This document shows positions 1 through 64,000 of a stretch of 64,000 nucleotides of DNA, piece by piece (within the stretch, counting starts at the first letter, position 1; each line of letters starts with the position of its first letter). The notes below the pieces were generated by a model that was not told the origin of the DNA, did no database searches, and saw only the letters and a list, made by a program, of their open reading frames with translations. The position numbers and the translations under genes were made by a program. This DNA is from a virus. The stretch is from positions 38,777 through 102,776 of IMG/VR virus record IMGVR_UViG_3300018984_000002, one strand, 5' to 3'.

Positions 1-88
1 TTAGTTGAAATATAACTGAGTCTTTTAATATTCCACAAGAGTCCGAAATAATAAGCATTACAATAGTATTAAACTGTTCTACTAAAAC

Positions 89-757
89 ATGAAATACACA
101 ACAATAGAACAATTAGCTGAAAAAGTAAGAGGACGATTATCTCTTATTGCGGGGCTTAATTCCAATACACCTTATCCAATAAATAATCCTACTACTCCGG
201 TATCGGCGTTATTACTACAAGATATTGCTAATGAGAAAGAGGCGTTTGTAGATATTGTTTTAAGTAATCTTTATGTTTTACCATTACGTAATACTCACAT
301 TATTATTACTGAAATAGTAGAAGCATTAATAGTAAGTGATTTAGTTAGTTTTAGTTATTGGGATAACACATCTACTATGCCAACTGATGTGACTCAAGGA
401 TTAAAGAATCACGCTTATATGTTGTTAGGTATGCTTACTGCGGGGCTTAATTTTCAAATACCTGGAGTAATGACTCAACCAGTTAGTCCTGGCATGATGC
501 CACCTAAACGTATTGAATTGATGGGTGAAATACCAGTTAGTGTGGCTCAAACTAAAGTGTTGGTAAATAATGAAACAATAGTTAGACAAAGTGTTCGTAG
601 CAAAGAAGTCACTGATTTTACTATTGATCCTAGATTTAATCGTGGTGTTGCTTTAGGAGCTAATGCCGATTATTATCATAACTACGATTCACAACTTACT
701 GACCCTAATCTAAGAGTAATTGGCGGCGAAGAAAACAGTTTAGATAAAAATGATTAA
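89..757 (+). CDS. putative head-tail adaptor / neck protein (Mu gp36/DUF1320-like)
   Basis: Y-T-x-E-x-L N-terminus and a VD-x-x-LSNLY-x-LPL segment resemble DUF1320 adaptors; first gene of a neck/tail-tube cluster. Confidence 0.5.
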   Translation: MKYTTIEQLAEKVRGRLSLIAGLNSNTPYPINNPTTPVSALLLQDIANEKEAFVDIVLSNLYVLPLRNTHIIITEIVEALIVSDLVSFSYWDNTSTMPTDVTQGLKNHAYMLLGMLTAGLNFQIPGVMTQPVSPGMMPPKRIELMGEIPVSVAQTKVLVNNETIVRQSVRSKEVTDFTIDPRFNRGVALGANADYYHNYDSQLTDPNLRVIGGEENSLDKND

Positions 758-761
758 ATAA

Positions 762-1466
762 ATGCATTATTTTATTTCGGACTTTGATACTAAGTTTGCT
801 AGAAAGCAAGGATCTAAAGATAAAATTAAACGTAAATCCAAGTTAGGAATAGGAATAGCAGCATTAGGTACAACCGCAATATTAGGAGGAGGAGCTTATT
901 TAGCTTTAAGAAATAAAAAGAAACCAACTTTACCTACTTCATCAATTGGTGTTCCTGTATCTAAACCTAAACCAATTAGATTAAGTGTTAAACAATATCC
1001 TAGAGTAACTACTAAAAAATTAAATAATAAAACAACATCTGAAATAGATAATTTAGTACAAGGAGGTTACAAACAAGTAAAAGCTGGTAGATTATTTAAC
1101 AGTGTTCAAAGGGGAATTCAAAGAAGTAAAGGTAGCAAAATAAGGCGACAGAAATCTAAGAAAATAAATTTTAGTTCAAGTCTTACTAACTTGGTATTAT
1201 TTGCCAGGAAACTAGGAAGTAAAGACAAACGCAAACGAAAAACTTATGCTGGTTTAAATCCTATTAGTATCGGAGGTGCAACTAGTTTATTAGGTTTAAC
1301 AGGAGGAATGCTGGTAGGTAATGATTTAGATAATATGGGAACTAAAATTAAAAATCCTATTGCTAAAAGTATGATAATTGGAGCTGGTCTTGCAGGAACG
1401 GCTGGTTATTTAAGTGCTAAGAACTTTAACAAGAAACTAGGTTTAACACCAAGAAGGGGATTATAA
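762..1466 (+). CDS. basic membrane-anchored virion-associated protein with two FARKxGSKDKxKRK repeats
   Basis: Repeats FARKQGSKDKIKRK and FARKLGSKDKRKRK, each followed by a Gly-rich hydrophobic segment; very Lys/Arg-rich. Confidence 0.55.
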   Translation: MHYFISDFDTKFARKQGSKDKIKRKSKLGIGIAALGTTAILGGGAYLALRNKKKPTLPTSSIGVPVSKPKPIRLSVKQYPRVTTKKLNNKTTSEIDNLVQGGYKQVKAGRLFNSVQRGIQRSKGSKIRRQKSKKINFSSSLTNLVLFARKLGSKDKRKRKTYAGLNPISIGGATSLLGLTGGMLVGNDLDNMGTKIKNPIAKSMIIGAGLAGTAGYLSAKNFNKKLGLTPRRGL

Positions 1467-1470
1467 ACAA

Positions 1471-1527
1471 ATGTACTATTTTATTTCGGACTACCGTGCA
1501 GTGGACTTTCAAGCTAATCTAATTTAA
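1471..1527 (+). CDS. 18-aa mini-ORF MYYFISDYRAVDFQANLI
   Basis: Fills the gap exactly (TAA at 1525-1527 abuts ATG 1528); its N-terminus mirrors MHYFISD of the upstream gene. Confidence 0.35.
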   Translation: MYYFISDYRAVDFQANLI

Positions 1528-2034
1528 ATGGATAACAACAACCGTTTACCTAATGAACCAAATATCTTTTTTGACGAACCTTGTCAGAAAATAGCAGTGT
1601 TTTTAAAAGAACGACTAAATGAGGCAGTAGTTCGTTCCAATACTAAACCTGCTATTTACGATTGTGCAAACAACGAAATTCCTATTACTGATAATTTTCA
1701 AATTGTTAATGGTATTCGTAGTTGGAAAGATCGTAGTGTACCTAACATGGAATACCCATTACTAAAAGTTTATCGTATTAGAGATAATTTTCAAAGTAAT
1801 AAAACAATGCGAGAAACAAGTGGAGTTATTAGTTATTCACTAATAATGCCTAATCAACTTGCATTAACACCTATTTTGCAATGGGTAAGTTACGAGATTA
1901 ATTACTACTTAATAGACAGTTATCAACGTATTGGTATTTTTATTAGTGAGACTGGACGTAGCGCTGAATATATTACAGAAGCGGGTAGTCCTAGTTTTGA
2001 ACACCTTAATTTTTATATTACTTTTAATAATTAA
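1528..2034 (+). CDS. putative tail terminator / neck protein
   Basis: 168 aa, PLLKVYR motif, lies between adaptor and tail tube; mostly a positional call. Confidence 0.4.
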   Translation: MDNNNRLPNEPNIFFDEPCQKIAVFLKERLNEAVVRSNTKPAIYDCANNEIPITDNFQIVNGIRSWKDRSVPNMEYPLLKVYRIRDNFQSNKTMRETSGVISYSLIMPNQLALTPILQWVSYEINYYLIDSYQRIGIFISETGRSAEYITEAGSPSFEHLNFYITFNN

Positions 2035-2073
2035 TAAATAGTATAATTAATTTAAATTCGGAAAATAACTACA

Positions 2074-2661
2074 ATGCCAATTTCTGCTAATATTAGCCGA
2101 CCTAAATTAGCAACTACTACAACTGTACCGATTACTTTAGACATTAAAGAAGCAACTCTTAGTGGAAATAAAGTAAATTTACCAGTTGTATTAACTGATT
2201 TAGGTGTCGATCCATTTACTATTACTGGCTGTACTATCACTAGCGGTACTGCAACTGTAAGTAAAGCAGTTGATGCATTTAAAAGTGTGCGACCTGGAGA
2301 TAGTGTAACTGGAACTGGTATCCCCGCGAATACCAAAGTTTTGAGTGTAACTGTCAATGGTTCTAGTATAGTTTTAACGGCAAATGCTAGTGAAACTGGA
2401 ACGCCCGATCTTACATTTACACAACCACCCGTAGATGCCACACTGTACATCTTGAGTATCGATCATATTGTTAATGGAAGTCAACTTAGGATTGTCCCTA
2501 GGTTATATCAATTTGATGGTACTCAAGTTAAAGATACTGGTAGTGGATCAGATGATGCAAGTATTACCAGTCCAAATGCTAATTTGGTAGACCTTAATGC
2601 ATCAACTTTGAATTTAGATGATTACTTGTCTAAAGCCCGTAAACCTCGTAGCAATAGTTAA
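2074..2661 (+). CDS. virion structural protein with beta-rich GxxVxGxGIPAxTxV segment
   Basis: Thr/Val/Ser-rich; PGDSVTGTGIPANTKVLSV...IVLTANAS resembles segments seen in phage tail/decoration proteins. Confidence 0.45.
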   Translation: MPISANISRPKLATTTTVPITLDIKEATLSGNKVNLPVVLTDLGVDPFTITGCTITSGTATVSKAVDAFKSVRPGDSVTGTGIPANTKVLSVTVNGSSIVLTANASETGTPDLTFTQPPVDATLYILSIDHIVNGSQLRIVPRLYQFDGTQVKDTGSGSDDASITSPNANLVDLNASTLNLDDYLSKARKPRSNS

Positions 2662-2683
2662 ATAAAAAGGAACTAAATCTGTT

Positions 2684-3487
2684 ATGGCAGTCGTATTTAA
2701 CGATATTAACCGGACATTTAAAGGCTTGGCGGATTTGCGACTACGCAGATTATCCGATGGTCTTATTTGGTGTCTTCCTACCCCGTCTACATTCGCTGTA
2801 GATAACGGTATTGAGCAGAAGGTACAAATGACACGTAACCAGCTTGGTGAGATGACACGGGCTGGTAGCTATGTATCTGGACGTACTCCTACTCTTCGAC
2901 TTAACTATGGCGCAATTCAACCTGAGTTATTGCAATTTCGTATTGGTAACTATTTTCAAACTAAAGCTAATACTGAGCTTAGTTTGTCAAAGGCTGTAGA
3001 CGTATTTCAAACAGAATATCCTGGAGCATTAAATGCTACTCAGCTAGGTTTTACTATTGTAGCTGATGTAGAAAGTCAAGCTAGCGTTGTTCAGGATAAT
3101 AAATCCGTTGAACTGACTCAAGCACCTTTTGCTGCTTTTGCACCTGCAACTCCTTTAACCTTTGCAGTTGGAGACGCTGGAGCTTTAAAGTTTAGTGATG
3201 ATCTCAAAGCAGCTAGTGCCCGTGTGTCTCTGCTAATTCCTTACACCATCAATACGTATGGGATTGGTAGTCAGATTGTTGGACCACACAGCATTTTTGC
3301 AACCATGATTACTAACGAAGGCGAGGTAGTTATTTTCCGTTGCAAGAAAGCAGTACCTAACTTTGATGGTAGTGGTTTTGATACTGGAGCAGAAACCATA
3401 GAAATTCCCTGGTTCGTCCAGGGAGTAGCTGGGGACTGTGGACCTGGGTACGATCTTGAGTACACGAATCTCAGAGTCAGTTGCTGA
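2684..3487 (+). CDS. putative major tail (tube) protein
   Basis: 267 aa, beta-rich, last gene of the neck cluster; no sheath gene recognised in the window. Confidence 0.55.
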   Translation: MAVVFNDINRTFKGLADLRLRRLSDGLIWCLPTPSTFAVDNGIEQKVQMTRNQLGEMTRAGSYVSGRTPTLRLNYGAIQPELLQFRIGNYFQTKANTELSLSKAVDVFQTEYPGALNATQLGFTIVADVESQASVVQDNKSVELTQAPFAAFAPATPLTFAVGDAGALKFSDDLKAASARVSLLIPYTINTYGIGSQIVGPHSIFATMITNEGEVVIFRCKKAVPNFDGSGFDTGAETIEIPWFVQGVAGDCGPGYDLEYTNLRVSC

Positions 3488-3581
3488 TAAGGATTTCAGC
3501 CTTTTAGTTTTCATAAAATAACCAGATTGCACAAATACGGGAAATCAGTTATAATAAGAGAGTAAGCCAAAACCTCTTATC

Positions 3582-4688
3582 ATGAAAGCTAAATACACGT
3601 CCGAAACAACAAAAGCAGAAATAGTAGCTAAGTACCAGTCAGGTGAAAGCCTTAAGGACTTAGCTTCTTTTTATGGTCTGACAGGAACAACTATAGTTAA
3701 ATATTTAAATGCAGCTAGTGTGCCTACACGAGAAATACGTAGTGGTAGCCGTGCAGAAAAAGCTAAACGTAATGAACAAATAAAAGCTGACTTTTTAGCT
3801 GGTTTAACTACTACAGAAATAATGGAAAAAAGAGGACTATCTCGTGATGTTGTAAATGACGTTACTCAAAAACTAAGGTCAGCCCAACAAAAAGAAAGAA
3901 ATGATAATATTATTGCTGACTTTCAGCAGGGAATGTCTATTAGTGCAATTAGTCGTAAATACAATATAGTTCATGTCGGAATCCGGTATATTCTTGATCA
4001 AAATAATATTGAACGTAAAAGATTTCCATATCTAACTATTAGCCACAACAAATTAATACAAGAAACCCCTGAATTAATGTATTGGATAGGCATGGCTTTA
4101 GCCGATGGCTCAATGCATTTTGAACATGAATCTTATCCACGATTTACTTTATCGCTCAAGAAAAGTGATGTAGAAATAATACAAAAGCTACGAGATTTTA
4201 TTGAAGCAGACCGTTGTACTATTAAGTTTGAGAAAGTATCTAACCATCAGATTATGGGAAAAGAAGTTAAACGAGAAGGACAAGCTATCTTATCTTTTAG
4301 TTCTCCTAATTTAAATGTGTGGGTAGACAAATACGGTGTTGTCCCTAACAAGACCTATAACTTTAAAACTCCAGAAATACCAGACGAATTATTTGGGCAC
4401 TGTTTAAGAGGCTGGATAGATGGAGATGGGCATATCAGTATCACTCCCAAAAATAATTGTTACACCGTAGGAATTACTGGCAACTTAGATGCTTTAAGCT
4501 GGTTAAAACAAAAGTTAGAATCCTTTAATTACCCAGGTACTATCTGTTATCGCAAACGCAATGAAATCTACGGTGTTATCTCAATGCAAGGAAAAGATAA
4601 TATAGGTTGGCTATACAACTTCTGTGACGCTAGTAACCCCCTAAGACTTGATCGTAAATGGTCTAAATTAGATACCTACTACAAATAA
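3582..4688 (+). CDS. free-standing LAGLIDADG homing endonuclease with N-terminal HTH repeats
   Basis: Two LAGLIDADG helices (YWIGMALADGSM, LRGWIDGDGHI); N-terminal HTH-like repeats (GESLKDLASFYG, GMSISAISRKYN). Confidence 0.85.
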   Translation: MKAKYTSETTKAEIVAKYQSGESLKDLASFYGLTGTTIVKYLNAASVPTREIRSGSRAEKAKRNEQIKADFLAGLTTTEIMEKRGLSRDVVNDVTQKLRSAQQKERNDNIIADFQQGMSISAISRKYNIVHVGIRYILDQNNIERKRFPYLTISHNKLIQETPELMYWIGMALADGSMHFEHESYPRFTLSLKKSDVEIIQKLRDFIEADRCTIKFEKVSNHQIMGKEVKREGQAILSFSSPNLNVWVDKYGVVPNKTYNFKTPEIPDELFGHCLRGWIDGDGHISITPKNNCYTVGITGNLDALSWLKQKLESFNYPGTICYRKRNEIYGVISMQGKDNIGWLYNFCDASNPLRLDRKWSKLDTYYK

Positions 4689-4706
4689 ACAAACACAAAT
4701 ATAATA

Positions 4707-4737
4707 CCCTTCTAGTTATTAGCTAGAAGGGCTTTTT
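4707..4737. terminator. intrinsic terminator between convergent genes
   Basis: CCCTTCTAG/CTAGAAGGG stem followed by a T run. Confidence 0.75.
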
Positions 4738-4745
4738 ATTATCTT

Positions 4746-5189
4746 TTATTCTTTACTTCCTACCACCTTAAACTCCATAACAGGCTTCATTGCTACTTCT
4801 ATTTCCAACAAATAACAATCGTTCATCCAGTCTACAGCTTCAGGTTCTCCATGTTTTCCACCACCATACCAATACGTCCAACCAATCCACTTATCAGACC
4901 TTGTAATCTGTTTAGCAACTTCTTTAGATTCGTAATAACGGTCACTATATCTTTCAAGTAACCCTGTGTCTATACCTGAATATCTGTAGTCCGAAATATA
5001 AGGGTCAAGTATATCTAACTCAACACACTTATCCCATAACTCTTCAATAAATTCAGCGGGTTTATTGCTGGGCATAAAGCTCATGTCGCTTAGTTTTAAA
5101 TACTCTTCATATATTTCTAAGTTGTCTATTAAATCATCTTCGTCAACTAACAACAGTATTTCGCGCTTTAAATAGTTAATTGGTTTCAT
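4746..5189 (-). CDS. conserved phage hypothetical protein
   Basis: WIGWTYWYGGGKHGEPE motif recalled from many phage proteins. Confidence 0.6.
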   Translation of the reverse strand: MKPINYLKREILLLVDEDDLIDNLEIYEEYLKLSDMSFMPSNKPAEFIEELWDKCVELDILDPYISDYRYSGIDTGLLERYSDRYYESKEVAKQITRSDKWIGWTYWYGGGKHGEPEAVDWMNDCYLLEIEVAMKPVMEFKVVGSKE

Positions 5190-5301
5190 ACTTTCCCTAA
5201 GTAATCTTATTATTTCGGACTCTTGTTACTATTTCTAACCCACTTAAAAACTAACTTTCTACTCAACACCAAAAATTGTCGACGCGATATGCCAGTAAAC
5301 G

Positions 5302-6936
5302 CTAATCTAGATTCCCAGACTTCCATCTCATAAACCTCTCATTTGATTGTGATAAACGTCGTAACAAACCTCTAGAAGGACGATAAGCTGGTTTAGTTCT
5401 ACTTACATATACTCCTAAATCACCTTTCTTGCCATAGAACTTACCTCCTTGTTGTTCCATGCTAGATATATTTTGAACAATACTATTTGGAGTGTTTCTT
5501 GCAGTTCTAACTGTTACTCTTGTTTTACTAATAGTACCTTTAGCAGCATACAAACCATCTTTAGGTTTCTTGGTAACTTCTTTAACTACTTTTTGACCAG
5601 TCTTTTTAAATAATTGTCTTCTGCCTAAAACATCATTACCACTATTTTCTAATTCATCAGAGTATCTAGTAAGTTGTTCGGCACGGCTTTTAATATCTTC
5701 TTTAACGTAGTGGATTTTTCCTAACAGTGGATTTACTTTGTTTAATGCTTGTATTTCGGTATTCTTTTTAGCTTCTTTTTTCGCGGCTTTAGTAAGGTTT
5801 TGTGCAGCTTCATTTTTAGGTACTATTTTTTTTAGTTCATTATCTATGTTTGTGCCTACTGTTTTCTTAGCTTTTTCAACAGCATCTTTGGCTACGCCGA
5901 CTTGTTTTTTAACTGCATTTCCGGCATTAGATATAGTGTCACTATTATTTTTAATAACTCGTCTAGCTGTTGATTCTGCTTTTTGTATAGTAGATGTAAC
6001 ATCTGGGAGTTCTGCATCTTTTAGAGTTTTAGGGATAAAAAGAGTTAATAAATCTCTTCTACTACCTTTAACTTTTTTTACTGTTGCAGCTTCAGCTTTA
6101 CTACGTATTTCCCCAACTTTTTTGGCAGCTTTAGCTATACGTGTTTCTAGACCTAAATCTTCAGCTTTAGCATTAGGTTTAGTACTATTAAAATTATCAA
6201 CAAAGCTATCTAAATTCTTTTTAACATTTACTGTAACTTTCTTTTTACTACCAACACCTACAGTTTTTTCTATATTAGAACTTACTTTCTTTGCTTTTCT
6301 AAGGGTACGGCGATAAAGCTGGCGCTGGGATTGTTGTTGCTTAATTAAACCTAAAGCACGTTGATTATCAGATATACTTCCAGTACCTTTAGATTGTGCT
6401 AATTCTAATACATTGTTGTCAGTAACTAATTTTTTGTCCCAAGCAGTCTTACCTTTGTGTACTACCCTTAGTCTTCCATGCCCCCTATTTACACCATTTA
6501 GTTGTTTACCTTCAAGTACAAGTCCTGGAGCTTCTACTTTGGTAGGGGTAGCTGGTACAGACGGAATATCTACCTTAGCTGGTGGTAATAATTTCTGAGG
6601 ACTGCTAGTACTAACTTTACTTGCTACTGGAGCAGATACTACTTTCTTAGTAACTGTATTGTCTAACCACGGGTCAGGTAGTTCTTTTACTTTATTTGGT
6701 GCATTAACTAATGCTTCTCTTACACTGACAGTAGGCTTTTTTTTAAACGGTAAACTAATACCTTTACTTTTTAATATTGCAGCTCCCCCAAGTAAAACAC
6801 CTGCACCCAGAGTACCTAAAACAGCTGTTTTTAATAATGTATTATTCTTTTTCTTTTCGCCTTTTCTACTAAAAGGATTAACTATTGTCACTCCTTTTTT
6901 AGTACGTCTTTTATATCCTTTAACTTGGATAGCCAT
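5302..6936 (-). CDS. 544-aa Lys-rich protein with N-terminal VKGYxR motif and one hydrophobic anchor
   Basis: MAIQVKGYKRRTKKG start, TM-like AVLGTLGAGVLLGGAAIL, LPDPW motif, long basic low-complexity body. Confidence 0.6.
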   Translation of the reverse strand: MAIQVKGYKRRTKKGVTIVNPFSRKGEKKKNNTLLKTAVLGTLGAGVLLGGAAILKSKGISLPFKKKPTVSVREALVNAPNKVKELPDPWLDNTVTKKVVSAPVASKVSTSSPQKLLPPAKVDIPSVPATPTKVEAPGLVLEGKQLNGVNRGHGRLRVVHKGKTAWDKKLVTDNNVLELAQSKGTGSISDNQRALGLIKQQQSQRQLYRRTLRKAKKVSSNIEKTVGVGSKKKVTVNVKKNLDSFVDNFNSTKPNAKAEDLGLETRIAKAAKKVGEIRSKAEAATVKKVKGSRRDLLTLFIPKTLKDAELPDVTSTIQKAESTARRVIKNNSDTISNAGNAVKKQVGVAKDAVEKAKKTVGTNIDNELKKIVPKNEAAQNLTKAAKKEAKKNTEIQALNKVNPLLGKIHYVKEDIKSRAEQLTRYSDELENSGNDVLGRRQLFKKTGQKVVKEVTKKPKDGLYAAKGTISKTRVTVRTARNTPNSIVQNISSMEQQGGKFYGKKGDLGVYVSRTKPAYRPSRGLLRRLSQSNERFMRWKSGNLD

Positions 6937-7031
6937 TAATTAGTATTATGTATAGTGCTTAACACTATTATATTAAACCGTAGCTTCAACTAAAAAACTA
7001 CGGTTTCTTTTACAATAACTATCTCTAACTG

Positions 7032-7307
7032 CTAAGCAACTATTTCGCAATTACCATCGTGTAATAAGCACATAGCATGATTTAAATACTTAATATCATA
7101 AGCACTGTTCCAATCTGTTTCTATATCTAATGCCCAATTATCAATTCTAGTATCATAATAAACTTTGTAAATATCTTCAGTTTTATCAAAAACCCAACCA
7201 TTAGGTAAACTGCCAAAACTATCGTCAGTAGTCATACCTTGTAAACCTACATAATCCCCTTCTTTAATTTCATTGTTATTACAATCAAATAATCCTGTTA
7301 ATTTCAT
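7032..7307 (-). CDS. YopX-like protein
   Basis: TGLFDCNNNEIKEGD matches the YopX TGLxDxNGxEIYEGD motif. Confidence 0.55.
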   Translation of the reverse strand: MKLTGLFDCNNNEIKEGDYVGLQGMTTDDSFGSLPNGWVFDKTEDIYKVYYDTRIDNWALDIETDWNSAYDIKYLNHAMCLLHDGNCEIVA

Positions 7308-7934
7308 TTATTTAAACACATCCTTCCAAATAACTTTTAAACGATTATCACATCTTTTTAAATATTCCCATTGTTTCTTTAAATGCAAAGCATCTGATAA
7401 TGCATCGTGATTACCAGTTAATTGTTTAGGTAAAGCTGGATTTCCACATTGAGCAGACCATTGTTGTAAGTCATTAATGTACATTGGAAACCCTTCTGGT
7501 AAGTCAATCATTTTTCCAAATAACTGACAAAGTACAACCCAATCGTAAGCTCCATAATCTGCCCAAAATTCAGGCTTTGGTTTACCGGGCTTTAAACAAT
7601 AACTAACTTTAGGTTTTAATAGTCCGAAACTAAATAGCAATTCCTCCCAAAACCGTAACCACATATTATTTCGGAAAATATATTCTACAACCTTTTCACA
7701 ACCACAGAATATAGCAACTTCATCTCGAATAGTTTCTTTGTTCTTCCATAAATTACTATCGCGGCTTGGTAACTGATTTAATACATTATCTTTTACCCAC
7801 TGATTAGCTTTACTAAAATTACAATCACGGTTAATAGCGTAATAAGTACGATTGTCTTCGGTGATTAAAGCAATGCTTATAAGATCTACGGTAGAGCCAT
7901 TTTCTACAAATTCTGAGTCTAAAAATATCTTCAT
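7308..7934 (-). CDS. DEDDh 3'-5' exoribonuclease (Rv2179c-like)
   Basis: IFLDSEF, DLISIAL, YGAYDW and HDALSDA motifs. Confidence 0.8.
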   Translation of the reverse strand: MKIFLDSEFVENGSTVDLISIALITEDNRTYYAINRDCNFSKANQWVKDNVLNQLPSRDSNLWKNKETIRDEVAIFCGCEKVVEYIFRNNMWLRFWEELLFSFGLLKPKVSYCLKPGKPKPEFWADYGAYDWVVLCQLFGKMIDLPEGFPMYINDLQQWSAQCGNPALPKQLTGNHDALSDALHLKKQWEYLKRCDNRLKVIWKDVFK

Positions 7935-7945
7935 TGTTGTAGTTC

Positions 7946-8842
7946 CTATTTTTTATTTTTATATCGTTTTACCCAAGCAATCAAATTATGCAAATAGCTT
8001 TCAGGTTCTGTTGCTTGAATTAATGTGGCTATTTCCCTCTCAGATTTATTTACATTTTCTTCGTAAATTTTAATTCGATTAGCTTTGGTATCTGTCTCAT
8101 TAGTATTTGAATCTAAAATAAATTCTGCACTTGCATCTGTTAATTTAAACTTGTAAACTGTCTCATCTAACTCAGTAATATTATTTTTAATTTGATAAAG
8201 TCTTTTAATTTTCTCAGAACCTTTCTCTTTGTCTATAGCCCAAATCAGTTCCATGTATTGTTGACAAGAAGAATGCCCTCTCATATTCTCAGTTGTAATT
8301 CTTCCTGTTATTTCGGACTTATTTAAAAAGTGTGTTATTACAATTGCTTTATTATATTTCTGAGCCAAACTTCCCAACCATTTTATAGACTCACTAGCTG
8401 CAATACTGTTTTCGTCTATACCTCCGTTAAAGCCAGCTAGACTATCTACAATGACCATTAAAGTATTTTCATCTTGAATCTCTTCTTCGATTGATTCTTT
8501 ATCACGTTTATCAAAGTAAGAGATATTGGAACACAAACTTTCAGCTGGTACATAATATCTTTCTAAATTACCACCAGCCAGCTCTACTCTTTCACAAAAT
8601 GAAAAAGCTCTGTTCTCGGTGTCTATAACCATTACATCCTTGTCATCAAAAATAGGATAATCATCTTTAGGTAAAAAACGTTGTCCATTCGTAATTGATA
8701 AACTTGCTAACAGAACAGAAAAACTTTTACCTACTCCACCATTTCCTACTAGAGCAGATACTTTTCCTACCGGAAACATACCTCCAACGTATATAGGTTG
8801 CACGACCTCATAACCCACGAATGTTCTCATGACAGTCTTCAT
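7946..8842 (-). CDS. AAA_25 / RepA-like RecA-fold ATPase
   Basis: Walker A GNGGVGKS, Walker B VIVDS, ITHFLNK and RGHSS motifs. Confidence 0.8.
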   Translation of the reverse strand: MKTVMRTFVGYEVVQPIYVGGMFPVGKVSALVGNGGVGKSFSVLLASLSITNGQRFLPKDDYPIFDDKDVMVIDTENRAFSFCERVELAGGNLERYYVPAESLCSNISYFDKRDKESIEEEIQDENTLMVIVDSLAGFNGGIDENSIAASESIKWLGSLAQKYNKAIVITHFLNKSEITGRITTENMRGHSSCQQYMELIWAIDKEKGSEKIKRLYQIKNNITELDETVYKFKLTDASAEFILDSNTNETDTKANRIKIYEENVNKSEREIATLIQATEPESYLHNLIAWVKRYKNKK

Positions 8843-9034
8843 AATTAAATAATGATTTTATAGGGTATTAAATACATACTTATTTATTTGTAATTATAAC
8901 ATAATGAATAATTAGGGGGTACGCTGATTTGTAATTTATTTTTAATATGATGCTAAGAGCAAATATATAATTATTCAACAAAACACCCTCTCAACCAATA
9001 AGCCAAGAGGGTAAGAGTCCGAAAATATAGTACT

Positions 9035-9550
9035 CTATTCTATTACTTCATTTTCAGGATGATAAGGGTTTTCTTTGTGGTCATACAATGTGCCTTCTTG
9101 CTTACGGCGTTCTAGTCTTTGATTCATTAAATCAATTACCTTCTTGAGTCTTTCTATCTTTAACTCTCGTTTACCAGCAATTACTAGTCCTAACTCATAA
9201 ATAGCTAACTCATTTTCTTTGCATGGAAAACATTCATGCTTGTGTATAAATTCATCCAAACAAGCCCGTAAAATATCATCTGGTTTAGCTTGCAGATTAG
9301 TTGCTCCTACACCAGTGTCCCAAGCAATTGTGTATCCAATACCAGTAGACACACTACAAAAGAATCCAAGCTTTAGTTTATCTAAACAGCTTTCTAGTAC
9401 CTCAATTAAAAATGCACCATTACGTGATTGTTTTAGCAGCGAACCTCTTTGCCAAGCTATAGTAAATCCTGTCCCATAGCTTTGTCCACCATCGGGCTTA
9501 CCTTCAGAGGTGGTAAAATGGTGGGCAGTATATCCTTTTTGAGTTGTCAT
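9035..9550 (-). CDS. Tad1-like candidate immune-signal sponge with internal duplication
   Basis: KPDGG, TIAWQRG, NGAFLIEVLESCLDKL, FPCKENELAI and MNQRLERR align by eye with recalled Tad1 motifs PGGA, TIKFQKG, HGVIDSDLLEIVRDRL, FSSRENACAL, MNRRVEDR. Confidence 0.65.
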   Translation of the reverse strand: MTTQKGYTAHHFTTSEGKPDGGQSYGTGFTIAWQRGSLLKQSRNGAFLIEVLESCLDKLKLGFFCSVSTGIGYTIAWDTGVGATNLQAKPDDILRACLDEFIHKHECFPCKENELAIYELGLVIAGKRELKIERLKKVIDLMNQRLERRKQEGTLYDHKENPYHPENEVIE

Positions 9551-9557
9551 AAAACTA

Positions 9558-9752
9558 ATGCCTACTAACGTTGATAAATATTTTACTTACAATCATTTAC
9601 CTGAAAATCTGCAAAAAATTAGCAAACCTATTGCTGATCTTGCACAATTAATGGAAACAACTTTGCCAGATGGTCCAGAAAAATCTACAGGTATGCGTAA
9701 GTTACTTGAAGCTAAAGATTGTTTTGTAAGAGCAGCTTTAGATTTAAAGTAA
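9558..9752 (+). CDS. 64-aa helical-hairpin protein, possible Acb2-like sponge
   Basis: YFTYNHLPENLQ...LPDGPEK...RKLLEAKDCFVRA is a recurrent phage family; its pattern resembles the Acb2/Tad1 hairpin; has its own terminator. Confidence 0.45.
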   Translation: MPTNVDKYFTYNHLPENLQKISKPIADLAQLMETTLPDGPEKSTGMRKLLEAKDCFVRAALDLK

Positions 9753-9780
9753 AAAACTAATCCCCTTCTTGGGGATTTTT
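9753..9780. terminator. bidirectional intrinsic terminator
   Basis: AATCCCC/GGGGATT stem flanked by A and T runs, between convergent genes. Confidence 0.75.
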
Positions 9781-9781
9781 A

Positions 9782-10345
9782 TTATTTTTTTTTACTTTTG
9801 CGTTTATCTCTTTTTACCCAAGTACAAATAGTATTTGGGGCTTTTTCTTTAGTCCAAATTAACCAATCACAACTACAATTATCTAATTTACCATCTCCGG
9901 TAAAAGAAACTCTAGGACAAAATATTATTTGGGCTAAATGTTCTTGATAGTCTTGCAACCAATCTTGCCTATCAAATGTAGGTTCTGTTATTGTTTTTCG
10001 GACATACAAAGCCAATCCTATATTTACGTGGTTAAAAGCTAATGGTAGTAACTGATTAACACTAGTAAAAGGAGGATTAGTAATTATCCAGTCTACTTTA
10101 GGTAATTCTAAATAAGAGTCTGGTTTAGTAATGTCTAAGTGATAATCTGTATCTAGATTTGTATTAATATCATTTGTTATTACTGTTAATCCAATATCTC
10201 TTAAGGGATTAACTATTGCATTATCACCTGAAGCACATTCTAGTACTGTACCTTCAATACATACAGGGATATTGTCTAATAGCCATTTAGTAACTGAAGG
10301 TGGAGAATAATAAGCATCAAGACTTTTTCTTTGTTTCATTATCAT
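9782..10345 (-). CDS. DNA N6-adenine methyltransferase
   Basis: DAYYSP, SAM-binding VLECASG and catalytic IITNPPF motifs. Confidence 0.8.
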   Translation of the reverse strand: MIMKQRKSLDAYYSPPSVTKWLLDNIPVCIEGTVLECASGDNAIVNPLRDIGLTVITNDINTNLDTDYHLDITKPDSYLELPKVDWIITNPPFTSVNQLLPLAFNHVNIGLALYVRKTITEPTFDRQDWLQDYQEHLAQIIFCPRVSFTGDGKLDNCSCDWLIWTKEKAPNTICTWVKRDKRKSKKK

Positions 10346-10814
10346 TATCTTTTTTGTTAATCTTAATCTGATTGTCTTTTTCTAATTCTTCTCTTAAATC
10401 CTGTAGATTAAGCTCAAGATACCTAATAGAATCTGGATTTACATTATGTTCTTTAGCTAGTTCTATTTGGTGTTCTATTTCTTCTGGTGTTAAATTGCAC
10501 ATAGTAGTCACCCTGATGAAAAATTAGTAGTTTAGATAGAGTATGTCAAAATACATTTATTTTCCGGTACATATACTCTTACTACTCTGTCAGGCTTATT
10601 ATCCCACAACCGATAATAATAATCTACAATGTGTTTCTTTACTTTTACTTTTCTGTAAGACAAATAACCTGCTTTGTTTAAACGTTGGTCAACTACTTCA
10701 AAACTTTCTCCACCTACAAATACAAGTGGATACACAGTCATTATTTGCAGATAAACTTGTTCGATAAGTTTGACTGCTAGGTTTTTTAAATTAATCATAG
10801 TTAATAGCATTTAA

Positions 10815-11795
10815 TTACTCTGACTTTAATAAAAATTTATTTGAGATAACTTTAAAAGAAATTCGCGAGTATATATCGTCAGACACCAAAACCAAACCTT
10901 CGCGTTCTGTCTTACTATTCAACATACTCTTATCTTCAGCTAAAGATAAGATGTAATCTAACTTTGTTGTTTCAGGAAATACAAGGTTAGAAGATATTAC
11001 AGGTACAAATTTTAGCCCCAAACTATCTGCTACATCTTGAGCATCAACTGGATTTAAATAACCTTGAGCTTTGATGTTAAATACATTAAATACATAAAGT
11101 TCTCTTTTATCTAAACCATATTTATTTTTACGAATTCCAGGTCCAACTATTTCACCTTGAATAGCTAAATTAGTACCCTTTAAACTATTCTCTAATTTAT
11201 ATTCGTTAATGATTGCCCGAAAGTATGTATCTAACCCTGAATCGATAGAAGCTGATTTTTTAGAACAAATACCAAAGGTATCTTTATACCAGTAAGCTGT
11301 AAATGAAATACCGTCTAATTTCTCGGTAATAGTCCAACTACGGTGAATTAAATCTGGAAGCTGAGAATTTATATTTTGAATACGCTCTAAAGTAGTACTA
11401 GGAATAAACCCAGGTAAACTACCCTCTGTTTGTGCATCATAATGAGTAATTCCTAATTCAGCTGTTACATCATCACCAATCTCTAAATATCTTTCTAGTC
11501 CACCTGTAGGTAAAACTAAACCTTGAGAAATTTGTCCTCGTAATTTAATAGTCTTAATGCGAAATCCTTCTTTACCATCTGCTAATTTACGATAGCAAGA
11601 GTTTCTTAAAAATTCGTATTCAGGTCTTACTGGTAAGAAAGAATCTATCTCACAATAAATAACTATATCACCTGGCTTATATTCTCCTTTCTTAACTACA
11701 GCTTGCCAACCATCAATAATAGCTAGTTCCAAATTGTCTGCATTAAGTATCTGTTTAATTTCAGATATTTGACGAATACTTGCAAGTTTACGCAT
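10815..11795 (-). CDS. ATP-dependent RNA ligase (Rnl2-like, DRB0094 family)
   Basis: MRKLASIRQI start, ADNLELAIIDGWQ, motif I TEKLDG, IQGEIVG, EGLV and SFKVISNKFLLK. Confidence 0.9.
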   Translation of the reverse strand: MRKLASIRQISEIKQILNADNLELAIIDGWQAVVKKGEYKPGDIVIYCEIDSFLPVRPEYEFLRNSCYRKLADGKEGFRIKTIKLRGQISQGLVLPTGGLERYLEIGDDVTAELGITHYDAQTEGSLPGFIPSTTLERIQNINSQLPDLIHRSWTITEKLDGISFTAYWYKDTFGICSKKSASIDSGLDTYFRAIINEYKLENSLKGTNLAIQGEIVGPGIRKNKYGLDKRELYVFNVFNIKAQGYLNPVDAQDVADSLGLKFVPVISSNLVFPETTKLDYILSLAEDKSMLNSKTEREGLVLVSDDIYSRISFKVISNKFLLKSE

Positions 11796-12050
11796 TTAAA
11801 ACTCCTTCGTTAAATTAATTAACTTTCTTAAGTCCGAAATATAAGTAGCTGTACGTTCTGTTAAATTTGAGCAATCTTTTTCTATACAGGTAACTAGTCT
11901 GTCTATGTTTTCTAACAACACGGGAGCTAATGATATTAGATTAGCTATACGTAAGTCACTATCTGCAATGCAAATTATTTCTTTTGTTTCGGCATCAACA
12001 ATATCATAAATAATACCGTCACACCAACTTTCTTGTACTTCCCACTTCAT

Positions 12051-12293
12051 TTAATTATTCTCGCTATTAAGTGCTAATTCTAGTCTGCGTAATTCTTCTT
12101 TAACAGCTTCAATGTTGTTTTCACATTCGTCTCTATCTAAAATATATTGATCTTGTAGATCACTAAGTTTCTGTATATCTTCAGTAGATAATCTATCTAA
12201 TTTTATATCATACAATTCGCTTAGTAATCTTTGGCGTTTTTCTAGTTGACTTAATTGTTTTCTAAGTATATTAATATAATTCTGCATTATCAT
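12051..12293 (-). CDS. coiled-coil hypothetical protein
   Basis: ORF in a tightly packed - strand run; heptad pattern. Confidence 0.5.
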   Translation of the reverse strand: MIMQNYINILRKQLSQLEKRQRLLSELYDIKLDRLSTEDIQKLSDLQDQYILDRDECENNIEAVKEELRRLELALNSENN

Positions 12294-12576
12294 TTCTTTT
12301 TATTGTTATAACCATCTTCAGCTAATTCAATTAATGCGTTTACTATTTCTTTTTTTATATCAGGATCGTCAGTTAAACTTAAACTATTACTAAGTTCATT
12401 GGACGCTGCCTGAATATCATCTTCTTCTACATATTGTCTTGCTCTTTCTACACTTTGTTTTAGTTCCTCTTCTGTCATTGCTTTGTCCTGATTTGATTTA
12501 GTGTTGTTTGGGTGTTAAAAAAAATAAATCCTCCTAGTAAATAAAAACTAGGAAGATTTTAAGTTAACTAATTTAA

Positions 12577-12717
12577 TTAAACTATACCTAAAGCCTTAAG
12601 AAAAAATCCCACATCTTCAAATCTATCAAAAATATGTTCTCTTTCTGAGCCAGAAAACTGCAATACATATTCCCAACTTTCGCCGTTTTGTTTGTAATGT
12701 AAATTAAATTCTCTCAT
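12577..12717 (-). CDS. 46-aa hypothetical protein (not in ORF track)
   Basis: MREFNLHYKQNGESWEYVLQFSG...; ATG lies about 10 nt downstream of a GTCCGAAA copy. Confidence 0.4.
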   Translation of the reverse strand: MREFNLHYKQNGESWEYVLQFSGSEREHIFDRFEDVGFFLKALGIV

Positions 12718-12889
12718 AATACTTATATTTCGGACTATTCTTTATTGGAATCTTTTGATTTAAAAATAGTAATCTTAGGCAGTGGAGATGGGAACACTAT
12801 TGGTTTTATGTATTCTTCTTCTTTTATCACACTAGATACATTTATCTCTAATAATTGATGTATGTAGTTTTTAATTTTGTTAATCACTT

Positions 12890-13060
12890 TTATTCTTCTT
12901 TTATTTTTGGATATTCTATCTCTGCTTTCTGCCCGTCTGTTCTATCACTATCATCGTAATGTCCACGATAAGTAGTCCATTCGGCATCTTCTAAATTATT
13001 ACAATCTTCTTTAGGTAAAGAATCACCAGTTTTGTTTTCGTTATTTTTTGGGGTTGACAT
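12890..13060 (-). CDS. small acidic protein
   Basis: MSTPKNNE...; ATG at 13060 preferred over the ORF-track start. Confidence 0.45.
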   Translation of the reverse strand: MSTPKNNENKTGDSLPKEDCNNLEDAEWTTYRGHYDDSDRTDGQKAEIEYPKIKEE

Positions 13061-13310
13061 GATTACTAATTTCACTCAAAACAAAGATAGTTTTATTCTT
13101 GCTTATTCGTATTCAGAACTAATAAATAGTCTGACAGTAATTATTAACAAACCCAATAACGCTTATCAGTATATAGGAGTCCCATTATCTGTGGTTAGTG
13201 AGTTTGCTAATAGCGAACATAAAGGTAAATACTTTAGTCAATACATTAAACCTAAATATCCTGTTCGTAAATTAAGTCCTGGGGAGTTTCGTTATGAGCT
13301 AAGAAATTAG
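13059..13310 (+). CDS. KTSC domain protein
   Basis: YQYIGVPLSVVSEFANSEHKGKYFSQYIKPKY matches the KTSC pattern; ATG at 13059. Confidence 0.8.
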   Translation: MITNFTQNKDSFILAYSYSELINSLTVIINKPNNAYQYIGVPLSVVSEFANSEHKGKYFSQYIKPKYPVRKLSPGEFRYELRN

Positions 13311-14276
13311 TTTCCAAGCTTGATTAGTAAATTTTAAAAATGTACTACATTCAAAACAATACATTAAAGTATCTTCTTTATCAACTAAAGGCGGGGTCTT
13401 ACTTATCTTAGTTAAACAACACCGTTTTAGCGGCATTACTACTGCACTGTTAATTGCCATATTTTTAAGCCCCAGTTAAGGGGCGTTTTACTACTTATTG
13501 CCTTTTTCTGGTTCGGGTTTAGGTTCAGGTCTTTTCCATAGTTTATAACGCTGCATTTTAGGCGGTAGTTCTTGAAACTCTGTAAGAGTAACAGGGATTT
13601 GAGTCATGCCCTTTTCGTCGCGTATTTCTTTATTCATTGCTCATCCTCTTCTTCATCTTCCTGAGTATCATTATCTGTTGGATCATAACCCGGATATGTG
13701 TCTGTAGAATAAGTCATATTACTACTTCATTGCAATGTTATAAGCTTTGTCCCACACATACTGCGGTAATTTATATTCACGTCCATGATCTGGATAATTA
13801 CCTAACATATCTTTACTAACTACTTTAGCGGCATCACTAATATCTTCTAACTGTTTTTTAGTTAACTGTTGTTTTTCTGGCGCTAATGATGCAATGTATT
13901 GACGGCGAGTTACAACTGAAAGAGAGTATGGTTGTTCAGTTTTAAAACCCCTACTAGTAGTTGGAAATTCTCTTTTAACACATTCTTGAATATAATTAAT
14001 AGCTCTGGTTAATACGTTATCTTTCATGTTTAATTATCGTTGTTTTAAATTTACAGATTTAGTTATTTAAAAACTAATAACTACTTTCAGCCATGTCATC
14101 TAAATCAAAATGAACTATTTTATCTTTACTTTTTACATCTATACAGTCCTCATCTTTAGCGGGTGGTGTAAGTTCTGGAGGTCCTTCCCAGTCTTCTGGT
14201 TCAATACCAGTGACATTACCTATTTTGTGTATATCACTTGAGTGTATTCTTCCACCTGTTTTTGACATAATTTTAT

Positions 14277-14843
14277 TTAATAGCTAGTTAACCCAGTATT
14301 AATTTTGACTCCATGATTACTTGGCACAATATACGGAAATAATTCCATATTGTTTATCAACTCATAAGCTTTAAATCCCCCTATATTACAACCACCTTGA
14401 CCTGTGTTATCAGAGTTAGAAGTTAATATATAATCTATCTGACTGCTTGGATGTATTGTTAAAACCAAAGTATTTTTTCTATCAAAATAATGTAGTTTTA
14501 TGCCAGTAAATTTTGGTTCCAACAAAAATATTGGTGTAATTTTTGTATCCGCAACTATGCGTCTAGCTACATTTATTGCTGTCTTAGATATTGGTAATGT
14601 ACCATAATTGTCCCAGTTTATAGGAAAAGATTCTATTTTATTTAGTTGTTCAAGAACATAAGAAGATAGCTCAGTGTTGTAGATATTTTCGGACTCTTGT
14701 TGTGGGCTTACTTTAGGTTCAGGTAAATTATCTATCAAATTAGACAAATAATTAGTCATTGTTGTTTCTTTTTCTTTAGCAAGCTGTCGTAGCTTGTCTA
14801 ATCTTCTATTACTAATTTTTACACTTAATCTGCTGGTTTCCAT
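14277..14843 (-). CDS. protein with N-terminal ribbon-helix-helix (CopG-like) domain
   Basis: RLSVKISNRRLDKLRQLAKEKETTMTNYLSNLIDNLP. Confidence 0.6.
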   Translation of the reverse strand: METSRLSVKISNRRLDKLRQLAKEKETTMTNYLSNLIDNLPEPKVSPQQESENIYNTELSSYVLEQLNKIESFPINWDNYGTLPISKTAINVARRIVADTKITPIFLLEPKFTGIKLHYFDRKNTLVLTIHPSSQIDYILTSNSDNTGQGGCNIGGFKAYELINNMELFPYIVPSNHGVKINTGLTSY

Positions 14844-14952
14844 ATTGCTACCTAGTTGATAAAGTTATGCTATCATAAAACAAGCCACAAGAGCTAGTGA
14901 TTAAACAACTCTTATGGCTAAAGTAAAACAATTCACTTTGATACATTATATC

Positions 14953-15675
14953 ATGTTTGAAATTCAAAATATTGACGGAGAGTTAGTTGTTGATTCTCGT
15001 TTGATTGCTCAAGAGTTTGGCATACTGCATAATTCGCTTAAAGACACAATCAATGACAATGCAACAGATATAGAAGAAGATTTTGGTGTCATCCGTCGTG
15101 AATCCAAACCTTCTTTTACGTCAAATCAAAATGAAACAGTATATTTTCTTACTGAGGATCAAGCGACATATATAATGACTCTTTCCAGAAATACTCCCCA
15201 AGTTAAAAAAGCTAAACGAAATTTGGTTCTTGCATTCACCAAAGCTAAGAAAATTATTCAAGATCAACAAATTGACATGAAAACAGTGTTAGGAATGCTA
15301 CAAGGTATGCAGGATAAACTAACCCAACAAGAACAAACTATGCTACAGCTCACAGCCCGTACACAGCGGCTAGATGAACTCGAACAACAAGAACGTAGTT
15401 TTGGTCAAGCCGCACAAATACATTCTGGTTGTGCAGAAGTGCTAGTAGATCAAATGGAAAATGCTATTGACGATCAGCAAATGACTGCTATTGAATTTAC
15501 ACGTTATGCAGGTATAGATTCTAGTTACGCTCGTAAAATTGCCCGTACTGCAAGTGCATTTGAGAAATGTGGAAAAGGAATTGAAAGATGTCCGAAACAA
15601 TATGGCACTAATCACTTATTGCTTGAAATGCGTTATTTAAAACAAGCAGCTAAAGTTGTTTTAAAACTAAATTAA
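14953..15675 (+). CDS. Rha-family phage regulatory protein
   Basis: LVVDSRLIAQEFG, YFLTEDQATYIMTLSRNT and KRNLVLAF Rha motifs; ATG 14953 preferred. Confidence 0.8.
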   Translation: MFEIQNIDGELVVDSRLIAQEFGILHNSLKDTINDNATDIEEDFGVIRRESKPSFTSNQNETVYFLTEDQATYIMTLSRNTPQVKKAKRNLVLAFTKAKKIIQDQQIDMKTVLGMLQGMQDKLTQQEQTMLQLTARTQRLDELEQQERSFGQAAQIHSGCAEVLVDQMENAIDDQQMTAIEFTRYAGIDSSYARKIARTASAFEKCGKGIERCPKQYGTNHLLLEMRYLKQAAKVVLKLN

Positions 15676-15716
15676 TATAATTAAATTAGCTTACTTTGCC
15701 ACCTTGGTAAACCACG

Positions 15717-15742
15717 CCCGTAGTACTAACTGCGGGTTTTTT
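15717..15742 (+). terminator. intrinsic terminator
   Basis: CCCGTAG/CTGCGGG stem plus T run after the Rha gene. Confidence 0.65.
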
Positions 15743-15780
15743 ATTATAGATACAATAAACATAGATAATATTTTACTTTT

Positions 15781-16152
15781 ATGTCTAAAGAGAAACTAGA
15801 ACCGTCACAGTGGGTAATAGATTATGAAGCTTTCATTACAGCTACTGGAACAGCTCTTAGTGAGGGAGGAAACACAATAACAACTCTGGCAGGTATTACT
15901 TTAGCTGGTAGTGTGTTAATTACTTGTATAGTTTTACGGGCAGAACTTCAAGGGTCACTACAAGTATTGCTTAGTGGTATTGTTGGCGGCGCAATAGTTA
16001 GTGACCCTAAAAAAGGATTAAGTCAAACTTTTCAACGTCCTGTAGAAAATGCTATTGCTAGTACAAATCCACAAAACACTATTGTAAATACTTCTAGTAC
16101 ACAAACTGAAGATGACGAAGAATGGTTTGCACCTGAAGATATAAAACTATGA
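15781..16152 (+). CDS. putative holin
   Basis: Two hydrophobic segments; lies just upstream of the endolysin. Confidence 0.45.
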   Translation: MSKEKLEPSQWVIDYEAFITATGTALSEGGNTITTLAGITLAGSVLITCIVLRAELQGSLQVLLSGIVGGAIVSDPKKGLSQTFQRPVENAIASTNPQNTIVNTSSTQTEDDEEWFAPEDIKL

Positions 16153-16391
16153 TTGATTTAGAGTTAGAGCTAGGGATAGCCTGGAAAGACAAAGCTAAAA
16201 CTGATTACGAGTTGTATGCTGCAATTGTCGAGAGATATAGCCATACAATACTGCCAAGCTGGGAAGAGTTACCTACTGAGTCACAATTGGCTTGGGAACT
16301 ACCAGCAAGAGACACCGAAGCCCGTTTAAATGGCACTACTCATCCTCGTGATATATGGTACAAATTTGCAGAACGTCGTCTTAACAAATGA
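16149..16391 (+). CDS. hypothetical protein in lysis cluster
   Basis: ATGA-type overlaps with both neighbours. Confidence 0.55.
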   Translation: MIDLELELGIAWKDKAKTDYELYAAIVERYSHTILPSWEELPTESQLAWELPARDTEARLNGTTHPRDIWYKFAERRLNK

Positions 16392-17602
16392 AAGTATGTG
16401 CAGCTGGAATTGAGTTAATAAAGAAGTTTGAAGGCTTACGTCTAGATGCATATTTAGATGCTGTTGGTGTTTGGACAATTGGTTATGGTAGTACAGGTAG
16501 TCGTGTGTACCCTGGTTTAAGTATCAATCATGCGACAGCCCTACAATGGTTATATGACGACTTAACTATATTTGAAAATGCAGTTAACAGTTTAGTCAAA
16601 GTTCCCTTGAATGAAAATCAGTTTGCAGCTTTAGTTTCATTTGCTTACAACTGTGGAGCATCTGCATTAGCTAATTCAACAGCATTAAAACGACTAAATA
16701 ATGAAGATTATGTTGGCTGCTGTGAAGCTATGCAATGGTACAACAAAGGTGATAACAAAATACTGCAAGGATTAGTGAATAGACGTAAAGCAGAAGTAGA
16801 GTTATTTAATAGTCCAGTAAATATAACTAAAATGACTAGTACTAAAAATGTTGTGGGGGGCAAATGTAAAATTAAAACTTTGCGAGATACTACCTTTAAT
16901 CACAGTGATTCAGATCGTGCAGGTGTTCGTGCTAATACCCAATTTAAAGTTTTAGCTTGGAAAAACATAGATGATTATTTAGTCATTACATTAGATAATC
17001 AGACACTAAAAGGTAAAAATACTTGGCAGGTTAAACAATCCGATGTTGTAATGAGTTTACCTAAAAATGACAATATACCTATTAAAACTAATAATACAAA
17101 AATACTTAAAGTACCCTATCTAAGTCAGTTAGATAACACCGAAGATCCTTATAGTACTTGTAACGTAACTAGCGTGGCAATGTGTATGGGTTATTTTGGA
17201 CATCCATTAAGACGAAATAATGTGCAACTTGAAGATGAACTAAATCAGTATTGCACAAACAATAATTTAGATCGCCATGTCCCAGAAGATCTTGCTCATT
17301 TGTTTAAGGTGTATAGCTATGTAGACAATTTTTCTCGTGCTGCAAAATGGTCAGATGTAAAATCTTGGTTGGATAGTGGTAATCCTACAATTGTTCACGG
17401 TTGGTTTACAGCTTCAGGACATATTATCGCGATTATTGGTTACAACCAAAAGGGCTGGATTGTCCACGATCCTTACGGGGAGTGGTATCCAGAGGGGTAT
17501 GACACGAATAGGCGTGGTGCTGGTTTAACCTATTCCTATGAAATGATGAAGCGGGTTTGCGGTACGGACGGAGATTTATGGATTCATTATGTTTCTAAAT
17601 AA
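16388..17602 (+). CDS. endolysin: GH24 lysozyme + C-terminal C39-like peptidase
   Basis: IKKFEGLRLDAYLDAVGVWTIGYG and GLVNRRKAE; C-terminal VPYLSQLDN, CNVTSVAM, GHIIAIIGY, VHDPYG. Confidence 0.9.
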   Translation: MKVCAAGIELIKKFEGLRLDAYLDAVGVWTIGYGSTGSRVYPGLSINHATALQWLYDDLTIFENAVNSLVKVPLNENQFAALVSFAYNCGASALANSTALKRLNNEDYVGCCEAMQWYNKGDNKILQGLVNRRKAEVELFNSPVNITKMTSTKNVVGGKCKIKTLRDTTFNHSDSDRAGVRANTQFKVLAWKNIDDYLVITLDNQTLKGKNTWQVKQSDVVMSLPKNDNIPIKTNNTKILKVPYLSQLDNTEDPYSTCNVTSVAMCMGYFGHPLRRNNVQLEDELNQYCTNNNLDRHVPEDLAHLFKVYSYVDNFSRAAKWSDVKSWLDSGNPTIVHGWFTASGHIIAIIGYNQKGWIVHDPYGEWYPEGYDTNRRGAGLTYSYEMMKRVCGTDGDLWIHYVSK

Positions 17603-17668
17603 ACCCTATTATTTCGGACTATTATAATTCACACTAAAATATAACTATATTAAAAAGATTATAATTTT

Positions 17669-20600
17669 ATGTCACAGTTGGCTGCTGGAATAAATGAAAT
17701 TGGAATGCCAGATCCATCTCAATTAGATGGGTTAGGAAAAGCAGTACAATCATACAATCAACAGATTATCAAACTGCAAACAACACAAGCAGCCGCACAA
17801 GCTAGTTTTTGGGGCATACAAAAAGCCACTGAAGCTGCTAGCAAAACATTTGCAAGTAGTGTACCTACCATAAAAACTTCAGCAGAAGTATTTGAAAAGC
17901 TACAAATAAGTACTGGAAACTTGGGAAAAGTACTGCAAAAAGGATTTGAGGTAGGACAGATATTAAAAGTATTTAATATCTTACAAGAAGGTGCAATCAA
18001 AATGATTGCCCAATTTGATAGAATCCCGCAAGCATTATCTTTAATGAATGCTAGTGGAGTAAGCACAGGAGTTATAGATGAATTTAGTCAAATTACTGAA
18101 GCACTTAAATTAAACGGAGCAGCCATAGACCAATTTAGTTTAAATGCAGTTGCACGTTTTAATGAATTTAATGCTGGTCTTACTAGAGTTCAAACTTTAT
18201 TTACAAAAGAAAGCGGTTTTAATGTTGAAAAATATGGAGAAGATCTACAAAAATTAGTTGATGGTCCACTTAAAAATAGTATTACAAGTATTGAAGCACT
18301 TGATGGTGCATACAACGCTATTTCGGCAGGTTTCACTAAAGCAGCAGACTCACAAGCTGTAATGACAGCAGGTTTGAAGTTAGCTAAAGCTGGTGGCGCA
18401 GATAGTGCAGACGTAATGCGATTACTAGGTGCAACACTAAACGCTTACGGTAAAAGTGCTAGTGAAGCTGGCAAGGTTGGCGCACAGCTTAACCTGATTG
18501 TACAGAAAGGTATTACTACCATCCCGGAATTAGCTGGTGGTTTCGCTGAGACTGCTACTACAGCTAAAAGTGCTGGAGTATCCCTCGAAGATTTATCAGC
18601 CGCTGTGGCAGTATTAACCACTAAAGGTAATAGTACTCCCAGTGCTTTAACTGGTATTGAATCTATTTCACGTAACATTATTGCCAAAACACCTGAAGCA
18701 ACTAAAGCATTAGAAGGATTAGTAGACGCCGCAGGTAAACCAGTTAAGTTTGATATTACCGAAATAAAAGCAGATGGTTTAGCTAAATCACTTCAGCGAT
18801 TAAATCAAGCTGTTGGTGGCAACGTTGTCAAACTAAAAGAGATTATTCCTGAATCGAGAGCTTATTCAACTGCATTAGCGTTAATGCAAAATAACTCTAA
18901 AGATTTAGCTGATATTAGTTTGCAAATGGGTCAAACAACAGCTAAAGCATTAGACGAAGTATTTGGTCAACAAATTGCACAGAAAAGTGAAAAGTTTGTG
19001 CAAATTGTAAATCGATTTGGCGAAGTAATGATTAAGTTAGGTAAAAGCCTAACACCTGCATTTGAAAGTGGACTTAAAGTATTAGACACCGTATCAGAAA
19101 CTATCGCTAAAATTCCAGATGGCGTAAAAGAAAATATTGCACAATTTTTATTAGCAGGTTTAGCATTTAAACAAACTACTGGGGCTGTTGGTGTATTCAC
19201 AGCCACACTAGTTAAAGCCTTTTTAGCATACCAAGGCTTTCGTTTAAGTACGATGGCTTTTAATGGCGAATTATTTAAACAAATAGATATTATTGGAAAA
19301 CTGTATAAAGCAAACGCAGGATTATTGCCTGTTGCACTTCAATTATTTGGTGTAGACCAACAACGTATTTTAGCTGAAAAAGATTTATTGGTTGGCGGTG
19401 AAAAAAATGTAGTAGTAACTAAAACTAGAGTACAAGCTGCAAAAGAATTAGCTACTGAAAAGAAAGATTTAGTAGGCGCATTAAAAACACTGATTGGTTT
19501 AGATCGCGAAGCATTAATTGTTTCGAGCAGCGTAGCTAAAAGTTACGACGAACAAGTAGCTGCCATACAACCACTTGTTGATTTAAATAAGCGTGTTAAA
19601 AAATCACGCGAAGAAGCAACTAAAGCTAATAGTGATTTTGTCAAAGCAGAAGAAACACTAAATAGTAAGCGGGAAAAGTTTAGTCAACTAGAAGAAGAAT
19701 TACTAAAGAAGAAAGAAGCACAAAAACAACTACAAGAAGAAGCTAGTAAATTACTACAAAGCAAAGATACTACGCCAGAAGTCCGAAAACAAGTAGTAGA
19801 AAAAGTAGAAACAATTAAAAGCGATGTTGGTAAGTCTGAAACTGAACGGTTAATTCGGCTTAAAGAAATTCAACGACAAGAAGAGTTAGTTGGGAAAGCA
19901 AAAAATAAAGTAGCGGAAACAACTAAAAAAGAAGCAGACACAGTTGCTCAAGTTACTAAAGACCAACTAGAACTAGTATCTGCTCGTCGTAATGCTGCCG
20001 CTTTAGCCCAAAAAGCTAAAGAAGCTGAAACATTAGCAGAGATTGCAAACACAGAAGCAAAAACAGCTAATGCCTTAGCAAGCAAAAGTGGTTTTAAAGA
20101 TGTTGCATTAAACACAGCTGCTGAAGAAGCAAACACAATTGCTAAAACACAAAATGCAATAGCAAGTAAATCCAGGGTTGCGGCTACAGAAGCAGATATA
20201 GCAGTCCGAAAAATAAATACAGGATTACTGCAATCAGAAGCAATCGCTGAAAATAAACTAATAGAAACAAAGTTATTAGGACTAAAAACTACTGTTGGTA
20301 ATAATGCAATTACAAAACTATTTACTACTAATATTTCGGACTTATTAAGTGACTTAAGTAAAACTGTAAGTACCACCCTTGGATTTACGACAGATAAATT
20401 TAAAGATTTCTTTGGTTTTCTAAGTCAAAAAAGTGGCAGTAAAGGATTCTTTGTTGGGCTGAAAGAAGATTTTGTATCTAACTTTAAAGAAATAAAGAAA
20501 AGTATAGAGAATCCTGTAGATAGCTTTAATAAACTAAAATCTGGAGCAATAGATAGTTTTAGTGCAATCACTGAAGCCAGTAAAAATTTAGGTACAGGTG

Positions 20601-23600
20601 GTAGTGGTTTCTTTAGTGGTTTACTTACTAGTGCTACTGGATTTTTTGAGACTATTAAAAAAGGCACTAAAGATGTTGCGTTAGGGTTAGCCGATATTGC
20701 TGTAGGACTAAAAGATGGAGCAGTAGGAGCACTTAAGTCTGTAAAAGAAATGGAATTTTCTTTTGGAGGCTTAAAGAAAGCAATGAGTGGAGGATTAAGT
20801 GGTGTAGTTGGCTTGCTTACCACTGGGTTATCTGCGGCTATTGCAGGGGCAAGTACTGCCTTTGGCGTATTAGCTACTGCCGCTAAATTTGCATGGGCTG
20901 CTGTAAGTGGTCCAATGGCTCCATTGTTATTAGTGTTAGGAGCTGTGACAGCTGGAGTAGCGTTACTTTATGACAAATTCTTTGGTTTCGGTAAAGCAGC
21001 AGATAATTTAAATAAAGAATTTGAAAATATCAGCAAAGAAACATCTAAGTCTTTAGAAGAAGTAGATAAAACTTTTGAGGCAACAGCTAAAGCCGCTGAT
21101 GAAACTTTGCTTAGTTCTTTTAAAAAACTAGGTGAAGAAGCTCCTAAATCAGTCTTAGGTATTGAAGATTCTATTAAGCCTCTCAAGAATGAAATAGAAA
21201 TACAAAAAGGAGCTTTTGGTAGTCTTTTAGATATGATTAAAAATGGTTTTAAAGACCCACTTAAAGCTATTAAAGATTTTATATTAAACATTACAGGACT
21301 AGGCAAAGCTATAGATGTAGTGAGTAGTGCTAGTAATAATCTAGGTGGATTTTTCAATAAAATAACAGACTTTATTAAAAAAATACCTTTAATTGGGGAT
21401 GCTGTTGAATTACTTGAAAATGTCGGTAAAACTATTGGTGGTTTGGTAGATGGTGTCGGCAAATTCTTTGGGGGTATCAAAGAAGCTTATGAATTAGACC
21501 AGATAGTAGAACCTGTTAGTAAACTGCGTAAAGCCGGAGAAGATTTAGCTACTGATCAATTACGTGCAAGTAAAGCTATTGGAGCATACAACAAAGGATT
21601 ATTCCAAACCAAAGAACTAAATGAGTTAGTACTAAAAGGAAATAAATTAAGCACTGAACAAGTAGCTATTAAAACAGCTTTACTTGAAAAAGAATCAGCT
21701 GCAATGCAAAGGCTAGTAGATAGAGCTAATGCAGAAACAGGTGCTAACAACAAACGTATTGAAGAAGCTCAAAAGTTAGCTGATCAATATAAAAAAGTAA
21801 CTAAAGATGCTAGTGGAAACGAAGTAGAAGATTTAAAAAATCAGGATATAAGGCGTGTAAAACTACTCGAAGAAATAGAGATCATTGAAGCTAAAAACAA
21901 AAAGCTACAAGACTCTGTTTCTCAAGCAAAAGAAGAACTTCAACTAGTAATTAAATTACAACAAGAGCGAGAAAGACTGCAAGAACGAGTCCGAAATAAT
22001 AAGGGAGATGATTTAGATCCTACCAAAGGTGACGTAGCAGGTGAGAACTACATCAAAAACTCTCTAAATCGGGGCTTACAGGCTAGCACAGAAGAGTTGG
22101 ATAATTACTCAAAGAAAGTACAAGCAGTATTAGATGGCACGGGTAAGTACCTAGAAACCACCACAGACAAGACGGGTAATAAGATTACTACCCTGACAAA
22201 GATCAAGCTCACAGACTTAGAAGGAGCAACAGACAAGCTTGACGAGAAAGTCATGGGGGCTGTTGGAGCTGTAGACGCACTGTTTGAACAAGGATATATT
22301 GACAGTGACAAAGCTGCTGAAAAGATTACAGAGACATTAGAGAAGACGGTTACCGGATCTACTGGTAAGATACAAAAGCTTAAAGAACTGTTAGACCCAC
22401 AAACTCAAATCGACTTAATTAATCAAGTAGTTGACTATCAACAAAAAGCAAGTCAAAGTCAAATCGGCTTAAAAACCAAAGAAATAGAAAAACTGAAATC
22501 ATTAGACGAAGCACGTTTAGCTAACTCTAGTGAAGTAGCAAAAAATATACGTAAGATTGAAGCTGAACAAATGGAGATTCAGCGCACTACGCTTGAAAAA
22601 CAAATAGCGGCTTTAGTAAATTCAAAGCAAGGTAGTCCACAAAAGATCAAAGAATTGACAGCAGACCTTGAAAAACTAAAGTCAGATCAAAAAGGTCAAC
22701 AAATAAGAAATAGTGTTAGTGACGCTAACCAAGAAAACAATGATAGAAAACAACAGTTAGATAAAGACTTAGAACTACAAAAAACGTATGAAGCAGCAAA
22801 AATAGGCAGTGTAGAAGCAACTAGTAAAAAGATTCGCCAGATAGAAGAAGAACAATTAGGTATTCAAAGAAAGAATCTACAAAATGAAATAGACGTATTA
22901 ACAGCAGCTGGAAGTGATCCTAAAAAAATAGCCGAACTACAAAAGAGTATGGAAAAACTCAATGTGGAATCTCGTGCTAAACAAATGAAAGATAAGATAG
23001 ATGATGCTACAAAAGAAACAGAAGCCACAAGAGAAAAATTAGGTAATCAACTAGAACTAGAACGTACATTCCAACAAGCTCGTATTGGAGATAATGTTGA
23101 AACTACCAAAAAGATAAATCAGTTAGAACTACAACAACTCCAAGCTTCTAAATTAGCACTAGAAGCTAAAGTTAAAATAATGAAACAAACTGGCGTTGAT
23201 CCTGAAGAGATTAAAAAAGTAGAACAACAAATAACTTTAATTACAGCACAAGAAAGTGCTAAACGTATTACTAACATTCAGTCTGAAATGGCTGCAAGAG
23301 TAGCCAAAGTAAAACAAGCTACAGAAAAACAAATTAGCTTAGACGAATTAGCAAGACTTAAAGGTGAAAAGTCATTCAAAGATGCTAGTGATAATGCAAT
23401 AAAATTACGTCAGGAAACCAATGCAAAAGAACAACAACTGTTATTAGAACAAATTAACCGTACTAAGTCTGCTGGTGGAAATACAGACGAATTACAAAAA
23501 CAGTTAATTGATAAACAAATAGAGTATCAAAAAATACTTACTGAAAAAATACAAAAAGAAGTAGAACGCCGTAAACAGATACTTAGTAATAGTGTTAATG

Positions 23601-25228
23601 AACAAGTATTAGAACAAACTAAATTACTTAATAGTTTGGACGCTCAGAGTAAGAGTTTGGAGTCCGAAAATAAGCTACAAGATAGTCGTAAATCCCTACT
23701 AGAAGCCCAAAACCAGTACCAAGTAGCTATGCTGCAGAACCAGCTTAAGACTACTAATGACGTGGTAGTAAGAGCTGATATAGAAAAACAAATTGCAGAA
23801 CGTAATTTTAAAAATCTACAAGACCAACAAAGTAGTGAATTAGCTTCCTTACAAGTACAAGAACAACAAAACAAACTTGCGGCTGAACGCGAACAGATTC
23901 AATTACGTTTAAGTAAGCTACAAAATCAGTTAAGTCAAGATCAACTTAAATTAGACATTGAAACAGCTACTCGTACTCGCAGTAAAAGCGAAGAAGAAAT
24001 AGTTGCTATGAACAATCAGTTAGCTACGCTGGCTGAACAAGGTAATGTATTAGAACAACAACAAGGTTTATTAGAAAAAAATAGTCAACAACAACAAGAA
24101 ATTACAAAAAATAATCGACTACAACTAGAATACAAACAACGTAGTGCTAGAGAGTCTGCAAGTATTGATTTAGAGTTGGCTAAAAATAAACAACAATTAG
24201 CTGTGTTTGAGAAGATGGCTCAGACAGCTAAGATACGTGCAGATATTACTCAAACTGTTGCAGACATAGAACTTAAATCTGCAACTGCTATTGGTAAATT
24301 AAATGAAAATAGAACTAAACTATTAAACCAACAAAAAGAAATTATAGATGATTCTCTTAGTGCTAGTCAAAATAGTTACCAAATAGCTGCCGATCTTACT
24401 ACTGACGAAAAAGAAAAAGCGCAAATCCAAAAAGAAGCATTAATGGTACGCGCAGCCACTCTTGACAAACAACAAAGTATTGAAAAAGAGTTACTTGAGA
24501 TACAGTTACAACAAAATAAACTAGCCCAAGAACGTCAAAAGATAGAAGCAGATATTGCTGTTATTCGTAAAAGTGCAGAACTACAAGCTGTTATCGCAGA
24601 AGACAAACGTATTCAAGCAGATAAAACTAAATCTAAAGAAGAAAAAGAAGCTAGTAGTGCAACAGTAGCGGCAAAACAAGTTGACGTGGCAGCAGCAAAT
24701 TATGAACGAGACATCTTAACTAAACAACAAGAACTGACCAAAAAAGACGAAGAAATACAAAGACGTAAATTAAGTAATAAACAATTTCAAGAAACTCAAG
24801 GACTACAAGTTGAGTTAGCTAAATCTACTGAAGATAAAAACGACGATATTGTAGTACGTAATAATGCATTAGCTAATGCACGTAGTAACGCCAGTTTGGT
24901 GTCAGATACTCCTGTTAAAGTAGCGAACACAGAGTTACCTAAATTTGCCGATTATATAAAGCAATTAAATATAAGCTTACCTAAATTAAGTGATTTAACT
25001 CAACAATCTGTTAAGGAGGTAAGTAACAATACTAGTAGTGTCCGAAATAATAATAGTACTAGTAATGTAAATAACAATAGTGCAGTTAAACAAGGGGATA
25101 TAAAAGTTGATGCCCCAATTACTATTAATATTGAAAAAGCTAAAGATAACGATATTGCAGTAGAAACAGGTAGTGAAGTTTACAATGTACTGTATGATGT
25201 ATTCCGTAAAGTGGAACAAAGAGTATAA
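17669..25228 (+). CDS. tail tape measure protein (TP901-family core)
   Basis: 2519 aa; Ala/Gly-rich TP901-type core (LKLAKAGGAD, GITTIPELAGG) and long coiled-coil C-terminal half. Confidence 0.9.
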   Translation: MSQLAAGINEIGMPDPSQLDGLGKAVQSYNQQIIKLQTTQAAAQASFWGIQKATEAASKTFASSVPTIKTSAEVFEKLQISTGNLGKVLQKGFEVGQILKVFNILQEGAIKMIAQFDRIPQALSLMNASGVSTGVIDEFSQITEALKLNGAAIDQFSLNAVARFNEFNAGLTRVQTLFTKESGFNVEKYGEDLQKLVDGPLKNSITSIEALDGAYNAISAGFTKAADSQAVMTAGLKLAKAGGADSADVMRLLGATLNAYGKSASEAGKVGAQLNLIVQKGITTIPELAGGFAETATTAKSAGVSLEDLSAAVAVLTTKGNSTPSALTGIESISRNIIAKTPEATKALEGLVDAAGKPVKFDITEIKADGLAKSLQRLNQAVGGNVVKLKEIIPESRAYSTALALMQNNSKDLADISLQMGQTTAKALDEVFGQQIAQKSEKFVQIVNRFGEVMIKLGKSLTPAFESGLKVLDTVSETIAKIPDGVKENIAQFLLAGLAFKQTTGAVGVFTATLVKAFLAYQGFRLSTMAFNGELFKQIDIIGKLYKANAGLLPVALQLFGVDQQRILAEKDLLVGGEKNVVVTKTRVQAAKELATEKKDLVGALKTLIGLDREALIVSSSVAKSYDEQVAAIQPLVDLNKRVKKSREEATKANSDFVKAEETLNSKREKFSQLEEELLKKKEAQKQLQEEASKLLQSKDTTPEVRKQVVEKVETIKSDVGKSETERLIRLKEIQRQEELVGKAKNKVAETTKKEADTVAQVTKDQLELVSARRNAAALAQKAKEAETLAEIANTEAKTANALASKSGFKDVALNTAAEEANTIAKTQNAIASKSRVAATEADIAVRKINTGLLQSEAIAENKLIETKLLGLKTTVGNNAITKLFTTNISDLLSDLSKTVSTTLGFTTDKFKDFFGFLSQKSGSKGFFVGLKEDFVSNFKEIKKSIENPVDSFNKLKSGAIDSFSAITEASKNLGTGGSGFFSGLLTSATGFFETIKKGTKDVALGLADIAVGLKDGAVGALKSVKEMEFSFGGLKKAMSGGLSGVVGLLTTGLSAAIAGASTAFGVLATAAKFAWAAVSGPMAPLLLVLGAVTAGVALLYDKFFGFGKAADNLNKEFENISKETSKSLEEVDKTFEATAKAADETLLSSFKKLGEEAPKSVLGIEDSIKPLKNEIEIQKGAFGSLLDMIKNGFKDPLKAIKDFILNITGLGKAIDVVSSASNNLGGFFNKITDFIKKIPLIGDAVELLENVGKTIGGLVDGVGKFFGGIKEAYELDQIVEPVSKLRKAGEDLATDQLRASKAIGAYNKGLFQTKELNELVLKGNKLSTEQVAIKTALLEKESAAMQRLVDRANAETGANNKRIEEAQKLADQYKKVTKDASGNEVEDLKNQDIRRVKLLEEIEIIEAKNKKLQDSVSQAKEELQLVIKLQQERERLQERVRNNKGDDLDPTKGDVAGENYIKNSLNRGLQASTEELDNYSKKVQAVLDGTGKYLETTTDKTGNKITTLTKIKLTDLEGATDKLDEKVMGAVGAVDALFEQGYIDSDKAAEKITETLEKTVTGSTGKIQKLKELLDPQTQIDLINQVVDYQQKASQSQIGLKTKEIEKLKSLDEARLANSSEVAKNIRKIEAEQMEIQRTTLEKQIAALVNSKQGSPQKIKELTADLEKLKSDQKGQQIRNSVSDANQENNDRKQQLDKDLELQKTYEAAKIGSVEATSKKIRQIEEEQLGIQRKNLQNEIDVLTAAGSDPKKIAELQKSMEKLNVESRAKQMKDKIDDATKETEATREKLGNQLELERTFQQARIGDNVETTKKINQLELQQLQASKLALEAKVKIMKQTGVDPEEIKKVEQQITLITAQESAKRITNIQSEMAARVAKVKQATEKQISLDELARLKGEKSFKDASDNAIKLRQETNAKEQQLLLEQINRTKSAGGNTDELQKQLIDKQIEYQKILTEKIQKEVERRKQILSNSVNEQVLEQTKLLNSLDAQSKSLESENKLQDSRKSLLEAQNQYQVAMLQNQLKTTNDVVVRADIEKQIAERNFKNLQDQQSSELASLQVQEQQNKLAAEREQIQLRLSKLQNQLSQDQLKLDIETATRTRSKSEEEIVAMNNQLATLAEQGNVLEQQQGLLEKNSQQQQEITKNNRLQLEYKQRSARESASIDLELAKNKQQLAVFEKMAQTAKIRADITQTVADIELKSATAIGKLNENRTKLLNQQKEIIDDSLSASQNSYQIAADLTTDEKEKAQIQKEALMVRAATLDKQQSIEKELLEIQLQQNKLAQERQKIEADIAVIRKSAELQAVIAEDKRIQADKTKSKEEKEASSATVAAKQVDVAAANYERDILTKQQELTKKDEEIQRRKLSNKQFQETQGLQVELAKSTEDKNDDIVVRNNALANARSNASLVSDTPVKVANTELPKFADYIKQLNISLPKLSDLTQQSVKEVSNNTSSVRNNNSTSNVNNNSAVKQGDIKVDAPITINIEKAKDNDIAVETGSEVYNVLYDVFRKVEQRV

Positions 25229-25737
25229 TGTTAACTTCTCTACTTGAATGTGGTGATCCGCGTGTTAGATATATACAAATTAAAATCCCAGATATTGATG
25301 CTTTAACTACACTTAATCTCCGAGAAGATATTGTTTATTTTGATGGTACTAATTACTGGTTGACTTTGTTTATTGATGAAAATGATTATGATCCTATACA
25401 AACAGGTGAAGGAACCGAACTTAAACAAACAGCTAATGGTTGGTTTATTAGCCGCCAATTAATGCCTAAAGGTTTTAATGCAAAGTTTACTTACACTGAA
25501 ACAAATATACGTATAGCTATTATGCGTATTGCTAGATACCACGCAATAAATAATACTATAACTACTATTATTGATACTGTTTCTCCAGAAGAAAAAGACT
25601 TTGAGTTAGGTTATACCATTAGACAAGGAATAATTAAATCTCCGATCACATACAAAGGAGCTAGTCATCCGGGTTCTACGTACAGTGCTAATGGTTTTAC
25701 TTTTACTTTTATGGAGAAAGCAAACTATTATGTTTAA
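25228..25737 (+). CDS. putative distal tail protein
   Basis: Directly follows the tape measure gene with a TAATG overlap; 169 aa. Confidence 0.45.
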   Translation: MLTSLLECGDPRVRYIQIKIPDIDALTTLNLREDIVYFDGTNYWLTLFIDENDYDPIQTGEGTELKQTANGWFISRQLMPKGFNAKFTYTETNIRIAIMRIARYHAINNTITTIIDTVSPEEKDFELGYTIRQGIIKSPITYKGASHPGSTYSANGFTFTFMEKANYYV

Positions 25738-28420
25738 TATTACATATGGTGGAGCAACAAGTACTCAACTAGTTAATACTGCGGTATCTGCTCCAATAGT
25801 TCAATTAAATAATACAAATAATATTCCTATAGCAGTTACAGATAGTACTACTGGTTTAAATCAGATCATTACTAGTAATATAATTAATACTCCTGTTTTA
25901 CTTCCCGATAGTAGTTACAGTATTCCATTATCTACTACCAAGTTTGTAACTAGTATTGTGGTGGGAAATATTACTTATAGTCCTAGTACAGACAAGAATT
26001 TAAAAACACCAAATACTTTTTATTACGACAACTTTAACGGTTTATTATTATTTAATACTACAAACAACATATCTAGCTTAAATAGTATTGTAGTTAATAC
26101 CGTAGATACTCTATTATTTTCGGACAATATAAATGTCCCAGATTTTGTTACTAAGTACAACTTATTTGGCACTATAAATATTAGTCGTAGTTTTCAACAA
26201 CATCCTAGTATAAGTTTTACTATTCTTTGTTATAAAGATGAAGTTCAGTTTGTAAGACAATTATTTAATAGTTACGATACTAAATATATATTTTATGGAA
26301 TGCCATTTAGATGCAGTACCAGAAATAGTACTATTAAACCTGTATCTAAAAACCCTCATGGAGAATACCAAATAACGTTTAGCTTTAGTGGTTGGTATCA
26401 AGAGTTATTAGATAAACAAGTATTTATTAAACAAGGTGGAGGCAATACTCCTACCACTGCTCCATTTAGTGATGCAGCTTGCAAGCTAGACGCGCCTAAA
26501 ACAAGTACTCAAGGTACAACTTCTGCTACCAATCCTAGCAATGCAACTATATCTTTATCTCAGATAGCTAGTAAAGCTGGATTTAATTATTACGGATATA
26601 ACTTTAGTTATGAATACCCAAAAAGTAGTCCGCCAGATAGTACTGTAACTTTTACTGCTGCTTACTCTGATAGAGCAATTACTAAAGGTTTATATTTGTG
26701 TTACTCAAACGAGATGGGAGTAACAACTATGGACTGGAAAGGAGTACCTTACTACACAAACAGTGATGTAAATATAATCACAGATACTTTATCTGAAAGT
26801 AAAAATATTAAACCTGTAGAATACAACACTGTAGAATTAACACTTGATACTCAAAATGATAGTGGTGATTTAGATCAAGAAGACACCAAAGGTAATCAAG
26901 CACCTAAATTTGAATACAAGCCACCTCAAACAAGAACCGAAATAACAGGCGATCCAAATGCTAGTACTCCACCTAATAACGATAAATATATAAAAACATT
27001 AGACTTATGTTTTGACAAAAGTGGTACTAAAAAAAATGAAATTCATACTACTTATCAAGGTAGTACTGTTATCAGTCAAACTATAAATATATATGGTTAT
27101 AAGTATCTAGCACAAGATATTTACAGCGCAGGTACTAGAACGTTGTTGGGAGGTGCTGGTAACTATTGGCAACTGGTAGAAACTACCACCACTACTTATC
27201 TTATAGATAAAACCACTGGGTACATAACAGGCAACGATGTAACAGGATGGAAATACGGTCGCTTTAAACAAGAAACAGATGCTTTAGAAACTGTAACTAT
27301 AACTGAAAGTGATCTTAAGCAACCTTATTTGTGGGTAAAAATACCAATTATAGGAGCAACTAGATACTACCTACGGCAATTTCGAGATTATTACAAAGAT
27401 GCCCAAAAAGTATACCCTTATATTTTCTACGAGGAATGTAATCCATTAACAGGTAAAATGGAACGCCGTGCTAAGTTTGATCCTAGCTGGATTGAACCTA
27501 TGTTTGTGTCTGAAGAGATGACAGAACTTAATGCATTCCGTACTATGCCTAATCCAGAAAACAAAGAAGTAGTTGCTGGTGAACCATTTTTACCTATTCT
27601 CACTGTTGGTGAACAAAAAGCAATTAGAACAAAAACTAAAATATACCGTTCTAAAAACACTACTACGGACACAGATGTAGGAGATGTACTTATTGGAGAT
27701 GTATTAAATGTGTTACCTGAAGATAAATATACACAATATACAAGTACGTTTACCGCTCAAGATAGTGGATTTAATAACTCATTTGAAGAAACTTCTGATA
27801 GTGATAGTAGTGGTAAACCGTCTCAAGCTAATTTTATGCCATTACCTTATACTCGCAAAGAAGACGGTGATGATACTTTAGATGAGCAAAAAAAAGATCC
27901 TACAAAGCCAAGTACACCAACATACCAGTATATATTAACTACTCCACCACACAACCCTTATAATCCAATACAGAATAGTGTTTCGTTTAATACTAAAAAT
28001 CTTGCAGATGCATTGTTAGCTGCTAAGACACAATTAGAAATCAACGATATGCAACAAAATATTCAAATAAGTATCGAGACTTTTTTTAATCCGTATATAG
28101 TAGAAGGTTCTCGTTATTATATTACTTACGCTAATGAAACTTATCCTATGCGGGTTATTACTAATAGTTCTGTTGTATCGATACAAGGTATAGACGAAAC
28201 AGGTACTACTAAGCTTTCAGGTAAAACAACTTTAACATTAGGCATAGACAGCCAGTTAGGTAATACTGTTAAATTAACTAAGATACCTAAACCTGGCGAT
28301 CCAAGTACAGGTAATCCTAAAGATAATCCTAGATATTTAGAGTTTCAATATATCTGGAAAAAAGGTTTTCAATTAGGTACTATGATAGATAGTCGTACAC
28401 GTAGTCGAGCTAATTTCTAA
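25730..28420 (+). CDS. large tail tip / baseplate hub protein
   Basis: Thr/Ser/Tyr-rich, about 896 aa from ATG 25730; positional call. Confidence 0.55.
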   Translation: MFNITYGGATSTQLVNTAVSAPIVQLNNTNNIPIAVTDSTTGLNQIITSNIINTPVLLPDSSYSIPLSTTKFVTSIVVGNITYSPSTDKNLKTPNTFYYDNFNGLLLFNTTNNISSLNSIVVNTVDTLLFSDNINVPDFVTKYNLFGTINISRSFQQHPSISFTILCYKDEVQFVRQLFNSYDTKYIFYGMPFRCSTRNSTIKPVSKNPHGEYQITFSFSGWYQELLDKQVFIKQGGGNTPTTAPFSDAACKLDAPKTSTQGTTSATNPSNATISLSQIASKAGFNYYGYNFSYEYPKSSPPDSTVTFTAAYSDRAITKGLYLCYSNEMGVTTMDWKGVPYYTNSDVNIITDTLSESKNIKPVEYNTVELTLDTQNDSGDLDQEDTKGNQAPKFEYKPPQTRTEITGDPNASTPPNNDKYIKTLDLCFDKSGTKKNEIHTTYQGSTVISQTINIYGYKYLAQDIYSAGTRTLLGGAGNYWQLVETTTTTYLIDKTTGYITGNDVTGWKYGRFKQETDALETVTITESDLKQPYLWVKIPIIGATRYYLRQFRDYYKDAQKVYPYIFYEECNPLTGKMERRAKFDPSWIEPMFVSEEMTELNAFRTMPNPENKEVVAGEPFLPILTVGEQKAIRTKTKIYRSKNTTTDTDVGDVLIGDVLNVLPEDKYTQYTSTFTAQDSGFNNSFEETSDSDSSGKPSQANFMPLPYTRKEDGDDTLDEQKKDPTKPSTPTYQYILTTPPHNPYNPIQNSVSFNTKNLADALLAAKTQLEINDMQQNIQISIETFFNPYIVEGSRYYITYANETYPMRVITNSSVVSIQGIDETGTTKLSGKTTLTLGIDSQLGNTVKLTKIPKPGDPSTGNPKDNPRYLEFQYIWKKGFQLGTMIDSRTRSRANF

Positions 28421-28590
28421 TGATGCAAGTTAACAAAGAACAAGTAATTAATGTATTAATTGACTTAATTAAAAGTAACGAGCTACAGTTTGTAGATAAT
28501 AATCTTGTGTTAGGTAATGGTACAAAAATACCTTTTCCAACTACTTCACCTAGTACTGTTACTCGTTTAAATAAAATTACTAATAGATAG
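28420..28590 (+). CDS. 56-aa hypothetical protein (not in ORF track)
   Basis: MMQVNKEQVINVLIDLIK...; TAATG overlap fills the gap between tail genes. Confidence 0.55.
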   Translation: MMQVNKEQVINVLIDLIKSNELQFVDNNLVLGNGTKIPFPTTSPSTVTRLNKITNR

Positions 28591-28594
28591 TATT

Positions 28595-31384
28595 ATGGCT
28601 TTAACTTTTGCTAGTGGAAGAGAAACTTTAAGTAGTGATAGCTGGACGGTGAATAGTACTACTGGCGGTAATGTACCTACTGGTACTTATTATTTATCTT
28701 TACAAGCTAGAAACAGAATAGGATTTAACCTACCTCTATACACAAGTATTACTGTTGAAAATAATAGCAAGATTGTAATTACAATCAACCCAGAAGCAAG
28801 ACTATTATCTGAAGATTGGCATTACTATGTAGTGGGATGTTCAACTACTAATACACCTAGCTCTTATATTCAAATAGCTAAAATACCAGGAATTAATCCT
28901 GATGATCAATTTACATTATTAACATTACCAATTGTCACGGAGATTAGTTACTTATACATTAACCCTGTTAGTGCACTGCCTACTACTAATTTAGTTAACG
29001 GAACAACTATTGCTTATACTACTAAAAATTTAGTGTATGAGTATGACAGTTATGACACCTCTACATTAATAGACAATGAATTAGTATTATTAGGTGCTAA
29101 TAATAAGCGATGGAAAGTAAAAGGTAATTTAAGTAATTACATTACCAATACAACAGGACTATTAGGTTGTAATCAAGACTTAAGAGAAATAACAGATACT
29201 ACGGGTATAATAATACCTAAATATAATCCCAATACTCCTGTAGCCACATTAAGTCCGCCGATTAGGTATGTATTAACACCTAGTGTTCAAACTACTATTT
29301 CCAAGGGAACCAGAATAGGAATAACTATTAGATTAAGTGGACTAGATAAAAGTAGCTTATTTTCGGACAAACTAGTATTTGTACCAGAAGGCTTTGTAGA
29401 TTTAGGCACTGGAGAGCTACAAACTACTCTCAATGATTTAACAACTCCAATGAGTACTATTGGTACTAATATCAATTATCAGTATGGTAAAAACAATTTA
29501 TATATAGAAGAAGACTTACCTACTACTCAAGGATTTCAATTTAAACTACAATTACGTTTTACAGCTGCACAATACGCAAGTTTAATTCCAGAAGGAGCCA
29601 GTATTAGCTTTAACATGGATTTTACAGACAGTGCAGGTGTATACCAAGAGTTAGGACAAGCTATAGGAAATATAGTATTCTCAGATGGAGAATTAGGTAG
29701 AGTATATCCTGGTGTAGGCTTAAACGTCTATGTAGGTAGCCGTAGTGGATTAATTAAGAATTTCTCTTTTCCGTTAGTAAATGGAAATACAATAACTAAC
29801 TTATCCCCAAATACAGATAATCAACAAATAGTTATCAATCAAAGTGGTAATAGTTTTGTAGGATTTCCAAATATACCTAGTGATTCTTCTTTAAGAGCTT
29901 TGGTTGGTACTGTTAGTGGAGTTACTAATCCTAGTACAGAATCTGAGGTTACTACATTAACAGCTAATCAGGGTTTAATAATAACAGTAAACCATCCAGT
30001 TCTTAACGATAAAGGGATAGTAAGAAGTAATTATCCTGATGTAATAGCTAATAGTGATAAAGGAAGTTTTAATCCTAATGAAATAGTATTTTATGTCCGA
30101 AATACAAGTACTAATGTAATCAAAGAGTTTACAGGTAATTCAGTAGTAGTAGATAATACTCAAGATTTTACGTTACTGGATTGGACTAACGCCACTACTA
30201 TTGCAGAGATTCCAACGCAAACAGATTTAGCATTTAGTTTATACGAGCCAAATGATACCTTTACAATTACTAAAACAGTAGGGGCTAATTTTCCTGCGGG
30301 TAGTTACGTCATTAGTTATTGTTATTCTTATAACGGCAATCAAGTAACTAAAATTACTCACAACAGTTTAGATCTTCAGGATATTACTGAGAATTATATT
30401 TATGAATTAACAGTTAAATTAGGAGAAATTTTTGACAAAGTAAAATATCTAGGTAGTCCAGTTAAAACCGTATCTGATTTACAACTAGTATCTGGATTTG
30501 ATCGACTAGACTATCAACTTAGATATGTTGTTAGTACTAACAAAGAATATCGATACGATCCTGTAAGTACATTAACAGAAGACTTAGAAAATATTATTAA
30601 ACCTAGTGATATAGATACTTTACAATCTGGTAGATGGTTAAGTAGTAGTGGAACTAGCTGGTTTACTGGTAATACAGAACCAGATCCTAGATTAGGTAAA
30701 GTAGGGGACTTTTATTACAACAATATTAATTCAGAAATAAAAACAAAGACAAACAATACAACTTGGACTTTGTTATCTAGTATTCGTGGATCAACGTGGT
30801 ACAACGGTCCCGGAGTTCCTACAGCAAGTTTAGGATTACTAGGAGACTATTATGCTCAAGGTGGAAATACTGGCAATGTTTACAGAAAGACTACCAACAC
30901 TACTTGGACATTAAGTTTAAATATTAAAGGAGTAAAAGGAGATACTGGAGACATTGGACCAGTAGGCTTTTTTAATAGTGATAGTAATAGCCAATTTACA
31001 ACCACTAGTTTAGCCGCAAATAGCACTGCTGTATTTACAGTTCCAGTAGGTACTGTAGTAATATTTAACTCAATTACTACTTCAGTAGCTTGTCGTGTTA
31101 GAGTATATCAAAATCTAACTTCTGCACAAGCAGATCTAACTAGAGGTATTAATATTAAAGGACAAAAAGCAGCAGGATTAGTATTAGATATAGTAACTGG
31201 ATCTGGTGTTTATTCAGACGCTAGTGTTGTTACTAATCAGTTAAGTTGGTTATTTTCAGGAACTCCTACATTAGTTAATGCAGACATACCGAAAACAAAT
31301 AATGCTTATATTTCTATTACAAATATGACTAATATAGCAACAGCAATTACAGTAGCATTTAATTTATACGTATTAAGACAATAA
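28595..31384 (+). CDS. tail fibre / tail tip protein
   Basis: Beta-rich; duplicated W-x-x-G-x(7)-G-x-x-GD-[FY]-Y repeat and collagen-like GVKGDTGDIGPVG. Confidence 0.75.
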   Translation: MALTFASGRETLSSDSWTVNSTTGGNVPTGTYYLSLQARNRIGFNLPLYTSITVENNSKIVITINPEARLLSEDWHYYVVGCSTTNTPSSYIQIAKIPGINPDDQFTLLTLPIVTEISYLYINPVSALPTTNLVNGTTIAYTTKNLVYEYDSYDTSTLIDNELVLLGANNKRWKVKGNLSNYITNTTGLLGCNQDLREITDTTGIIIPKYNPNTPVATLSPPIRYVLTPSVQTTISKGTRIGITIRLSGLDKSSLFSDKLVFVPEGFVDLGTGELQTTLNDLTTPMSTIGTNINYQYGKNNLYIEEDLPTTQGFQFKLQLRFTAAQYASLIPEGASISFNMDFTDSAGVYQELGQAIGNIVFSDGELGRVYPGVGLNVYVGSRSGLIKNFSFPLVNGNTITNLSPNTDNQQIVINQSGNSFVGFPNIPSDSSLRALVGTVSGVTNPSTESEVTTLTANQGLIITVNHPVLNDKGIVRSNYPDVIANSDKGSFNPNEIVFYVRNTSTNVIKEFTGNSVVVDNTQDFTLLDWTNATTIAEIPTQTDLAFSLYEPNDTFTITKTVGANFPAGSYVISYCYSYNGNQVTKITHNSLDLQDITENYIYELTVKLGEIFDKVKYLGSPVKTVSDLQLVSGFDRLDYQLRYVVSTNKEYRYDPVSTLTEDLENIIKPSDIDTLQSGRWLSSSGTSWFTGNTEPDPRLGKVGDFYYNNINSEIKTKTNNTTWTLLSSIRGSTWYNGPGVPTASLGLLGDYYAQGGNTGNVYRKTTNTTWTLSLNIKGVKGDTGDIGPVGFFNSDSNSQFTTTSLAANSTAVFTVPVGTVVIFNSITTSVACRVRVYQNLTSAQADLTRGINIKGQKAAGLVLDIVTGSGVYSDASVVTNQLSWLFSGTPTLVNADIPKTNNAYISITNMTNIATAITVAFNLYVLRQ

Positions 31385-31386
31385 CT

Positions 31387-32235
31387 ATGACACTAGCAAC
31401 TATTGGCTCTACCTTAACAGTTAGTACAGTTCCTTTAACAGTAGCCTCTGTTATTGGTGCAATTAAAACAGCTATGTCAGCTGCAACAGTACCTACAGTA
31501 GCTGCGCCATACACAGTTACGACTACAATGTTTGATGATATGAGTGCGTCAGGGTATGTTATTTATCAAGTTATCACAGACTCTACTAAGCTCAAAGGTG
31601 TTGCTTATCTCAGAATAAATGTAACAGCTACCGCAAGTGCAATTACTTTAACTCATTCTTTAAGTGATACTTGGAATGCTACTACTCACACAGTAGTGGC
31701 TGGTCAATCCCCCGCAGGAACTAACGGTACATTTAGTAGTACTTTTAATATAAATAATCCAATTAACTTTACACCTATAAAACACCCAGAAGCACAACTA
31801 GTACTAGTAGATCAAGGCGGTACAACTCCATTTGCGTATGTAGGATGGATGCGTCCATTCTTTAAACCTATTGAGTGGGACGAAAGTGCTTGCCCTTATT
31901 TATTTATTCCCGCAAACGAATTCTTAATTACATACCACGGAGTACATTACAATCTCTTTCCTTTTACTGGAGCAAATGGAGTTAGTATGGTTCCTCATGT
32001 GCAATATCAAAAAGTAAATAAAATTAGCGGTTTACCACCTATCAAAACTGGACCATTAGAGTTATTAGTTCTAACAGCAAATGAAGGTGGTTGTGGTAGT
32101 TTTAGTTCAGATCTTGCTATTGGGGGTTGTGCTAATATTCCACGTATAATTAACACTGTAACTACAGCTACAGGTACTTATACTATTCTGAGTAGTTATG
32201 GTGTCGCAGCATCTTTATTAATACAAACAGCGTAA
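31387..32235 (+). CDS. putative receptor-binding / tail fibre-associated protein
   Basis: Thr/Ala-rich 282 aa directly after the fibre gene. Confidence 0.5.
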   Translation: MTLATIGSTLTVSTVPLTVASVIGAIKTAMSAATVPTVAAPYTVTTTMFDDMSASGYVIYQVITDSTKLKGVAYLRINVTATASAITLTHSLSDTWNATTHTVVAGQSPAGTNGTFSSTFNINNPINFTPIKHPEAQLVLVDQGGTTPFAYVGWMRPFFKPIEWDESACPYLFIPANEFLITYHGVHYNLFPFTGANGVSMVPHVQYQKVNKISGLPPIKTGPLELLVLTANEGGCGSFSSDLAIGGCANIPRIINTVTTATGTYTILSSYGVAASLLIQTA

Positions 32236-32239
32236 TATT

Positions 32240-32392
32240 ATGGCAGACTATCAAGCTACTACTGCAAAAAACGAAACTTTAAGTACTAAAGGTAACTATA
32301 AAACATTTGCGGGTGGACAAGCTATTGGAGGTTCTAATACTGGAAACAGTACCCCTACTGCCACTCAAACTATAGGACAATTGTTTCCTTAA
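32240..32392 (+). CDS. 50-aa Thr/Gly-rich protein (not in ORF track)
   Basis: MADYQATTAKNETLSTKGNYKTFAGG...QLFP; fills the gap and its stop overlaps the convergent gene. Confidence 0.55.
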   Translation: MADYQATTAKNETLSTKGNYKTFAGGQAIGGSNTGNSTPTATQTIGQLFP

Positions 32393-33612
32393 ACTTGAAA
32401 AGGTGTAGACTTATTTATTGCGTGTACATAAGAACTTGTCGATAATAACTCTCCATTGGTGTCTGGTATTACATTTCTAGCATCAGAAAATGGTAAGAAA
32501 ATATTTCCTTGTTCGTTAGTAGGAAGAGGAAATAGTACACGGGGATTTCCAGTTGTAACTTTAACTGTAGGGGCTAGTCCTGTGTAACTAGCGGGATTTA
32601 TAACTAAACTACTTCTGTCCATTCCTCCGATTTGAAGATTTAGGTAACTTGAATAAATATCGTTTGAATCATGATGCCATACTCCCGACAAATCTAAATA
32701 AGATCCTTGTGGAACTAACCAAAAAGAGTCTATTCTATTTAGTTTTCCATCAAGAGTAACATACCCAAAAGCTTTTGTCTGTCCATATAAAACAGATCCA
32801 AGACTACTTTTTACGGTAATTAATCGCCAAATCAAAATAAAATTAGGATTATAGTTTTCGGAATCTCTAGCTAAGGCTGGTATTGGAGTGTTAAATAGGT
32901 AACTTAAATCTACACTGGGAAAATTAAAAAATCTATGAATAGTAACTGGAGTAAACATCGTAACTATGTTTTTCGATGTTTTTTTTAGCTTAGTTGATCT
33001 GGGTAAATCTAAATATCTTAAAAATCTAAGACCAGATGTAACACGTTCATCAATGTATTCCAAATACGTGGAAGTAGCTTTGTTAAAAGACACTATACTG
33101 CTACTATGACTTATTAAATACTCTTTAAATTCTGCCAACAAATAGTCTACTTTAAACTTACTAGTTCCTACTTTTCCACTATTTATCTTAGGATAAAGCA
33201 AATCTTTTAGCTTAGTAATAATAGTATTTTTATTTAATACATAAGATCCTCTATCAATAACTATTTCTTTAGTATCTAATGTCCCTGCTAAATCTAAAAG
33301 TTCTAGATAATAGTCGTATTTCGATAGTATCACTTCATTATCCTTGTAATGTCTATTAGTTATTTTATTTATTCTAGTTTCTTTTTTTACAATTTCTGTG
33401 TAAGCATACCACTGATTATTTGCATAAAACAAATTAACATTACCAGGACTTTCAACATTTAAGCTAATTGCATATTCAGTTGTATTACCTATTTTTATTG
33501 GGATACGGGCATTAATACCACCTTGACTTGCGTATCCGGTTAGTATTGTATTATTGCGTTGACTAAATATTCTAGTCAATTCTTGTATTAACTGTTCTTT
33601 ATTTATATCCAT
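32389..33612 (-). CDS. hypothetical, possibly structural protein on the opposite strand
   Basis: 407-aa ORF; start codon overlaps the portal start codon. Confidence 0.6.
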   Translation of the reverse strand: MDINKEQLIQELTRIFSQRNNTILTGYASQGGINARIPIKIGNTTEYAISLNVESPGNVNLFYANNQWYAYTEIVKKETRINKITNRHYKDNEVILSKYDYYLELLDLAGTLDTKEIVIDRGSYVLNKNTIITKLKDLLYPKINSGKVGTSKFKVDYLLAEFKEYLISHSSSIVSFNKATSTYLEYIDERVTSGLRFLRYLDLPRSTKLKKTSKNIVTMFTPVTIHRFFNFPSVDLSYLFNTPIPALARDSENYNPNFILIWRLITVKSSLGSVLYGQTKAFGYVTLDGKLNRIDSFWLVPQGSYLDLSGVWHHDSNDIYSSYLNLQIGGMDRSSLVINPASYTGLAPTVKVTTGNPRVLFPLPTNEQGNIFLPFSDARNVIPDTNGELLSTSSYVHAINKSTPFQV

Positions 33613-34960
33613 GACAGATTATATTGCTGGTGCTATTAGTTCTCAAATTGCTTTACTTACTACTACTGTATTAAATGATTTTACTAATCCGCACAAATAT
33701 ACTATCCAAATGCTTATTGATGCAATGGAAAGTGACCCTGTGGCTTATGCTTGTTGCCAGTTAAAAGGTTTACGTGCTAGTCAAAGTATTGGTTTATTTG
33801 AACACACAAATAAAGATATTCAAAAATGGATACGTGGAAATATTGAAAGCATGGAAGGTACACTAGCAGATACTGTTGGTACTGCTAGTAAAGCAATGGC
33901 ACTTGGTTTTAGTTGCTTAGAACATATATTTACTGAAGTAGATCAAAACCATTTTGGAGAAATTAGATTGCGAGGTTTCCATGTATTAGACCCACGCAAA
34001 GTAACATTTCAGTTAATGGATGGAAAAATACAATATGTTAAATACATTGATGCTGGAATAACTAAATACATACCTTATTGGAAAGTAATTCATACTAATA
34101 ACACTACAGTACTTAACTTTGCAGAAAGAGCATTGTATGGTAGTCCTGAAATGTTACGTGCATATCCATACATCAAACTAAAACAACTAATATTTGCCGA
34201 GATGGGTATTAGCGCAAAGTCACTAGCTACTGGTATTTTAGTAGGATACACCGACAGTAATAATCGTGTCGAACTTTATGGTAGTAATGGTCAACCTATT
34301 TCAGATGGACGTGGAGGTCATGTTACTGTTAGTGCTGCTGAAAATCTTAGTCGTCAGTTAAGTACTTTGGAAAACCATTCCAGAATAGTCACAGACAAAC
34401 AAAACCAAATTACGGCTTTAAGTGTGCCTGCTGGAGAAAACTTTTGGAACCTTGCACTACAAAATATCAATACTCAGATAATGAGATGCTTTTTAGTACC
34501 ATCACTTATCTTTGATGAAGGTAGTGGTAGTCTTGGTGTTAATGGTCTTAGTTACACTCACCTTAGTATTCTTGATTCCAGCATCGAAGCAGTGGTTGGT
34601 CGTATCCGTGATAATTTAGTTGAAAAAATAGTCAGACCTCTTCTTATACTTAATTTCGGACCTCAAGAAGAGTATGGCGAATTCAAGGTAGAAGCAAGAC
34701 AAGACCCACAAACTCAGAACTTAGTCACCAACACATTGATGCAAGCAATGAGTATGGGTCTTATCAGTCAAGGAGACAATGATGCTATGAACCTGTTACG
34801 GTCAGGTGTAGGATTAGCTCCTGTGACCCTAGAAGAGCAACAGTTTCAAGCACAGCTACAAGCACAGCTACAAGCTCTTAACACGCCTCCCGATCCAAAT
34901 GCACAGCCAATGGAAGCGTTACCACCTGGAGAAGAAGCAGAAGAACCTAGTTATCCATAG
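33611..34960 (+). CDS. portal protein (DUF935 / Mu gp29-like)
   Basis: 449 aa; MESDPVAYAC, ALGFSCLE and C-terminal LVEKIVRPLLILNFG are typical of this portal type. Confidence 0.8.
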   Translation: MTDYIAGAISSQIALLTTTVLNDFTNPHKYTIQMLIDAMESDPVAYACCQLKGLRASQSIGLFEHTNKDIQKWIRGNIESMEGTLADTVGTASKAMALGFSCLEHIFTEVDQNHFGEIRLRGFHVLDPRKVTFQLMDGKIQYVKYIDAGITKYIPYWKVIHTNNTTVLNFAERALYGSPEMLRAYPYIKLKQLIFAEMGISAKSLATGILVGYTDSNNRVELYGSNGQPISDGRGGHVTVSAAENLSRQLSTLENHSRIVTDKQNQITALSVPAGENFWNLALQNINTQIMRCFLVPSLIFDEGSGSLGVNGLSYTHLSILDSSIEAVVGRIRDNLVEKIVRPLLILNFGPQEEYGEFKVEARQDPQTQNLVTNTLMQAMSMGLISQGDNDAMNLLRSGVGLAPVTLEEQQFQAQLQAQLQALNTPPDPNAQPMEALPPGEEAEEPSYP

Positions 34961-34978
34961 AGTCCGAAAATATAAGTA

Positions 34979-35707
34979 CTAATCCAGTCCTAACACACTT
35001 TTAGCTGCTTCTTTTAAATATCTTAATTCCAATAAAAGTTGTCCATTTCTTTTCTGTGTAGGATTTTCCCCTTTCCCAATACGTTGAAAAGTAGTTGCAC
35101 GTTTAGATATTGTTCTTAAATGTCTTTTTTCAATACCTTTAATATTTATAAATTCCCCCGATGTCAATAACTCATTATCGTCATCTTTCAAAATACCAGC
35201 GCACCCAGGATGTTCTTGACTAGCTTGATTATATTCATCAACTATTTCTTCGGCATCCGTTAAACGTCCTTGCAAATAACGAACTGTTTCTTGTTGTTCA
35301 AGCTGCATTTGATCTAAACGATTCGTAATAGTCACCATATATTGCTGAATCAAGGCAGCGTCAGTATTAGGTTTAATTTGGTTAATAGAGTATTCTCCTG
35401 TTTTGCGGATACTCGGAATAACTTCATCTGTAATCCAGCGAGTAAATCTTTTCGCTTCATCCTTTCGAGAAGTAAAAATAAGGGAATACAAACCGGATTC
35501 GTTTATAGTTAGCATCTCTTGCTCTCCTGAAGGGGTACGAACAATATTCTTACCCTTCTGATAATCCTCTAAACGGCTAACTGCCTTAGATGTATCTGAT
35601 AAATCTAATACTTGACAAATATCTGCTGCAACCCATCTAGGATTATCTGGCGTACCTAAGACACGAATCTCAAAACCTTCAAAATTTAGTTCAGCTAAAA
35701 AAGACAT
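34979..35707 (-). CDS. BRO-N domain antirepressor-like protein
   Basis: FEGFEIRV, PRWVAADICQVL, INESGLYSLIFTSRK, FTRWITDEVIPSIRKTGEY. Confidence 0.9.
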   Translation of the reverse strand: MSFLAELNFEGFEIRVLGTPDNPRWVAADICQVLDLSDTSKAVSRLEDYQKGKNIVRTPSGEQEMLTINESGLYSLIFTSRKDEAKRFTRWITDEVIPSIRKTGEYSINQIKPNTDAALIQQYMVTITNRLDQMQLEQQETVRYLQGRLTDAEEIVDEYNQASQEHPGCAGILKDDDNELLTSGEFINIKGIEKRHLRTISKRATTFQRIGKGENPTQKRNGQLLLELRYLKEAAKSVLGLD

Positions 35708-36734
35708 AATCAATTTAATCAACAACTTATTTCAATACTGGTCTAATAATTCAGAAACGTCCAATAGATTTTTATGTACAAAAACAGAAAAACCATAGAG
35801 AATCATCTATGGTTTAAAAGCTCAAAGAATAGTTATTTACAGAATTTGCGCCACGGGTTAAGGGGGTTTAGAATCTCGAAAAGCCTTGCCTAATAAAGCT
35901 AAATGGACACGAGTAGAAGTAAATAACGACGAATAGGTTTTAAAAACTAAGAATCAAAATACTTACCTCTTTCAATAAATGGTTTAATAGCTGACAATAT
36001 AACCGGAATGCTATCGTCTACAGATTCTAAAAGAATATTTAGAGAATAAGTAGAAGAAGTTTCAGGATGTTTACGTAACATAGCTACACTGCCATTCTTG
36101 TAAACTACGTGAACTAATACATCTGAATAATTCTCAATTAAAACATCTTCTGTATTTAGACCTTCTTTTTCTAAGGCTGTAAGAATCTGTTGAGCTACAT
36201 TATCTGATAATTCTGACATTGTTTTGTTTTCCTAATAAAGTTAGTAGTTAGAGTCCGAAATAATAGGATGTTTAATTACCTTCATATCTTTAACATCAAG
36301 TTCAATCATACTTTCCTGTATTGTTATTACTAGTTTTGGTAAACCTACTTCAACATAAAAGGTTTCTACACCTCTATCTTTATTTGTTTTCAAAGAAGAA
36401 GTAAAACCTGGAGATAATAAATCAACTAATTCTCCATATTCCGGATTAGTATCAAATAAAGATTGTAGTATTGACCAATTTACAACTTGTCTTTTGGTTT
36501 CAGCACCGACATAATTTATAGAGTCAGCAATAATTTTACTATTGCTTTCTTTATTTAAAACTTCACCAGTCTTTGTGTTAATTAGATAAGTTTTATTGTT
36601 GGTGTCTGTAACTAAAAATAAATAATATTCTAAATTAACAATCATATATCATATGTGTCTGAAATAATAGTATCACTAGGTTTTCTAGATCGGCGTCTTA
36701 TTTTATGTATTTGTCCACAATTACAGATCATTGT

Positions 36735-37256
36735 TTATTTGTCATCCCTCCAATCCTTAGCCCACATAAAAGGGATATTAGCTGCTTTGGCGGCTAGTTT
36801 ATCTTCTTCTCTGTCTCCTACCATTAGTGATTCTTCTATTGAGTTACTAGCTTGTTTTCCTTCCCAGTTCCAAGTTAATCTATGGGCAAAATCCAACATT
36901 CCTGCTCCTGGTTTTCTGAAATTGTATCCACGAATAGTTACACAATAAGGTTCAAGAAATTCTGATTCTACAACCCAACATTCTTTCCCCTCTACATCTG
37001 GACAAAAAAGAATAGCTTCTAATCTCCAAGCTAATTCTAAAGTAAAGTACTGTTCAGCTATGCAATTCTCTAGTGTTTTATGTCCGGCAGCAACACCGCC
37101 TTGATTAGTCACTCCTATTACTGTCCAGTAATTATATTCTTTAAATTTTTCTTCTACCCCCTTAATTAATCTTTGATCTTCAGGGTTAGTTATAAAAGTA
37201 TTATCACTTATAGGTTCTCGCACTGTGCCATCTAAATCTAACAACAATAGTTTCAT
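36735..37256 (-). CDS. HAD-IIIA phosphatase (polynucleotide 3'-phosphatase / GmhB-like)
   Basis: LLDLDGT, VTNQGGV, FRKPGAGM and LMVGDR motifs. Confidence 0.85.
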   Translation of the reverse strand: MKLLLLDLDGTVREPISDNTFITNPEDQRLIKGVEEKFKEYNYWTVIGVTNQGGVAAGHKTLENCIAEQYFTLELAWRLEAILFCPDVEGKECWVVESEFLEPYCVTIRGYNFRKPGAGMLDFAHRLTWNWEGKQASNSIEESLMVGDREEDKLAAKAANIPFMWAKDWRDDK

Positions 37257-37262
37257 GGTTGA

Positions 37263-37481
37263 TTATTCTTTACGAGGAGAGATAGGTATGTATGCCCAGT
37301 ATTTAGCTTTTATTACACTAAAATCATTAGATTCCAAATACTCATCATCAAAAGAGTTGTAGTACCCTAAATGTAAAACGATTCCAGTATCTATTAATAC
37401 CTCTTTAGTTCTATCAGGTTTTATTAAACTAGCATCTTCCCACTGCAACCACGGTTGTAAGATATTTTCTGTTCTGCACAT
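37263..37481 (-). CDS. DUF551-like small protein
   Basis: W-x(5)-KP-x(4)-VL, GYY and YWAYIP pattern. Confidence 0.45.
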   Translation of the reverse strand: MCRTENILQPWLQWEDASLIKPDRTKEVLIDTGIVLHLGYYNSFDDEYLESNDFSVIKAKYWAYIPISPRKE

Positions 37482-38296
37482 AATTACCCTATTCGTAATG
37501 CAGGTTGATTTAGTAATGTAAAACTATTATTTCTATTTAAAATAATTCTTGCTATTTGCATTCCTTGTTCAAGTGCTTTAAATCCGTACTCATTTAAATC
37601 TTCTACATCTAAACAAGTTATTGTTTTTAAATCTTGATTTACTATTACTTTTACATAGTCTAATTTTCCTTTGTTAACAAAAGGTATATTAATTGTAACT
37701 ATAGCTCCAACTGTATTAATTTCTAACATAATTAAGTATCTACCTCATTTAAAGACTGTACTTCTTTGTCACTTCTAAAAACTAATACTTTTCCTACTTG
37801 ATACACAAATTTATAACGTTTAAACAATGGTAGACACCTTAATGGAAAAGTAATCACTAAAAACACAAACCATAAAGTAGGATTTACGGCATAGTAGTAA
37901 TTACCCTCAATATCTCTTTCTTCTACAAAGTATTTATCTGGATAATATTTAGATGGGGAACCTGTCATGTTAATCAAAAAATATAGGTATACTTACTTTT
38001 GGTTGAATGAAATCATCATAATAAGCTACATCTTTTTCCTCTCTAGAATCAAACTCAGTGTGTAAATAATACCACTCTACAGGAAAAACAAAATACCAGT
38101 TTGTATCTATTTTTCCTGTATACTCTTTTAGTTGCAATTTAGTTTGTTGTCGAATAGTTCTTTGGGCATTGTGAATTTTAGCCTTACGACCTTTACGATA
38201 TCCATAAGCACTATGTTTGTACCATTTAATTAAAACAACTTTCATTCTTCTAGGTTTCTAGATACCTTATATTTCGGACTCATCTGAAACATACAA

Positions 38297-38515
38297 CTAT
38301 TCTTTAGGACTCTGTACAACTTTCCAACCCTTCTTCAAAAGAGTTTGAAAAGTCGCGTATCCACGGCTACCTTTAGGTACATCGTAGTCAGGCACTTTGT
38401 ATTGAGGAAAACTAGTATAAGGTAACCACTGACTGAGGGGATCTAAACGTAGATATAGTATCTTAGTTCCATTTGGCTCATTACTCATCCAACACATTTC
38501 TTTTTGGTTATTCAT
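38297..38515 (-). CDS. small protein resembling a conserved cyanobacterial hypothetical family
   Basis: LYLR...WLPYTSFPQYKVPDY...SRGYATFQTLLKKGW recalled from cyanobacterial proteins. Confidence 0.5.
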   Translation of the reverse strand: MNNQKEMCWMSNEPNGTKILYLRLDPLSQWLPYTSFPQYKVPDYDVPKGSRGYATFQTLLKKGWKVVQSPKE

Positions 38516-38687
38516 TGTTCTTTTTCCTTGGATTTAGATTTAGATTAGGAAACCATGATTTTATTTCACCATTCTCAGTTGTAGGTTCTGAGGGTTGATC
38601 GTCTTCGATAGGATCATAAATATCATCGCCGTCTTCTGGCATAAAATCGTCCCAAGAGACTTTGTTGTTATCTTTAGATTCAGTCAT
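38508..38687 (-). CDS. 59-aa acidic protein (not in ORF track)
   Basis: MTESKDNNKVSWDDFMPEDGDDIYDPIEDDQPSEP... Confidence 0.5.
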   Translation of the reverse strand: MTESKDNNKVSWDDFMPEDGDDIYDPIEDDQPSEPTTENGEIKSWFPNLNLNPRKKNNE

Positions 38688-38748
38688 CTTAAATAAATAA
38701 GGTATAGTATATTTATTGTAGAACTAATTATTTGTACTAAATACTGTA

Positions 38749-39333
38749 ATGAAAAAGCAAACTGAAATTGAAACTGTGGCAAGCCCTCGTTATGAACTAA
38801 AAGACGGTTATCTTACTATTACTGTTAATACATACAACAATGCGACCGAAAAACCAAAGTATGTTATCAAACGTATTAGTCGTAGCAATTTAAGTGACTT
38901 TATTAAAATGTATGAATTACTGATTGAAGAATACTTATATCACAACTTTGAAGTAGGTTCTTTAATTGCCACTGATCGGGGATGGCAATTGTTACAAGAC
39001 ATCGCCAAATTAGTACCTGTAATTAAAAATGGGGATCGTGTAGCTTTAAATATTGAAGAACTAGAAGACGATTACGAGATGATAAGCTTACTATTCCTTA
39101 CTGAGGATGTAACAGAGAGAGGTGTAGGCAAAGACCCAGAACCTGGATTAAAACCTAGCTTATTGTCTCGGCTTAATCACCTAGACCAGGGGGTATTAGT
39201 GGGAAAGGCTTTTCCAAACATTCAGGAGAGGAGGGCAGACGAAATACTAAGGATACAAACAGCAACAAAAGCAATACAAGTTATGAACCCAGTAGTGGAA
39301 ACCACGACGCCTACAACCTTGCAGTCATCTTAG
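38749..39333 (+). CDS. putative tail assembly chaperone (G-like product)
   Basis: Contains the lambda-type slippery heptamer G GGA AAG in the correct phase, with an open -1 frame behind it. Confidence 0.65.
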   Translation: MKKQTEIETVASPRYELKDGYLTITVNTYNNATEKPKYVIKRISRSNLSDFIKMYELLIEEYLYHNFEVGSLIATDRGWQLLQDIAKLVPVIKNGDRVALNIEELEDDYEMISLLFLTEDVTERGVGKDPEPGLKPSLLSRLNHLDQGVLVGKAFPNIQERRADEILRIQTATKAIQVMNPVVETTTPTTLQSS

Positions 39334-39572
39334 AGCTACACCCAACTCAAGCCAAATGGATATGGGAAACATTTGACCATGTATTCATCCAAGACCTAAT
39401 AACTGAAACAATTGATCTACGTAAGCTAGACGATACTGATAACCCAAATAAACCAAAACCAAATGAAGGATTATCAGAAGCAGAAATAGAACAAGTAAAA
39501 CAGTTATACGATAGTGATGTTAAATTACCTAATGGTAAAACATTATCTCAATTAGCTAACTTTGATTTTTAA
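39201..39572 (+). CDS. -1 frameshift extension (GT-like product)
   Basis: -1 frame open from GGGAAAG (39201-39207) to TAA at 39570-39572: GKGFSKHSG...HDAYNLAVILELHPTQAKWIWETFD...LANFDF. Confidence 0.65.
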   Translation, partial: GKGFSKHSGEEGRRNTKDTNSNKSNTSYEPSSGNHDAYNLAVILELHPTQAKWIWETFDHVFIQDLITETIDLRKLDDTDNPNKPKPNEGLSEAEIEQVKQLYDSDVKLPNGKTLSQLANFDF

Positions 39573-39597
39573 TCCCTAAGTTATTAGGGATTTTTTT
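39572..39597. terminator. intrinsic terminator after the -1 frame ORF
   Basis: ATCCCTAA/TTAGGGAT stem plus T run directly after the extension stop codon. Confidence 0.75.
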
Positions 39598-39943
39598 ATT
39601 GATCTAAATATTTTGTGGGTCTTGCAGTATCTTTAACCACATATCTGATTGTTCCTTGTTTAATAAGTTAACAACAGTATATTTACCAAATGTATGTATA
39701 TCTGTTTTATCAAAAGGATCAGAATCTACATTTATACTCCAAATAGAAATTAAGGCGGGTACTCTGGTAAATATTTGGTCACCTTTAGTAACTACTAAAG
39801 GAATTGTTTTTCTTAATGGAAAAACCCTATAACCTAGTTTTAAATAATCATGTGTACTTCCATGATGTAGTAACCTAGGTAGACACTGTGTTTCTCTTAG
39901 TTCTAAATTAGAGTTATCGGATTCCCTTAATGCCAAAACATCG

Positions 39944-40552
39944 TTATATTCTACTTTGATACCCATCTTTCTTATGCTTCTCAATATGTTGTCTTTTATT
40001 TAAAATCAATTCTATTAAATAAGATCTCTGTAATACAGACACATCTGTATTTAAACATAAAAACATATCCGAGTCGGGAATTTCTATTCCTATGTAAATT
40101 GGAAATGGATTTAGAATAGATTTAGCAAACATAATCATAAAAGTAGAAGTGAAAGTAAACTCATTTCTACTTGTACAACTCATACCAACTACAAAGCCAT
40201 GCGCTAAAAGTATTTTTGTAATAATAGAACATAACTGATGTGCAGGGTCATTATCTGAATAACTAACATATTTAGTATACGGATTAGGTCTTGTTCTGTT
40301 CTCTTTGACTATTGCTAAATCATTTTTGCAACTAGGAAACCAACTATAAAAGCCAAAAGAATTAACACTAATACTTAATTGATATTTAGGTAGTGGAAAA
40401 CTTGAAGGAATATTATTTGGATCATCTCTGACTAAATATTCTTCTTGTTTTACATAATAAATTACATCTCTTTTATCCGGCGAGAGTGTAGTTGCTTCAA
40501 AGTAATTAATGAAATCGTATTTACAGATATCTAATATTTGATTAATTTCCAT
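39944..40552 (-). CDS. hypothetical protein
   Basis: 202-aa ORF, no motif recognised. Confidence 0.55.
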   Translation of the reverse strand: MEINQILDICKYDFINYFEATTLSPDKRDVIYYVKQEEYLVRDDPNNIPSSFPLPKYQLSISVNSFGFYSWFPSCKNDLAIVKENRTRPNPYTKYVSYSDNDPAHQLCSIITKILLAHGFVVGMSCTSRNEFTFTSTFMIMFAKSILNPFPIYIGIEIPDSDMFLCLNTDVSVLQRSYLIELILNKRQHIEKHKKDGYQSRI

Positions 40553-40574
40553 TTGTTTATATTACTGAATAATA

Positions 40575-40608
40575 GTCCGAAACTAAGCACCCTTATATTA
40601 TTTCGGAC
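40575..40608. repeat. inverted pair of GTCCGAAA motifs (dyad element 1)
   Basis: GTCCGAAA at 40575 and TTTCGGAC at 40601, intergenic. Confidence 0.85.
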
Positions 40609-40944
40609 ATTTAATTTACATTATGCCTTTACGCTTCTTTTCTTCTTCGTGGTCTATCTGCCAGCAGGCTAAAAAGAATATAGCTTCTATCATAGGGTCT
40701 GTTGTGTAATCTTCAGGTAAATGATCTGTACATCTGTACATGAAATTTGTTTGACTATTTCTATGTAATGTTCTAGCCCAACTATCGCAATTACATATTT
40801 CACATACTGATTCATCTTCATTATCTTCTGGTGGAATAATTTCATACTCTAAATGTTCTTCCATTTTACTTCTGACTCCAATCTTCAACTATAAAACTAC
40901 TATAGTCACTATCCTCTTCTACCGGGATATATTTAATAAAACGA

Positions 40945-43900
40945 CTAAAACACTTCTAGTATTTCATTGCAAATCACTTTAATAGTCTCTTCAGTATTAT
41001 CTACATTGAATTTTCCTGTAATAGCAATTGCCTCTTTTAATAGTTCTGTATTTTGATCTAGTATTTTACTAAAAATTAAACCGTCAACAATAGTCCCCTT
41101 GTTATCTTCAAACTTGCAACACATATAATTTTTACCACTCTTAGATACGCGAAATTCTTTTTCTAAAATAGTACAAGCAACTGTTATATTATTTTGCTTG
41201 ACTTGATTGCTAGTAGGAAAATACTCGTATTGTGTCAAAAAACTAACAGGATTATTGCTAATGAAATATCCAATTGTTTCATACTCATAACGTAGTAAAT
41301 CTATCTCGTTATACTCCTCATCAATATTTACTTTTATATCTTCAAATAAAACCTCTAGTTTATTTTTTCGGACATCTATTGATTTTCGCTTCCGTTTAAT
41401 AATCTGTAGGTTTTCTTCTTCATTAAGCAAGAGTTGTTTTAGATCTACTTGTAAAATCTGCAACTCTTTAATTGCTTTTTCTCTAGAAGCAATATGCTTT
41501 TTAAGTACTGAAATATTTTCCACTAGTTCTTTTCTATTTAAATTAATAGTATCAAAACTTCCAGAAAGTATTAATGCTTTTAAACCGCGACTGTCTATAT
41601 TAGTTCTTTCACAAAAATCCACTAAATCTTTGAATTTAGTTATCTCTCTTGTGCTAATTATTGATTCAATAGTAGATTTACCCAAGCTCTTTATAGATTT
41701 AAGTCCAAAGAATATAGCATTACTTTCGGGGTCACTAGTAAAGTTATAATCAGACTTATTTATATCTGGTGGTAAAATTTTAATTCCTAATTGTCTTGCG
41801 GCATTTAAATATTTAGAAACTTTTACATTATCATTTTGTCTAGACAATAATGCAGCCATAAATTCACATGGATAATGTGCTTTTAAATAAGCACACTGAT
41901 ATGCTATTAAAGAGTAAGCAGCAGAATGACTTTTATTAAAACCATAACTACCAAAAGTTTCTATTTTGTCAAAGAATCTCTCAACCTTTATTTGTGGATA
42001 CGAGTTTTGTGCAGCACCATTAACAAACTCTACTCGTTCTTGAGCCATCTTGTGTACTAACTTTTTTCCAACCACCTTACGTAGCTGGTCAGCTCTGCTA
42101 GGGTTAAAACCAGCAATAACTTGAGAAGCCTTCATAACACTTTCTTGATACACAAGAATCCCATAAGTATCGCTAAGGACTTCCTTCAATGCATCGAAGT
42201 CATACTCTACTGGCTCCCTGCCATGCTTACGAGCAATGTAACGTGGAATCATACCAGAATCTAATGCTCCTGGTCTATAAAGTGCGTTAGCAACACTTAA
42301 GTCATCTATAGAACTAGGAGCTAGCTGACGCAGTATATCTTGCATTCCAGGACTCTCAAACTGAAATACACCCTCTGTTTTACCTGTACTAAATACTTTG
42401 TAGGTTAGAGAATCATTTAAAGGTATTTGGTAAAGATCTAAATGATTACCAATATTTTTTAAAGAGTCCGAAATAATAGATAAATTGTTTAAGCCTAAAA
42501 AATCCATCTTTAAAAAACCAAGCTTCTCAATACTATTCATCTCGTATTGAGTACAAACTTGATTATCTTTAGTAAGCATTAATGGGCAATAGTTTTCAAT
42601 ATCTACATCACCAATTACAACTCCAGCTGCATGAACACCAGTACCCCTAATACATCCTTCTAATCCAATAGCTAAATCTATCCATTCCTTAAATTGTTTA
42701 TCTGAAATATATTTTTGGTAAAATTCTTTAGACGGCGATTCTGGAGAAATCATTTTACTTAATTTCTCAGGTTTCCCTCTAGTGACTGGAATCATATTAC
42801 TAGCATTCAGGGAATCTGAATAAGGTATCCCAAGAGTAGTTGCAACACTACGAATTGCAGCTTTACTTGTTAGGGTGTTGTAAGTAACAATCTGACTTAC
42901 CCTTTTCTTGCCATATTTTTCGGTCACATAATCAATAACTTTTTGTCTTCCATCAACATCGAAATCAACATCAATATCAGGCATTGATGCTCTTTCTGGA
43001 TTAAGAAAACGCTCAAAAGATAATCCATAATGTATTGGATCAATCTTAGTAATACCAGTAACATAAGCAACTAAACTTCCACCAACACTACCACGACCTG
43101 GACCAACTCTTACACCGTTAGATTCAGCCCACTTAATATAATCAATTACTACTAAAAAATAACTAGCAAAACCCATTTTGTTAATTATTTCTAATTCATA
43201 ATTGACTCTTTCTAGATATTCTTCATTAGGGTTATCAATAAAACGTTTATTTAAACCATCAAATGTTAATTCAGATAAATATTGTTCTGGTGTTTTATCT
43301 GATAAAGGAAACTCTGGTGATGTTGGTGGTCTGAATAATTCATAGTGTTCTACTTTATTGGCTACTTCCACTGTGTTATTAATAGCATCACTAATAACTT
43401 GTTCTGGTAATGTATTTTGAAATCTATTTTTTAGTTCAGTATTAGTACCAAAAAATAGGTCTTTGTCATAACTAAATTTCTGATTCTCTAAATCGACTAG
43501 TTTTTTGCCGTACTTAATAGCATATAAAACATTATGCATTTTATAATGTTCTGCCGTTAAGTAATGAGTATCAGGAGTAATAATACATTTGATATTATAT
43601 TTACCTGCAAAAGCAACTAAGACATTGTTGAGTCCGAAATAAATATCTTGATTGTCGTGATACTGCAACTCAATATAATAATCATCTTGAAAAACCGTAA
43701 GATATTCTAGTAGTATCTGTTCAGCTAATTCTATTTCATCAAAGATTATCAGTTGTGGGATCAAAGAACCAATACAACCAGTTGTAACTATTAAACCTTC
43801 ATGAAACTCTTTTAATTTTTGTAGTGTTATTAGTGGATAAAGTTTACCTTTATTATTTGCAGCTTTTTTATTTTCTAACTCAGACCAAGTAGTAAGTTTA

Positions 43901-44232
43901 GATAAATTTTGGTAGCCTACTAAATTTTTAGCTAAAACAATCTGATGAAATCTATTTCCAGGCTTGTAGTCTCCTGTTAATTCAGTGGTAATTTTATCTT
44001 TTAGTATTTCGGAATATGGATGTTCCAAATACATTTCATTGCCAATAATTGGCTTAATACCAAATTTCTTACAAGCTTCATACAAATCAATACTACCCAT
44101 CATTGTTCCGTGATCAGTAAGAGCAAAAGCAGATTGACCTAATGAATGTGCTTTTTCTACTAGGTCAACAACTTTCGAGCTTCCATCACTGTAATGAGAG
44201 TGAGTATGCAAACAAACGAAATTGTCTGACAT
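40945..44232 (-). CDS. dnaE: DNA polymerase III alpha subunit (family C), unsplit
   Basis: PHP motif HTHSHYS, GRGSVGGS, catalytic PDIDVDF, GVHAAG, KMDFLGL, YGFNKSHS and a C-terminal OB fold. Confidence 0.95.
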   Translation of the reverse strand: MSDNFVCLHTHSHYSDGSSKVVDLVEKAHSLGQSAFALTDHGTMMGSIDLYEACKKFGIKPIIGNEMYLEHPYSEILKDKITTELTGDYKPGNRFHQIVLAKNLVGYQNLSKLTTWSELENKKAANNKGKLYPLITLQKLKEFHEGLIVTTGCIGSLIPQLIIFDEIELAEQILLEYLTVFQDDYYIELQYHDNQDIYFGLNNVLVAFAGKYNIKCIITPDTHYLTAEHYKMHNVLYAIKYGKKLVDLENQKFSYDKDLFFGTNTELKNRFQNTLPEQVISDAINNTVEVANKVEHYELFRPPTSPEFPLSDKTPEQYLSELTFDGLNKRFIDNPNEEYLERVNYELEIINKMGFASYFLVVIDYIKWAESNGVRVGPGRGSVGGSLVAYVTGITKIDPIHYGLSFERFLNPERASMPDIDVDFDVDGRQKVIDYVTEKYGKKRVSQIVTYNTLTSKAAIRSVATTLGIPYSDSLNASNMIPVTRGKPEKLSKMISPESPSKEFYQKYISDKQFKEWIDLAIGLEGCIRGTGVHAAGVVIGDVDIENYCPLMLTKDNQVCTQYEMNSIEKLGFLKMDFLGLNNLSIISDSLKNIGNHLDLYQIPLNDSLTYKVFSTGKTEGVFQFESPGMQDILRQLAPSSIDDLSVANALYRPGALDSGMIPRYIARKHGREPVEYDFDALKEVLSDTYGILVYQESVMKASQVIAGFNPSRADQLRKVVGKKLVHKMAQERVEFVNGAAQNSYPQIKVERFFDKIETFGSYGFNKSHSAAYSLIAYQCAYLKAHYPCEFMAALLSRQNDNVKVSKYLNAARQLGIKILPPDINKSDYNFTSDPESNAIFFGLKSIKSLGKSTIESIISTREITKFKDLVDFCERTNIDSRGLKALILSGSFDTINLNRKELVENISVLKKHIASREKAIKELQILQVDLKQLLLNEEENLQIIKRKRKSIDVRKNKLEVLFEDIKVNIDEEYNEIDLLRYEYETIGYFISNNPVSFLTQYEYFPTSNQVKQNNITVACTILEKEFRVSKSGKNYMCCKFEDNKGTIVDGLIFSKILDQNTELLKEAIAITGKFNVDNTEETIKVICNEILEVF

Positions 44233-44242
44233 AATACTGCTC

Positions 44243-45943
44243 TTATACTGGTTTTAGTTGTTCTTCGATATAGTCACAAAAAGTGTTTCCACTATCATCC
44301 CTGACAGTGTACATATGTTTTCCTTCTTTTATTTGTACACTTAAAACAGTTACCACAATATCCTCAATCATTACTTGACTGTTGATCGGATATTTTGGAG
44401 GTGTAACCAATAACTGTTTTTCTAACTTAGTTGCACTATCTAACAGTGCAAATACCCGTTTCTTTTCTTCGTCTGTCCAACCTTTAATTAACTCAATAAA
44501 CTCTTCTTTTGTTTTAGTATTCTTTACTTTTTCAGCCATCTTAATATCAATCTGTTTGCGTTCTTCGGCTTTACGTACTTCTTCTTGTTCAGCTTCAAGA
44601 TACGCAATTAACCAACTTTCTCCACTTGCTGGTAAAGAATAAATAAATTTTCTGTCATGTATTCTTCTAGCTATACCTTCTGTTTCACACATATTATTAA
44701 GACGCTTAATTAGGTCTGTGCGAGGAACAGCTAGTATGTCTACTAACTCAGTCAAAGCGTACCCATATACGTCCTCATCTTCGTCAGTTGCATTTGCTTT
44801 CCAGATATTGTATTGCTCCATTAAAAGACGCATAATACTGTTTTGCAATTGCACATTTTCTGGCGATAATGTCTTTTCTTTTTCTACCTCAAATGTCCAA
44901 AAACTAGCCTCACCTTCTGTGTATCTTAATTCAAGTTCTTCGGGAGTTCCGTCACGAGGAATAGTGAATAAATCTACTATTCCAGCTTTCTTGCTCGGAT
45001 GCAATTTAAACAAACCGTCATTAGCTCTAACTAAAGCATTTGTGCCAGCAACACCTTTAATCATTCCACTTTTACTGTCTGTGGAATCCATTTTAGTACT
45101 GTGGTGCAACACTAAAACAGTTACATTTTTGCTGTGCGCTAAGTCTTGCCATTCGTATAATACTGTGGCTAACTCCGGGGAATATTCTGTTAATCCACTC
45201 TTACGTATACTTGCTCCTAGAGAGTCTACCACTAATACATCAGCTTGGCTATCTTCAAGTAACTTAAAAATTGTGTTTTTATCTACCACTAAATCAAGAT
45301 GCTTTGCAACTACTAAACTTTCACTGTCGAGTAATTCTTCAAAAAGAGCTGGTTCTTTTGCTTCTAGATACTGTAAACCATTATTGTAAACACGCTTGTA
45401 GGTTGAAATTACATTTTCTTCATTTTGTAAAAACAACACTTTACTTTTACTGGTTGTGCGATTAAGAAAAGGTTCACCTTGAATTAATCTAACAATAAGG
45501 TTAGTGACAAACAAACTCTTGCCTGTTTTTGGTGCGCCAACAATTAGTAAAAGAATGTTCTTTCTGATTAACCCTTGTACTAAATAATAGTCTTTGTATC
45601 CTAAAGATAATTCTCGCAGTTGACGCAAAGTATAAGTCTCAGTCTCTTTTATTTCGGACGAATATACCTCTACTAGTTTTTGTACATCTTGTTTGTCATT
45701 AACAAAAATACGTAACCAATTAACTAAATCGGTTTTTAAACTAGCTGCTTTAAATACATTAGTTGTGTTTCTAATTACAAGTAACTTTTGTCTAGTTACA
45801 TCAACTAAATGTTGATAAAATACATCATCTAATTCTTCTTTAGTTAATGTGTCCGGATTATCATCTATCCAAGATTCCATTAAAGCCAAGCGAATATTAG
45901 TATCTGGCTCATTACTTAGTGTAGTTAGTAGCTGACTTAACAT
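44243..45943 (-). CDS. replicative helicase, AAA_25/RepA-like
   Basis: Walker A GAPKTGKS, Walker B VVDS, LHHSTK, VAGTNAL; between primase and polymerase. Confidence 0.8.
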   Translation of the reverse strand: MLSQLLTTLSNEPDTNIRLALMESWIDDNPDTLTKEELDDVFYQHLVDVTRQKLLVIRNTTNVFKAASLKTDLVNWLRIFVNDKQDVQKLVEVYSSEIKETETYTLRQLRELSLGYKDYYLVQGLIRKNILLLIVGAPKTGKSLFVTNLIVRLIQGEPFLNRTTSKSKVLFLQNEENVISTYKRVYNNGLQYLEAKEPALFEELLDSESLVVAKHLDLVVDKNTIFKLLEDSQADVLVVDSLGASIRKSGLTEYSPELATVLYEWQDLAHSKNVTVLVLHHSTKMDSTDSKSGMIKGVAGTNALVRANDGLFKLHPSKKAGIVDLFTIPRDGTPEELELRYTEGEASFWTFEVEKEKTLSPENVQLQNSIMRLLMEQYNIWKANATDEDEDVYGYALTELVDILAVPRTDLIKRLNNMCETEGIARRIHDRKFIYSLPASGESWLIAYLEAEQEEVRKAEERKQIDIKMAEKVKNTKTKEEFIELIKGWTDEEKKRVFALLDSATKLEKQLLVTPPKYPINSQVMIEDIVVTVLSVQIKEGKHMYTVRDDSGNTFCDYIEEQLKPV

Positions 45944-46770
45944 AACAGATGTTTTATTTCAATATTTTTATTAATCAAATCTGCAACATCCTCTTTCTCA
46001 TTAGAATAAGGAAGTTTCTTTACACTTAAAACATTACAAGAAATACCGCAAGTCCAAGCAATAGTTTGAACGAATTTCATTTTTCTAATACCTGTTTCAT
46101 CATTATCAGGTATTAATAAAAGCCCTGATATTCTGCTTGATAATTTCTGAAACTGTGGTTTTAAATACTTTTCGTCCCAACCAAATCCTGGAGGAGTAAC
46201 TGATAATAAACCTAAATGTTTAGTAAAGGTAATTGCACATTTTTCTCCTTCTAATAAATACAACAGTGGTTTATTGGTTTGATTCAATAAACCTACATTA
46301 AAAAGAGGAAAATCTAAACTACTACCATACTTACGTTTACCTTCAAATATATAACTTGGAATAAACTTTTTCTTACTACCATCAAAGTAATCTATTCTTT
46401 CTACTCGATGTGTGTCCGAATAATAGTAATGTGTTATTCTAGCTTGTTTGTTGTCTCTAGTATCGATCCATGACTTATAGTTTGGTTGATAATTAGTAAG
46501 TATTTGTGGTACTTCTGTGCCTATAAGTTTTGTAGGACTTATATTGTATGCCTGTGGCGTTTTAGTAATAGTATTTGGAATATACACTAGTCCTAGTGCT
46601 TTTCTTATCATGTCAGAACTACAGCCTCCTGACCAGCACTTATAAGGCTTTGTAGGAAGGCTTATGTTCACCTTGATGGTTTTATTGCAACTAGGACATT
46701 GGTATATCTCTTGACTATTACCGATTCTCTGAAGAGGTTTGCCTAGATATCGGGTAATGTCAAACGGCAT
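45937..46770 (-). CDS. DNA primase (Zn finger + TOPRIM)
   Basis: CPSC...CWSGGC zinc finger, LLEGEKC, IPDNDETG. Confidence 0.85.
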   Translation of the reverse strand: MPFDITRYLGKPLQRIGNSQEIYQCPSCNKTIKVNISLPTKPYKCWSGGCSSDMIRKALGLVYIPNTITKTPQAYNISPTKLIGTEVPQILTNYQPNYKSWIDTRDNKQARITHYYYSDTHRVERIDYFDGSKKKFIPSYIFEGKRKYGSSLDFPLFNVGLLNQTNKPLLYLLEGEKCAITFTKHLGLLSVTPPGFGWDEKYLKPQFQKLSSRISGLLLIPDNDETGIRKMKFVQTIAWTCGISCNVLSVKKLPYSNEKEDVADLINKNIEIKHLLC

Positions 46771-47238
46771 AATTACAAAAGTGTTTTGGGACTTTCTACA
46801 TTCTAGTGGCTAGACCTATAGTTATTTCTGGGTATTGTTACCTAATTTTTCAGCTAGTTTTTCTAGTGTGTGATTCTGTGTCCTAGACAGCGCTTCGTCA
46901 ACAATCTGCTCTGCAACATTTACGATAGACTTTGGGCGTTCTTGTAATTCGCCGTGTTGTAGATTTATATTTTTACTAAGACTAGTTAAAACGCATCCCA
47001 TAAGATAACGTTTGTATTCTTCTTTATTGAGTAGATTCATAGTTTCTTTAATGCGTAATCAGCCAATTGTTGATGACGTTCTTTAGTTAACATACTTGAC
47101 AATTCATTGAAAACCCAAACTGTCTGCAAGGAATTAAGATCTTTAATTAGATCAATAGATTTTTCGAGATCGTCCTTAAATAAATAATAAGTAATTGTTA
47201 CAGCATACTCATCTAGTCCTGATAGTGTTAGTTTTCTT

Positions 47239-47811
47239 TTAAATATATTCATTATTTGTTCCTAACCAATTTAGTGCAACGTTTAAGTCTTCTTGATCTG
47301 CCAAATTATAAACCTTAATACCATAAGCATTTGCTATTCTAATCGCTTGTCCTGTACCTCCTGTTTTAGAAGTTGTTTCTGTTTTAGCACCATCTGGTGT
47401 CCAGCATAAAACAAAATTAGAATAACAATTTAAATTAAGACCAAGTATCTGAAATACATTACGGGTATGTAATTTGCGAATGTATTTTGATAAACCATTC
47501 CAGTTAGGATGATATTTGCTAGCTAGTAATTCAGCTTCTTGTAGGGAATTTAAACTATAATTACTTTCTCTGTCTAAAATAGAACCGTCTTGCCTTTGTA
47601 TTCTTTGCACACATTTATCAATATAAAATATCTGTTTTACCCCTAGTACAGAATCACAACCTCTTTCAAAAGCTGTATCAGCACCTCTAGCTCCACCACT
47701 ACGTAAAACACAATCTTTGTTTGCCAGCTTTATGGCTAATTTTTCCATTACTTCACAAATAAGTAAGGGAGTTTTTCGACTCCCTATACCTGCATATATT
47801 TTGTTGTACAT
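47239..47811 (-). CDS. standalone SLOG-fold (DprA/YspA-like) protein
   Basis: YAGIGSRKTP, LRSGGARGADTAFE, RNVFQILG, GGTGQAIRIA. Confidence 0.75.
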   Translation of the reverse strand: MYNKIYAGIGSRKTPLLICEVMEKLAIKLANKDCVLRSGGARGADTAFERGCDSVLGVKQIFYIDKCVQRIQRQDGSILDRESNYSLNSLQEAELLASKYHPNWNGLSKYIRKLHTRNVFQILGLNLNCYSNFVLCWTPDGAKTETTSKTGGTGQAIRIANAYGIKVYNLADQEDLNVALNWLGTNNEYI

Positions 47812-48022
47812 TTATTTTATTTGTATGTATTTATTTCTAATTATTAATTCAGTTATTAAAGTAAATCCCTGACTAAGATTATAACTACAACAACGTTTTT
47901 CTAGTTTTTCCCAATCTTCTTCTTGTAAATTTTGCATTAATTTACAACCTGTTTCTGAGTCCTTATTATGCTTAATTTTATTGCTATAAAAATCAAAATT
48001 AACAATGTAATTATCGAATTCT

Positions 48023-48334
48023 TCAAATGGCGTCATGATCGTTTATCGTTACGCTAAAAAGTTTATTGTTAAAAGTAAATACATTAATATCGTAGTTGAT
48101 CTTTTCTAATACTAAAAATATAGTATCTAAACTAATACAGTTAACATCTTTATTTATAATTGCATTTACATCTAATAAACTGATACCTAATTCTTGACAA
48201 AGTGTTAAATGATTAAGATTAGTTTTATCAACATATTCCGAAATAATAGTAACCAATTCTAGTTTAAATGCATCGATTGCAGTACTACCTATAAACCTAA
48301 TCTTTGACGGTGCGTTATAGTATTTAATTGCCAT
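48023..48334 (-). CDS. XRE-type helix-turn-helix protein
   Basis: LCQELGISLLDVNAII...ISLDTI pattern. Confidence 0.5.
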   Translation of the reverse strand: MAIKYYNAPSKIRFIGSTAIDAFKLELVTIISEYVDKTNLNHLTLCQELGISLLDVNAIINKDVNCISLDTIFLVLEKINYDINVFTFNNKLFSVTINDHDAI

Positions 48335-49313
48335 AATTATTTTGTCGGTTTAACCAAAACTCAGTTATATCTTGTTCAATATCCACTATCTCTGTGCGAA
48401 CTATATAACCAGTAAAATCTGTTTTATCTTTTTTGTAACTACTAATAAAAGCTCCTAGTTCTTTACCTGTCAAACCCGTTAACCTACTTACTATCTCACC
48501 ATTAAATTTAGTTTTAATAATACTTTTAGTAACTTGCTCGTGATCTAATTCATCTAATTGTTCCAGTAAATTAACTTTACTAAAATAATCTGCAACATAA
48601 TACTTTACACCTTCAATTTTGGGGTTACTAATTTGTATATTATTAGTTGTTAAATAATTAATAAATTTGTTCCAATTAAGTCTTTTACGGTTTCTAGTAC
48701 GGCGAATATGATTCCATTCTTCTTCATTAATAAACGCTTTGGTATCAAAATACTTACTGGTAGTGACGTATTTGAATATATCTTCTAAATCATTAAAACC
48801 ATCTAGAAATTTAAAGTAACTTAAATCTAAAAAATTAAATATAACAGGTGGTTCATCACTTAGAAATATATCTTTTTTGTAACTTCTATCATGATTGTAA
48901 TAATTATAATAAAGTCCATTATGACCATACTTACAATTAAGACGTTTAGCCAAAACACCCATTAACATACCTAAGTCGTTGTAGCTAAAGTATGTTCTAG
49001 CTATATGTAATTTGGTGGGGTCAATGTGTATTAAGTCCACTTGAAACTCTTTGTATTCAAAGCTAACTACCTCACCGTTAGTAACTATTTGCTTACTACC
49101 TAAATCCCACTCTAAAAAGTAATTAAGATTATCATATTTAGGCTTATTAACTATTAAATCTAAATCACCAAAACTATCTTTATTTTTATAACTAGGTATT
49201 GTTAATACAGATTGATAAATAAACCATAGCTCATGTGTAATTTCTTTTTGTAATTGAAAATATTCATCTTTACTGTATCTACGTGTAGGTACACTTAATG
49301 CATTACCGCCCAT
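48324..49313 (-). CDS. putative nucleotidyltransferase (Pol-beta superfamily), MGGNA family
   Basis: MGGNAL start, SFGDLDLIV (DxD) and FQVDLI third acidic residue. Confidence 0.6.
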   Translation of the reverse strand: MGGNALSVPTRRYSKDEYFQLQKEITHELWFIYQSVLTIPSYKNKDSFGDLDLIVNKPKYDNLNYFLEWDLGSKQIVTNGEVVSFEYKEFQVDLIHIDPTKLHIARTYFSYNDLGMLMGVLAKRLNCKYGHNGLYYNYYNHDRSYKKDIFLSDEPPVIFNFLDLSYFKFLDGFNDLEDIFKYVTTSKYFDTKAFINEEEWNHIRRTRNRKRLNWNKFINYLTTNNIQISNPKIEGVKYYVADYFSKVNLLEQLDELDHEQVTKSIIKTKFNGEIVSRLTGLTGKELGAFISSYKKDKTDFTGYIVRTEIVDIEQDITEFWLNRQNNYGN

Positions 49314-50099
49314 AACTATTAATTAATACGAATAAATTTAAACCAAATAATAACTAACTATTGCTACTAATTTGCTGTTATCTTTAACTTGCACAACACT
49401 ACAAGTAACATCTGGATGTAAGAATAACTTAGTATAGTTGTTAAATTGTTTTTCTAAATTATATATTTGTTCTAATTTAGTTACTATTCCGTGCAACAAT
49501 TCAACAATTAATTCAGTGGTAATACTTGAGTCTATATTTGTGCCAATAGCCAACTTGATTGAACTACTTTGTGTAGGTTCATCTACATACTCAATAGATA
49601 TACCTAATTTTTTCTGTAATGTACTTACTAAATAATCTTGTACCGTAATAACAGACTCACACTTTAAATTTATTGCATCTTTTACTGTACAAGTATCTAA
49701 ACTAAAACTATTTATTCCAATAATCATAATATTATTTGCAACCACTTATTATTTCGGACTAATATTAAACAGACTCTTAAAATAAAATATCAGTAGCTTA
49801 TCCCTCAGATTATTCTTTTGTATAAAACAAAGCAAACTCTAATTCATGCATTAAGTTTATTAATTCTTCAGCCTCATTGTCTTCGTAATTACCACCATTT
49901 ATTTTTATATCGGCTTCTACAACTGCCCAATGTTTTTCTAAATTATATATCACTTGTTCAAGTAATTCTAGTGAAATAGGTTCATCTCTAATAGCACAAA
50001 ATCCAGCTATGTAAACTGGATCTGTATATGATTTATAGTATTTATGCAATGAAATACCTTGTTCTCGTTTTAAAGTAATTGTGTCGTATGCGTTCATAA

Positions 50100-51041
50100 T
50101 TAAAAAGGTAATTTAGTTTTACTATCTAACAACCATACTCTTTCTGCTAAATATGGCTCTACATTCTCTTCTAATTCTTGCCAGTTAAAGGACTGCTGAT
50201 TGTGGTATGCTTCTGCTATCTGTTTAAGAGTCCGAAACATAAAGTTCACCTTATCTAGATTAAGATAATATATCCAACAATCTCTAGAGGTTTCTGTTAC
50301 GCCAACTAAAAAACAATCTTTAATTAAAACATCATAATACTTGCATTGGTTAAATGCTGCTAAATACGCTGTTAGTTGTAAGTAGTAAGTAAGTAATGGG
50401 TAGTAAGTTTTACCATCGCTACTTGACCCTTTATTATATTTCGGACGATTCCAAGTTTTGTAGTCAATAATTGCAGGGACTTTCGTATTTCCTAATACTT
50501 CACCTAAATGATTCTTTAGTTTACTAGTATCAACATAACCTATATTGTCAAAACGTCCTGCCCATCCTGTAGATTCACCATTATCTAAAACTAATTCGTA
50601 TTTAACTTTAGTTTCAACTGCTAAATACTCAGTGATCTTGATGAAAGGTAACAAGCGCTGAAAACAATAATCGTCGCTAATAACACCTTTTGTATAATAA
50701 TCCTCACATAATTGATGGACTCTAGTACCCCGACTAGCAGCAGCATTAGTTACTTTTCTGCTTTCAATTAAACCTAGTTCAGTTGATAACTTGTTTATTT
50801 CTTCTTTAGATAAAACATCTAATTTTTCTTTAGATACTTCTTTAACTAACTGCTCATAACCTAATTTATTTGCCCAATTAGTTAAACCAGTTTTATCAGT
50901 ATAAAAATTACATAATGTAGATACACTTGGAAGTTTTACTTTTGAGTTAGGTTTAGTTACCTCATAATACCTTTTATTGTTTTCGTCTTCTTTCTGTTGA
51001 ATAAAACTATCATCAATATTTAAAGGTGATACGCTAGCCAT
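50100..51041 (-). CDS. PD-(D/E)XK exonuclease
   Basis: LPSVSTL, RGTRVH, AGRFD, IIDYKT, QLTAY motifs. Confidence 0.8.
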   Translation of the reverse strand: MASVSPLNIDDSFIQQKEDENNKRYYEVTKPNSKVKLPSVSTLCNFYTDKTGLTNWANKLGYEQLVKEVSKEKLDVLSKEEINKLSTELGLIESRKVTNAAASRGTRVHQLCEDYYTKGVISDDYCFQRLLPFIKITEYLAVETKVKYELVLDNGESTGWAGRFDNIGYVDTSKLKNHLGEVLGNTKVPAIIDYKTWNRPKYNKGSSSDGKTYYPLLTYYLQLTAYLAAFNQCKYYDVLIKDCFLVGVTETSRDCWIYYLNLDKVNFMFRTLKQIAEAYHNQQSFNWQELEENVEPYLAERVWLLDSKTKLPF

Positions 51042-51108
51042 TAGATTAACTTAATAAACTAATGACTAGTATACCACCTATACTAATTGAAGATTATACT
51101 AACTTTAT

Positions 51109-51531
51109 TTAAAAGGGTATAGTAGGTTCACCTTCTGTCGCAGCAGGACTAACATTTGGAGGATTTACAGCTTGCTTTACTGTGTCCAAGAGATCATCTG
51201 TATCCTCTGAAATAGCTTGTTTAGGTACTAAACTCACAGTTAACACCTTGACGCTAATATTGACACCACCTTTGTCACTGTCCCCCCATGCAGTTGCCTT
51301 TTGTTCTTCACCACTGATGAATACATAGTCGCCGTCTTTAACATAAGGTAAAAACAGCTTTGTGCCTAATGCTCCCCAGCAAGCACAATCGTAGTTCATA
51401 TAGTTGTTCTTACCATCCTTATTCTTCAAGCTTGTACGGACTCCTAGCTTGAAATTGACTACTTCTGTATCACCAGCTTGACCTGTACGGATATTAGAAA
51501 CTTTACCAAATGCATTTAAAATTGCAGACAT
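51109..51531 (-). CDS. ssb: single-stranded DNA-binding protein
   Basis: OB-fold pattern (YDCACWG, KDGDYVFISG) and acidic C-terminal tail ending IPF. Confidence 0.85.
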   Translation of the reverse strand: MSAILNAFGKVSNIRTGQAGDTEVVNFKLGVRTSLKNKDGKNNYMNYDCACWGALGTKLFLPYVKDGDYVFISGEEQKATAWGDSDKGGVNISVKVLTVSLVPKQAISEDTDDLLDTVKQAVNPPNVSPAATEGEPTIPF

Positions 51532-52256
51532 TATAATTATCCTTTTATGTGTTTAGTTACAGAATTTTTCTAACTGAGAAAGACGAGTTTTTAGTTCGTG
51601 AATCTCTTGTTTAAGAAGAACAAATTCTTCATTAGCTGTTTCTTCAACTGAAGTTATACAACCTGTCTTTTCTACATAAGCGTATTGATTATAAGCTTTT
51701 TTAAATGTATCTAAAATCCGAGCCACACAATATTCTGGTAAACGTTCTAAAGATTGAATCCATATTTTAAAACAACTTAAACTTAACTTATAGTCGTACC
51801 TTAATTTACCGTTTACGTAGTTAGGGATATTCATATAATCTTCTGGGTTAGAAAACTTACAATCAATATCTCTTGCCGCTAAATGATAATCAATAATTCC
51901 CAACCATTCACAAGCTTCTCTTAAATTAACTGGATGACGTTTTAGACTGTTAATTAATTCTTTTGCTTTTTCAACTGTAAATTCTGTCATAAGGTACGTC
52001 CCACTAAAATTAATAAAGAATGTTGTAACATTGTTAATGGAGTATTAGGAGTAAACGAAGTGTAGTTATGTATAAGTTCTAATGCATTTAAAGATTCTTC
52101 ATTATCTACATATTCAAGCCAACCCTTGAAGGAGCTAATTGTCTTTTCTTTCTCTTTGGAGAAAAAGATATAATCTTGAATTAAATTTAAAGTCATATTG
52201 ACATTTTTAGCGTTAAATCCTGACATAGATTAATTTAAAAACGAACAACATTAATA

Positions 52257-52300
52257 GTCCGAAATAATAGCACAACCCTGAATCCCTTATTATTTCGGAC
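52257..52300. repeat. inverted pair of GTCCGAAA motifs (dyad element 2)
   Basis: GTCCGAAATAAT at 52257 and its complement ATTATTTCGGAC ending at 52300, intergenic. Confidence 0.85.
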
Positions 52301-52608
52301 ATTATATTTACTCTTCCGTCTTCATAGCAAAACGAATAGTCTCAGCTACAACCAAAGCGGCAGCCATTTCTGCTTCGTCATCGTGATAGCTGTAAAGCTT
52401 TTTGATATCTTTTTCAGGTTTAATCTTAACTACATAACGACCAGAATTTTCTATCTCTATAGATAATACTTCCTCATCATCAAAGGTTACATTTACACAA
52501 TCAAAAAATACTTGACATTGTAAATCAACATAATCAAATGTTGATTTTTGCCAATACTTTTTAATGATAGAAACTAGATGTTTCAATTTATCTTCCATGT
52601 TTTATATC

Positions 52609-54633
52609 CTACTGTGGAACAGACTCTAATTCGGCAACTACTTTAGATAACTTTGTGTAGTATGATCTTAATTCAGTTAAATCAGCTTCAGGGTTTAAGG
52701 GTTCTGGGTATGGTTCTAACTTAATGTTCTCGTATTTAGTAGATAATTCTCCAATAACTGCACGGGCTTTATCTTTTTGTTTTTGTTCAGGGTCTTCTCC
52801 TTGATCTAAGCGAAACAATAAAGTATTTACAAACTCTTCTGGATTCCATTTAATAGTACCTTCAACATCTCCTTCGATACTTGCGTTGTATCTTGCAAAC
52901 TCTTTAAAGCGAGGTGGTTTAGATACACGTAATACTTGTGAGTCTGTTCCATCTTTATTTGTTACAAGACTAGTTTCAATAGCAATATCAAATTCGTATT
53001 CAATACCATCTTTGAATACGGGTGCTAAACCTACTTTCAGTGCTTTTGTTTTAGTCTTTTGTGTTTTCCAGTCTAGATACTCTTCTTGAATAGTTTCACT
53101 CTTACAACGAAATGTGCAAATAACGTGACAAGATTTAGATGAAGAAATAGTCTCAATAGCTTTATTTACTTTAGGAGTAACAATGTTCCAAGCTTGTTGG
53201 TTTTTAGCTTGGTTGCCGCCAGTAAGTTTATTTATTTCATCTAATGCACCATTTGTTCCTGCCCAAAATTTAGATGTTGTATCAATAATAATTACGCCAT
53301 CTTTTCCTACATGATTTTCAGCAGATTTAAATGCATCTACTAAAGTATCCATACTATAATCCCCATCAAGGATTAAAGTATCAAAATCAAATCCAATACC
53401 ATCTTCACCCTTTGCGTAGATACTAGAAGTACCATTTTCTGTGTCAATGACAACTATAGGTTTACCACGAGATAGTAGTGTGGCTATCTGCAAGGACGAG
53501 TAGCTGTTATGAGTAACGATATAATTATCAGTTACATACATCTGAGAAGGATGGTCTATAGTAATACACTGTGCTTCAGATTGACCTATATATTCTATTT
53601 TTCGGATTTGGCGATAAGGTTTGTACTTTGTTTTAGGAGTATAATTTGCTAACTTGCGTGAAACAGTAAAAGGGATTATTGCTGGGGGTAACTTTAGAAA
53701 TAAACGATAATTCTTTTGTCCTTCTTTTTTCTGCCCCTTATAAGTATAGGAAGGAATACGATCCGAAAGAGCTACTAACCCTCCTAATGATTCTACTAAT
53801 TCCTTGACATTATAGGCTAATTTCTCAGAGGAAGTAGTATATTCTAACGTGTGTCCTCCGGTATATCCATCAGTATCAAGTAAACCTTGAAGTACAGCAA
53901 TTCGAGAATTTTTGTCTGCTGATAAATATTCAGGAGGAATAAATTTACCAATAGATAAATGTCCCATTAATCCGTATCGCCTTAAAGTACTCGTGACTGG
54001 ATTCTCGCCACTTTGAGCTTTTCGACGTATAAACCACGTAATGGGATTTAATTTATCCTGACGTAATTCAGTAGTGTCTGGAAGTAATTTTCTTACTTTA
54101 TCTATAATTTCAGTATCTGGAGTACAAATACCGATACAGTTTTGAGAGATATTTCCGTCTCCTAAAATGACTCCCAATAAGTAAGGGTCTAGCTTTAAAG
54201 AGATAGGATTAAATTGGATATCAGGATTTACCAGAGGAATATAATGATTAGGTCTTGTTTCTCGTAAATACAAAGTATCCTTAATTTCTAAGAGTGTTTT
54301 TACTGTTCCTGGTTTTTTAGTAGCTCGATCTAAAACTGTCTGGGTAAACCATAAATGATCCTCAGTACAGTCAGTGAAGCTACCGTCATTACAGTAAACT
54401 CGGTATATATCCTTGTTTCCTTGAGGATGAATCTGTAGAATTTCTGACACAGAACCATCTACAGAAATAATTTCATCCCCTTCTTCTAAGTCTCCCATGG
54501 CAACCCAGCCAGAAGGGGTTAAGACTTTGCTGTATAAAGGTTGGGCTTTACCACTTCCGCTAAGACCATATAAACAAATACGCGCTTTTAACTTACGCCG
54601 TGTAGCTACTTCAAATTCAAACTTTTTCGCCAT
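52609..54633 (-). CDS. AAA_24/Sak4-like recombination ATPase interrupted by an intein
   Basis: YGLSGSGK|S Walker A split by the intein; VIDTENG, IIIDTTS, GLAPVFKDGIEYEFD. Confidence 0.8.
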   Translation of the reverse strand: MAKKFEFEVATRRKLKARICLYGLSGSGKAQPLYSKVLTPSGWVAMGDLEEGDEIISVDGSVSEILQIHPQGNKDIYRVYCNDGSFTDCTEDHLWFTQTVLDRATKKPGTVKTLLEIKDTLYLRETRPNHYIPLVNPDIQFNPISLKLDPYLLGVILGDGNISQNCIGICTPDTEIIDKVRKLLPDTTELRQDKLNPITWFIRRKAQSGENPVTSTLRRYGLMGHLSIGKFIPPEYLSADKNSRIAVLQGLLDTDGYTGGHTLEYTTSSEKLAYNVKELVESLGGLVALSDRIPSYTYKGQKKEGQKNYRLFLKLPPAIIPFTVSRKLANYTPKTKYKPYRQIRKIEYIGQSEAQCITIDHPSQMYVTDNYIVTHNSYSSLQIATLLSRGKPIVVIDTENGTSSIYAKGEDGIGFDFDTLILDGDYSMDTLVDAFKSAENHVGKDGVIIIDTTSKFWAGTNGALDEINKLTGGNQAKNQQAWNIVTPKVNKAIETISSSKSCHVICTFRCKSETIQEEYLDWKTQKTKTKALKVGLAPVFKDGIEYEFDIAIETSLVTNKDGTDSQVLRVSKPPRFKEFARYNASIEGDVEGTIKWNPEEFVNTLLFRLDQGEDPEQKQKDKARAVIGELSTKYENIKLEPYPEPLNPEADLTELRSYYTKLSKVVAELESVPQ
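53506..54546 (-). mobile_element. class 3 intein with LAGLIDADG endonuclease (347 aa)
   Basis: Begins AQPLYSKVLTPSG, block B DHLW, LAGLIDADG motifs LGVILGDG and LQGLLDTDG, block F QCITID, ends VTHN before Ser. Confidence 0.9.
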
Positions 54634-55568
54634 TTTCTTTAATGTATTGTTCTTTGTTTACTAATGCACAAGCATTTATTAACTGCACATTGTTTTCTCG
54701 CCATGCAGGATTATTAGAGTTGGTATTGGGAATCAGTGTACCATCTTCATAAAATCTAATTTTAGGTACTTGAAACAACTTAACTCGCTCAAATTTTACA
54801 TACTCAATAGTATATATACGAGTTTGTCCATTAACTTCTCGTAGACGACCATTTTCGACTACAACACACTGGTCATACTTCTTCATATCATTCTCGGTCA
54901 TTTAACATCTTAAAAATAGCTGGTAGACTGAAATACCCTGGTAGATCAATATTCAGATATTCACCTAGTTTCATATTAAAATACTTGTCCATATTCATAG
55001 CTAGTGCGACAACAGATTGTGGACTCATACCCCAGATGATTGTATGTTGAGGGATTCCATGTAGTAACTCTTCTCTGAGTCCTCCACAATGCTCACGAAT
55101 GCAGTCTAGCTCATTGGTAAACACATCTCGATACATCCAACGTTTAGCAGAAATATGTTGCGCCTTAAGGTTTGTGTGATTGCAGATAAGCCCTGTTCGA
55201 GTATAAAGCTTGTCGTTGTACTCAATGAAAAACTCCCACTGCTCTGTGATGTCGTAAACGTAGCATAACATATCCAATGCTAATGTGGAGTCCGAAATAT
55301 AAGGGTTTATCTGGGGTTTTAATGTTTCTAAATCAAATCTAGACATAATGGTTTATTTTGGTTTATAAGTATGTACAAAAAAGACCCCCGAAGGAGCCTT
55401 TGAATTAAGGAGGAAAAGTGATACTTAATACTACTGTTTGTCTGTTGACTTTAGAAAAAGGTCAGTAACATCCTTTATAAATTCATTATCAAAATTAGTC
55501 CAAATAAATATAGTTGAGTATAGAACAAGCTCTAAAAGAACAGCTAAATAATACTCTTCCATTTACGT

Positions 55569-57032
55569 TTAAACCACATCATCAAACATAATGATTCCAA
55601 TATCTTTCTTTGCAGACTTGGGTCTAGGCAAATTATTTTTAAGCCATGTTACCAAAGCCTCTAAATCATTTTGGATATTAGGAGAAAAGGAATCTAAAGT
55701 GTTGTTGTATTTACTTCTAGCCTGTCCAATGCTCCATTCTCTAGTACTGAAATCAAACCTAATATCAACAGTGTATCTAAAGTTTTCTTGTCTTATTGAA
55801 AATATTCTGTGGTTTTCTCTAACATCATACCCGCCAACACAATGATGCTGATACTCTCCTTCTTCAATAAGTACTTGTCTAGTAAACAACTCTACTATTT
55901 CCCATTTGCTACCTAAACCAAAAGGTAAAGTATCTTTAGGTATTTCAATAGGCTCTACTAACCATTTACTGTTTTCTAGTTTCTTTAATTGAATAGATTT
56001 AATAAAACTTTCTTTGTTGTAACTATCCTGATTCTCTAAAAGTCCTATAATCCATAATCCGTGTTTTTTGATTAGGTTATTTATTTCTATATAAAGACTA
56101 ATTTGTTGATTTAAAGTCAAACCATTAAACAAATGAATCAAATCGTGTTCAGCTAAAAGTTTGTTTAAACCTGGTAATTTATCCTTCCAACTAGTGTTTA
56201 GATCTTTTAGATAATCTCTTGTTGTTAAAGAAAAAGTAATTAGTTCAGGATATTTTAGGATCTCTAATCTTAGTTCTCTTAAGGATTTTTTAACTCCTTT
56301 TCCATATAAGAATTTAAAAAATATAGGGTATTTATCTACAATTGAAAATCTAACTCCATTGAAATACCCTAAAATATAGTCAGGTAATAAACCTTCCTGT
56401 AAAGTATTTGGATAATACTTAAATTCAAATGAATCAGTGCAAAAAAACTCTGTATAATCTAGATTTAAATATTTCAGTGTAGATTCTTTAAGTGCAGATT
56501 TAAAGTTTTGATTTGTAGAAGTTAAATCATTATAGATTTTAAATAACTGTTCTTTATTTAAAAATAAGTATCCTTCCCACATCTTATGGGTCAACAATAA
56601 ATCACACAATACTAAATCTGGCAGATATATATTATTAAACTGTAATTGCTTAGTTTCTACTAACTCTATAAAACAATCTGGAATATTTATATTGAGTTTA
56701 TTGTCTACATAAGATACTGTTAAACAATTAAAGTTAGTAGTCCGGAAATAAGTAGCGCCATGCACATAGTCAATATCTACCCATACATAAGTATTTTTTC
56801 TAGTAACTTTGGCTAATGTTTCTTCGTGGGCTGAAACAGTACTATGAAAATTAATTAATGGTAATGGTTTGTTAGTGTTAAACAACTTATTAAAAACAAT
56901 AGTAGCTAAGTAGTCGCCGTACATTACGACTTTTTGAGATTGTAGTAGTTCTTTTATCTCAGAATTATTACACATCAATTCTTCGATATGGTTCTGTAAT
57001 AATTCCTTTATTTCATTGATACTAATAGTCAT
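55569..57032 (-). CDS. PcfJ-domain protein
   Basis: C-terminal LIEEGEYQHHCVGGY...IFSIR...YTVDI...QARSKYN. Confidence 0.7.
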   Translation of the reverse strand: MTISINEIKELLQNHIEELMCNNSEIKELLQSQKVVMYGDYLATIVFNKLFNTNKPLPLINFHSTVSAHEETLAKVTRKNTYVWVDIDYVHGATYFRTTNFNCLTVSYVDNKLNINIPDCFIELVETKQLQFNNIYLPDLVLCDLLLTHKMWEGYLFLNKEQLFKIYNDLTSTNQNFKSALKESTLKYLNLDYTEFFCTDSFEFKYYPNTLQEGLLPDYILGYFNGVRFSIVDKYPIFFKFLYGKGVKKSLRELRLEILKYPELITFSLTTRDYLKDLNTSWKDKLPGLNKLLAEHDLIHLFNGLTLNQQISLYIEINNLIKKHGLWIIGLLENQDSYNKESFIKSIQLKKLENSKWLVEPIEIPKDTLPFGLGSKWEIVELFTRQVLIEEGEYQHHCVGGYDVRENHRIFSIRQENFRYTVDIRFDFSTREWSIGQARSKYNNTLDSFSPNIQNDLEALVTWLKNNLPRPKSAKKDIGIIMFDDVV

Positions 57033-57050
57033 ATTTTTAAATAAATAAAA

Positions 57051-57081
57051 GCTCTTAGTGAATCACCAACTAAGAGCTTAT
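57051..57081. terminator. intrinsic terminator
   Basis: AAGCTCTTAG/CTAAGAGCTT stem with an A run on the left (T run on the - strand). Confidence 0.65.
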
Positions 57082-57138
57082 TCTTGTACACCTATACTCG
57101 ATTTATTTTAACGTCCAGATCCTCGGTTTTTCATAGTC

Positions 57139-57459
57139 TTAAGCTACTATCCAATTATCGTCTTCCATTATTACTACACTCTCAGCACCATCATACTCGT
57201 CGATTCTAAACTTAGTACCCTGAGGTATCCATTTAATTTCTAGTTCTCTAACATTACTGCCTATATAGACACCTTTGTTTGGGAATAATTCTTCTATTAA
57301 TTCTTCTGTAATTTCGTCATATCTGTTATTTTCAATTAATTCTACAAGTTCAGGATGAAAAATCATTTCTTTAACACTGTTGCTCCAACTATACCAACCA
57401 CTACCATATCCTGGGGAGTATAGTACAGCTACTTTACCATCACGAATTACTTTATCCAT
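57139..57459 (-). CDS. conserved phage hypothetical protein
   Basis: KVAVLYSPGYGSGW...WIPQGTKFRIDEYDG motif recalled from many phages. Confidence 0.6.
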   Translation of the reverse strand: MDKVIRDGKVAVLYSPGYGSGWYSWSNSVKEMIFHPELVELIENNRYDEITEELIEELFPNKGVYIGSNVRELEIKWIPQGTKFRIDEYDGAESVVIMEDDNWIVA

Positions 57460-57664
57460 AATTACAAATTAGTCTCCTGAATCGCTTGTGTAATAGTTTC
57501 GTCGCGCAATTGTTTATGTGCTGAGTGTAGTCTGTATTTTAGTTGATCTGCCAATACTTTAGCTTTTTGTAAGTCTGCGTTATAGTTAAAGTTTAAGCAG
57601 TTAAGTTCATTATTTAACTCAGCAATTTTATCAAGTAGTTCAGATACTTTGTTAGATAAATCAC

Positions 57665-58192
57665 TCATGTTAATACTTCTTTAAGTTGGTAATAACCTAA
57701 TTGACAAGCTACATACTCACAATCTTTTAAGTATTCTAACGGCTTCCATTCGTTGTGACTAATACTTTCAAAATAACTACCATCTTGAGTGGCTGTTTCA
57801 GGTTCTAAACCTGTTACATCTGCCCAAAACATAATACACATTTCATTTGTTTGAGTACCAACTACATAACTTGTTAATTCTTTAATATCTTTTTTATCTA
57901 TCTTATATCCAGATTCCTCAAGTGTTTCTCTTATAGCACAATCTATATAACTCTCTTCTGGTTCCATTCCCCCAGTAATAGGACAAGGGTATAGCTGCAT
58001 ATCCTGAGAGTTATCTATACATAAAGGTTGAAATCTTACTAAAACTTCCCAAGCAAGTGAGTTATTATTTCGGACTAGAAACACAGCTACTGAATCTGTT
58101 CCTTTACGTTCTAAATAATCAAAACCCTTTGGAGTACGTTTAACTTTAATCCAAGGAGTTTCAAAAATTATAATTTCATTTGTGTCATGCAT
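57665..58192 (-). CDS. NUDIX hydrolase
   Basis: Nudix box GGMEPEESYIDCAIRETLEESGY. Confidence 0.9.
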   Translation of the reverse strand: MHDTNEIIIFETPWIKVKRTPKGFDYLERKGTDSVAVFLVRNNNSLAWEVLVRFQPLCIDNSQDMQLYPCPITGGMEPEESYIDCAIRETLEESGYKIDKKDIKELTSYVVGTQTNEMCIMFWADVTGLEPETATQDGSYFESISHNEWKPLEYLKDCEYVACQLGYYQLKEVLT

Positions 58193-59033
58193 AATTAATC
58201 TACTTTCTCAAATCTATAATAGTTAGATTTAAACTCACCAATATAAGGACTACTAAGTGTTTCCATAAAATTATCTAAAGGTATAACCCAACCTGCTTGT
58301 TTTCTATTAAACTCCGAAAGATCTAAACCTAAATACCACATCAACCAACCTTCATCTTTATGATAAATTATTTCGTAATATTTACTAGATTCTGTATCCT
58401 TAACAACAAAACTAAAGTGTTGCCCTAACTCATTAATAACCTCTATCCAATTACCATAAATAATAAATTTCTTACGCTCACTAAGATACTCTGTATACGA
58501 GAGTTTACCTATTCCAATAATATTAGCAATATAGTCTTTGCCATCTTTTAACTTGTAATACCGCCATCTTTCTCCTGGCTGAGGTATTGGTCTAGTCATT
58601 AAATTTAACTTCCTTTCATCTTAGGTTCTTCTGTATGCATAGGATGCCAACCATATAATTCATCCATTGCCTCTTTTTGATACTCGACAAAATCAATTAA
58701 AGCATCTAACGGATTATCAAAACCTTCACCTTCTGTTTCATCTTCACTATCCATGCATCTAAATGCCCAATAGTATATACCTTCTTTTTCGTGAATTACT
58801 AGTTCTTCTGTATTGCTATTTATGTAGTCAAATAAATAATCATTTAACTCTTTTGTAAAAATATCCAAATTAAAATAAACTCCCTCTAGATATTCTTTTT
58901 AGAAATTCGTGCTTCCAACCATCACGGTATCTACTTTGAATATATTTTGCTTGTTTCATTTCTTCTTCATTTAGCCAATATCTTTGATAATCTATAACAA
59001 CTAAATACTTTTCATTTGTCCAACCTTTAGGCA

Positions 59034-59336
59034 TTAATTTAATTTCTCAATACTTATAGTTAACCCATATCCTTCTAATTGTTCTTTGTAGTGTTTAGCT
59101 GCTAATTCAGTGGTGATAACGACACTAGCTCTACCATTTTGATGTGCTTCTAACATTATTTCTTTACATTTTGTTTCACTGTATCCCATTACTTCACTTA
59201 ATGCATCTAAAACTATACCAGCATAAACATTATCATCGTTGTGTAAAATAACATTCCAATTACGATCTAAATTAACTGTAGGAATAGTGAAACTATTAGG
59301 TATAGTAGTAGGATTGTCTGGAATAGCTACTGGCAT
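59034..59336 (-). CDS. clpS: ATP-dependent Clp protease adaptor ClpS
   Basis: WNVILHNDD, IMLEAHQNGRASV and YGLTISIEK ClpS core motifs. Confidence 0.85.
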   Translation of the reverse strand: MPVAIPDNPTTIPNSFTIPTVNLDRNWNVILHNDDNVYAGIVLDALSEVMGYSETKCKEIMLEAHQNGRASVVITTELAAKHYKEQLEGYGLTISIEKLN

Positions 59337-59379
59337 GATTTTAATCCTTTTATATTATTTATTGAGAGAAAATATAGGG

Positions 59380-60003
59380 TTAGTTATCTATTTTTAATTC
59401 TTTAGCTATTGAATCAGCACACCCTTTACACATTAAAATTACTCCATAGAAAGTACTCAAATTTAATGGAGCTAAATAATGAGTGAGTCTACTCATAGCA
59501 TTACTTAAATGTTGAAAGTCTATTTCTAAATATTTTTCACATTCAGGAAAATTGCTTTCCCAAAGATGCACTAGTAACTCAAGTTTATTAGTTAATTCTC
59601 TATGATTTCTGATACTAATATTGTTACTTAACTCATAACACTCATTTAATACTTCATAGAATCTTCTGAAATAATTTAAAGCTATTCTGTCAGGAACAGG
59701 ATTATTTGTATTACTTTCTTTATTAAAGATTTTTAAACACCAACGAACATGACCTTCTAGTGCTTCCTGGTAAGTAGAATATCTTTCCATTTCTTCGTCA
59801 TACTTTCCTCCAAATACCATTGTTTCAAATAGTATTGGTGCGCCTGTATCTGCAAAATTATGATTCAATCCTAAAAATACTGTTGATACTAATACACCGT
59901 CTCTTTCTGTTTGTAGGATTACTCGATGATGATCTTTACTAGTTGCCCAAGTAGTAAGGTCTACAGCTTTAGGTGTTATACCGTCAAGAATATAATGAGT
60001 CAT
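59380..60003 (-). CDS. conserved phage hypothetical protein
   Basis: VSTVFLGLNH...LFETMVFGG...RYSTYQEALEGH motif. Confidence 0.6.
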   Translation of the reverse strand: MTHYILDGITPKAVDLTTWATSKDHHRVILQTERDGVLVSTVFLGLNHNFADTGAPILFETMVFGGKYDEEMERYSTYQEALEGHVRWCLKIFNKESNTNNPVPDRIALNYFRRFYEVLNECYELSNNISIRNHRELTNKLELLVHLWESNFPECEKYLEIDFQHLSNAMSRLTHYLAPLNLSTFYGVILMCKGCADSIAKELKIDN

Positions 60004-61046
60004 TTTGTTTTATTTAATGTAATAGGTTCAATACTTACATCTGAAGTAGGCTTAGAAGTATGAGTCCGAAATAATAGTTGTATGTATGTGTCTGATCTTG
60101 TTTCATCTAGTGTCCCTTTTATTACGGTAACGCCACCTACAGGTATCCACCCCTTATATTTCGGACTATTTAATTCGGTTTGCAAATCTAACAAAGAATA
60201 TTCAATTACGTACTTATATTTATCTTCACTCATTAGTTTTAAACTCTAAAACAATATTAAAATTGTGCAACTTAAAACAAACTTTTGGATGCCTGCATAC
60301 TACTTGATTTATTTTAAATTCATACTTCACTAAAAGATTAGCTCTGTAGTAATCTGTTTTATTGTTTTTAATTAAATTAATATAAATAGTATTTTTAATA
60401 ATATGTGTATCTAAAATTAGATAGTATTTACTGAGTTTAGTAACTACTAAATCATGTGTCATTTTATTTTATACAAAATCTATAAAGTCAAGTTTAGTAA
60501 CTAAACCTTTTTCACTATCCACACTTATTTTTCCTTGTGCTACTAACTGTGTTAAAACTCTGCATATTACTACTTTTCTATGATCTTTTGGCAATATATT
60601 ATAGAACTCGAATTTTTCTATTTCTTCAAAAGATATGGTAGATCCTACTGGTATATTCGGCGATACCAACCACCCCATGATTTCTTGTATATGCATTTCA
60701 AGATTTATCTGTTGTTGGTAATTTATTATTCCAAGTATCTTGTGTAGTATCAGCCATTGGTTTTAAGTAACCCCCTGCATCTATTTTTAATGAGTCTATA
60801 GCAAATAATTTAAAATTATTACCTAAATTAAAACATATATCACGAAATGATTTTGGGTACGCCGTTACAAATATTTGTCTACGATCACCTAACAATCTAA
60901 ATTCTTCATCGTTAGTAGTCAACAAAACAATGCCATTGATTTCTCCAATGGCTCTTATTTTAATTGCTTTATTGTTTATGCAAAGATCTTGTTTACGATA
61001 AAATGCATTTTCTATGTGCTGATTTCCTATTACTTCTCCTAATTTA

Positions 61047-61514
61047 TTAACCAACAATACCAACATCTTTTAGGTAACTAATAAACATAGCGATACTATC
61101 ACTTTCATGATCAGCATCAAATGAGATATTGGGAAAATATTTTAATACACCTAATTTTACTGAATTTTTATCTGCTTTACCATTCCCAGTTACTTTTTGT
61201 TTTATCTCACTAGGCTTGTACGTAACCACAACTGATATATTATTTATGGCAGTTAACAACAGTAAAATGGCAATTCCTTGTTGTACTTTATTTCCTGTTT
61301 CATGTCCTACTTTGTATACAGGTTTTTCGTATACCAGAGTTGTGATATTATAAGTATTAATTAAAGATTGTATCTTATTATATATTTGTTGCAATTGTCC
61401 TGGAAAGTTTGAACCAGTTGTAACAATTGTCCCACTTACAACAACTGATTTAGTGTTTAAGTCCCCTACACAATAACCTATATTTCGGTATCCAGGATCA
61501 ATTGCTAATAACAT
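61047..61514 (-). CDS. ruvC: Holliday junction resolvase RuvC
   Basis: LAIDPG, LVYEKP, IKQKVTGNGKADK and HESDSIA motifs. Confidence 0.9.
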   Translation of the reverse strand: MLLAIDPGYRNIGYCVGDLNTKSVVVSGTIVTTGSNFPGQLQQIYNKIQSLINTYNITTLVYEKPVYKVGHETGNKVQQGIAILLLLTAINNISVVVTYKPSEIKQKVTGNGKADKNSVKLGVLKYFPNISFDADHESDSIAMFISYLKDVGIVG

Positions 61515-62099
61515 ACATAAAGCATTAAATTAATACATACTATCCTATGCTATCTAATGTCTTAAAAATAGAAAGTCCAAACCCAAATACAGAAAACTCA
61601 AATAGCCATTTATCTTGTTTTATTTCAATATTTAGTACAGTCGGGAAATATAAGTGTAAAAAAGAATAATCTGTTTCGCCGTCTCCTAAACTTGCATCTA
61701 AACTAGGTAAAACTAAACTAAAACAAATAAAAGTTTTAGTAGCTATAAAGCTAAGTACTAAAAAAGTAAATATATTAGACATCTTGATTAAGTATATACC
61801 TAAGTAATTCAACAACCACTATAATGCTAGTTTCTTTTAAGTCTGTTGTATGAAAACAATATTTCCAGTAATCCGTTTTTGTTTTTAACCAAACAGAATG
61901 AGCTATAGACAAATTAATTTTTGCTAAGGGTTTCCCTAGATAGCTAACCTCTAAGTCTTCTGTGGATATCTTGTTTGGTTGAAACTTAAAAGAAAAATTA
62001 GCAGTATCTTGATTTAACTTTTCCAGATACTGCTTTATGTTACCTACTAATTTATTGTAATCAGACTGCATTTATTTTTCAAATACTCGCTATCTTATT

Positions 62100-62255
62100 T
62101 TAGCCATCTTTTTTATTCCATTGTTGAATCGTTTCGTTTGATCTATTGGTATCTTCTTTTGCCCTATCATCATTTTGTTTTTGAAGTTCTTGTTTATCTA
62201 CTTCTGTGTCGTATTCAGGGCGAGAATTGTCGTTTTGATTTTCTGTATTTGGCAT
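62100..62255 (-). CDS. 51-aa charged/acidic protein (not in ORF track)
   Basis: MPNTENQNDNSRPEYDTEVDKQELQKQNDD... Confidence 0.45.
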   Translation of the reverse strand: MPNTENQNDNSRPEYDTEVDKQELQKQNDDRAKEDTNRSNETIQQWNKKDG

Positions 62256-62918
62256 TCTAGTAAACCGCTATACTAAATGCTTTTATTTTAGTATACTTAC
62301 ATTTCAATTAAGTACTTCTTTAATACCTTATATTCGGACTCTGGTATTACTTCTACATTATCGAGTCTAACTGTACGAGAATCTTCCTCAAAAATATAAC
62401 CATCCCCAAAAGGATTTTCTTCACCTGTACCGAGAAGGTTTGATGCTATTTGGTTTGCTATTTTCCATTCGTCTAATTCATCATCAATAGTTTTAACACA
62501 TAACTTACTGTACTCCGTCTCACAGTCAATAATAGTTAAGTCAATAAATAAATATTTCATATATTAAAAAAGCGAGACAATACAGTATATTCAGACTCAG
62601 CTATATTTCGGATATAACCTACATTTGTTAGTCTATAGTCATCCTCAAAAGCAAAATGTCCAAATAACTTAGTGCTTTTTTCATCTTTATCTTTAGATAA
62701 ATAAGTACTAGCTATCTCATTGGCTTTTGTTTGTATATCTTCATTTTCATTTAATGAGACAGCAGACCAATCGCTATACTCAAATTTACCATCGTAGATA
62801 ACTATCTGAACTAAATAGTATTTCATATTTGCTTTTACCAAAGAAAAGAAATCCCCTGGTTAGTCCAAGGGATTCCTAATTTACTATGTCACTTTAGTAG
62901 ATGTCTAGGTGACCGGGA

Positions 62919-63527
62919 TTATGCATCCATAACAGGCAAATCAAGAGGAGCAGTATTATCTAGTACTCCTTCTCCACTAATTCCAGGTGTTGCCGGAACT
63001 ACTACCTCTGACCCAACAGGTTCACCTAATACAGGGGTAGAAGGCTCCACTGATGGTGCTACAGGCTCAGAAGGTACTACAGGGACGACTGGAGTAGTAG
63101 GCTCAGTAGGCTCGACTACAGCAGGAGCAGCATCTTCAGGAGTAGGAACAGCGGGTTCAGTTACTGGCGGTACTACAGGTGCTTCAGGAGCAGCTTTAGG
63201 TAGCAGATCTTCTAATTGTGCTTGTAGTGCGTCCAGACGTGCAATGTCCTGGTCTGTGACGGCTTCAGCTTGAAGGTCTGTAATCTGCTTCTGCAAACTC
63301 TCTACTTGAGCTTTAGCATCGGCATCTTCTTGTACTTCTGCTTCAGCCACTTTGTTAACCATGTTCTCTAACAAAGTGAGAGTATTACGTAGATCTTTAG
63401 GCATTTGAGTTATGTTTCCTTTGAGGTTTATGTGTTTGATTATAGTATGCAACCTGGATGTGTACTGGTCTTCCTCTGCTTTTAACAATTTAGCTAGAGA
63501 CATCAAGAACTCGTACATCTCCGTCAC
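62919..63527 (-). CDS. coiled-coil protein with Pro/Glu/Val-rich acidic tail
   Basis: Heptad region followed by PEAPVVPPVTEP-type repeats; visibly more GC-rich than neighbours. Confidence 0.6.
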   Translation of the reverse strand: MTEMYEFLMSLAKLLKAEEDQYTSRLHTIIKHINLKGNITQMPKDLRNTLTLLENMVNKVAEAEVQEDADAKAQVESLQKQITDLQAEAVTDQDIARLDALQAQLEDLLPKAAPEAPVVPPVTEPAVPTPEDAAPAVVEPTEPTTPVVPVVPSEPVAPSVEPSTPVLGEPVGSEVVVPATPGISGEGVLDNTAPLDLPVMDA

Positions 63528-64000
63528 TATCCCATCTGATTTAATTGTGCTTCGATAATAGTAGCATAATCTTGGTTATCCCAGTACTCTTCCTCTGGAC
63601 TAAATTTAATTGCAGTACATAGTTTCTTTTCTACAGAACGACAAAGATTAAACATATAATCTCCTAGCATATTGTATGCAGAACCAGTCTTTTGAGACTG
63701 AACTGAATAATCTTCAGGATTAAAAGTATCGTAATGATGAATAATATCCCAACAAAAATGTTCTATATTTCTGATATCAATACACAAGTTGTACAATTCA
63801 CAACTTGGAATTGTATGAAAAACTACAAATTCTTGTGCATTTTTGAATTGACTATTTAAAACAATTCTACGTTGATTAAATTCAGCAACCAAAGAGTCCG
63901 AAATAATATACTTATTGTTTTGTAGTTTACACCACAAGTTAGCCCCTAAATCGTTAATGCCAGGATTTCGTAATTCTTTGAGAAGTCTTAAATCCTCTTT

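Follow-up and report, generated by a model that had tools for sequence, protein, structure and literature searches.

Asymmetric sites that recur across a phage genome have a precedent in the stoperators of cluster A mycobacteriophages, which are intergenic and co-oriented with transcription, and in known nicked phage genomes the nicks are confined to one strand or to few sites. Known primases of the DnaG/T7 type require 3-5 nt. For the T7 gp4 primase the site is 5'-(G/T)(G/T)GTC-3', followed on its 3' side by an A/T-rich flank and, more distally, a purine dinucleotide (PMC12839067; PMC6136900); priming sites on T7 consist of a 2-nt 5' flank, GTC and the A/T-rich 3' flank with a purine-rich dinucleotide at flank positions 9-10, are spaced about 1-6 kb apart (PMC12839067), and flank effects on them are also described in PMC6136900. 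Chi-rich phages have a strong bias to one orientation and clustering near one end (20/23 sites; 32/32), and are without recombination modules (PMC3784561; PMC12315714). HIP1 (GCGATCGC) is a palindromic, host-wide octamer, hyper-abundant in coding DNA, quasi-regularly spaced and tied to methyltransferases (PMC4390886; PMC5861425). The uptake sequences of competent bacteria, DUS in Neisseriaceae (with dialects) and USS in Pasteurellaceae, are read by the uptake machinery and combine an invariant core with a weaker flank, at about one copy per kb and in both orientations.

Here we describe a 17-letter DNA word in the 127,110-bp viral contig (G000) of an uncultured soil-crust phage. The window, i.e. 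the whole stretch analysed in detail, comprises 64,000 nucleotides (bases 38777-102776 of the contig). The word, with the core GTCCGAAA, is a selected, DNA-level, cis-acting signal beyond composition, codon usage and protein sequence, and by comparison with known systems it is a candidate start signal of the phage's own T7-like primase.

An over-represented asymmetric word

The window has 44 exact copies of GTCCGAAA, 23 on the plus and 21 on the minus strand, whereas dinucleotide-preserving shuffles predict 0.84 and reach 5 at most. An earlier note on this DNA had listed as many copies on each strand and put the chance expectation at about one; all 44 were recovered at identical coordinates, and the shuffles agree with its estimate. 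The exact matches are:

Plus strand: 41, 3599, 4989, 7622, 9017, 11832, 15590, 19781, 20204, 21989, 23662, 25040
Plus strand, continued: 30095, 34962, 36253, 40575, 42466, 43632, 50230, 52257, 55290, 60064, 63896
Minus strand: 775, 1484, 5213, 8311, 9996, 12728, 14687, 17612, 20334, 26118, 29361
Minus strand, continued: 34654, 38272, 40601, 41366, 45652, 49752, 50439, 52293, 58068, 60159

Contig-wide the total is 85 (38 plus, 47 minus) vs 1.5-2.2 expected (Markov orders 1-3), and GTCCGAAA is the most over-represented 8-mer of the genome; 85 of the 92 occurrences of GTCCGA continue to the full core. The word is asymmetric and without palindrome, and what is selected is longer than the octamer: the extended consensus reads not-G, GTCCGAAA, YAAWAAGG, with G almost never present at position -1. 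This flank is kept also in copies deep inside genes, and the recurrent extended flanks remarked on before are therefore real. The variant GACCGAAA, in which GTC is broken, is present in 6 copies, often with the flank intact, vs 1.1-1.3 expected, both in this genome and in a diverged relative (G002).

Called genes contain 56 of the 85 copies, while a within-gene shuffle of synonymous codons gives a mean of 4.0 (maximum 10) and a codon-order shuffle gives 1.3; the corresponding numbers for the diverged relative are 69 vs 7.1 and 2.1. Roughly 40 copies, in either orientation, are located deep within genes, an excess of 20-fold or more. Relative to transcription, 30 in-gene copies have the same and 26 the opposite orientation, and a 48-kb block in which every gene is on the minus strand has 15 plus and 20 minus copies. 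Two genes in the window illustrate this:

19781..25047: six copies in the gene for a 2519-aa tape measure protein (19781+, 20204+, 20334-, 21989+, 23662+, 25040+)
41366..43639: three copies in the DnaE polymerase gene (41366-, 42466+, 43632+)

The tape measure copies read, in position order, VRK, VRK, ISD, VRN, SEN and VRN. The use of several reading frames and both orientations by coding copies is confirmed. The codon-aware shuffles, which are of the kind proposed in the earlier note, bear out its view that protein sequence does not explain the copies, and the codon- and dinucleotide-corrected models that it had named as a possible explanation do not account for the count.

Placement on the two strands, at gene boundaries and in relatives

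On each strand taken separately the copies are evenly spaced, with a CV of 0.59-0.61 in both G000 and G002 (p <= 0.002 vs uniform placement; p <= 0.00025 vs a null retaining the gene-boundary bias), and the regularity is lost when the strand labels are shuffled (p = 0.0004 and 0.0003). From one single site to the next, the strand changes in 43/68 and 53/76 steps, and the mean same-strand gap, 2.2-3.3 kb, is Okazaki-scale on each template strand. Even spacing per strand together with alternation argues for a strand-specific process, and this favours replication priming over packaging, nucleoid organisation and ordinary transcription. Whatever the reader, the per-strand test separates strand-specific functions from drives and simple binding sites. 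The earlier inference of a cis-acting code consequently stands as far as a selected DNA-level signal is concerned, while its list of possible functions is too broad given this spacing.

The density of the word is approximately eight-fold higher in intergenic DNA, and about 52% of the sites are at most 60 nt from a gene boundary. Canonical terminators often adjoin the word. Close pairs are tail-to-tail in every case (20 vs 0); those in the window include:

40575..40608, plus and minus copy: tail-to-tail dyad, 18 nt between cores, between two minus-strand genes
52257..52300: tail-to-tail dyad, 28 nt between cores, between two minus-strand genes
60064..60166: wide tail-to-tail pair, 87 nt between cores

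The transcript of the dyad at 40575..40608 is foldable at -13.4 kcal/mol (z = -2.9), and a simple terminator scan called no terminator there; the dyad at 52257..52300 folds at -17.6 kcal/mol (z = -3.3). No co-variation of the dyad arms beyond the word itself was detected. Copies downstream of orthologous genes are common to both genomes in 7 cases vs 2.1 expected by chance. Taken together, the clustering at boundaries, the exclusively tail-to-tail dyads and the shared downstream copies hint at an added punctuation role, which priming alone does not predict.

The word is common to a 96%-identical fragment, the diverged relative G002 (101 copies in 111 kb; strands 52:49) and a third lineage. Among orthologous genes, 7 coding copies are shared, 25 are present only in G000 and 32 only in G002, and the alignments indicate that coding copies arise by substitution, with no indels at copies found in one genome only. 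This turnover without indels suggests that density is kept rather than position. A mobile repeat of the REP/MITE type was rejected on the same grounds (substitutions, not insertions) and because conservation extends over only about 17 nt.

The primase cassette and a candidate priming signal

The candidate reader is encoded in the window together with a helicase and a polymerase:

45937..46770, minus strand: primase of 277 aa, with a zinc ribbon of four cysteines at its N-terminus and a catalytic TOPRIM domain (EGEK, DNDE), according to alignments
44243..45943, minus strand: AAA_25 (RepA/DnaB-like) helicase, its start overlapping the primase stop by 7 nt
40945..44232, minus strand: DnaE-type DNA polymerase III alpha subunit, encoded immediately downstream of the helicase

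In alignments the primase shows four invariant cysteines together with the EGEK/DxD motifs, and its AlphaFold model (pLDDT 80.6) matches best, among PDB folds, 1nui (a primase fragment of T7 gp4), Twinkle and then bacterial DnaG (probability 1.00). That the phage encodes a T7 gp4-/Twinkle-like primase, translationally coupled to helicase and DnaE, supports the priming reading, as do the conserved flank of the word, its turnover by substitution and its spacing on each strand.

The primase-helicase order is repeated in L183, L184, L189, L191 and L193. Related words in phages with related cassettes lend further support, i.e. GTTAGAAA (25 plus and 26 minus in 86 kb vs a control of 3), GTCTGAAG (5 in 4.9 kb vs 0.19) and CGCCGAA (for CGCCGA, 25 in 20.8 kb vs 3.5), and the zinc ribbons differ among the phages having GTTAGAAA, GTCTGAAG and CGCCGA. 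Moreover, the word tracks the lineage: phages with a primase at least 48% identical (G002, L184) have it, and the distant relative G001, which carries cyanobacterial HIP1 instead, does not. These relatives were found through the primase, and the association of word and primase is therefore partly by construction. Counting against priming, G001 does have a homologous primase (30% identity) without the word, yet it also lacks a helicase homologue; there is no word in the 5 kb of L183, and most of 51 loci of distant TOPRIM-primase phages are without a comparable word. The excess of GACCGAAA despite its broken GTC also argues against it, and since known DnaG/T7-type primases need so few nucleotides, an invariant 8-nt primase core would, to our knowledge, be unprecedented.

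The primase is gp4-like by fold, and the word resembles the T7 site in that it starts with GTC, shows a weak preference at the two nucleotides on its 5' side, has an A/T-rich 3' flank ending in GG, and is present on both strands at kb-scale intervals, which we regard as a resemblance of plan rather than proof. It differs in having a core of 8 invariant bases vs 3-5 in T7 and the GG at flank positions 12-13 instead of 9-10, and here primase and helicase are separate proteins. Furthermore, T7 sites are largely due to chance, with no hyper-abundant word, whereas the phage word is in roughly 40-fold excess and placed at even intervals.

With a probability of roughly 0.4, we consider the word to be the preferred template signal for the T7 gp4-like primase and the adjacent AAA_25 helicase; both the primase as reader and the position of primer start are what we infer. 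The initiating bases would lie in 5'-A GT C-3' of the template strand, such that the primer begins pppA-C-U, and the C would be cryptic, as in T7. CGAAA-YAAWA would then represent the A/T-rich binding stretch for the primase, and the terminal GG the distal contact of its zinc-binding domain. If the primase needs such a long word, chance would provide only one or two per genome, and selection would write it into each strand every 2-3 kb, making either strand usable as lagging-strand template. Placement would be cheap in intergenic gaps and at gene ends, and in long genes could be achieved via synonymous or conservative codon changes. The undescribed system suggested in the earlier note is possible, but a known class, T7-type primase priming sites, gives a workable explanation.

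Alternative readings and implications

Orientation-specific regularity on balanced strands, with density maintained rather than position, would also fit a Chi-like signal that a helicase-nuclease, of host RecBCD/AddAB type or phage-encoded, recognises in one direction while tracking from broken ends; the word would switch the enzyme from degradation to repair or label phage DNA as self, and would be needed in both orientations throughout a genome that is permuted or concatemeric. Phages rich in Chi provide a documented precedent, and as in lambdoid phages an octamer is far over chance and would be read directionally; however, theirs is the host's Chi, in one orientation and in a one-end cluster, in phages without Rec genes (PMC3784561; PMC12315714). 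Here the strands are balanced (38:47 and 52:49), the spread is even and the phage itself encodes a recombinase-like ATPase, an exonuclease, an SSB and a DprA-like protein; no RecBCD/AddAB-like gene was seen in it. This reading is doubtful also because the selected word, about 17 nt with its conserved flank, exceeds the 5-8 nt of Chi and is enriched in none of the bacterial genomes searched with its 17-mer or 11-mer. It is unlikely that the word serves the lineage as a private "self" code, read directionally by a phage DNA-tracking machine other than the primase. Such a code may discriminate phage from host DNA, and word-bearing DNA may be spared during host DNA degradation, or recombination-dependent replication licensed; the dialects GTCCGAAA, GTTAGAAA and GTCTGAAG may then co-evolve with the reader. 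The density at gene boundaries, as well as the foldable dyads (z about -3) between co-directional genes and their over-sharing downstream of orthologues, would suit a binding site for a phage regulator acting as transcriptional punctuation, either by stoperator-like silencing or with the dyads as terminators or RNA-stabilising hairpins and the in-gene copies as secondary. Rha, BRO-N, Ant-like and HTH proteins are encoded, and stoperators are likewise asymmetric, lineage-specific and present in dozens of copies genome-wide. We find this quite unlikely given the many copies deep in genes, the independence of orientation from transcription and the even per-strand spacing, which is unexpected for a regulator site; nor do the dyad arms co-vary, and the terminator scan is silent on dyads, canonical terminators often standing beside the word. 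A stoperator proper was rejected, as half of the copies or more (56/85) are in genes and in either orientation.

A host-imposed word, gained by replicating in a host with an uptake-type signal or with a drive arising from mutation or repair, is very unlikely, even if its anatomy (invariant core, weaker flank, about one per 1.2-1.5 kb) is USS/DUS- and HIP1-like. Like DUS/USS, the word occurs in all reading frames, arises by substitution, forms inverted pairs in intergenic DNA and has dialects in different lineages, and HIP1 in G001 and contig L185 indicates that such phages can mirror a host word. But the carrier here is a phage, each strand by itself shows regular spacing, and no word-bearing bacterial genome was found: the 17-mer gave just 25 scattered single matches in 185,579 species genomes, which led us to reject an uptake sequence iterated in a competent host, the 11-mer was at background level in 401 Bacteroidota, and for the 16-mer no multi-copy bacterial contig is among the metagenome matches listed. 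The possibility raised earlier, that the host carries the word at similar density, is only partly closed by these searches, in which no bacterial genome showed the word as an iterated element. A drive would produce neither even per-strand spacing nor strand alternation, and neighbour-word counts revealed no very-short-patch-like depletion of deaminated neighbours. HIP1 is palindromic and host-wide, whereas the phage word is asymmetric, is confined to the phage lineage and concentrates at gene boundaries; the HIP1 copies of G001 are nearly all intragenic and weakly regular. HIP1 itself occurs 0 times in G000 and once in G002. An iterated palindrome of this type was rejected, the word being asymmetric and no PF00145 (C5 methyltransferase) gene being found in the phage genome. 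The earlier statement that the word matches none of HIP1, DUS/USS, Chi or parS as known is upheld. Finally, sites for a phage-encoded nickase, which would leave single-strand interruptions at defined positions as known from T5 or Pseudomonas phage tf, are highly improbable: the word is asymmetric and strand-specific and several homing-type endonucleases are encoded, but its distribution is unlike the one-strand or few nicks of known nicked genomes, about 40-50 nicks per strand would break up packaged DNA, and no candidate nickase is linked to the lineage.

If the word is the priming signal of the phage primase, replication in this phage group would be tied to a long template word, and the genome would have to supply an Okazaki-start code of its own on each strand, visibly paid for in codon and amino-acid choice. 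It would then constitute a clear natural example of how the specificity of a replication enzyme shapes a whole genome, and would connect zinc-finger variants with DNA words in a readable way from lineage to lineage.

Abundance, consensus and placement of the word

The genome of the phage under study (G000; viral, 127,110 bp, 33% G+C, completeness rating 99%) carries a DNA motif, referred to here as the word, with the octamer core GTCCGAAA, and copies were counted as exact core matches on both strands. An earlier note had listed 23 plus and 21 minus copies in the window; this list was reproduced exactly, and dinucleotide-preserving shuffles predict 0.84 copies. The whole contig has 85 copies (38 plus, 47 minus) compared with 1.5-2.2 expected from Markov models of order 1-3, and the core is the top over-represented 8-mer of the genome. 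Of the 92 occurrences of the hexamer GTCCGA, 85 belong to the full word, so degenerate forms of the core are very rare. The note's view that protein sequence does not account for the copies also held in a codon-aware control: called genes contain 56 copies, compared with 4.0 (maximum 10) when synonymous codons were shuffled within genes and 1.3 when codon order was shuffled. The corresponding numbers for G002, a diverged relative, are 69 in-gene copies, 7.1 and 2.1. Together with the Markov models these controls show that the excess is not due to composition, codon usage or protein sequence. A literature search for the octamer and its complement matched only primer sequences.

Aligned copies have mostly A and almost never G at position -1, and the 3' flank follows the consensus Y-A-A-W-A-A-G-G, with no G in its first four to five positions. 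Copies whose nearest gene boundary is over 60 nt away still have this flank, which therefore belongs to the selected unit; the unit is asymmetric and approximately 17 nt long. The genome is 94% coding. Approximately 29 copies are intergenic or lie across a gene end, a density roughly eight-fold that of coding DNA, and of the 56 copies within called genes 30 have the orientation of the gene and 26 the opposite one. About half of all copies have a gene boundary no more than 60 nt away, and the other ≈40 are deep in genes; the gene for the tape measure protein (2519 aa) has six copies and the DnaE gene three.

Close opposite-strand pairs (dyads) are all tail-to-tail, i.e. with the flanks pointing inward (8 in G000 and 12 in G002; head-to-head, 0). 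Dyads were considered as terminators and rejected: they can fold, yet are not canonical terminators, and their arms match only via the word, with no extra compensating bases. Canonical terminator hairpins are often adjacent to them. The dyads may point to a second role of the word, either punctuation or a bidirectional start.

Five or six small structural-block genes in G000, and four in G002, start with M-x-(T/L/Y)-(L/Y)-F-I-S-D. One gene keeps this start peptide without the DNA word, so it appears to be an N-terminal tag at the protein level that fits the word by chance. The loci concerned in G000 are:
window 762-785 and 1471-1494
genome 22593, 22991, 33180 and 37263

On each strand the copies are evenly spaced. 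The coefficient of variation (CV) of same-strand gaps is 0.61 for both strands of G000 and 0.59 and 0.60 for those of G002 (p ≤ 0.002 vs uniform placement; p ≤ 0.00025 vs a null that preserves how many sites are boundary-near and how many are deep), and the minimum distance between same-strand copies is 275-503 bp. When strand labels of single sites were shuffled, the mean per-strand variation rose from 0.61 to 0.79 in G000 (p = 0.0004) and from 0.59 to 0.77 in G002 (p = 0.0003), and thus the regularity is a property of each orientation separately. Moreover, single sites alternate between strands in 43 of 68 steps in G000 (p = 0.016) and 53 of 76 in G002 (p = 0.0005). The per-strand regularity speaks against duplex binding that ignores orientation, against a mutational or uptake drive of any sort and against motors that run in one direction only, terminase for example; it agrees with a reading process confined to a single strand, or a single direction, at a time.

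Relatives and turnover of sites

Scanning viral contigs with the 17-mer form of the word identified two further carriers. GenBank phages include no close relative of G000, the best DnaE matches being 35-37% identical.

Table. Viral records compared with G000 and their copies of the word
G003: same-species fragment, 96% nucleotide identity; 27.5 kb; 18 copies
G002: diverged relative, 74 reciprocal-best proteins with mean 52% identity; 111 kb; 101 copies
L184: third lineage, primase 48% identical; 7.6 kb; 6 copies
G001: distant relative, DnaE 49% identical, only 19 shared proteins; 148 kb; 3 copies (control word 6)

G000 and G003 have 17 of 18 sites in common without change, whereas their 96% identity would predict approximately five that differ. 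In G000/G002 orthologues most coding copies do not coincide in position (7 are shared, 25 are found in G000 alone and 32 in G002 alone), and where one phage has the word the other encodes a similar peptide without an indel. The word is thus gained and lost by substitution, and its density is kept rather than its position; an insertion or MITE origin was excluded by the same alignments. Just downstream of orthologous genes, 7 copies are shared vs 2.1 expected.

Instead of the word, G001 has 65 copies of HIP1 (GCGATCGC, the cyanobacterial palindrome), almost all inside genes. In this 44% G+C genome (loci L042-L049) the mean HIP1 gap is 2.2 kb with a CV of 0.78, and two HIP1 sites are present on L185, the 3.2-kb contig with the next-closest primase (P0006). 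More broadly, the phages with related primase and DnaE are probably cyanophages.

The primase and the words of its relatives

The candidate reader is a primase, and the genes concerned here are:
window 45937-46770, minus: primase (277 aa), in which EGEK and DNDE motifs come after a four-cysteine ribbon
window 44243-45943, minus: AAA_25 helicase-like gene
window 7946-8842, minus, and genome 14794-15675, minus: its two paralogues
window 47239-47811, minus: DprA-like recombination-mediator gene (phrog_768, E = 1.7e-53), 54% identical to the G001 homologue
window 52609-54633, minus, and genome 106237-109957 and 123309-126366 (L060, L061): three apparently interrupted genes

The primase stop overlaps the start of the AAA_25 helicase, and DnaE is next. 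The primase has no Pfam or PHROG match, and profile and single-sequence searches against PDB sequences gave none; it was identified by fold search alone, using a structural model (pLDDT 80.6) derived from six homologues, with the T7 gp4 primase fragment as best match followed by Twinkle and bacterial DnaG. In a non-exhaustive check, no phage RNA polymerase was detected by Pfam or PHROG in the proteins scanned, nor any DxDGD-type motif in the large proteins. The three interrupted genes are an AAA_24 recombinase-like gene that appears to contain a LAGLIDADG_3 insert (homing-type endonuclease), a ribonucleotide reductase that appears split in two halves by a homing-type endonuclease ORF, and a phrog_1735 gene that appears split likewise by a LAGLIDADG-type ORF.

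Profile searches revealed a large family of stand-alone primases of this type, few of them on long contigs; an alignment of nine was too diverged to serve as scan seed. Three relatives carry other words.

Table. Words at loci with related primases
L191 (4.9 kb): primase 32% identical to that of the window; GTCTGAAG, 5 copies vs 0.19 expected
L193 (20.8 kb of a 127.7-kb contig): primase 34% identical to that of the window; CGCCGA, 25 vs 3.5, often as CGCCGAA
G411 (86 kb; record behind L194): full-length primase relative, 30% identical to protein P0012; GTTAGAAA, 25 plus and 26 minus, control 3

The L191 case is weak because one GTCTGAAG copy is the start of an MSEE gene. G411 prefers A at -1 and shows weak strand regularity (p = 0.03 by label shuffle); its close pairs comprise three tail-to-tail and no head-to-head. 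Three of these words have the frame A-GT-NN-GAA in common, and primases from different word groups differ in their zinc ribbons. By tblastn, the helicase of G000 is shared with all three loci, the primase with L191 and L193, and a few other genes also match, a sharing that is partly by construction since the relatives were found via the primase. G001 has a primase homologue, lacks the helicase and has no such word apart from HIP1. Among 51 loci of more distant TOPRIM-primase phages, most had no word of comparable strength. Two other phages with a TOPRIM primase have local repeats: an iteron-like 150-bp cluster of nine AGTTTGGA units in L247 (11623-11773), and eight promoter-like AGATGTCAATA sites, seven on one strand, in L207.

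What reads the word

The word might be imposed by the host. Sequencing runs containing the DNA are biocrust and soil metagenomes, with no RNA run listed, and the low use of Shine-Dalgarno sequences (9-16% of genes) fits a Bacteroidota or cyanobacterial host. Across 185,579 species genomes the 17-mer occurs 25 times, each time singly and at chance level; cyanobacteria and Bacilli were covered by this global scan only. Two of the matches are one homologous clostridial gene, in which the inverted pair is coincidental. The 16-mer metagenome scan gave no multi-copy phage-like or host-like contig among the matches listed, and in 401 evenly sampled Bacteroidota genomes the 11-mer was at background. 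The phage has no detected C5 methyltransferase gene, and one-mismatch neighbour words show no clear depletion of the very-short-patch repair type. The absence of an iterated bacterial carrier in these scans, of a methyltransferase and of repair-type depletion weakens the host explanation. No tRNA genes were found in the phage. A 53% G+C metagenome contig (L170; OBCO01000527.1, 1-5938) has five bare GTCCGAAA in 5.9 kb, lacking the phage flank. Separately, GATC is about two-fold under-represented in G000 (198 vs 393 expected), G002 and G003, not in G001; the deficit could be due to host restriction directed at GATC.

The main rival is a Chi-like directional signal; documented Chi-rich phages differ from G000 in every feature testable here. 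The best-supported explanation, to which we give a probability of roughly 0.4, is that the word is the priming signal of the phage primase-helicase. T7 priming sites consist of a 2-nt 5' flank, GTC and an A/T-rich 3' flank whose positions 9-10 are a purine-rich dinucleotide, and active sites are 1-6 kb apart (2026 study, PMC12839067); strong flank effects were also seen in an earlier study (PMC6136900). The word is organised similarly, with GTC after a weakly preferred 5' side, then an A/T-rich run and finally GG, whereas its core is much longer and invariant and its GG lies three positions further out. Against priming stand this core length, which is unprecedented, the enrichment of the GACCGAAA variant, the strong gene-boundary bias of the copies and the exclusively tail-to-tail dyads. 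If the word is a priming signal, selection would maintain it on each strand at Okazaki-scale intervals.
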